NCBI GenBank assembly: GCA_001275005.1
Contig: JWZX01003089.1
Span: 1 to 35,842 of the forward strand
Direction of reading: 5' to 3'
Source of the DNA: Chrysochromulina tobinii
Lineage: Eukaryota
DNA length: 35,842 nucleotides
Shown one piece after another: positions 1 to 35,842 of the stretch. The translations under genes were made by a program, and so were the position numbers. Below the pieces are notes generated by a model, which was not told the origin of the DNA, did no database searches, and worked only from the letters and a program-made list of their open reading frames with translations. Positions within the stretch are counted from its first letter, which is position 1; every line of letters begins with the position of its first letter.

Positions 1-64
1 CGGCAGCGAGGGCGGCGGCGAGGTCGGCGGCGAAAGCGGCGGTAGCGGGGGCGGCGGCGGCGGC

Positions 65-1299
65 GGCGTCGTTTAGCGAGAAGAAACTGGACGGTTGAAT
101 CCGCCTCCTGCTCTTCCCTTCGCCGCCGCTTACGCTGGACCGTGAGCACCCGGCGTTCCGCAGGAGTGAGGCGCGGCGTTGCCGCCGCCCTCGTCGCCGC
201 GGCCGCTTTCTGAGCCCGATGTGATCGAACTGCTGCACGTTGGCTGTCGAGAATAATACCGGAGACATGTTGGTCGGCGAAATACGTGAAGTCCGAGACA
301 CGATGGGCGTGCGAATCGAGGACACGATAGCGGGCGTCCGCCGCGTTCGAGAGTCGAGCGGCATTGGCGGCTTCGACGGCGGCCGCGCGATGCGCAGCAA
401 GTGCCCGCTCCGCGTCTGCACGTGCACGCTCCGCATCTGCGCGTGCACGCTCCGCGTCTGCACATGCTTGCGTAGAAGAAAGTTCGTCGATCCCGTCGAG
501 CGCATCAGCAAGCGCCAGAGCGTCGTCAGCAGACGCCCGCGTCGCACGCCGCGTGACCACGCTAGAGAGCTCGCATTCCCAAAGAACATGTTCAACAGTC
601 TGTCGCCCCTTGCCACAGGGGCAGCCCCGTTTGGAAAGTATCGCTCCAAGAGAGTGTGGTCCAGTGTCTCGGAAGACGCGACTACCCAAGAGCCGCACTC
701 GGTCATCTCTGGCGGCCAGCACGGTGGATCGTTGCTGGTCGTTGAGCTTGGCGACCCGTAGCAGCTCGAGGCACCCTGGGCGTGCAAACATGGACGAAGG
801 TGTAGTGTAGTGCGTACGCACGACATGTAGATTGTACACGTGGAGCATGAGGTCACGCTCCGAGCCCTTGGCATAGTGCCGGATAGAGCAATGACGAAGT
901 GGTTCGCGGGGGCGAGGGAGGGGCACCGGCTCGCCCGAAAGGAACGATTTGGCAAGCGCGTCTACGGCGGCTTCGGGCAAATGTCCGCAGTGGGAGTGCG
1001 ACCACCAATAGGTGAGCGTCTCGAGGCGCTGCTCGAATGCCATAGCCCAGGCGAGCCAGTCGTCACAGAGCATGCGCGATCGAGCCGGGAGGCTCAGGCG
1101 GCGGAAATGCTCCCCGGCGAGAATGGGGGAGGTGGAGTCAAAGATGTAAAAGACGCGCTGTCCCTCGAGCTTGGCAAGCGCGTCGACGCGGTGTGCGAGC
1201 TCGGCGTCATAGTTGTCGCGTGCGCCTCCAACCAGGTCGTCGGCGGCGAGGGCGCCTCCGAGGCATGCGCCCGTATGCAGCAGCGCGGCGCGCGAGAGG
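65..1299 (-). mobile_element. Inverted, 5'-truncated, internally deleted copy of the non-LTR retrotransposon at 1300-4510
   Basis: 65-539 is the reverse complement of 3536-4010, and 540-1299 is the reverse complement of 2047-2806, with scattered substitutions. 729 nt (2807-3535) are missing. It encodes partial RNase H and the CPCGKGRQTVEHVLWEC knuckle on the minus strand. Confidence 0.8.
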
Positions 1300-4200
1300 G
1301 TCCCGCGCGAAGCTGTCCTCGATGCTCAGGCGATCTGGAGGGGCACGGCGTTCAACATGGCCGGGGCGCCCGACGGTTCTGCCAGCATTGGATCTCGCGC
1401 CGAGCTCGATGACCTCATTCAGCGCATGGCGAACGGTGATGTTGCTGCCGCGAGCGAGTGGACGGCTGCTTATCGCACCTGGGCTGCAGTGCCGCCGCCC
1501 CCCCCGCGATGCGAACGGCCGCTGCCGTCGCCTACTGCCGCGGAACTCTGCGGCGGTCCACATACCCGATTTCTTGTTCCGGGGCGCGGAGGGGAGATCG
1601 ACACCATCGTACGGGGGAAGCCCGCTCCCTCCTGCTCTGCTACGGACGCCGCGACGCTTGCGCGGCTTAGGTCTCAAGTGTGGCGCATCGCCCCAGACGG
1701 TCGCTCGATGGCCTGTTCTCTCGGCACCGAGCTTCGTCACGCATCCGTCATCGTTCAACTCTATGCGTCCGCGCTCCCCATCGCCGTCGACGCGTTCGAC
1801 CGGGAGCAAGCCGCCAAAGCCCAACGGCGCCTCAAAGTCAACGAGAAGCGCAATCTCGCTGGCCTCGACCCGCTACCGCCCGATGAGCCTAGCCCCGAGG
1901 AGAGATCATGGCAAGGGGGACCAGGATTCTGCGTTGCGCTCGCCAATTCCACACTTGATGCGATGCTCGCCGAATGAGCAGAGCCAAGGGTTCGCCTACA
2001 CTGCTGCGGTTGTTGGCGACGGCTCGTGGGATCCTCGGCGGAAGCGCCTCTCGCGCGCCGCGCTGCTGCACACGGGCGCATGCCTCGGAGGCGCCCTCGC
2101 CGCCGACGACCTGGTTGGAGGCGCACGCGACAACTATGACGCCGAGCTCGCACACCGCGTCGACGCGCTTGCCAAGCTCGAGGGACAGCGCGTCCTTTAC
2201 ATCTTTGACTCCACCTCCCCCATTCTCGCCGGGGAGCATTTCCGCCGCCTGAGCCTCCCGGCTCGATCGCGCATGCTCTGTGACGATTGGCTCGCCTGGG
2301 CTATGGCGTTCGAGCAGCGCCTCGAGACGCTCACCTATTGGTGGTCGCACTCCCACTGCGGACATTTGCCCGAAGCCGCCGTAGACGCGCTTGCCAAATC
2401 GTTCCTTTCGGGCGAGCCGGTGCCCCTCCCTCGCCCCCACGAACCACTTCGTCATTGTTCTATCCGGCACTATGCCAAGGGCTCGGAGCGCGACCTCATG
2501 CTCCACGTGTACAATCTACATGTCGTGCGTACGCACTACACTACACCTTCGTCGATGTTTGCACGCCCAGGGTGCCTTGAGCTGCTACGGGTCGCCAAGC
2601 TCAACGACCAGCAACGATCCACCGTGCTGGCCGCCAGAGATGACCGAGTGCGGCTCCTGGGTAGTCGCGTCTTCCGAGACACTGGACCACACTCTCTTGG
2701 AGCGATACTTGCCAAACGGGGCTGCCCCTGTGGCAAGGGGCGACAGACTGTTGAACATGTTCTTTGGGAGTGCGAGCTCTCTAGCGTGGTCACGCGTCGT
2801 GCGACGCTTCTCGCTCCCGCTTGCGATGCTCTCGGTGCGGCGCTCGACCGCTGCGAACCCGTCACTCGCGACCACGCAGTCTCCTCGATTGTGCGTCGCG
2901 CTCTCGAACGCAGACGACGCCCGGAGGCATACCGCACGCTCACCGGTGCTGGGACACCCACGAGCATCTCGTGCGACGAGGCCAACCAGGCCGCCCTCGC
3001 GCATGTGCTTGGCATCATTCGAGAGCCCTTCGACTGGTTTCGCCCGACCATCCATCTCGCCCGCCCTCTCCTACACGCCTCTCTCGCCATGATTGCCGCC
3101 GCCATCCAGGCCTCTACGACCACACTTCGGGCCGCCATTCTCACCAGTCGCCGTCTCACGACCACCCATCGCGCTCTCCAGCGGCTTCGGTTCCAGACGT
3201 GGACCCACCCTAAGCCCGCCGGAACGCCATGCAGGTGCTGTGCAATTCCCGGCTCGCCCGCGCCGGGCGTTCACGTCCTAGGGTCGCGCCGTCCGATCGA
3301 TGGTGCCCGCGCCGTTCAAGCTGTTCAGCAGCGGGAAGGCGTCCGCGCCCAGGGTCCCCCCCAGCTCTCGAGCATTCGCTCTTTCGTCACTCGCGCTCGT
3401 GAGGAGGCGTTCCAATCGAGCAGAGCTGCCCGCGAGGTCTCTTTTCGGCTACTACAGGATTGCCTCGCACGGGACGACGACGCATCCGCCGCGCTTGCAC
3501 GAGCCAACGACGCTCGGGCGCTTGCTGACGACGCTCGGGCGTCTGCTGACGACGCTCTGGCGCTTGCTGATGCGCTCGACGGGATCGACGAACTTTCTTC
3601 TACGCAAGCATGTGCAGACGCGGAGCGTGCACGCGCAGACGCGGAGCGTGCACGTGCAGACGCGGAGCGGGCACTCGCTGCGCATCGCGCGGCCGCCGTC
3701 GAAGCCGCCAATGCTGCTCGACTCTCGAACGCGGCGGACGCCCGCTATCGTGACCTCAATTCGCACGCCCATCGTGTCTCGGACTTCACGTATTTCGCCG
3801 CCCAACATGTCTCCGGTATTATTCTTGACGGCCAACGTGCAGCGGTTCGATCACATCGGTCCCAGAAAGCGGCCGCGGCGGCGAGGGCGGCGGCAACGCC
3901 GCGCCTCACCCCTGCGGAACGCCGGGTGCTCACGGTCCAGCGTAAGCGGCGGCGAAGGGAGGAGCAGGAGGCAGACTCAACCGTCCAGTTTCTTCTCGCT
4001 AAACGACGCCTCGATGCGTGCCCGGGAGCCGCTGACATGGTCGATCGGGCTCGCGCTGCTGCGCGCAGGTGTCGCGCGAACGTCTTGAGCCTCGACGATC
4101 GACTACGGGCGACCCGCCGATCGGCGATCGTGGCCAGCTACATGGCTTTGCGCCGCGAGGTGGCGGGCGCTAGCCACGCGGTGCAGGAGATCGTGCTGCG

Positions 4201-4510
4201 TATGCGCACGGCTGCGCGCGACATGCGCAGAGGGGTGCTGGCTCGGAGACTTCACGGGCCCCCCCCTCGGATGGGGTACGAGTGGCGAGTGCAGATACGG
4301 CTCGCTGGAGTTACGGCGCCGCGACGGTCGCGAGTGCGTGCTGCCGCAGCCAAGGCTGCTGCAAACAGCGGCCCCATTGGCTCCTCTGGTATACATTCGG
4401 GGGAAGAGGGACACCAGGCTGGCGAAGATGCTAGCTCGGGGTTCTCTCTTCCCCCCAGCTTCGCCGATTAACGGCCTGTGTTAATACGGTTGTGTTAGCA
4501 CGGGTTGTGT
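1300..4510 (+). mobile_element. 5'-truncated non-LTR (LINE-like) retrotransposon ORF: RNase H, CCHC zinc knuckle and a long Ala/Arg-rich tail; frameshift near 1975
   Basis: RNase H motifs occur in order at ~1995-2400: VVGDGSW (D), DNYDAEL (E), YIFDSTS (D), WSHSHCG (H), AVDALAK (D). The C-x-C-x8-H-x4-C knuckle lies at ~2723-2773. No RT domain is in the window. The frame of ORF 1213-1977 stops at TGA 1975, and the RNase H frame continues from 1976 to the stop at 4471. Confidence 0.75.
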
Positions 4511-4662
4511 CGGCCACACCTCCGTCCATAGTGATAGTGGCTCTCGTGCTTGGGGGTCCGGAGCGTGTGCGCGTTGTGTTGAGCAGCAGCAGCAGCACAT
4601 CGACGGACTCGCCTCGTCGGCCGGCGCGGGCGCGCGCGCGCGCATCGAATCACCCTGATCGC

Positions 4663-7049
4663 ATGGCGCCGCACGACCTCTTCCCACCGCTTCCGTTCGT
4701 GACCTCGCTCGAGGGCATTGGCGGTTGCATCAAGGCGAGCGCGAGCGACTTTTGCGTCACCGAAGTTGGGGACCCGTCTGAGCCGTGTGCGGATGGCAAG
4801 CATGCTCACGTGACGCTTACGCGCTCGGATCTGAACACGCGCGACGTGCAGCAGCGCCTCGCCAAACTCTTTTCGGTGCAGGTCGACGAGATCGGCGTCG
4901 CGGGACTCAAGGACCGCACCGCGCGCGTCACGCAGACCTTCAGCCTGCCGCGAGAACGTTTACCCAAGGAGTTGCGCACGACCGAGTCGACGGCGCAGAT
5001 CGCGGCGATGCTGAGGGAGAGCGCGGGCGCGAATGGATGGGTCGCCCCCGCCGAAGAGCCATCCTGGCACCGCTCCAAGCTCAAGAAAGGTCATCTGGTG
5101 GGCAACCGGTTCGAGATCATCATCTCGCAGGTGAGGGCCTCTGATGGCCTCGGATGACCTCTGATTTCCTGTGATGACCTCTGATGGCCTCCGATCGACT
5201 GCGAAATCCTCGTCTCGCAGTGCGCCGTGCCGCCCGAAGTGGCAGTGGCCCGCGCACACGCGATCGCCGACGAGCTACGATCTCGCGGCGGCTGGCCCAA
5301 TTACTATGGGCCGCAGGCATGCTGCAAGCCTGATTGCGCCTGATTGAGCCTGATTGCGCCCAATTACTATGGGCCGCAGGCATGCTGCGAGCCTGATTGC
5401 GCCTGAGTGTGCCTGATTGCGCCTGATTGCGCCTGATTGCGCCTGAGTGTGCCTTCCCCAATTACTACGGGACGCAGCGCTTCGGGCATGGAGGCACCTC
5501 CGCCACTAATTGCCTCTAATTGCCACTGATTGCCGCAGCGCTTCGGGCATGGAGGCTCCTCCGCCACCCGAGGCCGTGGGATCCTATTTGAACGCTTGAG
5601 GGTGCGACCGCCGTGGGGTTGGGTCGAGGGCAGCGAAGGCGGCGGCGGCGGAAAGGCCGAGGGCGAGGGCGGCGAGGGCGCTGTGTTGGGCGGCGTGAGC
5701 GCTGTGTTGGGCGGCGGAGAGGCCGAGGGCGAGGGCGGCGAGGGCGGCGAGGGTGCCGAGGCCAAAGGCGGCGGTGGCGGCGGTGGCGGCGGCGGCGGCG
5801 GCGAGCGCCCCACCAAGCGCCAGAAACGGAAGCGGCGTGCGCCTTGGCTGGATGCGCTCTACCTCTCCGCGTTCCAGTCATCGATGTTCAACGCTTGGCT
5901 TGCGGAGAGGGTGTCTCGCGGGCTGCTGGGCACGTTGCTCTGTGGGGATCTGGTCTCGTTCCCACAGGTGAGCCTGATGGCAAGCATGCTGAAGAGTGCC
6001 TGCGCGAGTCCATGCTGATGGCCGCCCTGTGGGGATTTGGCCTCGTGCCCATGACGGCGCCTCCGCCCTGTGGGGATTTGGTCTCGTGCCCACAGTCTGC
6101 TGCCAAGCCACGCCTCATCAAGCCGCCAGCTGGCAAGGCTTCATCAAGCCTCATCAAGCCTCATCAGCAAGGCCATCAAGCCTCATCAAGCCTCATCCAG
6201 CCGCCAGCTGGCAAGCTGGCAGCGGGAGCTGACGCCGAGATTGCGGGAGCTGACGCCGAGACTGGCGGCAAGGGCGAAGCGGAGATTGAGGTGTTGGGGA
6301 GCAGCGCGGAGATCAAGGGAGATCAGGGGAGCAGCGCCGAGATCAGGTCTGAGGTCAAGGCTGCCGTTGCTACCGGTACCGGCACCTTCTCGAGTGCGGA
6401 CTGGAGCGCTACACCGAGCGCGGAGGACTTGGCCGACTTCGCGAGGGGTCTCATCACGCTTACGGGGCCCATGTACTAGGGAGCATTGCCCTGATGGTCC
6501 TCTGATTGCTGTTCTCATCACGCTCACGGGGCCCATGTACTAGGGAGTCCCTGATGGTCCTCTGGTTGCTGTCTGACTGCGGTCTGATTGCGGTCTGGTT
6601 GCGGTCTGATGCTGTCTGATTGCCTCACTGAGTGCCTCAGGTACGGCGGCCAGATGGCACGGCCGTTTGGATCTCCCGCTGAGCTCGAGGCGGAGATTTG
6701 GGCGATCCACGCGCCCGGTCTGATGACCGACGCCATCAAGCCCTCGCTACTGCAAGGCGGTCGTCGTGTGGCGAAGCTACCAGTCCCTGAGGACCTGACC
6801 ATCGAAGCTCACGTACCCTCCGGCGGCGTCCGGTTCACCTTCTCGCTACCTGCCGGCGCATACGCCACCACGTTCCTGCGTGAGTTCGTACGAGCCCAGG
6901 ACGACGCTCTGCACGTAGGGATGGTTGGCGCTGAAGGCGCTGGAGGTGCGGGCGGGTCGGGCGGGTCGGGTGGGCAGGTGCCCGGCGGCGGCGATGGCGA
7001 GGCGGAGGACGACGAGGATGTGCTGTTCGCCAGCGCAGATGCATGCTGA
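4663..7049 (+). CDS. PUS7: TruD/PUS7-family pseudouridine synthase; exons 4663-5130, 5221-5316, 5539-5967, 6096-6472, 6641-7049 (possible extra intron 6138-6215)
   Basis: Motifs DFCVTEV, AGLKDRTARVTQ (catalytic Asp), GHLVGNRFEI, NYYGPQ|RFG (restored by splicing), SAFQSSMFN, TGPM|YG and FSLPAGAYATTFLREF. GT/GC-AG boundaries keep the frame. Confidence 0.9.
5131..5220 (+). other. GT-AG intron with 10-mer repeats; its 3' end copies the upstream exon end
   Basis: Exon end GAGATCATCATCTCGCAG (5113-5130) versus intron end GAAATCCTCGTCTCGCAG (5203-5220). Filler consists of TGATGGCCTC-like units. Confidence 0.85.
5317..5538 (+). other. GC-AG intron with (GCCTGATTGC)n and internal exon copies
   Basis: CAG|GCATGC donor. 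Removing the intron restores the TruD NYYGPQRFG motif. Exon copies lie at ~5359-5388 and ~5457-5506. Confidence 0.8.
5968..6095 (+). other. GT-AG intron containing two copies of the upstream exon end
   Basis: CTGTGGGGATCTGGTCTCGTTCCCACAG (5940-5967) recurs at ~6027-6051 and 6068-6095. The second copy supplies the AG. Confidence 0.85.
6473..6640 (+). other. GT-AG intron with a duplicated exon/donor segment and 10-mer repeats
   Basis: ~6450-6483 is repeated at ~6512-6546, followed by GGTCTGATTG-like units. Splicing gives TGPMYGGQM. Confidence 0.85.
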
Positions 7050-7422
7050 ACGCCCCTGAGCCCTGGGCCAACGTCACTCACCACAGTAGAGAGTCCCTAC
7101 CTTTTGAACCTTTGGCGTTGCCAGCCTTAGTCTTGGTGGGACGTCGGGTGCCGTCGGGTCGCGTACACGTTGGCAACGTCACTTTCCTACAGATGGATAC
7201 TCTTCGTGAACGATCCTCCACGCTCTGCCTCGTGTAACATTACATGCTGGACTGGCGCACTGGCCAGGAAAACGTATGAATCGTTATAGTACGTCGAGTA
7301 TTCAATATTTAATTGAGCTAACGTCAAACGTGTTCGCGCGCAATGCCAATGGCGGTTGGCGCACAATCGCACAGTTGACAGTTCTTCCACCCACATGGTC
7401 TGCAAACCAGTAAACCAGGACT

Positions 7423-7562
7423 CTAGGAGGTAGGAGCCAATGAATGCGCCCCCGCACTGAGGCTTGTGAGGCAGGAATGCAGCTCTATTGATATCTTTGA
7501 GGAGCAGCCAGAGAAGGCACCATCACCTAGGCTCGTGAGGCCGGTGGGCAGCTCAATCGGCA
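7423..7562 (-). pseudogene. Out-of-frame relic BspA-type LRR units downstream of the LRR gene
   Basis: IELPTGLTSLGDGAFSGCSSKISIEL lies in a different frame from the 7553-9535 CDS. Confidence 0.6.
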
Positions 7563-9535
7563 TAAACTGCCGGTACAAAGCAAAGGACGGCACTGGGAGG
7601 CACTTGGGCAAACCTGAGAATGCTTTCATCAAAGCCAGCAGGCAGCTCAATTGACATCAACGAGGAGCAGCCACCGAAGGCCCACTTACCGATGCTTGTG
7701 AGGCCGGCAGGCAGCGCGATTGATGCCAACGAGGAACAGCCACAGAAGGCGCTCTCACTGAGGCTCGTGAGGCCAGCGGGCAGCTCAATCGACGTCATCG
7801 AGGAGCAGCCAGAGAAGGCGCGCACACCGATGCTCGTGAGGCCGGCGGGAAGCTCGATCGACGTCAACGAGGAGCAGCCATAGAAGGCGTTCACACCGAT
7901 GCTCGTGAGGCCAGCGGGCAGCTCAATTGACGTCAATGAGGAGCAGCCCTCGAAGGCGCCATTGCCAAGGCTTGTGAGGCCAGCGGGCAGCTCGATCGAT
8001 GCCAACGAGGAGCAGCCACGGAAGGCGCTCACACCGAGGCTCGTGAGGCCGGCGGGAAGCTCGATCGACGTCAACGAGGAGCAGCCATAGAAGGCGTTCA
8101 CACCGATGCTCGTGAGGCCGGCAGGCAGCTCGATTGACGTCATCGAGGAGCAGCTAGCAAAGGCGCTACTCCCGAGGCTCGTGAGGCCAGCGGGCAGCGC
8201 GATCGACATCATCGAGGAGCAGTGAACGAAGGCAAAAGCACCGAGGCTCGTGAGGCCGGCGGGCAGCTGGATCGACGTCATCGAGGAGCAGCCATAGAAG
8301 GCGCCCTTACCAAGGCTCGTGAGGCCGGCGGGCAGCTCGATCGACATCAATGAGGAGCAGTCATTGAAGGCGTACTCACCGATGCTCGTGAGGCCGGTGG
8401 GCAGCTCGATCGACGTCATCGAGGAGCAGCCCCAGAAGGCGTCATCACCGATGCTCGTGAGGCCGGCGGGCAGCGCGATCGACGTCATCGATGTGTCATC
8501 ACGGAACGCGCCCGCCGGCACGCGCGCCTCACCGTTGCGCAGCGCGCACGCGGCGAGCAGCACCTCCATCGGCGCCTCGCCCTCGCCGCGGATGCACGCG
8601 CGCACCCCTGCCATCGGATACGGCTGCGTACCATCTTCATATTCTTCCGATACATCCGATGACGCCACGCGCCTCAGCGCGGCCACATCCACCTCGAAGC
8701 CGCCCAGCCCCGTCACCTTTGCCAGGCTGGGCAGCCAGCGCAATGCGTCGACCGCGTCCGCGAAGAGGCGACCGGCGGCGCGGCTGCCCGAGAGGTCGAG
8801 CTCAGTCACCTCGACGAGGTTGCTCGTGAGCGGCAGGCCGACGCGTGCGCACAGCCGCGCGCACAGGACGCGCCGCGCCCGCGCGCGCCACGCTAGGCTC
8901 ACGCTCTTGAGCGCGCGCAGCGTCGGCATGTCGGCGTCCGCGAGGGCGTCCTCGAGGGCGTCCTCGTTGACGAGCTGCGCCGAGAACCAGCACACGGTGG
9001 CTGGCGGTGTGGGTGCGTCGGCCGCTCGCGGTGCAGTGGCGTCGTGCTGAGCGTCTTGCATGTACAGCGGCTCCTCCGTCGCCGCCTGCCGCTCCGCCTC
9101 GGTGGGGAAGTCGCTCACGACGCCCAGCAGCCGCCCGAGCTCCGGGCCACTCTTGCCGGCGAGGTGGCCGGTGCACAGGGAACGCGAGAGGCTTCGGAGA
9201 ATCTCGACGTCCACGTCGAGAAAGTGCGCGCCATGCAACAGCTGCGCGAGCTGCGCGAGCGAGCACCCATCCAGCGCCCCGCCCTCTTCCGCACCGCCCT
9301 CGGCGACCCGCGAGAGCGTGCGGAGCGCAGCCGCAGGCACCAGAGTGGCGAACGCCCCCTCGGCGCCGCCCGTGTCGCTCACCCAGTTGGCGAGCGCCGC
9401 CGATCGCGCCGCGGCCGAACGGGACCACGCGACCACCTCGCCCTCGGCGCTTCGCACCCTCACATCGTCGCCGTCGCCGCCGTTGACGTCGCCGCCGCCG
9501 CTGTCACCGCCGCCGCCGATCCGACGTCGCTTCAT
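7553..9535 (-). CDS. Skp1-like domain, F-box-like motif and 13 BspA-type (LRR_5) leucine-rich repeats; intronless
   Basis: ATG at 9535 (MKRRR). Skp1 signatures: VRVRSAEGEV, LLHGAHFLDV and LAGKSGPELGRLLGVVSDFPTEAE. F-box-like NEDALEDAL...TLRALKSVSLAWR. 23-aa repeats of the form LPAGLTSxGxxAFxGCSSLxSIE. Confidence 0.85.
   Translation of the reverse strand: MKRRRIGGGGDSGGGDVNGGDGDDVRVRSAEGEVVAWSRSAAARSAALANWVSDTGGAEGAFATLVPAAALRTLSRVAEGGAEEGGALDGCSLAQLAQLLHGAHFLDVDVEILRSLSRSLCTGHLAGKSGPELGRLLGVVSDFPTEAERQAATEEPLYMQDAQHDATAPRAADAPTPPATVCWFSAQLVNEDALEDALADADMPTLRALKSVSLAWRARARRVLCARLCARVGLPLTSNLVEVTELDLSGSRAAGRLFADAVDALRWLPSLAKVTGLGGFEVDVAALRRVASSDVSEEYEDGTQPYPMAGVRACIRGEGEAPMEVLLAACALRNGEARVPAGAFRDDTSMTSIALPAGLTSIGDDAFWGCSSMTSIELPTGLTSIGEYAFNDCSSLMSIELPAGLTSLGKGAFYGCSSMTSIQLPAGLTSLGAFAFVHCSSMMSIALPAGLTSLGSSAFASCSSMTSIELPAGLTSIGVNAFYGCSSLTSIELPAGLTSLGVSAFRGCSSLASIELPAGLTSLGNGAFEGCSSLTSIELPAGLTSIGVNAFYGCSSLTSIELPAGLTSIGVRAFSGCSSMTSIELPAGLTSLSESAFCGCSSLASIALPAGLTSIGKWAFGGCSSLMSIELPAGFDESILRFAQVPPSAVLCFVPAVYAD
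7630..8520 (-). repeat. 69-bp coding tandem array (BspA LRR units)
   Basis: GCTCGTGAGGCC...GCAGCTCGATCGACGTCA..GAGGAGCAG recurs every 69 nt. Confidence 0.95.
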
Positions 9536-9850
9536 GCACGCTCCTGTCCTTGTGAATTGGTGATCTGGTGTTAATACTCGGTCTGGGGGAAAGCGTGTGA
9601 AACTGTGATTTGAGGTTCCGTCCGGGGTTCCTGTCCTCGCTCGTGGTCGTGCGGTCGTGGCGCACGTTTTTCCCCACGAACATTCGCTGTTCTTTGAGAA
9701 AGGGTCAGTTGAATCGACACACAAGGTACCGACCAGCCACTACCACGCAAAACACTGCCACGCAGTGGTCGCGTCGCTCGGTGGACTAACACACCGGCGA
9801 GGATTTTCAAGGATCCGGCCCCCACCCCCCGTCCCAGCCACACTACATCT

Positions 9851-9937
9851 ATGGGCTTACTTGTTAACAGTGAAACAGGACACAGTGGAGACCAGCAACC
9901 GATGGGCTTTATTGTTAACAGTGAAACAAGACACAGC
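9851..9937. repeat. ~35-bp direct repeat upstream of the Skp1-F-box-LRR gene
   Basis: ATGGGCTT..TTGTTAACAGTGAAACA(G/A)GACACAG occurs at ~9851 and ~9902. Confidence 0.7.
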
Positions 9938-10714
9938 ACTTTTGTTCCACAATACCGGTAGCGAACGTTACAAAACGTCCTGGGATGAGGAATTCGGGAG
10001 CGCCGAAAGTTTGAATGGAAATCCATTTATCGAGGCGCGGTTCATAGTCTCTCGACATACATGTAGTCTCAAGACTCTCGTCGAGTCGTTTGAAACGCCG
10101 CGCCGCCGGCATGCGGATGGCGCGCCCGCGCGCGCCGCCCGCGGGCCCGCGGCCCCGCACCGCGGGCACTTTTAAAGTCAGAAGTGCCGAAAACGACCAC
10201 GAGTTCGAGTACGAGCTTGTTCGCGGGGTTGCAAACATCTACACTACAGCGAGGCGCCTACCGCGGAACAAACCGTTTGTCATGACACCAGGATGACCAA
10301 TTGGAATCAGAGTGGGCACGCGACTCCCGCAGTGCCACAGCTGTCCTGAGCAGCTATCTACTTCGTCAGCTGGTAATAAACAAGTGCGCGGGATCAACAC
10401 GCGTCTGTCATTTTGCTGTCTCCGCTTCGGAGCGCAGCGCGCCCATGCCCCATCAGCGTTTGGGTGGGCAGACCCACATCAAACGCATGGCCCTTCGCAA
10501 GCCCGCCGGTTGTCGCGTAGCACCATGGCCCACATATCGCATCGCCGGGCTGTGGCGATTGCTGGCGGACGTCGACGACGAGACATCACTCGAGGAGGCC
10601 AGCTCTTGGGCCTTGCCACTCGCCCGGTGGTCGGAGGCGTGGAGACCTTCAGTGAGGACCGCGCACTGTGCCGAGGTTGAGCAAGTGCTATTGGCAACTG
10701 GCCCGTTGTGTCTC

Positions 10715-11389
10715 TCAACAGCTGTGCTCAATAGTTGCCTCGTCCGCGGCCTGGCCCGCCTCGCCGGCCGCGGCGAGTGCCCCACGCATCGGATCCGTCG
10801 ATTGTCCAGGCGCGGGCAATGGTGCGGGCGATGGTGAGGGCGTCTCGGGCGCGGGCGCGGGCGCCCTGTCGTCCAGCCACAGCTCCAGTATGAGGCAGTC
10901 GTGATCGAGCGCGCCGTCATGATCGTGTGTTACGGCGCCTGCGTCGCTCGGCAGCAGCCCAGCCCGCCGACGATCGAGCACAGCCCGCCGCCGATCGTAC
11001 ATGCGGAAGCGACGGGGCCGCCGCGCTGTGAGCGGCGAGCCCGCCTTTTTATAAAACAGCACGTGGTCCACGTTGCGCTGGGGGGCGCGGTTGTCGGTGC
11101 CGTAGCGCCGCCGGCCCGCCCACAGCGCGACTTCCTGCGGCGACCACTTCTGCTTGTTTGCCTGCGTCCGCACACGAGTCGGATGGGGTTTCTCAGTGCG
11201 GCAGCCATCCAGCCGCACGTTTTTATCTGGGTCCAGCCGCTCGAAACCAACATAATCTGCAAGTTCAAGTTGATGCAAATCCAAGTTGAAATCTCCTGCT
11301 AGCACGCAGCCGAGGCAGTCGGCAGATTCATCGCAAGTGTCTCGAAGGTGCTTGCACAGCTCCTTCAAGCACAGTTGGCACGTATCCAA
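10715..11389 (-). pseudogene. C-terminal half of an endonuclease/exonuclease/phosphatase (EEP/APE-like) domain
   Basis: Motifs VLAGDFN, HPT, NVDHVLF and ALDHDCLILEL appear in EEP order. No N-terminal EEP motifs are seen, and upstream frames are broken. Confidence 0.6.
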
Positions 11390-11809
11390 TTTATCTTTGT
11401 GCGGACCATGCCAGGTGACCAGCAGAAAGTGGCTCCGCTGCCGCTCGGCTGCCGCCGCAGCTCCCGCGTGCGGCCAGCGACATCTTCCACTTTGCCTACT
11501 CTTAAGAGGGCATCCCCTTCATCTCCCTTGGCTCCCTTGGCAAGCTTCTTCTTCTTGGCGATCGCCTCATCCTTCAGACGCTTCGCCTCCTCCTTCTTCG
11601 CCTTCGCCGCCGCCTCTTTTTCCGCCTTAGCAGCGGCCACTTTCTCCTCTTCCGCCTTGGTAGAGAGGAAGGAGGACTTCAAAAGGAAAAATGCAGAGAT
11701 CCTGCCAGTTCACCCAACGCTGCCACTCGAGCTCGAGCGATTCGTCCTCGGCCGGGTTCCGCTCGTTGAGGCCCCAGGCGTCCTCCCACGAAGTGGCATC
11801 GGTACCCCC

Positions 11810-12450
11810 CTCGAGAGGTGGCTGCGACGGTGGCGGCTGCGGTGCCCGTGCCGCCATCACGGGTGCATGCTGCTCCGAAGCTCGTGCTTCACGACCTTGA
11901 CCAGCACACAGCCAGCCGCCTATCTTGGCCGAAGAGCTCTGGAGCTGCTCCACCGTGGCACTGCCGATTGGGAGCAGATGGAAGTCCTCGAAGTTGCGGA
12001 GCGCCGTCGCGAGCTCGCCCTCAGTATACTCCGGGGGTGCCCTCAGTATCGCCCTCAGTATACTCCGGGGGCCTCGGCCACTGAAACCTTCACCCTGAGC
12101 GGGCGCGGGAGCGGGCGGATAACTTGGCATCCCCCCCGAGCGGGCGCTGCTCGACATCTCTTGGTACGCCTCGGCAGCGATGTGAGCTGCCATGTTATCT
12201 GCCGCGATATCCGCAGCGAGCACGCCGTACTCGATGCCGGCGTCGTGTGGGCCAGGGGCGGTCGGCATGAATGATCGTTCCCTGTAGACAAGTGTAAAGC
12301 CTTTGGCTGTTGAGTCCGTCATGACAGCACGTTCGTCGGCGGCAGCGATGTGAGCTGCCATGTTATCTGCCGCGATATCCGCAGCGAGCACGCCGTACTG
12401 GATGCCGGCGTCATGTGGGCCAGGGGCGGTCGGCATGAATGATCGTTGCT
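11810..12450 (-). repeat. Paralogous copies of the PARP-OTU gene linker modules within a chimeric ORF (11627-12436)
   Basis: 11818-11939 is near-identical to 15656-15777 (SSSAKIGGWL..EQHAPVMAARAPQPPPSQP). 12172-12445 repeats 15919-16140 (PTAPGxHDAGIEYGVLAAD..DERAVMTDSTAxGFTLVYRE). Confidence 0.9.
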
Positions 12451-12655
12451 CTCTGTGATTTCTCTGTGAAGCCTCTCTCTGAGTCGCGGGGTTGATTCTT
12501 TATAGCCGGAGAAACGCATGTGCAAACGGCTACACCGTACAGCGAGGCGCATACCGTGGTAACAAACCGTTTGTCATGTCCTATCATCAATCGCACTCCG
12601 CCACATCGACTGCCAAAGCTGTCCTCCGTGCTCTACTTCGTCAGCCTCTCGACCC

Positions 12656-13030
12656 TCAGTCCAGTCGCGCAGACAGCAGCGACCTGTGCCGCTCACGTTC
12701 GCGCCTCAACTCCACCCGGCCTCCGGCATACAAGCCAGTGTAGATGCGGCTGCCATCGCCGTTGAATCGGAGAGAGAGCACGGGCCCTCCGAGGCCAGTA
12801 ACCACATTATGAAGCACGCGCTGCTGGCACCCGAGCTGGAGGGTGGCGCTCGGACTCGCCGACCACACTCGCACGCACTGGTCCTGACCCCCCGAGGCCA
12901 GCAGCTGCCCATCGGTGTCGCCAAAAGCTAGGGAGAGCACGTAGCCAGCATGGTCAAGGCAAGTGCCCAAGACGGCGTCCCAGATCGAGATGCACAATGC
13001 GTTCGAGCGCCAGGTGATTCCTAAGGCACT
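12656..13030 (-). pseudogene. WD40-repeat fragment
   Basis: ISIWD...HAGYVLSLAF...LLASGGQDQCVRVW...GPVLSLRFNGDGSRIYTG. It has no ATG start and is out of frame with the upstream gene's last exon. Confidence 0.65.
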
Positions 13031-16000
13031 AGTGGGGCACCCTCAGTTGGCTCGCTGCTGAAGCCGCCGCCTGCAGCTCCGGCAGCATCACCAAACGACG
13101 CCGGCGCGTCGCTGAAGCCACTGCTTACCGCACCGAAGCCACTGTCATCACCGCCGAAACTGATGTCACCACTGCCGAAGCCGCCATCTGCGCTGCTGAA
13201 GCCGCCATCTGCGCTGCTGAAGCCGCCATCTGCGCTGCTGAAGCCGCCGTCGGTGCTGCCGAAGCCGCCGTCGGTGCTGCCGAAGCCACCGTCGCCATCG
13301 CCGTCGCCACCGTCAAAGCCGCAGTCTGCAGCTCCTGCAGCATCACCAAACGACGCTGGTGCATCGCCACCGCCGAAGCCGCTATCCTCATCGCCGAAGC
13401 CGCCGTCTGCGCTGCCAAAGCCGCCGTCGTCACCGCCGAAGCCGCTGTCCCCATCGCCGAAGCCGCCGTCTGCGCTGCCAAAGCCGCCGTCGTCACCGCC
13501 GAAGCCGCTGTCCCCATCGCCGAAGCCGCCGTCTGCGCTGCCAAAGCCGCCGTCGTCACCGCCGAAGCCGCTATCCCCATCGCCAAAGCCGCCGTTGGCA
13601 CCACCGAAGCCGCCAACTGCGCTGCCGAGGCCGCCGTAGGAGAGGCCACTGGCCACTTTGAGTGGGCTGGACGTCCTTGATGGCGGGGTTGGCAGTTTGG
13701 TGAGCACATCAGCATACGTGGGGCTCCGTCTGCCGGGCGGGGTTGTGGCAACGATCACGGCCGGGCGGGGGAGTGGGGGAGCGACTAGCGATGGTGTGGC
13801 CGGTAGTGGGGCGGGGGCCGACAGAATCGCGTCGACCTCAGCCTCAATCTCGCAGCGACGATCCAGTGACGGCACGCCGCCGACCGGGCTGCTGTCGCCT
13901 GTGGACGACTGGAAGGCAAGGAAGCCCACCTGTGGGGAGGGAGGGCGCCGTGGTGAGCACTTGCATGCAGGCTGCTGTCTCCATTAGACGACAGGAAGGC
14001 GAGGACACCCACCTGCTTCGGCGCTCTGTCATGGCGCCGTCGTGTCGGCTTCTCGGGTTTCGAAGAGGGTTCGGCAGGACGCTCGGCCGGACGCGACAAC
14101 TCAACAGAGCCAATCTCCGCGCCGCGCCACGCCCTTTTTGGATCCACCGACGGCGTGAACGGAGGGGGACGAAATGGCTGCGCCTTGAAGGACTGCTCGC
14201 GCGTGGGCGGACCAGGTGGCTGAGCCGACCACGCGCTGCTCAAGTGGCTGAGGCCTGTCTCCGGCGAACCGGCTGCCGACTGGGCCACGGACATCGCTGG
14301 GGAGAAGGAGACGGGAGGTTGCCTCGACAACTCCGGGTACTCGACAGCGGGCGCAGTTGGGCGACCATCCGCGCTGAGGACGTTCGCGACCGTCGCGTCT
14401 ATCTGCTGCTGCAGCACCCCGATCTCGGCCGTGAGCTGCGAGAGCCCCAAGTGCAACGGCGCCACCTGCTTCGACTCTACATGCGCCTGCTGCAGCAGCA
14501 GCGCCTGCGATTGCTTGAGCGCGCGCACCTCTTCACGCGCCGTGCTGAGCGCCCGGTTGAGCGCGTGCGCCTCGTCAAGCTGGGAAGCCATCCTCGTCTG
14601 CACCGCGGTCACCTCCCTCGCCAGCGCCTCGAGCTCTTGTGTGGCCGAATGCAGCTCGTGCTGCTTCTCGCGCAGTGTGCCCGCATACGAGTCGCATTGG
14701 CCTCGGAGGGACGCGAGTCGGCGCAGGCACCACTCATGCTCCTTGGCGACCGCCGCGCGCTGCTGCTCGGTCGCCGCGATGCGCAGCTTGAGCTCCTCTG
14801 CTTCGCGATGGCGTGCGGCCACGTGCACCGACACAGCCTGGAGGGCCCCCTTGGAGTCCCCGAGCTCGCGCACACGCCCCTCGAGCTCAATCGCTTGGAG
14901 CTGTATCTCGCCCGAGCTCGCTCGCTCCAGCGCGTCCCTCGCCGAGGCATGGTCGGCGCGGAGCGTAAGCTTTCCCTCTCCGACGAGTTTATGACGAATC
15001 TCGAGCGTTCTTTTCCATGCTCGGCACAATCGACGGGCTGCCCAGTGGGCCGCAAACGCTTCAAGCAAAAGCGGCTTGAACTGCCTAACGTGCAGAAGAT
15101 GCCGAAGGTTGTATGCATGCCCAAAGAAGATAAGCCCCATTTTGGGTGGCGGCAGCTCCGGTCTGGGTAGGCCCCCACGCGCGATGGGCGCTGGACCCAT
15201 TCGCTCCAGAACGAAGTAGTGCTGTGCCGCTTGGTCGTGAGCCATGCATACGTCGCGTGTCTCATCGTTGCGTATCAGCGGCGCGAAAGTTCTATCGTGA
15301 TCTTCGGACCGGCCGTATACCCTGATGCGCACGTTGAAGGTTTTGGCCGCCGCCATGAGTTCGATTTCACCCTCGACGTACGTGCCCTCTATTGAAGTGT
15401 TGTCGACATACGAGTCAAAGTCTTTGTAGTTGATATCAGAGTAAATGTGCACAAACTGCTCGAACTCTTCGCGGTGCTCACGCATGTACCGAATGGTCTC
15501 TTGGCGCGCGCGACCGTGCAGCTGTTCGTCCCCATCCACCTGCTTCGCAAGCGCACGGAAGAAGCAGTTGCCGTCACCGACCACGTCCACTCGCTGCCAA
15601 CCGTCGGCTTGGAGAGCATCGAGGCGACGACTCAGCTCGGTATCCCCCTCAGAATGTGGCTGCGACGGTGGCGGCTGCGGTGCCCGTGCCGCCATCACGG
15701 GTGCATGCTGCTCCGAAGCTCGTGCTTCACGACCTTGACCAGCCCGCAGCCAGCCGCCTATCTTGGCCGAAGAGCTCGAGGCCGGCACCACTGATGGTTG
15801 CCGAGAGTCTGCCTCGGAAGCGTTCATGGAAGGCAGCCGGGAGGGCGAGAAATCTGGCCACGCGTTCTGCTGCTGCTCTTGATAAGGGAGAATGGTGGCC
15901 TCGGACGAGCCGACCAGGGTAAAGCCTTCGGCTGTTGAGTCCGTCATGACAGCATGTTCGTCGGCGGCAGCGATGTGTAGAGCTGCCATGTTATCTGCCG

Positions 16001-18470
16001 CGCTATCCGCAGCGAGCACGCCGTACTCGATGCCGGCGTCGTGTGCGCCAGGGGCGGTGGGCGGCGGCATGAATGATTGCTCTCTGTAGACAAGTGTAAA
16101 GCCTTCGGCTGTTGAGTCCGTCATGACAGCACGTTCGTCGTCCATGTCCAAACGGCCGATGCAGTTGCGCACATCCTCTTCGAATTTGGGATCGGTCGAA
16201 TCCTGTGGAAGCGTGTCCGCACGGGTGTACACTCCGTTAGGAAAGGCGAAGAGGAAGCGCGTGACGACGGCGTTCTCCTCGGGCGCCACCCAGATGGCTT
16301 GTGTCTTCCTGAGCGAGGGCACCTGCGCCACCTCGCATAGCGCCAAGAGATTGAGCTCGCTGCCTGCGAGGAAGGCATTTCCGCCCGCGGCGGCGCCGGC
16401 GGAAATGGCGGCGGCGGCGGATGCGGATACTACCCCGCCGGCGGCGGCGGAAAATACCCCGGATCTGCGCATGGCGAATCCCAAAGACATAATGGCGCTC
16501 GTCGAGAGGTAGACGCCTGCGCCGTACGCCGCGCCCGTGGTCATGAGCTTCGTGTTCGACAGGTTGCGAAGCCCCGTGCGCAAAATCGAGTGCCAATTCT
16601 CTGAGCTTGAGCCGTGCCATGCGAACTTGGAGCCATGCTGCCGCTTGAGCTCCTCGAAGGCCGCCTGCCGTTCGGGCGGTGCCGAGAGCATCACAAACTG
16701 ATGGCGTGTGCCCAGCGACGCGAGCTTGAGCGCCTCGGGCACGGAGACAAGGTGGGCGCGATTCGAACTGACGATCCACTCAAACAGGCCGAGGGCCAGC
16801 GGGTGCTGTGCGTCCATGAGCCTCCGAAGCCCCTCTGTCCCGTCTCCATACGCCGCCGCGTTGATGCGCTCGAAGGCAGGGAATCTCCCGAGGATCTCGC
16901 GTGTCAACGGCAAATTGGGCTTCTCGGGATCGAGGGCGAGCACCGACGAGCCGCGCTGTGCCGGCACCCACGGCATGGGCGTCAGGATATCGGCAGCCCG
17001 CGCCGAGGTCGCAGCCAGCGTGGTGGTGGCAATAAGAAGGTCGAGCACCTCTGCATGCGCCACCATGCGCCACCATGCCTCGCCGACGAGCAGCCTGCCA
17101 AAATTGGCAAACTGGTGCTTGCACAGTGGCCGTTGGCACACCGTCGGTTGGAGCATCGCGCCAAACGGATGCGGCTCGTCGCAGATGGCGCAGTAGGCGT
17201 TGAGCGATCGCAGCCGACTGATGACGTACGAGATGGTTGCTGGCGCCGGGCGAACGAAGTCGAGAGCCTCCTCGCGCGCTCTGTGCCGGCTGTCCATGCG
17301 ACGCGGCATCACGCTCGTGAGGCTTGCATGGCTGCCACTGCTGCTGCCACCGTATTCCAATGCTGCCAGTGCTGCTGCCGCCGAGCAGTCCGCAGGCGAG
17401 ACTGCGCCCAAGGAGGCGACACTGCGCCAAACTCGAGCTGCCACCGCCGAGAGATTGGATCTTTCCTTCTGAGATTGGATCTGAGATTGGATCTGAGATG
17501 CGGTGGATCCAATCTCAGATCCAATCTCGAGATTGGATCTTTCCTTCTTGATGACAAGCTCTTCGCCGCCGCGCATCGCTTCTGCAGCAAGAGCCTCCCA
17601 AAAGACTTGGATGATGCGTAGCAGCTGTTGCGCGACGATGCAACCGTCGTCGTTCGCCGCGATTGCCGTGCCATCCTCGCCACGACCCGGGTGCCACAGC
17701 GTCGCCTTGTCGATGCGCCGACTCTCGTACGCCGCGCTGTCCTCAAAGGACAGGGTGAGCTGAAGCGTGCTGTGCAGGCCCCACGCGGTGCACACATCCC
17801 TCGGGATCACCTTGAACGGCTCAAAGATGAAGTGGAGTACCTGAGGCGCCGAGAGACCGTCCAGCCGCGTGAAAGTCACGCTGCCCTCGCCGAACAGCTC
17901 GTGGCAAAGCCGCACATCGTCGTCCATGTTGTCGGTGGCCACATCGCCCGACAGGAGGCCAAGTTGTACCTCATCCTCCGCATCCGACGCATCTGACACC
18001 TGATCGGACTGCTGCGAACTCTTCGTGTCGGCGGTGCCACTCCTGCGTGGCGCCAAGTAGCGCTTCTCCTCGCACATCTCACAGCGTAGCAGCGCAACAA
18101 GCCCCTCGGTGCTGTGCTCGTGCCCGCAATTTTCGCACGTCCACGGTGTGGGGGCCGTCGTCGGAGGCGGCATAGGCGGCGCCCCTTCGGCTGGGGGCAG
18201 TGCCATCACTGGGCTACACCGCCTCCTGACTGCCCTGACATGGGCGTCGGCGTCCCCGGTTTCGTACGTGTCGTCGTCATCTGTCACGAACGTCTTCTTG
18301 TCCCACTCCTCCTTCTGCAGCGCCAGGGCGAGACCCTCATCGATGAGGGCGAGGCTACTGCCTAGAGATGCACGTCCAGCATTTGGCGGCTGATCCATGC
18401 ATGCAAGAAGCTCGCTCTCGACCTCAAAGTCGACTTCTTCTGAGGCGGCTCGAGCGCGGGGGATGGCCAT
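13021..18470 (-). CDS. Multidomain protein (~1788 aa): ubiquitin-binding-like helix, RanBP2/NZF zinc finger, PARP6/8-like ADP-ribosyltransferase, OTU deubiquitinase, coiled coil and Gly/Asp/Phe repeats; exons 18470-14013, 13929-13021
   Basis: DEGLALALQKEE; WTCENC..RCEMC; YCAICDEPH..PTVCQRPLC (PARP6/8 Cys-rich); FAWHGSSSENWHSILRTGL..GAGVYLS..ALCEV..IWVAP..VVTRFLF; VGDGNCFFRAL..GEIELMAAA..QHYFVL. The phase-0 intron 13930-14012 joins PKQ|VGF. Confidence 0.8.
13100..13620 (-). repeat. Coding low-complexity array (21/63-nt units; DGGFGSA/GDGDSGFG)
   Basis: GAAGCCGCC units repeat with 21-nt periodicity. Confidence 0.9.
13930..14012 (-). other. GT-AG intron made of a copy of the downstream exon start plus a shared 3'-splice-site cassette
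   Basis: Intron start GTGGGTGTCCTCGCCTTCCTGTCGTCTAATGGAGACAGCAGCC resembles exon start GTGGGCTTCCTTGCCTTCCAGTCGTCCACAGGCGACAGCAGCC. The intron ends TGCATGCAAGTGCTCACCACGGCGCCCTCCCTCCCCACAG. Confidence 0.85.
17451..17548. repeat. 78-nt in-frame insertion: 20-bp direct repeat around an inverted (GAGATTGGATCT)n hairpin
   Basis: GAGATTGGATCTTTCCTTCT occurs at 17451 and 17529. The interior GAGATTGGAT units face ATCCAATCTC units. Confidence 0.85.
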
Positions 18471-18680
18471 GTTGAAAGTCGAGCGACCCTGCAGCACAGC
18501 TGTGAAACACACCTCTCCCCTCATTGCGACGCAGATGCGTCTGATTTGCGCGCAAATGCGACGGTTTTTCGGCGCTCGTGCGACGTCATCTGGCGACAAA
18601 GTCTTCTCTGTCCCCAAAGTCTTCTCTGTGACCGACCCTTCCTAGTTGCGTGACGCGGGTCGGCGGCTGTGGTCTTCGTC
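18471..18680. promoter_or_regulatory. Short divergent (bidirectional) intergenic region with a repeated CAAAGTCTTCTCTGT motif
   Basis: ~210 bp between ATGs on opposite strands. The 15-bp motif occurs at 18597 and 18615. Confidence 0.45.
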
Positions 18681-20834
18681 ATGTGGACGATGCGAAACAG
18701 GAAGCCCGTGCGCGTGCATGCGCGGCTCGTGGAAACAGTTGCACGCCTTCTCCCGCCCAGTAATTATGATATCCATACTCGGCGACGACCACAGCGCCAA
18801 GATACAGCACGGATAGTACACGAAGCGTTGAGCCAAGAGAGCGACTGGGCAGACATCACGCTCACACAAGTCAGCCATGCGCTTCGTATCCTTCGCTCAG
18901 GAGCACAATCTTGGGCTCAGGACGATGCTCGCAACAAGGCTATGGAGCACATTAAAGCTGGCGGCAAGCTCAAGAACCTTCCGAAAGCGTTTCGTGACGA
19001 TGAAGAGATAGTCTTGGCCGCCGTGTGCCGGGAGCCCGATATGCTTGCATCAGCATCGATTCGGTTGCGTAATTCTGAGGCGGTCGTGCGAGCTGCAGTG
19101 CAACTGCGCCGAGGAGTATTGCGGTTTGCGTCGACGTCGTTGCAACAGCAGTTCGGCAGCATTCATGCCATGCAAAGGGAAGCTGGAGGATGTGACGCAT
19201 CGTCTCCGAAATCTCGGCCGCAGCGCTGCTACAGCTGCGGTGTTTATCAGGGCATGCACACGGGATTCAGCGGTCCGCCTGGCTTCTACCCCGAACGCTG
19301 CTCTTTTGCGCGAGCGCAGTTCAAGCGTGCGGAAAGTCGACGGCGCTGTCGTGACTGCACCCGGGTCTTTAAGCCTTTGCGCACGGAGGCAGAGCTGACA
19401 GCTGGCGAGGAGCGGGTACATGAGTGGAGAGAGAAATTGGAGATCACCCGCGGCAATTCCGGCTTGCTGGATCAGCTACCAGACACTGTATTTGATCTGA
19501 TCTGCCAGGCTCTCTCCCGTGATGAGCCGCCCTGGCCCTCGTATGAAGCTCCGCGTGTGATCATTCCGCAGCTTCACGACAGGCATCTGCCTGACAACGC
19601 CGTGGATGATCCTGAGTTTATGCCTGACACGGAGGAAGGGGAGGAGAGGGAGGAAGGTGGGGAGGAGGATAGTGATAGCGAGGAGGACGACGACGACGAG
19701 GAGAGCGAGTCGGAGGACGAGTCGGAAGATGGCAACCTTGCAGAGGAGATTTCGTCACCAAACCTTGGACGGGAGCTCCCGCCACCACACTCTTTGCACC
19801 TGCACGGCTGTTCTTCACTCGCAACCGTCTCGCGCAGCATCCACTCTCTCGTTGCCTCTTGGGCAGCCTCCACGATTGAGAAGCTTCGCCAGGTGATCGC
19901 CACAGATGAGCGCATGGCATATGCACGGCTCGAGCTGCAGCGCCAGGCACTCAACGAGGAACGGCGCCTGCGCGAGGAGACAACGTTACCCCCACACAGC
20001 TCTCGGAGTCATCACGCCAGCCGATTTGAGGTTCATCCACTGCTCCGTATGTGGGGCACCGAGGCGGTGTGCGCGCTTGAAGGACTCATTCTTGACAGCT
20101 TTGATGCAGTCTGCATGCGTATGGGCCCGGGTCTGGACGCATTCTTAAGTTTCATGCGGGGTGATGGCGACTCTTCGGACGGCTTTTCGCGCTGGTCGTT
20201 GCTCGATGGCGAAGGGAGGCGAGCAGTAGATGCAGCTTCAGCATGTGACGGCCAAGTCTTCCTTTTGCTTGACAGGAGCCGGCAGAATGATCCGTGCGGC
20301 AGCCGTACATTGCCCAAGCTTCGCCTTGTCTGGCCGATGGCCAATCCTCATTGCCCTAGTCGTGGCTCGGAGGATCTTGATGAGGTCGTGCCAATGGAAT
20401 GGGAAGCTTCCAACTTTTTCTTCGATATGGAGCAGGACGATGCTTCCCTTTACACGGATTGCACAGGAGGCGACTCCCCTTGTCAAGGACGTACTTGGTG
20501 GCTCGAGCAGAATTATGGACGGGGCTGGGGCCATCGGAAGGACCGGCCCAAAACAGTGGGTGAGTTTTGCCGCGAAGAATCTGAAGAGACGCCAGGGTGC
20601 TCACCTTACGGACTTCACATGAATCCTGTCATCAGAAGTACTGGCCAGAATGAGTGGCAGCCGATCATGCCGGGATATATGCAAAAATCGTGGTACCACG
20701 AGCTTCCAAATGCACACTCAATTGCTTTCTACAGCTCCCTTACAAATAGCGGGCCTGTGTTCCTTGCACCAGTTGCAGAGTACATGCAGCTGGTCTATCC
20801 ATGGTTACCTGTACCTGACCCCCTAACCTCGTAA
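18681..20834 (+). CDS. Hypothetical protein with DUF4116-like repeats, a C4 zinc finger (Stc1-like), an F-box-like motif and an acidic tract; intronless
   Basis: FRDDEEIVLAAV..LRNSEAVVRAAV..LRFAS; CYSC...FARAQF..RRCRDC; LLDQLPDTVFDLICQAL; D/E run. The ORF is long and of normal composition. Confidence 0.7.
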   Translation: MWTMRNRKPVRVHARLVETVARLLPPSNYDIHTRRRPQRQDTARIVHEALSQESDWADITLTQVSHALRILRSGAQSWAQDDARNKAMEHIKAGGKLKNLPKAFRDDEEIVLAAVCREPDMLASASIRLRNSEAVVRAAVQLRRGVLRFASTSLQQQFGSIHAMQREAGGCDASSPKSRPQRCYSCGVYQGMHTGFSGPPGFYPERCSFARAQFKRAESRRRCRDCTRVFKPLRTEAELTAGEERVHEWREKLEITRGNSGLLDQLPDTVFDLICQALSRDEPPWPSYEAPRVIIPQLHDRHLPDNAVDDPEFMPDTEEGEEREEGGEEDSDSEEDDDDEESESEDESEDGNLAEEISSPNLGRELPPPHSLHLHGCSSLATVSRSIHSLVASWAASTIEKLRQVIATDERMAYARLELQRQALNEERRLREETTLPPHSSRSHHASRFEVHPLLRMWGTEAVCALEGLILDSFDAVCMRMGPGLDAFLSFMRGDGDSSDGFSRWSLLDGEGRRAVDAASACDGQVFLLLDRSRQNDPCGSRTLPKLRLVWPMANPHCPSRGSEDLDEVVPMEWEASNFFFDMEQDDASLYTDCTGGDSPCQGRTWWLEQNYGRGWGHRKDRPKTVGEFCREESEETPGCSPYGLHMNPVIRSTGQNEWQPIMPGYMQKSWYHELPNAHSIAFYSSLTNSGPVFLAPVAEYMQLVYPWLPVPDPLTS

Positions 20835-21330
20835 TACTTGTTACTTCGGTACCCCGCCCTAGCGGCCGGGGTGTTAGCTGTTACGACCGCAACCGATCTA
20901 AGATGTACCGCAGTAAGTCGGTAATATGAGCTCTATAAACGTGTTGCAGTGTGTGAAAAAGTGAACTTCGCGTCGGTGTCCGAGGTCTGATTAAAAAATC
21001 TTTCTGTTTGTCTTTGCTCGGGCACTACTCGCTCACGCCGGCGGGCCTCCTCGGAATGGGACTGCGCGCTGATCGCCATACGATCGTCTTGCAAAAGGGG
21101 TGTCACATGCTCACATGACTTATGAATGCTTGCCGAAAACATCCAAGCACGAAGCCGAGCCCGCGCGACCGCGTAACGCGCGACACCGAGTCACCGACAG
21201 CCCGCGCCGATTCAAAAGTTCATTTTATTAGAATCATTATTACTTCAGTGTCGTCCCTCACTTGACTCTGGATCATATTCAACTGATCTATCCGAGTGCT
21301 GGCCTATCTAAAAATATCTAGCAGTATATC

Positions 21331-21382
21331 TCTTGCCGTTCTGAGGAGGTTCACGATCTTGCCGTTCTGAGGAGGTTCACGA
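21331..21382. repeat. Perfect 26-bp tandem duplication
   Basis: TCTTGCCGTTCTGAGGAGGTTCACGA x2, just 3' of the minus-strand Cys-rich gene. Confidence 0.95.
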
Positions 21383-21386
21383 TCGC

Positions 21387-21911
21387 CTACAGCTCCTCCT
21401 TTGCAAACGGCTTGGGTTCTCGGGGCCGCGCGTAGTGGTGACCCTCATCAATGTGTAGCTTTGCGTTGTACAACAACTCGTCGGGCGTCCAGAAGTGAAA
21501 GCCGGTCGGTAGCATCTCGTCCTCGTCCTTGCCGCCTTCCTTGCTGGCCAGCTCCGCGTCGCTCGCGTGCGGCCGGCACAGGCCCCACTGCGTGCTCGGA
21601 TGCTTAAAGCAGCCCCCTTCGGCGCACATCATGCGTCCTTCATGTGGGCCCATCTTGAGGCACTCGCAAGATGAGGGCAGCCAGCACTTAAGAGGGCAGT
21701 CAAGCTCTTCGCAGTATTCGCCATCCGGGCATGTGTACTCCTGATTCTGGCCACGGCCACGCAGGCGCAGCTTGCATAGCTTGTACTCGAAGTGCTCCGG
21801 CTCGCAGTAGTCGGGCACCCAGCAGTCATGGCTGATGTGATCCGTCAGTGGATCAAAGGGCAGCTTGCAAGCGCAGAAAGAGAATCGCACGAGAAAGAGT
21901 GCGACGCGCAT
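21387..21911 (-). CDS. Small Cys-rich protein with a possible signal peptide and C-terminal KEEL
   Basis: MRVALFLVRFSFCAC start; many Cys, including CAEGGCFKH..LCRPH; ends AKEEL. Confidence 0.6.
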   Translation of the reverse strand: MRVALFLVRFSFCACKLPFDPLTDHISHDCWVPDYCEPEHFEYKLCKLRLRGRGQNQEYTCPDGEYCEELDCPLKCWLPSSCECLKMGPHEGRMMCAEGGCFKHPSTQWGLCRPHASDAELASKEGGKDEDEMLPTGFHFWTPDELLYNAKLHIDEGHHYARPREPKPFAKEEL

Positions 21912-22127
21912 ATGGATTCTCAGCGCAAGAACGCTCGGTAAAAGGAAAGATCTAGGGGCTTCCAAACTTTTCGAGGGTAACTCTCAACAAAATTATTTGA
22001 CGCTTTTGTTGGAATTACTGTTGACGAAGCATCTGTTTTGGTGCGCGACACTTCCATTTGCTGTCCATGTACATTATTGGCCTCCTCTAACCTGTCGTCG
22101 CTGATCCAGCGCACGCGATTAGGATCC

Positions 22128-23636
22128 ATGGCATTTGGCCTTTTGCGAGAGTTAATCGAATCTTTCTGGATTGTGCTCGCGCCTGCACTTCCCCCATCAT
22201 CCAAGGCTAACCACACGCAGCTCAGCAGCAACATTTCCAAACCCAAGGCCAAGTCGTCTCCCACGGAGCAGGTCCAGAAGGAGAGGAAGCTGGCGGCCCA
22301 GAAAAAGGAGAAGAGGTCACGGCCGAACAGATCCACCGTCACGAGGTTGGAATGGGATGAATGGGTGGCGGCCGCGCCGAAGAGCGCCCTCGGGTCCAAG
22401 CTCGTCGGGAGATGCTCTGCGGCAGCACCACGGCGAGAAAAGCGGCTGCCGACTGCAGCCGTGGGCGTACCGCTGGCCTGCCTGCCACCAGCGATGCTCC
22501 CGCGCCACGGCTTGGCACCGTTGCCGGTGATGCAGAGGGCGGCCGCGTCGCCGTCATCGCCGTCATCGCCGGCGATGCAGATGGCAGCCGCGCCGTCGTT
22601 AAAACCACATTCTGAGCTCGTGGCCACAAAGACGCTCGTGGTGCGCGAGGGCTACGCGCTCGACAGCGCAGTGGTAGAGCCCTCGGTCAGTCAGGGGCAG
22701 GTGGTTGTCATCCTTATGACCCTTGAGCTCGCGGACGGGACCTACCGAGCGCTTGTTCGGCGACCGGGCCTCGTTGTGCCGATGGGCTGGATCACCTCGA
22801 TGCACAAAGCGGGGTCCGTCCTCCTCCTGCCACGTTCCGATCCGCAGAGCGCGCATCTGGAGAATGAGCTCGCGAAGGCGAAGGCACGTGCCGCAGCCGC
22901 TCGGGCGTCGGCCATCGTCGCTGAGAAGCTCTCTCAAGCGGCGCGCACGCACAAGCCCTACATCGGCTTAGAGATGCCCGTGGAGCTGCAGCCCCGCGGC
23001 AAGGCTGCGAATGCGCACGGCTCGCTCGCGTCGAGCACAGCCAGCTTTATGTCGTCTGACGTGTCGTCCAGGTCTAGCAGCAGCGTGCACTGCTCACCTG
23101 CGTCACCAGCGTCACCTGCCTCCAGGACGAGCAGTCTATCTTATACTGGGAAGGGCGGGCCACTCCCTTCCGAGTCGTACGAGACGCCCGACAGAATGAC
23201 CCGGCTGGGCGTTCCAATACCATCGCTGCCTGGCTGGCTGGCATGCACCGACCCGACGCACCAACGGCCCTTTTGGTTCAACACACTCACGCAGGAGACT
23301 GTGTGGGTGGACCCTCGCCTGAGAGCGACACCGGCGCCAGCAGACACGATCTGGTCTGGATGTGATCTGGCCGATCGAGAGCAGATTGTCGAGACCGACT
23401 TTGGCAGGCCTGGATGGCGACGACGATGGCGACGCCAGGACACGGCCAGCCTAGCGCCGCGACAGATAGCAGCAGAGCCGACGCCGGCAGCGACAGTCCC
23501 GCCGACGTCGGCATCACTGCCGGTGCGGCCAAGGGCACCGAGCTCGTCGCCGCCAGAGTCGGCGTTTAAACTGGCCCAAGCTTTGGCAGAAATGCGTCGT
23601 AGCCGAGAGGAAAAAGAGCGAAAGTCGTACGCGTAG
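22128..23636 (+). CDS. WW-domain protein with a possible SH3-like domain
   Basis: LPGWLACTDPTHQRPFWFNTLTQETVWVDP (WW). LVVREGYALDS..GQVVVIL..GWITS is SH3b-like. The start codon is uncertain. Confidence 0.7.
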   Translation: MAFGLLRELIESFWIVLAPALPPSSKANHTQLSSNISKPKAKSSPTEQVQKERKLAAQKKEKRSRPNRSTVTRLEWDEWVAAAPKSALGSKLVGRCSAAAPRREKRLPTAAVGVPLACLPPAMLPRHGLAPLPVMQRAAASPSSPSSPAMQMAAAPSLKPHSELVATKTLVVREGYALDSAVVEPSVSQGQVVVILMTLELADGTYRALVRRPGLVVPMGWITSMHKAGSVLLLPRSDPQSAHLENELAKAKARAAAARASAIVAEKLSQAARTHKPYIGLEMPVELQPRGKAANAHGSLASSTASFMSSDVSSRSSSSVHCSPASPASPASRTSSLSYTGKGGPLPSESYETPDRMTRLGVPIPSLPGWLACTDPTHQRPFWFNTLTQETVWVDPRLRATPAPADTIWSGCDLADREQIVETDFGRPGWRRRWRRQDTASLAPRQIAAEPTPAATVPPTSASLPVRPRAPSSSPPESAFKLAQALAEMRRSREEKERKSYA

Positions 23637-23989
23637 CTATAAAAACTGCGCTGCGCGCGCCAAACTCGGCTGGCCGGCACTTGTAGCCTGTAAGTAGCCT
23701 GCACACGCCGACGCCGCCCGCCCCCCGCGGGCTTCCCATGGGGGATGGGCCGGGCTCGGGCGTGTCTGATCTCGTACACCATACTCGCCCGTCCGGTCCG
23801 CCGGGCTCGCACTCACCTCAGTTACATCCCAGTACCGGCTCTCGCTCACGTACGTCGTGACTGTGTCGACCCCCCAGTGCCGTGTAGCCTAGCCTGTAGC
23901 TGTGTACACGAGTCAGCAGTCACGACCAGAGTAATATTCATCACGACCCACCGCGGTCTTGAATCTTTGAATGCACTGCCAGCTTCGCT

Positions 23990-25090
23990 TCACCGTCCCC
24001 GCGCTTTATTCTTCCCAGGATGACCGCGCATTGCCATTGGTTGCCGCATGCGCCAGGTGGCGCGCACCCTATGGACACTCCCCTGGAGGCATCCCCAGAG
24101 GGCGTCAGCTCTGTCCTCGATGGAAACACAATAGAAGAGCGAGTCGGATGTGACTTGTGAGGTTCGAGGGTCGCCCCCTGAGGTCCTGTGGGGAGGGACG
24201 CTTGAGGTCCTGTCGTGTAACAGTCGAAACGCCTCTGTGGCCTCAAACTTGGCCACGTCATCCTTTGGGACGCATAGTAAGTTGCGGCATCCCGGGGCTC
24301 CGCAGGCCTCATCAACCACGTACACCGCGTACCGGGAGTGGCCGAGCAGCCTACCAAGCTGTACCGCCATACTGTAGTCTCTCTCGGAATATCCAACGAT
24401 CGAGGTGTTGGTATGCGTCTCCAAGGTGAGCCAAGGACGGTCGCGTGCGAGCGTCCGCCTGGCTCCGAGAAGCACCTCGTACTCATGGCCTTCCACGTCA
24501 ATGTGTGCCAGCGCCAGCCGCTCACCCTCAAAGATGCCATCGATCGTGAGTATGGGAAAAGTCTCTACCTCCCCTGTGCTCTCGTTGGTGACTTGTGAAA
24601 GCGTGAGCATGTTCTGTCCCAGGTTCCTATATCGGATGCGAGGCACTGTTATGTTAGTGTGCGCTTCGCGGCCTAGCCCTGCGTGTGTGACGGTCACGTT
24701 TCTTGCGCCCCACGCCTCCCACCGTGGAAGCAAGCTCTGCATGTAGGCAACATTCGCCTGGAGAGGCTCCACGGCGTGCACCATGCGCGACGGGTCCAAA
24801 GAGCTGTACCAGCAGGCCTCGCCGCCGATGTGTGCGCCGACATCGAGCACGCTTCCAGCAGGCAGCAGGCCGTCGGTGAGTAGCATCAGGCCGCAGAGGG
24901 TATGTAGCACGGGCTCCATCGCGGCCTTGAATACCCCATCGCCGAGGCAGCGCGTCGCCGAGCCAAGGCAGCTGGCTGGAGGCCGGCCGAGCTCCCCCGG
25001 GCGCCCACGCCAGAGCTCTAGGTTGCTCGCGTTCAGCAAGCAGTAGAGGCCTGACGCCGCAGCCTCGCGTCGGCGCTCCACATTTGTCAT
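23990..25090 (-). CDS. FkbM-family SAM-dependent methyltransferase
   Basis: VLDVGAHIG, VHAVEP, TIDG, HIDVEGHEYEVLLGA..RPWLTLE. Confidence 0.85.
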   Translation of the reverse strand: MTNVERRREAAASGLYCLLNASNLELWRGRPGELGRPPASCLGSATRCLGDGVFKAAMEPVLHTLCGLMLLTDGLLPAGSVLDVGAHIGGEACWYSSLDPSRMVHAVEPLQANVAYMQSLLPRWEAWGARNVTVTHAGLGREAHTNITVPRIRYRNLGQNMLTLSQVTNESTGEVETFPILTIDGIFEGERLALAHIDVEGHEYEVLLGARRTLARDRPWLTLETHTNTSIVGYSERDYSMAVQLGRLLGHSRYAVYVVDEACGAPGCRNLLCVPKDDVAKFEATEAFRLLHDRTSSVPPHRTSGGDPRTSQVTSDSLFYCVSIEDRADALWGCLQGSVHRVRATWRMRQPMAMRGHPGKNKARGR

Positions 25091-25532
25091 CACACGCCTG
25101 GCGTGTGAACGTTAACACGACAGACGCGACAACCGGCGTTTGTATTGGCTGTAAATACTCGACCGTCCTAGGATTTGTGTTGAGGAGGGGCGTGTGCCTC
25201 CAGTTGATATTTGGGGTTCGTTGAGGCAGTCGTTGTCGCGGACGTGTGTGTGAATTGAGCATCTATTACAATGACATCTAAAAACATTCACGTCATTACG
25301 GGTTACCGTAAATAGACGATACCCGGAAGCGAAACAGATCTCCGTCCCGTCCCAGGGGAGGCGCAGGGAGCGGGCGCGCGCGCGCTCGGCTCGCGGCAGG
25401 GGAGGTGAGCGGGCCAACGTGGGTGCAAAGCGAAGTGGGTGTGGTGGGGCCCCCTCCAAAGTGCAAAGACCAAAGAGCCCAATGATGAGAAGATTTGCAC
25501 GAGACATTATGCAAATTACCATCCAACCTAAA

Positions 25533-26306
25533 TCACCCAGCCACCGCCTTCCAAAGGGGCTGCGCCACAAACACGACCAGCACAAGCGCCTGCAGTCCGA
25601 AGAGGATGGCATACCCGGACGCAATAGCCGCGCGCCCTTGCAGCAGCGAGCGCTCGAACTCATCGAGCACGAAGACGGAAGGCTGCGGCCGCCAGCGGCT
25701 CAGCTGCCGCGCTACCTCCTCGGGCGCCACGTAGGGCGAGCCGCCCGACAGCGCCGTCCACGTGGCCTCCATCGCTAGTGCGCTCGGTGGCGCCTGCGAC
25801 GGCGCCCACGTTGACCGGACGGCTCCGTTGGTGAGGGGCGCGCCGTCAATACCATGGAGTGTGGTGGGCTGCGCCGGCCGCTCAGCAAGGAGCGCCTCAA
25901 ACTCGGCGCGGCGTATAAGCCGGCCCGCCGCGGTACCGAGCGTGTCGCCTGGCTCGAGGCGTGACACCGCGTCTAGAACGTCGTCTGCATACAGTGGCGC
26001 CGGGTAGCCGAGCCAGCGCGAGCACGGCAGTACGACGCCGCCCACCTCGGCGGCGGCAGTACGCTCGCTCAGCCGCTCGGTGCGATCGCCGAGCGAGGCG
26101 AGCGCCTGCGTATTGGCAGCGCGTAGTGACGGCAGCAGCCCCTGACCCAAAAAGGCGAGTGCCAGCAGCGGGCCGAGGACTGCTTCGACCGACGGCCCCC
26201 CGCCCCCGCCATCGAGAAACACGGAGGCGCTCGGCTCGGCGACAGCGGAGGCGGCGGCGGAGAGCGTCGCGGTGGAGAGTGTTGGGCCGAATGGTGGCAA
26301 ACGCAT
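25533..26306 (-). CDS. Hypothetical membrane protein
   Basis: Two hydrophobic segments (VLGPLLALAFLG; YAILFGLQALVLVVFV). It is divergent from the COMMD gene, and the start is uncertain (26306 or 26387). Confidence 0.6.
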   Translation of the reverse strand: MRLPPFGPTLSTATLSAAASAVAEPSASVFLDGGGGGPSVEAVLGPLLALAFLGQGLLPSLRAANTQALASLGDRTERLSERTAAAEVGGVVLPCSRWLGYPAPLYADDVLDAVSRLEPGDTLGTAAGRLIRRAEFEALLAERPAQPTTLHGIDGAPLTNGAVRSTWAPSQAPPSALAMEATWTALSGGSPYVAPEEVARQLSRWRPQPSVFVLDEFERSLLQGRAAIASGYAILFGLQALVLVVFVAQPLWKAVAG

Positions 26307-26485
26307 TGGTTTTGGACGCCCTCGTGAACGGAAGAAAGACACTCGTTCCTGGAGAGGGCCGTCTGGTCGCGTGCTTTCGCGACCCATTGTGTGTCCGCGT
26401 GTTCACACTCGAGCGAACTTGGCCGACGGTGGCGCCGAGCGAAGGGTGCGAGTTCGTGTGCGTGCAGCTCCCTTCTGAGGCTGAG

Positions 26486-27142
26486 ATGCCAGACGCGGCC
26501 GCGGCCGCGCCGCCGTCGCCGCTTGCGGCGCTGAGCAAATTGAGCCTGCTCGACGACGCGGGTCGCAGCGCCTTCTTCGGATGTGTTGCCAGCCAGCTAT
26601 GTTCCACGTCACCGCCGGTGGTGGAGGAAAGGCTAAAGTCCTTGCACGAAGGCTTCGGCTTGGACTTTGCCAGCGGCGAGCCAGCGGCGCTGCTGCTCGC
26701 CGCCAAGCTCGTCATCTGCCGGGTCGCGTCGCGCACATACGAGGGCGCCAGCGCCAAGGCCGCTTTGCTCGCTGACCTGGTCGCTGCCGGGCTTCCGCAG
26801 GCCGCCGCCGAGTGGATACGCGAGGCCGCGCAGGCCGCGACGCTGCCGTGCGCCGCGCAGCTGCGCCTCGCGCAGGGTCACGCGGCGGCCGCGTTCTCGT
26901 CCGACTACTTGCAGGACTTCGACTGGCAGCTCAACTACGTGCTGGCGAGCTCGACCCAAAGCGGTCTCCCACTGGTGGGTACGCCTCTCGTGCAGCTACA
27001 GCTAAAGGTGCGGAAGGCGGGCACCGACGCCGAGGCGATCGAGCGGCTAGAGCTCGCCCCGGCAGAGCTCGATGCCGCGATCAGCACTCTCGGTGCTGCG
27101 GTCAGCTCTCTGCGTGCTTTGCCGGAGCCTGGGGTGGCTTGA
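26486..27142 (+). CDS. COMMD8: COMM-domain protein, COMMD8-like
   Basis: C-terminal LQDFDWQLNYVLASS...PLVQLQLKV...LELAPAELDAAISTL fits the COMM domain. LQDFDWQ is the COMMD8-type motif. Confidence 0.75.
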   Translation: MPDAAAAAPPSPLAALSKLSLLDDAGRSAFFGCVASQLCSTSPPVVEERLKSLHEGFGLDFASGEPAALLLAAKLVICRVASRTYEGASAKAALLADLVAAGLPQAAAEWIREAAQAATLPCAAQLRLAQGHAAAAFSSDYLQDFDWQLNYVLASSTQSGLPLVGTPLVQLQLKVRKAGTDAEAIERLELAPAELDAAISTLGAAVSSLRALPEPGVA

Positions 27143-27667
27143 GCAGCGGCGTGGACGGCGCCCGGCCGGCTCGACTAATGATATGGCCATAGCTCGTGTT
27201 GTCAGAAACGTCTTGTCATAACAGTGACACTCGAGCGCGCGCTCAACGTTCCGTGTATGTTCGCAAGTATCTGGGCCGTTGCTTTAGTTGCGGTACATTG
27301 ACCTACATGCTTCTCCTAAAAGGTGGCTAGTATACTCGCCAGCGCGCTCTTCCGCGCTCGACGCGTCGCAAACGTACCGGAAACCGCCGACGTGAACGTC
27401 AATCGTCGCACGCTCGGCGCACGCCGCACCCTCACCCGTCGTCACCCGGCGCGAGGCCACGACTCCGCTTGGACCCGCCAGTCGGACCTGTACGCCTCTC
27501 CCCATCTCGCACTCGTCGCCCGACGCACCTCTGGCGGCCTCAACAATGCCTCAACTCTCCGTCCAAAGGTCATGCTGTCGGTAGTCGTGACATTTGGGTC
27601 GCGCGGGGCTCGCGAGCGGCGGCGGGGACTCCCCGCCGTGTCTGACGAAGGGGACTCGCGCGCCCAT

Positions 27668-30600
27668 CTACGCGGGTGTAGCGCCTGCACCCGCACCGCC
27701 ACTCCCACACGCGGCCTGGGCGCCGCCCTGGGCGCCGCGGCGCATGTAGATGAGCACATACGCTGCAGGGGTGATGATCGAGCTCACGTCTTCCACGAGG
27801 CTTGTGTGCGAGTCGTCAAACTTGTACCAGTCGCCCGAGAGGCTGTTCTTGGCGAATGCTGTGTAGTGCCCGCCTCCAGTCGAGCCATAGTGGTTCGAGC
27901 ATGCGATCAAGTCATAGAGGTACGCGTCGGTCGTCGAGCCATTGGCGCCGCGGCGGGCACTCGGGTGCACCACGTGGGCCGCCAAGTCCAATTCCAAGGG
28001 AAAACGGACGGGCGTGTCGTTCTTACGCCGCCACTGGTTCCCGGAGAAGCGCTTCAGTTGCATCACGAGGACGTCGGGTAGGGACCAGAACTGCGCCAGC
28101 CGCATACACGGGGGAGTGAGGGGAGAATGGGGTGCATGTGGGGAGATTGGGGAGCATGTGGGGAGATTGGGGCGCAACGGCACACGACGTGCGCACGCAC
28201 GTGTGCATGCATGTGAGCACGGCTACATGCACGCGAGCACGGCCGCACGCACGCGAGCACGGCCGCACGCACGCGTTCGCGCACGCACGCACGCACCTCG
28301 ATCTTCTTGGACGCTTCGCGATGTTCCTTGCACTGAGGGCAGTACCATGCATTGTCGGCATCCAAGGTCTCCTCGCGAGAGAAGAGTTCGAGACACTGCA
28401 AGAGGTCGACGCCCACGGCGGCGCCGTTCTTTTCCGACGGAGGCTTGTGGCCCGCTTGGATCCCGTACCTGTGGGGAGAGGGCGCCGTGGTGAGCACTTG
28501 CATGCGTGCAGGGGCGGAGGCTTGTGGCCCGCTTGGATCCCGAACCTGTGGTTGGCGTCGCCGGCGCCAAGCGCGCCTTCGAGCTTCGCCTTGTCGTAGG
28601 ATCCCAACGGCTCGAAGGCTTCGGGTAACCATTCGAGGACGACGTGCCTGGTCTCGGGAGGGGGCGCGTCGTCGCGGGCGGCCAGGCTGCTTGTGCCGCC
28701 GCCGCCGGCGACGGGGCGAGAGGTGCCGCTGCTGCCACCGCCGCTGCTGCTGCCGCCGCTGCTGCTGCCGCCGCTCGCGAGCGTGGCTGCGCTGCTGCTG
28801 CAGTCGCACCGGTTGGTGCTGCTTCCTAATTTGGGCGCGCCGAACTCGCACAGCGCGCTGGTGCACGGGATGACAGCACCCATCGGTTCCTGCCCTAGCT
28901 GGCCCACTGTCATCGACGTATAGCGTAGCCGCCACTGCGCGCCGCGCGCGAGCGGCGCGGCGGGCGGCTGATCGGCGCCGACCTTGGCGCCATCGTCTCC
29001 GGTGGAAATGCCGTTGGACTCCTCCTCCAGAGGCGCCGTATCGGGCGCCTCGTGCGGCGGGGGCGCCTCTGCATCGGCCTGGCCACCCCGCAGCTGGGCG
29101 GCGACGAGGGCGTACAAGGCCTCACCGCTCGTCGTCCACGAAACCGCGAAGGCGAGGGGCGTTCCCATGAACTTGACTTGCCCATAGCCCGTGCCTGTCG
29201 GAGAGGCTCGTTGCGGCGCGCGCTGCGGGCAGATGAGCACGAGCGGTGCGGCGTCTGCCTCGGCTTCGTCAATCCCGTCGAGGTGCACCTGCGAGATGAT
29301 GAGGGAGGCAATTAGGGGAGTCATCAGGTGCAATCAGAGCGCACAGATCCCGTCGAGGCGCGCGCACACCTGCCAGATGACGATGACGTCGCTGTCGTGG
29401 ATCAGCTCGAGCTTAGACTGCGGGCTGAAGAGCTTGTGCAGCTTCGAGCCGTACACCTCGGCGCACACGAGGGAGGTCGGCACGAGCGCCGGCGCACTCG
29501 GGTCGACCGCCCGCGCCTCGACCGCGACCGCCGTGAAGAGATCCTTCACAGCACCCGCGAGGGGCACGGTGACACGCAGCACTGTGAAGGAGCCGTCGTA
29601 ACGGCGCAGCGTGAGCGAGAGTCGGCGAGTGTCCTCCGGCTGCAACGGCACCGCCACGCTCATGAACGAGTCGAAGGTGACGCTCACCTGAGGAGGGAAG
29701 CCATCACGGAGGGTCATTCGTGGCAATCGTCCGAGGGTCATTAGTGGCAATCATCCGAGGGTCTTACTGACGCTCGTGAAGAACGAGTCCGAGCCCACAC
29801 TCAACTCAAGTCAAGTCAAGTCAAGTCCGAGCCCACACTCACCTTGCTGCACAGCGGGCAGATGACCGTCGATTTGAAGTATCCCTCGAAGAGGTCCGCC
29901 ACGTAGGAGTCGTTGCGCAGCTTGTGACGGCGTGTGACCTCGCGCGCAATCTCGACGTCGGGCTCGGTGCCCTTCGCTTCGAAAGTTTCCACGTACGGCT
30001 TCTTGCGCACGCGGTTCGTATCCTCATGCAGCTTGTCCAACACGTAGTTGCACAGCTCCTGGGAGTCCTGCTGTCCGTAGCCCGCAAACTGCGGCGCGAA
30101 GCGTCCGAGCACATGCTCGTCGGCAATCCATGGCAATCCATGGCAATCCATGGTAATCCATGGCAATCTATGGCAATCCATGGCAATCCATGGCAATCCA
30201 TGGCAATCCATGGCAATCAATGGCAATCCATGGCAATCAATGGTAATCAGTGGCAATCAATGGTAATCAATGGTAATCACCTGCGGCGCGAAGCGTCCGA
30301 GCACGTGCTTGAAGTTGCGCGGCGAGACGGTGGTGGCGGCTCCGCCCCACATGAGCTTGAGCAGCGCCGCGAACGAGCGAGCGAGCTCGCCATTGGCACC
30401 GAGCGGGTTGTCCTCGTTGAGGTCGACGAGGTAGCCGTCGTCGAGGAACCTCGCGCGGAGCATGGGCACGTTGGAGAGGCACTGGAGCATGGAGTTCATG
30501 AAGCACGTGTTGCCCAGATTGGAGAGGCCGACGACACCGTCGAGCGCCGGCTTCGTGCTGTCGACGACCCTATCCTCGTCTCTGCTGCTGCTGCCGCGCC

Positions 30601-31510
30601 CGCTGCCGCCACCGCCATGCCCATGTCCCGTCGCCGCGGCTGTGCTCGACGAGGAGCCGCTGACGCCGTCGAAGAGGTCCATGCTGCCACCGCTCGCGTC
30701 GTCACCGTTGCTCACGTCCGAGAAGCGCCAGCTGCCGTCGGCCTGCTGCACCTCGACGAGCACATCCTGAGCGGGCATCAGATTCGTCTCCATTAGGCTC
30801 TTGCTCGTGTCCGAGAGCTGTGTGTACCGTTTCTTCTTGTAGTAGTCCCACAGGCGCACCTTGTCGAGGCCAGGCAGCGCCCAGATGGCGACCATCTTCT
30901 CGAGCAGCGCGTGCACGGAGGCACTCTTGCTCATGTGCAGAACATACTCGCCGCTCGCCTTGGCCTTGTGTGTGGCGGAGTCGCTCTGCAGGTGTACGAC
31001 GAGCTTGAGCAGCGTGAGTTCGAGGAGCACCTCGGGCTTCGAGTAGGCGCCGCCGCCCTCGGCCAGCGCTATCCTGCGGATGGTGGGGCCGCCGCCATAC
31101 CATTCGACAAGCTTGCTCCAGGCGGCCTCGCCGAGCACCTTGAAGTCCGAGCCCTCTCGCAGACCCTCGCGCAGCAGGTACTCGGTCGCATCCTCGTCAT
31201 CCACCAGCAGGTCGCTCGTGACAATTTGACCGGGCGCATCACCACCGCTGCTGGTCGGATCCCAGTTCGAGTATGCGGCCCATTGCGTCCACCAGCTGCG
31301 AGCGAGAGATGCAGGCGCATGCGCAACGGGTCAGTGCGTCCAGACAGCAGGAGGTGACAGAGTGTGGCTGCCTGCGCCGCACCTCTGCGGCACGAGGTAG
31401 TAGAGCCTGTTGGCCTGGAGCGGCTCATTATCGGCGTGCAGAGCTTTTATCAGCTCCTTCTGCGCGGCGGGCCCCGGTGGCGAGCCAATAGTGTCGCTGA
31501 GAGGAGCCAT
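27668..31510 (-). CDS. USP4/11/15-type ubiquitin-specific protease (DUSP-UBL-USP); exons 31510-31383, 31295-30281, 30088-29843, 29687-29370, 29288-28546, 28468-28297, 28090-27668
   Basis: DUSP ([21 protein letters not shown]), Cys box [52 protein letters not shown], His box [20 protein letters not shown]. Six GT-AG introns. Confidence 0.92.
28091..28296 (-). other. GT-AG intron with (GTGC)n and 10-mer repeats
   Basis: KKIE|FWSLP junction. GCAC repeats and GGGAGATTGG/GGGAGCATGT units on the + strand. Confidence 0.85.
28469..28545 (-). other. GT-AG intron made of a ~31-nt copy of the downstream exon plus the shared 3'-splice-site cassette
   Basis: GTTCGGGATCCAAGCGGGCCACAAGCCTCCG versus exon GTACGGGATCCAAGCGGGCCACAAGCCTCCG. 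The intron ends GCATGCAAGTGCTCACCACGGCGCCCTCTCCCCACAG. Confidence 0.88.
29289..29369 (-). other. GT-AG intron with a partial copy of the downstream exon
   Basis: CCTCGACGGGAT is present in both the intron 5' part and the next exon. TGATTGC-type filler. Confidence 0.82.
29688..29842 (-). other. GT-AG intron with a degenerate exon copy, (TTGAC)n and 10-mer repeats
   Basis: CSK|VSVTFD junction. GTGAG..GACTCGTTC..GAGCGT in the intron resembles the exon start. Confidence 0.82.
30089..30280 (-). other. GT-AG intron with a (CCATGGATTG)n decamer array; its 3' end copies the upstream exon end
   Basis: CA(C/T)GTGCTCGGACGCTTCGCGCCGCAG is at both the exon end and the intron end, separated by a long decamer array (~30120-30280). 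Confidence 0.9.
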
Positions 31511-31624
31511 CTTCTTCGAGGTGTGAAAGCAACACGAGAAGGGGGGAGCCGGCTAGCAAGGCTAGGGCGCATTTTTTGACGCGCAAAACGCCTTCACACC
31601 GTGAAGCGATTCTCTTCTCACGAA
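31511..31624. promoter_or_regulatory. 114-bp divergent promoter region between the USP and BPNT-like genes
   Basis: Head-to-head ATGs at 31510 (-) and 31625 (+). Confidence 0.5.
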
Positions 31625-33330
31625 ATGGGCGGCGCGTGGCGCGTGGCGAGGCTCGTCCTTCTCGGCCTCGTACCTCTTCCCGGCGGCGCGGCGGCGGCGG
31701 CGCTTCTGCCGAGTGCGCCAGGCACGCTGCGGAGAAGGGCAGCGCCAGGGTCAGTGCAAATGGCCAGCGATGACCGACCCATTAGCGCGCTTCTGGACGT
31801 GGCGCTCACCGCGTGCCAGGACATGACCGAGCTCATAGAGGCCGTCTACAAGCAGCTCAACACAAAAGAGCCGGGCGCGAGTGTGCTGAAGGAGGACAAG
31901 TCGTTCTTCTCGCTAGCCGACGGCGTCGTGCAGGTGAGCGTAAGCGCGGCTGGCAGCCTCGGCCTCGGCCGGCGCGCCCCGAATGATTAATCCATTGACG
32001 AACGATTCCGAATTCTTGTTGCGGACAAATGCACACGGATGCTGACGGAGGCTCTGCAAGGCGCGGCGCACAGGCAGCGTGCGAGCCCAGCGAGCCCGAC
32101 CCGCGTGCTGCCACTCGCGTTCGCGCGCGCAGGCACTGCTCATGCGGCTGCTCCGTGGGCGCGTGGGCGCCGTCGTGGGCGAAGAGGACGAGGCATCGAT
32201 CAGTATCGAAGGCGACGGTCCGTTCCGCGCAGCTGAGATCGAGGCGCCCGCGGCGCTCGAGCCGATGATCATCAAGCTGCGCGCGCGCATGGATGCCCTC
32301 GCGAGCACCATCCCGCCTTCGGAGACGCTTGCCGCACTCACGGCCTTCATCGACCCGATCGACGGCACACGAGAGTTTTGCACCGAGCTGGGAGAGCAAT
32401 GCTCGATCTGCGTGGGCTTTGCCGATGGGGCTGGCCAGGCCGTGGGCGGCCTCGTCTACCGGCCCCTCTGCGCGCAACGCTCGTGGGCGCTTGGCTGCCA
32501 ACGTGAGGGCACGTGCCGGAGCGAGCTCCGAACGCCCGAGACGGCGCTCCGCACGCCCGAGACGGCGCTCCGAACGCCCGAGACGGCGCTTCGAGCGCCC
32601 GAGACGGCGCTCCGCACACCCGAGACGGCGCCGGACGTGGGCGCCTTTTTGTGCAGCAATGGCGGCACGAGCCGCTTCCTTCAGGCAGTGCAGGCAGAGC
32701 TCGGGTACGCCACGTTCCCATTGATTACCCTTGTGTACCCTTGAGTACCCTTGAGTACCCTTGAGTACCCTTGTGTACCCTTGTGTACCCTTGAGTACCC
32801 TTGAGTACCCTTGAGTACCATTGATTACCCTTGATTACCCTTGATTACCCTTCCGCAGGTACGCCACGTACCCAGCGGGCGGCGCGGGCAATAAAGCCCT
32901 CCTAGTCCTCGAGCTGCCCACAGCGGTCTACATACAGGATCGAGGAGTCAGTAGATGGGATTCCTGCGCGGCGCAGGCGGTGCTTGAGGCGCACGGCGGC
33001 GTCTTCTCGCGCCTTGATACGGTAGCTGCTCCCGCGCCCGACGCGCCGGCGTCCGAGGCTTCCGATACCACGATCGCCGCCGCCTCCCTTGCGCGCTACA
33101 CGTACGCAAAGGGTTCCGTCAACTCGGTCTTCGTGCCTCTGCAGAGCATGCTGACCAAGTACAATGCGCGGCCGGGCGTGCCTACGGGCGGCCTAGCCGC
33201 CTCGGCCGAGCAGTTCAAGCCGTACGCGAACGTGTGCGGCCTCTTTGCTCTCTCGGCAGCGGCGGACACGGCGAGCATCGCGGCGGCTGTGCGGCGCGTC
33301 GCGAGAGAGGTGCCGCCAAGCTACGATTGA
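31625..33330 (+). CDS. Inositol monophosphatase/3'(2'),5'-bisphosphate nucleotidase (BPNT/CysQ) family protein, probably plastid-targeted; exons 31625-31933, 32133-32704, 32859-33330
   Basis: KEDKSFFSLAD..VQ|AL, VVGEE, FIDPIDGTREF, GGAGNK, WDSCAAQAVLEAHGG. The hydrophobic N-terminus is followed by an Arg/Ala-rich segment ending VQMA. Confidence 0.85.
32526..32630 (+). repeat. 21-nt coding tandem repeat x5 (LRTPETA)
   Basis: CTCCGAACGCCCGAGACGGCG-like units. Confidence 0.9.
32705..32858 (+). other. GT-AG intron: copy of the downstream exon start plus a (TTGAGTACCC)n decamer array
   Basis: Intron start GTACGCCACGTTCCCA versus exon start GTACGCCACGTACCCA. Confidence 0.9.
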
Positions 33331-33500
33331 ATGGCATGGCGCGAGAGAGGTGCCGCCAAGCTACGATTGAATGGCATGGCGCGAGAGAGGTGCCACCAAG
33401 CTACGATTGAATGGCATGGCGCGAGAGAGGTGCCACCAAGCTACGATTGAATGGCATGGCGCGAGAGAGGTGCCACCAAGCTACGATTGAATGGCATGGC
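33301..33500 (+). repeat. 40-bp minisatellite x5 that includes the BPNT stop codon
   Basis: GCGAGAGAGGTGCC(G/A)CCAAGCTACGATTGAATGGCATGGC; two G copies are followed by three A copies. Confidence 0.97.
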
Positions 33501-34780
33501 GGACCGTCGAAGCCGGAGCGGAGTGGCGAGGCACGCTGGGTAGCCGCGCGTCTTATTAGGAACTCACTCACGACTTAGAGGAGCCGCAGCTTCCGAAAAA
33601 GTATAATCCGTCCGGATTAATTGTTCAGGTGAGTCACTGTACGGGCGAGGGCCGTGTTCAGGAGAGCAGAGTGTTTGCCGCCGCGCGCGCTCGGCTGGGC
33701 CGCGTCGCCCGCACGCCCCGCCCCAAAGTGCTGCCCCATCTCACGCTCAGAAGTCGAATCTCTCTGCACCCGGACAGCACAACAGCTGCTGCGGAGCGGT
33801 GGGGCCTCTGTTGTGTGAACATATCCTCTCGGCCGAAGGGAAGGTGCTTGTGGTCTGCGATCGATGGCTCGAGGACTACTGCACGGAATCGTCGCCGTGA
33901 CGGCCTCGGCACATTCGCCTGTGCCGTCGCCTTCGACCGTTGTGCCGCCTCCGCCGCTCCCGCCCGCGCCCGACGGCGGATTGAGCTCTTTGCCGGCGCC
34001 GCGGCCGCCTTCGACTGAGCTTGGATGAGCCCTCCTGGGTAGCCAGCATGATGGGCAACAACTCGCGCACTCCACAACCATCGTGAGCTCCGGGTCGATC
34101 GTGGGCAGCGTCGCCTCGGCGTCCCTATTGGATGACGTGCGTGCAGCCCCCGAGGCCAGCGACATTCCCGGGCTGTCCTCCTTGCAGCTTGTGCCTAGCC
34201 ACACCTTTTGGCAGTATGGGCACCAAGGTGCCGCGCACCGACGCCTCAGGCTGCCCGAAGGTGCGCACGAGCGCTTGTAGTGTATCGGGCCAGTCGCCTG
34301 GTCGGGTGGCACGTACGACGCAGCTAATGGCGCGAGCTCCGACCAGCTCAGCGCGCGCTGCGCACCGCGCGCGCGCTTGGGCGAGAGGTCTGGCGGCCTT
34401 CGCGACCAGCATATAATAATTGCATGTAACTTTCTCGGAAATGTCGCATGCGCCGTCTTGGGCGTGAACGGAATTCACACGGGTCAACGTCATCCGGGAT
34501 CCCGCCTTCACAGTTCGCCCAGGGTTTCGTTGCACGGTGTTTTCGCGCAATCCAGCAAGTTCCAGCAACGCCCTCTCCGGAAAGAGACCTTCCGAGCGAA
34601 GCAGCTTCCGTGAGTCAACTCTTGCGCGTCGTCGCCCCTTCTTCGATGATGTTGGGCACCTTCCTGCTCGTCGTCGCTGCCGAGAGCGTAACCTCTACAC
34701 CCTTTGTTGGGGCAAACGTGCGGCGGGCGACTCATCAGCTCTTCCTCGGCGGCGCCTCGCCTCCCCCCCATTCACTCTGC

Positions 34781-35842
34781 ATGAACACGGACGTATGCGC
34801 CTCGGACAACTATTGCGACAGCCCCGGCTCCGAGTTGCCGATGTGCGCGTACGGCGCTGACTGCGTGGACTGCGCCCCGCGCATGCCGCGCTCGCCCCCG
34901 CAGCCACCGGTCTCCAGCCCACCGCGCCCCATCGCGTCAACACCTCCTGCATCCGCGGCACCCCCTGCCCTTTTCATCAACACTGTCTCTCGCATCGGAA
35001 TGCCAGCTGATGCCTCGGATGGCTGCTGCGACGACGGCGGCCCGGGCGTCGAGTACCCGGATGGCCAGTACGGCACCGACTGCGCCGACTGCGGCATGCG
35101 TCAACCGCTGCCGACCGCTAGTTCACCCCCCGGCAAGGGCATCTGCTTGGAGACGTGCTTCGGCGCCGACTGCGCCGACGGCGGATCGCACCCCGTCGTG
35201 CAATCGTCGCCGCCGCCTGTGGCTCTACCACCTCCATCGCCTCCAAGGATGCCGCCCACTCCTGGCAGCATCTCGGCCGGCACGCCCTCGCCGCCCTCGC
35301 CAAAGTCAACGGCCCCTCCGCCGCAGGCGCCACCGTCCGCACCCTCGCCACCGCGGCCTTCGCCACCGCCGCCGCCGATGCACCCCCCCTCGTCGCCCTT
35401 GCCGAGCTCGCTGCCGCCACCGCAAGGCGCCACCTTACACACGCATGCCAACTCTGCAGCCACGGGATGGAAGGCCACCGCTCTCCAAGGCGAGATGGGT
35501 CGACTCGCTTGCCTGCTCTCGATGGTCTTCTTTGCGATGGCTGGCCTCGTCGCACGGTTGGTGGGGCTGTGTAGAGCACTACGTTCGAGCAGGATGCGAG
35601 ACGGGATGCGAGGAGCACGTGGGAGTCGGCGAGGAAGGTCGCATTCGGGATGTGCTCGATGGAGAGTCTGGCTGGCTATCCTCCTCAGCTTCGGCAGGAT
35701 GGCGAGCGTTGAATGCCAAACGACGTGCTCTAACTGCGCCGGGCAAACATGCTCAGGTGGCCATTATTGCAGAAGTTCGTGTTGGAACCCTTCGGGGTCG
35801 TTTTGCGGTTGCTGTCCGCATTTGGCATGGGGATGTGGGCCA
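34781..35842 (+). CDS. Cys-rich repeat/Pro-rich putative surface protein, partial (open to the window end)
   Basis: Manual translation finds no stop from ATG 34781 to the end: CAYGADCVDCAPR, CCDDGGPG..YGTDCADCG, SPPPP tracts, a hydrophobic segment LACLLSMVFFAMAGLV, then more Cys-rich sequence. The true start is uncertain. Confidence 0.6.
   Translation, partial: MNTDVCASDNYCDSPGSELPMCAYGADCVDCAPRMPRSPPQPPVSSPPRPIASTPPASAAPPALFINTVSRIGMPADASDGCCDDGGPGVEYPDGQYGTDCADCGMRQPLPTASSPPGKGICLETCFGADCADGGSHPVVQSSPPPVALPPPSPPRMPPTPGSISAGTPSPPSPKSTAPPPQAPPSAPSPPRPSPPPPPMHPPSSPLPSSLPPPQGATLHTHANSAATGWKATALQGEMGRLACLLSMVFFAMAGLVARLVGLCRALRSSRMRDGMRGARGSRRGRSHSGCARWRVWLAILLSFGRMASVECQTTCSNCAGQTCSGGHYCRSSCWNPSGSFCGCCPHLAWGCGP

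Follow-up and report, generated by a model that had tools for sequence, protein, structure and literature searches.

Duplication-flanked introns of Chrysochromulina tobinii and their possible origin from existing introns

The window, a 35,842-nucleotide contig of Chrysochromulina tobinii (JWZX01003089.1), contains 13 modelled introns: four in a TruD pseudouridine synthase gene, one in a PARP-OTU gene, six in USP, and two in BPNT (Table 1). Once the introns are removed, the open frames are 592 aa for TruD, 1790 aa for PARP-OTU, 450 aa for BPNT, and 696 codons for the 3′ part of USP. RNA contigs were compared over positions 27400–30470 (three RNA runs and one DNA run); as a result, the junctions of TruD, PARP-OTU, BPNT, and U1 rest on reading frames and homologues.

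Table 1. Introns, exonic duplications, and filler module in the window
Feature	Position	Strand	Organization	Basis
TruD gene	4663..7049	+	5 exons	Pfam TruD; open spliced frame; junctions agree with transcript P0070
TruD T1	5131..5220	+	Own GT donor, decamer array, then 19-nt diverged copy of previous exon end giving CAG	Shuffle score, sequence
TruD T2	5317..5538	+	GC-AG intron; nested events, decamers between copies	Shuffle score, sequence
TruD T3	5968..6095	+	31-nt copy of previous exon end at 3′ end; second, older copy internal	Shuffle score, sequence
TruD exonic event	6123..6215	+	In frame; 15-nt duplication flanking antisense decamers read as codons	Sequence and frame
TruD second exonic event	6296..6337	+	In frame; 12-nt duplication flanking antisense decamer-like units	Sequence
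TruD T4	6473..6640	+	Internal 30-nt copy (exon end and donor); first 4 nt match next exon start	Shuffle score
PARP-OTU intron	13930..14012	-	43-nt next-exon copy giving GT; core module giving branch-point-like motif and AG	Pfam PARP and OTU; shuffle score
PARP-OTU exonic duplication	17461..17560	-	In frame; filler built from the duplicated stretch itself, copied in direct and inverted orientation	Sequence reading
USP U6	28091..28296	-	No exon copy; internal control	Spliced in RNA; p = 0.73
USP U5	28469..28545	-	31-nt next-exon copy and module	Spliced in RNA
Module copy in U5	28469..28505	-	24-nt core (28482–28505) and pyrimidine tail ending CCCCACAG	Contig depth, edges
USP U4	29289..29369	-	Next-exon copy at start, previous-exon copy at end, decamers in the middle	Shuffle score
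USP U3	29688..29842	-	Gapped old next-exon copy; pentamer and decamer filler	Copy not significant, p = 0.13
USP U2	30089..30280	-	Donor of G plus first decamer; ~16 decamer units; 29-nt previous-exon copy ending CAG	Shuffle score
USP U1	31296..31382	-	No exon copy; modelled only	Shuffle score, frame
BPNT B1	31934..32132	+	No exon copy; position common to relatives (old intron)	Comparison with relatives
BPNT B2	32705..32858	+	16-nt next-exon copy giving GT; 13 decamer units; missing in relatives	Sequence, relatives

The original prediction was that 10 of the 13 introns contain a copy of an adjacent exon. When each intron was scored against 300 dinucleotide-shuffled exons (with five boundaries one base off from the final models), a significant match to a flanking exon was found in nine (p ≤ 0.007), and the tenth, U3, is weak (p = 0.13). 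U4 is the weakest of the nine because its score of 12.5 is below the 14 of the best match to an unrelated exon. By the same scoring, no copy is detected in U1, U6, and B1 (p = 0.16–0.73). The copy was also predicted to supply a splice site in most cases. This holds, at the predicted coordinates, for T1, T3, U2, U5, B2, and the PARP-OTU intron, but not for T2 and T4, in which the long copies are internal and the duplication at the splice sites is merely 4–7 nt. Inside T2, the end of the previous exon is present twice, together with a copy of ~49 nt that runs across the uninterrupted exon-exon junction.

U5 is found spliced in all three RNA runs and not in the DNA run, and the copy-free U6 behaves in the same way. 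A spliced joint of U3 occurs in one of the three RNA runs, with a side of 23 nt, and no joint of U2 or U4 was found among the RNA contigs of these runs. Precise splicing is thus seen for two of the duplication introns, U5 and U3, and the other eight are without an RNA joint. At U4, contigs from one RNA run end at the intron edges and one low-depth contig is unspliced, a weak observation. It is unlikely that the duplications are an assembly artefact, because most copies have diverged from their templates and DNA runs support the stretch: of all words in the USP stretch, 96% are present across 14 DNA runs, and a single contig of run X10, which may be the window's own source, covers 28780–30151 with zero differences.

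Duplication introns occur in two mirror forms. Form A opens with a next-exon duplicate whose initial GT or GC serves as donor; a core, a pyrimidine tail, and CAG provide the acceptor. In form B, donor and branch point come from the filler, and the AG comes from the end of the previous-exon duplicate. Two types of filler occur: arrays of decamers, and a high-copy module with branch point and acceptor. The earlier description of a remainder made mainly of decamers does not apply to two of the ten introns, the PARP-OTU intron and U5, which have none and share instead a module of ~38 nt. It consists of a 24-nt core, in which CTCAC resembles a branch point, and a pyrimidine tail ending CCCCACAG. 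The summed DNA contig depth of the module in U5 is ~43,800 versus 36 in the unique flanks, and its edges are sharp.

The statistics on duplications and fillers come from 547 kb of related contigs that were picked by exact core match, a choice that biases toward form A and young copies. The core is present in this set at 236 unique sites in 129 loci, and ~1300 stretches are estimated across the collection. It is sharp-edged on both sides, its 5′ half is kept in 138 of 148 non-exact copies, and its orientation relative to the GT/GC target is consistent (73/79). What follows the core is a tail, a previous-exon copy, or almost nothing; the fillers have no common termini, and the ends of decamer fillers are not fixed. 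There appears to be no master copy, because 148 distinct tails occur among 170 sites, and the 19 perfect duplications of at least 20 nt, all with a complete module inside, have 19 distinct tails. A longer cassette, complete with donor, was matched 15 times, 11 of them directly after AG. Neighbouring cores lie in the same rather than opposite orientation by 63:5, and arrays relative to cores by 148:7. Neither terminal inverted or direct repeats nor poly(A) were seen in the fillers, and no terminal repeats around the core; hairpins of the module are weak (4 bp), and the predicted lack of terminal inverted repeats is thus upheld. No RNA from which the module could derive turned up in Rfam, and a suspected similarity between its reverse complement and the SRP RNA 5′ end was not borne out. 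The core was met at one locus only in three scans of viral contigs and at none in prokaryote genome contigs, and no transposon source was identified in the sequences examined. The decamers could be a tail of the retro-copy kind.

The duplications vary between ~12 and 53 nt, and roughly half of an intron is particular to its site. The excess over controls, as predicted, extends beyond the window. Direct repeats surround 104 of 141 isolated cores (95 of the 236 are non-isolated and were left out) versus 0.9% in permutations, and 83 of 168 decamer arrays (76 of 244 were left out as lacking 100-nt flanks or being duplicated) versus 2.6%; random positions of the same loci give 5.5–8%. Among the 83 duplication-flanked array events, 36 are unspliceable on their own. 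Pure tandem duplication, with both splice sites given by the duplicate and no foreign filler, does not describe these introns; U4 comes nearest but also has filler.

Recent intron gain is supported, in agreement with the expectation that such introns are missing in relatives or polymorphic. The BPNT relatives retain the duplication-free B1 and lack the duplicated B2. Locus L051 has an 81-nt intron, composed of a 34-nt perfect duplication and a module, and its allele L009, 1.7% diverged, has neither part. This is the one clean presence/absence intron in nine allele pairs, and the difference could conceivably reflect exact intron loss. A TruD relative, P0071 (four members on contigs of 2.1–4.5 kb, which may not be genomic), shows no interruption at any of the four intron positions. 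For USP, a protein search with a middle exon returned no match. Secondary events within existing introns are common (T2, T4, L057 versus L026). In L057, one local unit has become three by iterative stuttering; the number of units also differs between alleles, and stuttering may therefore not occur at insertion.

Judging from shared variants, the filler is mostly copied from existing introns, often nearby ones, and not made afresh. The original prediction of a different but related decamer at each locus is right as to the related vocabulary, but the units are mostly not local inventions. A non-consensus core variant is common to 60 of 202 same-locus pairs (250–5000 nt apart) versus 998 of 7323 pairs between loci, and a permutation test, run like the other donor tests after removal of 16–19 redundant or allelic loci, gives 39/124 versus 19.4 (p = 0.0002). 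For 19 of 89 young fillers (5.8 expected), the match to a site of the same locus more than 250 nt away is better than in every control. Identity of at least 8 nt upstream of the core is found in 6 of 132 same-locus pairs versus 17 of 17,423. Bases of a neighbouring intron's exon copy that have hitch-hiked with the module can be recognized by eye in L031 (2.5 kb away, 5-nt microhomology), L042 (1.7 kb, 5-nt microhomology), and L028 (1.9 kb). The new intron of L051 resembles the intron 524 nt downstream, with microhomologies of 2 and 4 nt. The traced donors have the same orientation and lie 0.5–2.5 kb away; a hitch-hiked flank of 24 nt ties together two different contigs (L042/L045), and opposite-strand cores within one locus also share variants (9/28). 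A nearby source with junction microhomology was found in a minority of events, and a donor within 6 kb is missing for most. Mean module similarity of neighbours is not above background (p = 0.17), the rank test on cores of young events is not significant (p = 0.35), and the automatic test of donor direction is clear in one pair only. Sharing of variants between neighbours could also come from later gene conversion.

We lean toward the view that repair of staggered breaks with template switching copies part of an existing intron, and that the duplicated target gives the other splice site. Repair of a staggered break (or stalled fork) would take as its new template an existing intron, in many cases no more than a few kilobases away, copy part of it, and then return upstream. 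Individual donor-recipient pairs suggest that the switch points are microhomologies of 2–5 nt, AG/GT itself among them; the alignment at AG/GT can be explained by selection alone. Selection would retain spliceable events and a few in-frame ones, and repeated events at one site would lengthen old introns. The polymerase might be a theta-like end-joining enzyme, and the template DNA or nascent RNA. Each new intron would be a template for the next, and the vocabulary would therefore spread and drift without a master copy. A broader reading is held tentatively: intron gain may be transposon-free and self-feeding, with repair copying intron halves and new introns becoming donors, and the intron vocabulary of the lineage (core and 10-nt repeats) may be its selfish product. 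If so, donor-recipient chains should be legible within single genes.

Two features sit uneasily with repair copying: the sharp edges of the core and the retention of its 5′ half, which look like a defined element and not random switching. The sharp edges suit the chief alternative, a very short non-autonomous mobile element (introner) centred on the core and moved by a putative HUH-type or non-LTR reverse transcriptase enzyme, which we consider rather unlikely overall. Such an enzyme would have to leave long variable target duplications, hop locally, and carry parental flank ("fuzzy ends"). Target-primed reverse transcription typically leaves long variable duplications, and those seen here would suit it; the very high copy number, the fixed orientation to the target, and the recurring cassette with its own donor also fit. 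Introners are already known in haptophytes (PMC9860276), and PMC10288648 describes variable duplications, dinucleotide targets, and flank carry-over for Replitron-1 and one Replitron locus in a Chrysochromulina genome. Against a mobile element stand fillers without common termini, decamer ends that are not fixed, young copies that all differ, and the lack of terminal repeats and poly(A); no autonomous partner was seen in the sequences examined. Moreover, the exonic duplication of PARP-OTU has the same footprint with purely local templating and none of the shared vocabulary. This local filler and the antisense filler in TruD exons are expected of a general repair process.

Antisense filler in exons likewise speaks against a nascent pre-mRNA as template, in which the broken antisense strand would anneal to the intron end of a transcript of the same gene and be extended by a repair polymerase with reverse transcriptase activity. 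The almost uniform gene-sense orientation of filler and the co-oriented traced donors favour this version, but splicing selection predicts the same orientation bias, and variants shared by opposite-strand cores and a flank spanning different contigs count against it; we regard it as improbable. Least credible, and very improbable, is that plain AG|GT tandem duplication came first, with decamers and modules then invading or growing through slippage and gene conversion, or that old introns secondarily gained exon copies. Secondary events are indeed frequent, many arrays are unspliceable alone, and unit numbers differ between alleles. Yet perfect duplications already hold full filler, the empty L009 allele lacks both parts, the AG of form A comes from the filler so that the duplicate alone has no acceptor, and B2 is wholly missing from the BPNT relatives. 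Templated break repair, as originally proposed, fits better than a classical transposon; iteration is seen as stuttering in L057 but may not happen at insertion. The process may be distinct from introner transposition.

The sequence source of new spliceosomal introns is a long-standing open question, and to our knowledge transposon-derived introners are the sole accepted genome-scale route of intron gain. Introners with target-site duplications are described from lineages that include haptophytes, Chrysochromulina sp. among them (Gozashti et al. 2022, PMC9860276; Roy et al., bioRxiv 10.1101/2020.10.14.339549); the reported duplications are 3–9 nt and fixed per family. As in introners, the insert gives one splice site and the duplicated target the other, and both mirror forms occur; sequence is common to many unrelated introns, orthologous sites differ in presence, and splicing is precise. 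Unlike in introners, the duplications are long and variable and make up half of the intron, inverted repeats and end-to-end identity are absent, several fillers are interchangeable, and donors can be traced to neighbouring introns. The searched part of the PMC9860276 supplement has no core match, and its consensus files or the bioRxiv supplements may include the core family. Cut-and-paste DNA transposons and MITEs have terminal inverted repeats and a fixed duplication of 2–11 nt, neither of which is found here.

Intron gain by staggered double-strand breaks in Daphnia leaves repeats of 4–12 bp, and most insert sources are unknown (PMC4202315; review PMC3443670). In both systems, a direct repeat of the exon end lies across the new intron from the original, and young introns undergo repeated secondary events. 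The repeats here, however, exceed those of Daphnia several-fold in length, and other introns supply the insert as a ready-made cassette of splice signals, so that the process would feed itself. Tandem genomic duplication of AGGT (reviewed in PMC3443670) also turns a duplicated exon stretch into an exact intron; here, a single splice site needs to come from the duplicate, with its counterpart and the branch point contributed by the filler. In Chlamydomonas, Replitron-1 and Helitrons are elements of 0.9–3.6 kb bounded by terminal direct repeats, and they have a Rep transposase (PMC10288648). Replitron-1 shares the variable duplications, an orientation-specific dinucleotide target, and carried-over parental flank, whereas the inserts here are 25–150 nt with termini that are not fixed. 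Small tandem duplications and templated insertions by end joining are described for induced breaks in animal cells (PMC8355091; PMC2943611); staggered-break duplications and junction microhomology, as in polymerase-theta products, are common to both, and a genome-scale intron source with a common splice cassette is not part of those descriptions. No haptophyte paper with such an intron architecture was found in a search mostly confined to papers outside subscription. The Emiliania genome paper is said to report 10–11-bp repeats enriched in introns. Repeats of that type are not mentioned in the accessible parts of PMC2784329 and PMC4580454.

The sources of individual new introns are readable, several down to donor intron and switch point, and the process is still polymorphic; as C. 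tobinii is culturable and both DNA and RNA data exist, a repair route to intron gain is directly testable. Screens for whole-intron similarity would largely miss such introns, because about half of each is local sequence. Annotators should be aware that duplications of this kind mislead splice alignment and assembly.

The window is GC-rich and eukaryotic, and encodes TruD, PARP-OTU, USP and BPNT-like genes (domains from Pfam), with one named BPNT relative coming from the haptophyte Calcidiscus. Its DNA is also present in sequencing runs of mixed cultures; the source is presumably a haptophyte, possibly Chrysochromulina-like to judge by the repeat motifs. The 13 introns of the original prediction were recovered, and their excision restores open frames in agreement with homologues. 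The prediction also placed an exon copy in ten of the 13. In nine of them the match to a flanking exon indeed beats shuffled exons (p≤0.007); the tenth holds a gapped old copy that does not pass this control (p=0.13), and no exon copy was found in three. The TruD intron T2 could alternatively be two introns flanking a 16-nt micro-exon, with the same mRNA, because its internal junction copy holds AG|GC. There are also in-frame exonic events, namely additional ones in TruD that carry antisense decamers, and one in PARP-OTU whose filler consists of inverted copies of its own duplicate.

The intron remainder, thought to be mostly decamers, is of two kinds. Of the ten exon-copy introns, eight hold TGATTGCC-type decamers, in which the branch-point-like words CTGAT and CTAAT occur, but the PARP intron and the USP intron U5 lack decamers and share a ~38-nt module instead, composed of a branch-point-like core and a pyrimidine tail. 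The summed depth of the module in DNA run X10 is ~43,800 against 36 in unique flanks, which is not a copy number; this depth has sharp edges, and the core itself is sharply bounded. From 6 of 64 parts of metagenome contigs, 131 stretches with the 25-nt core were obtained (~1300 estimated overall). The 129 loci analysed (547 kb) comprise metagenome-contig stretches and two viral-collection loci. A pyrimidine tail is present in 105 of 141 isolated cores, ending in CCCCACAG in 83, and is followed by GT in 90 and GC in 7; the duplicate starts with GT or GC in 73/79. Core-bearing introns are 57–123 nt long (median 78). The mirror cassette, which has its own donor, gave 15 matches, 11 preceded by AG, and in several cases a previous-exon copy ending in AG follows. 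Fillers lie in the same orientation as those nearby (63:5 among neighbouring cores, 148:7 for arrays against cores). At five loci (L010, L016, L104, L116, L120) the whole duplicate-plus-module unit runs in tandem around the core match, creating internal AG|GT sites that could conceivably allow recursive splicing.

Direct repeats (score at least 12) flank 104 of 141 isolated cores, compared with 0.9% after flank permutation and 8% of 400 random positions, and measure 12–53 nt. For decamer arrays the figure is 83/168, compared with 2.6% permuted and 5.5–8% at random positions. Of these 83 array events, 47 could be excised as GY..AG when read in sense, and an antisense control gave 25 (p=0.0005); many events are thus secondary, lying within older introns.

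Nine overlapping locus pairs were compared for presence or absence. An 81-nt intron-like insert, a 34-nt perfect duplicate from G|GTGAGT plus module, is present in L051 and missing from L009, the flanks of the two diverging by 1.7%. Inside an intron common to L057 and L026, L057 additionally holds a 94-nt event made of a duplication and decamers, and other pairs differ in unit number. Eight clusters of BPNT relatives were also looked up. At the position of BPNT intron B1 the matches of five (50–67% identical) break off, with a 74-residue insert exactly there that three members read through, whereas all five cross the B2 position uninterrupted; the other three lack both. Copy-free B1 is therefore old, and the simplest reading is that duplicated B2 arose in this lineage. 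All four intron sites are uninterrupted in the TruD relative P0071, which may itself be a transcript. The nearest TruD relative (P0070, 63%) is a transcript catalogued as Gymnodinium smaydae, a dinoflagellate, and possibly stems from haptophyte prey or co-culture.

The junctions for which RNA confirmation had been proposed were borne out in part. Within the USP region compared, RNA contigs skip U5, and likewise copy-free U6, in 3/3 RNA runs and U3 in 1/3, and these joints are absent from the DNA run; U2 and U4 gave no RNA joint there.

A minority of events is copied from neighbouring introns. Mean module similarity of neighbours does not differ significantly from background (p=0.17). Core variants are shared by 60/202 same-locus pairs versus 998/7323 between loci (permutation p=0.0002), and the best match lies in the own locus, beyond 250 nt, for 19 of 89 young fillers (5.8 expected); in a rank test this excess reaches significance for decamers (p=0.001) and not for cores (p=0.35). 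Identity of at least 8 nt upstream of the core occurs in 6/132 same-locus versus 17/17,423 site pairs. Individual cases, read by eye, reveal the direction of copying: an intron in L031 holds 6 nt of exon copy belonging to an intron 2.5 kb upstream, with a 5-nt microhomology joint, and L042 and L028 show the same hitch-hiked pattern over 1.7 kb and 1.9 kb, respectively. The polymorphic L051 intron matches an intron 524 nt downstream including the spacer, with 2- and 4-nt microhomologies, and in L057 one local unit reappears threefold in the insert. One hitch-hiked flank links separate contigs, thus distant donors also exist.

The phenomenon is real and recent: duplication and filler form one footprint, and two such introns are spliced. 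It is rather probable that host repair or template switching copies parts of existing introns. A staggered break or template switch would start the event, microhomology would guide entry into and exit from the template, selection would keep spliceable products, and the vocabulary would propagate itself as each new intron becomes a donor. The junctions resemble templated end joining, and end joining is described as producing small tandem duplications (PMC8355091). Plain duplication with repeats growing later is very improbable; in 19 perfect duplicates of at least 20 nt the complete module is already in place, its tail different in all 19, and 148 tails occur among 170 sites. Duplication and filler arrive as one event, with no master copy.

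The outcome is also introner-like, and a tiny introner moved by an element-encoded enzyme is a less likely alternative. Introners, known in haptophytes, recruit a splice site from 3–9-nt duplications (PMC9860276; bioRxiv 2020.10.14.339549; bioRxiv 2024.06.04.597373), Replitron-1 makes variable duplications with flank carry-over (PMC10288648), and Daphnia gains have 4–12-bp repeats with mostly unknown sources (PMC4202315). In contrast to known introner families, neither end-to-end identity nor short duplications were found here. RNA-templated repair is improbable; RNA filler has been proposed for fungal introns without duplications (PMC8469720). Seven proposed gain routes have been reviewed (PMC3443670), and a literature search of incomplete coverage found no description of this combination. 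It is apparently undescribed, with a reasonable likelihood that it represents a separate route of intron gain that needs no transposon.

Coordinates of introns, compared regions and side observations (window positions unless a locus is named)
Feature	Position	Observation
T2	5317-5538	
PARP intron	13930-14012	
U5	28469-28545	
USP region of RNA comparison	27400-30470	
Viral-collection contig, phage-like	L001 2760-3060	Terminates in duplication, decamers and core module; either chimeric end or host junction
1141-codon open frame	1046-4471 (+) and 65-1299	RNase H-like region, no Pfam hit; adjoins inverted, internally deleted self-copy (97-98%); probably retroelement remnant; no link to intron filler seen
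BspA-type leucine-rich-repeat gene	7556-9739	Close relative (95%) on another contig, L057 1-1003
PARP-OTU pieces	11799-12447 vs 15637-16140	Recur in rearranged form at a distance of 3.6-3.8 kb, as duplicates of about 90-155 nt with 79-98% identity
Unannotated frame	10715-11518	Adjoins rearranged PARP-OTU pieces
BPNT coding repeat	32525-32631	21 nt, five times; relatives lack it
BPNT tandem	33300-33501	Five 99%-identical 40-nt copies including stop codon; filler-free duplication, unit size similar to intron duplicates

Follow-up and report, generated by a model that had tools for sequence, protein, structure and literature searches.

Results

Two genes sharing an intron cassette

The window (the whole 35,842-nt stretch of Chrysochromulina tobinii contig JWZX01003089.1 analysed here) holds on its minus strand an open reading frame with PARP and OTU domains (13785-18641; Pfam PF00644 and PF02338) and, according to its domains and homologues, a gene for a deubiquitinase of the USP4/11/15 type (27640-31330, limits approximate), the exons of which encode UCH, DUSP and ubiquitin-like domains (PF00443, PF06337 and PF14836). 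The names PARP-OTU and USP given in the initial annotation thus hold. The PARP-OTU protein had no match in the Atlas, and the only named haptophyte match in the homologue search was from Prymnesium parvum (60%).

A near-identical cassette had been noted in introns of these two unrelated genes, and it was confirmed as an exact 28-nt match (13941-13968 and 28478-28505, both on the minus strand) with a chance expectation of approximately 2e-7 in the window. No third copy was found in the window within 8 mismatches, and a candidate near 9063 was rejected as in-frame coding sequence without duplication. The USP intron (28469-28545, minus strand, 77 nt, GT-AG) begins with a copy of the first 31 nt of the next exon, which is the source of the GT donor (28515-28545, with one mismatch in 31 against the exonic copy at 28438-28468), continues with a 9-nt linker that is neither family core nor exon copy (28506-28514) and ends in a 37-nt cassette (28469-28505) made of a 23-nt core (28483-28505), a pyrimidine tract and the CAG acceptor. 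The PARP-OTU candidate intron (13930-14012, minus strand, 83 nt), the splicing of which is unsupported, has the same anatomy: an older copy of the following 43 nt (13970-14012, with 8 mismatches against 13887-13929), 1 nt and a 39-nt cassette (13930-13968; core 13946-13968, pyrimidine tract, CAG). The cassette had been placed at 13930-13969, which is correct except that it starts at 13968. The remainder of both introns had been described as next-exon copy, which applies to PARP-OTU save for the 1 nt but not to USP with its linker. The duplications reach further upstream, over CAG in PARP-OTU and over CCACAG in USP. From the proposed set of branch point, pyrimidine tract and CAG, the branch-point-like motif is conserved, but family-wide only the 23-nt core and the final CCCACAG are shared and the tract between them varies. 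The predicted branch A lies at 28491 in USP, where conservation suggests its use, and at 13954 in PARP-OTU.

Across the USP intron the tblastn frame shifts from -3 to -2, and homologues align without a break to the exons once these are joined. Of the 47 introns of the family that could be tested, 45 need splicing to keep the reading frame, according to indirect evidence composed of a codon model, USP and RPB3; the model was retrained after dropping two out-of-frame training pieces, with the same result. Downstream of the PARP-OTU candidate intron both frames are open, and because an RNA contig of run X15 (13960-14984) passes the donor unspliced, splicing of this copy is doubtful. Among the joints listed for contigs of two RNA runs and two DNA runs there was no spliced joint at either window intron, although this list is filled by repeat-driven DNA joints and is not evidence of absence; run X21 gave scattered short pieces only.

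Size and architecture of the family

A scan of 5 of 64 parts found the 23-nt core in 135 metagenome stretches, from which approximately 1,900 are estimated, and roughly 700 exact core sites per genome, a copy number estimated from metagenome stretches instead of a whole genome. The exact core occurs in 146 distinct contexts, with USP, PARP-OTU and RPB3 among the named hosts, so that the family includes the at least four similar introns in non-paralogous genes by which introners are recognised; one locus (L048) holds 11 copies. No prokaryote genome stretch carried the core, and in the viral collection it was present on one contig, at the contig end, which is probably host DNA.

The link to flanking duplications is tight, as in 132 of 186 acceptor-bearing copies the first part repeats the next exon. 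This count comes from an anchored test that replaced a first one (76/139 passed), the null of which was inflated by orthologous pairs left in. Matches have a median length of 26 nt (10-70 nt, n=132), 43 of the 132 duplications are still perfect, and the duplication gives a GT start in 109 and a GC start in 8, in line with the proposal that the target duplication brings the donor. About half of each intron is cassette, unlike the introns made of duplicated exon only that tandem duplication alone would give. The shortest intron measured was 54 nt, linkers range from -3 to more than 30 nt, and the shared sequence begins 23-50 nt past the donor in 101 of 107 GT copies. Copies are in sense orientation, at acceptors, and lie nearly all on one strand within loci (371 pairs same against 24 opposite), with no clear antisense neutral copy found. 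None of the patterns that the initial annotation had named as speaking against its idea (low copy number, no duplicated flanks, random orientation or location) was seen.

The tiny mobile element that had been suggested is not supported as one element with fixed ends: the 5' junction varies, tails differ even among the 29 youngest copies (those with perfect duplications), copies resemble their neighbours, and mirror and 3'-truncated forms exist. A longer parent was found with its own donor, as the annotation had thought worth searching for, and this donor module is present in 22 of 273 copies, which may resemble one another also at the 5' end of the intron. In ten of the 22 the scoring finds upstream sequence repeated after the insert and ending in AG (clearest in L058, L106, L110 and L135). 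This is the mirror-image layout, in which donor and branch point come with the insert and AG comes from the upstream-exon copy. Some copies lying between direct repeats end immediately past the core (L010, L133, L134), several insertions lie at a pre-existing CAG without GT, and a few full-length parent-like copies have repeats of only 4-10 nt (L009, L014, L099). Just 4 of 167 copies have lost the first 10 nt of the core, a 12-nt palindrome spans the core's 5' boundary in 34 of 273, and 17 of 22 zero-linker copies share at least one base with the core start, several of these being tandem units.

No single master copy was found. No poly(A) or repeat tail stands at a fixed 3' end, as copies end in a variable pyrimidine tract and CAG and mirror copies lack these, and no terminal inverted repeats were seen in the contexts inspected. 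Neither window intron has a stable fold (z 0.2-0.8), and at gathering level Rfam matched nothing in L048; an origin from a structured RNA found no support in these results and was set aside. The short duplication of constant length typical of TIR/DDE elements was not found, whereas duplications of variable length with junction microhomology, as in SINE and non-LTR insertion, were.

Empty sites and local relatedness

Empty sites, which the annotation had suggested looking for in sister strains, were found for three introns (L078 against L011 and L039, RPB3, and USP), the USP window intron being missing from 6 same-species and 5 sister-lineage proteins. As in introners, splicing would restore the exon and empty orthologous sites exist. 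In L078 the polymorphic insertion consists of a perfect 33-nt duplication and 48 nt, and the latter equals linker, core and tail of a neighbour intron 524 nt downstream, matching the neighbour's L011 allele exactly and differing from its L078 allele by one change. Both junctions show microhomology (5', GC; 3', G|GTG). More generally, the closest relative lay in the same locus for 26.7 of 116 copies against 3.1 expected, an approximately ninefold excess, and tails at most one edit apart were seen in 7 of 179 pairs from the same locus, compared with 0.38% of 16,780 pairs from different loci.

Similar layouts with other filler

The duplication layouts recur in the window with other filler, 10-mer arrays. 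A mirror-type intron of the USP gene (30089-30280, minus strand) holds a 10-mer repeat array and then a 29-nt upstream-exon copy ending CAG, with exon limits that fit tblastn. On the plus strand, one predicted intron (32705-32858) consists of a 16-nt next-exon copy, a 10-mer array and an acceptor, and another (5968-6095) ends in a 28-31-nt upstream-exon copy. None of the three contains the core. That different fillers share these layouts suggests a process independent of any one sequence.

Discussion

We consider it somewhat probable (about 0.55) that the cassette is copied from an existing intron, often of the same gene, during fill-in of a staggered break, and that the products are filtered by splicing. 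This reading sets out from what is observed: introns built of duplication and cassette, copies numbering in the hundreds, alleles with and without the insertion, reading frames that hold only if the insertion is removed precisely, parent and mirror forms, and the local excess of look-alikes. It is also favoured by the L078 insertion with its match to the neighbour, by variable ends, by diverse tails among copies with perfect duplications, by insertions at a CAG without GT and by the recurrence of the layouts with 10-mer filler. Two offset nicks 25-50 nt apart would give the duplication, and the extending end would anneal via a few shared bases to intron DNA or RNA, a template that would lie in cis more often than chance. 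The branch-point part would be copied, and synthesis would return to the target at a shared (CA)G|GT motif. Only cleanly spliced products would survive in exons, and one junction would therefore always lie on a splice site with the duplicated exon giving the other, which is GT in common copies and AG in mirror copies. Every new intron would be a template in turn, so that the family could spread without transposase or master copy, and the long direct repeats would also permit tandem expansion and exact loss. In rice, repair of paired nicks is reported to leave duplications, the filler being copied from a template no more than 200 bp away (review PMC7407515).

Several observations stand against templated filling. 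Approximately three quarters of copies with a neighbour match best elsewhere (a small sample), so spread in trans would be needed, and local similarity could also arise by conversion after birth. The 5' boundary of the core, with its few losses, is sharper than random switching predicts, the one-strand bias within loci comes without a clear antisense neutral copy, and no evident case of donor-exon bases carried past AG was seen. The PARP-OTU copy retained in one RNA contig and the lack of a displayed spliced joint at the window introns belong here as well.

Target-primed reverse transcription is possible, at clearly lower odds. A non-LTR enzyme would nick the target and prime on intron RNA via a few complementary bases, a second nick 25-50 nt away giving the duplication. 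Tailless retrocopies are an analogue of such copying. The long and variable duplications agree with it, as do the strong sense bias, the absent donor-exon carry-over and an insert that has the intron's last base as its 3' end in the common form and the first base as its 5' end in the mirror, as an excised intron would give, with the other end variable and with microhomology; RNA staying near its gene could even yield the local bias. However, there is no poly(A) or fixed tail, inserts ending just past the core would need internal priming, and truncation inside the core is rare, unlike graded 5' truncation, while exact splice-site ends are expected from selection alone. The initial annotation had judged retro-insertion better than DDE transposition; DDE is indeed unlikely given duplications of 10-70 nt and no TIRs, but target priming is not favoured over copying during repair.

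An origin in two steps seems improbable, with an AG|GT exon segment duplicated in tandem and the cassette arriving later by ectopic conversion, which would also homogenise neighbours. Introns are known to arise by tandem duplication (PMC3443670), and the core can be exact where the duplication has diverged (8/43 in the PARP-OTU candidate); across copies the two divergences are uncorrelated (rho -0.10, n=39). Yet a bare duplication of 25-45 nt would be shorter than the shortest intron measured and would often shift the frame, L078 differs from its empty allele by duplication and cassette together, and 43 of the 132 duplications are still perfect. That the cassette is the body of a classical introner, a non-autonomous cut-and-paste DNA transposon, is very unlikely and already contradicted for the common form by ends that are not fixed, a mirror form, duplications of no single short length and the missing inverted repeats and stable fold, even if marine Chrysochromulina MAGs are reported to carry introner families, of which one makes a 4-bp duplication (PMC9860276), and L009, L014 and L099 are full-length with short repeats.

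The origin of new spliceosomal introns is a long-standing question, and to our knowledge there is one recognised source at genome scale, introners derived from transposons. Templated break filling leads to a wider idea, which we hold tentatively and at slightly less than even odds: introns may give rise to further introns with no transposon involved, staggered breaks being patched with the branch-point half of a neighbour, the duplicated exon giving the missing splice site and the products serving as templates, and much of the intron set of this lineage may have been built in this way with other fillers, unseen by screens for end-to-end introners. If true, new introns could arise here independently of any conventional transposon. 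The family is large and still polymorphic, with an insert traceable to a neighbour intron and half of the intron being the gene's own exon. As the organism is cultured, with DNA and RNA runs and with filled and empty alleles, template type, source distance and gain versus loss are directly testable. Screens that need similarity at both ends would call such genomes introner-free.

The cassette motif was in no paper found, and a copied half-intron family was not found in the literature searched. Introners, as reported (PMC9860276; PMC12130899; bioRxiv 10.1101/2020.10.14.339549), are alike in forming related introns in many unrelated genes, with exact exon restoration and empty sites, and in carrying one splice site while the target duplication gives the other; classes 4 and 5 of Symbiodinium/Polarella carry the acceptor, as here. 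The duplications reported there are 3-9 nt and family-specific, whereas here they are 10-70 nt, variable and approximately half of the intron, and there are no inverted termini or fixed ends, common and mirror forms coexist and copying appears to be local. The screen of Gozashti 2022 (PMC9860276), as described, required similarity near both intron ends, while here it is found at one end only. In tandem AGGT exon duplication (PMC3443670) a splice site likewise comes from the duplicated exon and the coding sequence is regained without change, but the whole intron is duplicated exon in the account given there, and here the duplication gives one site and the cassette gives branch point and the other site. 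Neointrons of Daphnia, attributed to double-strand-break repair (PMC4202315; PMC3443670), share direct repeats read as staggered breaks and presence/absence polymorphism; their repeats are short and the cited accounts leave the filler source mostly unknown, with four matches reported for newly found introns, whereas the filler here recurs by the hundred and can be traced to introns already present in the genome. Patch-mediated break repair, or templated insertion, in rice similarly combines a duplication with filler from nearby DNA; the part of the review drawn on here (PMC7407515) does not describe it as making introns, and for the present family a repair enzyme is putative.

Results

In agreement with the initial annotation, which claimed a near-identical cassette in two unrelated genes, both copies were found; they lie on the minus strand and share 28 identical consecutive nt (chance expectation in the window ~2e-7); no third copy within 8 mismatches was detected in the window. 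Intron 1 (13930-14012, minus strand, 83 nt) lies in a PARP and OTU ORF; it opens with 43 nt that duplicate the sequence after the intron (8 mismatches), and a single nt separates this copy from the 39-nt cassette. Intron 2 (28469-28545, minus strand, 77 nt), in a USP4/11/15-type gene, has a 31-nt copy (1 mismatch) joined through a 9-nt linker to a cassette of 37 nt. The suggestion that the rest of each intron copies the next exon thus holds, apart from this linker. Homology indicates haptophyte affinity, with Prymnesium parvum as the best named match (60%). Just downstream of the PARP-OTU ORF, parts of it occur a second time (11799-12456 versus 15637-16140, 89-98%) and a second, diverged version of 16141-18477 is present in DNA and RNA contigs, so the gene looks multi-copy and is possibly part of a mobile element. 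Elsewhere in the window, nested long inverted repeats at 65-4010 (761-nt arms 539-1299 and 2047-2807, 98%; 475-nt arms 65-539 and 3536-4010, 97%) overlap a 1141-aa ORF without Pfam match, and a BspA-type leucine-rich repeat protein with twelve 69-nt repeats lies at 7553-9739 (minus strand).

The cassette's family-wide 23-nt core occurred exactly in 135 stretches in 5 of the 64 parts of the metagenome collection (~1,900 estimated for the whole), in no prokaryote genome, and in one contig of the viral collection (L136/L137), where the cassette sits at the contig end and which is probably host DNA. The 163 exact matches represent 146 distinct contexts in 136 loci; with 10 redundant loci removed, 273 copies were counted within 5 mismatches, 190 of them with a pyrimidine tract and YAG. 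Low copy number had been named as evidence against a mobile family. The estimate is high, at ~720 exact-core sites per genome (85 culture-type loci, 101 site draws, 7 recaptures; Poisson range roughly 350-1,800, with two recapture pairs on one contig pair), and variant copies come on top. In DNA run X1, 75 contigs diverge from the cassette into unrelated sequence at window position 28505. Whole duplication-plus-cassette units expand in tandem (L022, L037, L048); in L037 and L048 they are repeated two to four times, and these loci hold ten and eleven cassette copies inside ~3 kb.

An acceptor follows the exact core in 105 of the 139 copies having enough flank, ending in CCCACAG in 73 and with GT next in 82. 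The expected association with duplicated flanks was also seen: a next-exon copy, anchored at the exon start, lies upstream in 132 of 186 analysable acceptor copies (score above the 99th percentile of a swapped-exon null). The match is 10-70 nt long (median 26, n = 132) and perfect in 43; the copy begins with GT in 109 cases and GC in 8, and intron length is 54-95 nt in 126. Among the other 54 are tandem units, older introns and copies whose duplication has decayed (an offset match in 13). Core positions 11-15 (GCTCA) are almost invariant (125, 126, 121, 124 and 124 of 126 variant cores) and the core A mostly lies 23-35 nt from the 3' end, which fits a predicted branch point. Cassette copies of one locus share a strand in 371 pairs versus 24, and in 51 of 58 multi-copy loci. 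Core-only copies without acceptor occur between direct repeats (L010:205-320, L133, L134, L074).

USP homologues align in frame -3 before intron 2 and frame -2 after it, and the joined exons align across the junction. The reading frame was assessed with a codon model, trained on exons of the window, in the 68 copies (of 132) whose 90-nt flanks were clean. Among 47 introns not a multiple of three, frame was kept only on removal in 45 and only on retention in none (42 and 4 of 48 in an earlier version of the model). No spliced RNA joint was present among the joints listed between contigs of the RNA and DNA runs and the window introns. Evidence against splicing of intron 1 comes from an RNA contig (run X15) that spans 13960-14984 with one difference and runs unspliced through the intron 1 donor, while USP gene contigs end at other exon ends. 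The intron 1 region appears multi-copy in X1. Its open frame has 303 codons if spliced and 76 if retained; since retention also leaves an open frame, the cell may tolerate this older copy unspliced.

The search for empty sites in relatives was successful for three insertions. In L078 (731-811), 81 nt absent from L011 and L039 comprise a perfect 33-nt duplication and 48 nt; the insert has no in-frame stops and is therefore evidence for anatomy, not splicing. In RPB3 (L124), nine listed proteins of the filled-form cluster read through the insert (seven in frame, one doubled, one frameshifted); P0065 lacks it, yet reads on into a later intron and may come from partly spliced RNA. In the sister cluster (~98% identical, contigs up to 27 kb) the insert is absent from all 12 listed members covering the site, the lists holding 15 of 27 and 15 of 39 cluster members. 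Read-through alleles are of 72-nt, 75-nt, doubled and frameshifted types (L124; P0022, P0052-P0065, P0084), and the insert-bearing lineage seems to have a second RPB3 intron near the C-terminus, absent from the sister lineage. For USP intron 2, 13 listed proteins are filled, 6 are empty at 98-99% identity and 5 of a sister lineage (~86%) are empty, one cluster being represented by 15 of 33 members. The junction residue is Y in the sister lineage, as in the window exon copy, and F in all 6 same-species empties, as in the intron copy; the filled allele P0112 reads F in both copies. The same-species empties may represent the allele before insertion, an exact deletion between the repeats, or an assembly that collapsed the 28 identical bases; gain is safely supported by the empty sister lineage. 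The cassette copies are a real, large and still-polymorphic intron family.

Discussion

The 48 inserted nt of L078 match the next intron, which lies 524 nt downstream, from its linker through the core to the tail, and both junctions show short shared bases. Tails lie within one edit in 7 of 179 within-locus pairs versus 0.38% of 16,780 between-locus pairs (tandem and orthologous copies excluded; pairs not independent), and 26.7 of 116 copies have their nearest relative in the same locus, with 3.1 expected. A longer parent, proposed earlier as worth seeking, was found: a donor module like L135:271-300 precedes the core in 22 of 273 copies. In 10 of these, a duplicate of upstream sequence with AG at its end comes after the core (some are tandem units; the clearest mirror copies are L058, L106, L110 and L135). 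Either half of one parent intron is thus insertable, both retaining the branch point, with the duplication giving the missing site. A 12-nt palindrome lies at a sharp 5' boundary in 34 of 273 copies; in L135:267-312 and similar copies it covers the join between parent linker and core, the place at which 5' junctions are concentrated. The donors of such loci include several GC sites (AG|GCAC or AG|GCAT), and the core start thus itself resembles a donor.

Both layouts also occur with 10-mer repeat fillers, in metagenome loci and in the window. Exon duplications accompany either 10-mer arrays or acceptors of a second family, which end in CCCTCATCAG, again in both layouts; window introns with other fillers lie at 30089-30280 (minus), 32705-32858 (plus), 5968-6095 (plus) and 29289-29369 (minus), besides many metagenome loci. 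The duplication-plus-filler process is wider than the cassette. In the TruD gene (5295-5423) a 63-nt unit, apparently comprising an acceptor, a GC donor and 10-mer repeats, is itself duplicated (95%).

We favour, with a probability of roughly 0.55, that a staggered break would be filled by copying an existing intron, from DNA or RNA template, and that the products would then be selected for clean splicing, since this explains why ends vary, why a mirror form exists, why sources are local and young tails diverse, and why other fillers occur. Target-primed reverse transcription of intron RNA accounts equally well for the exact splice-site ends and strand bias, but it requires priming at internal sites, and the graded truncation that it predicts is seen in few copies (4 of 167); we regard it as rather unlikely. 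Neither model explains the sharp 5' boundary near the palindrome. A duplication followed only later by conversion fits poorly and is improbable, and DDE transposition, also a poor fit, is very improbable. The initial preference for target-primed insertion over DDE transposition agrees with this ranking, but templated break filling ranks above both. The enzyme-level steps of all these mechanisms are our inference.

In the accessible portions of the introner literature, duplications are 3-9 bp (PMC9860276) or 3-8 nt (bioRxiv 10.1101/2020.10.14.339549). In the former, families from Chrysochromulina MAGs have a 4-bp duplication that carries the donor, and its screen demands similarity at both intron ends; C. 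tobinii is entered with 0 introner families in PMC12130899, which concerns the window only if its putative assignment to Chrysochromulina is correct. A description of the exon-copy and cassette layout was not found in the openly accessible papers searched, among them PMC3443670, PMC4202315, PMC11282704, PMC7407515 and PMC8469720. The cassette family works like introners, but falls outside them on tests of end-to-end similarity, fixed duplication and inverted repeats, and it could, at slightly under even odds, represent a transposon-free, self-templating route to intron gain.
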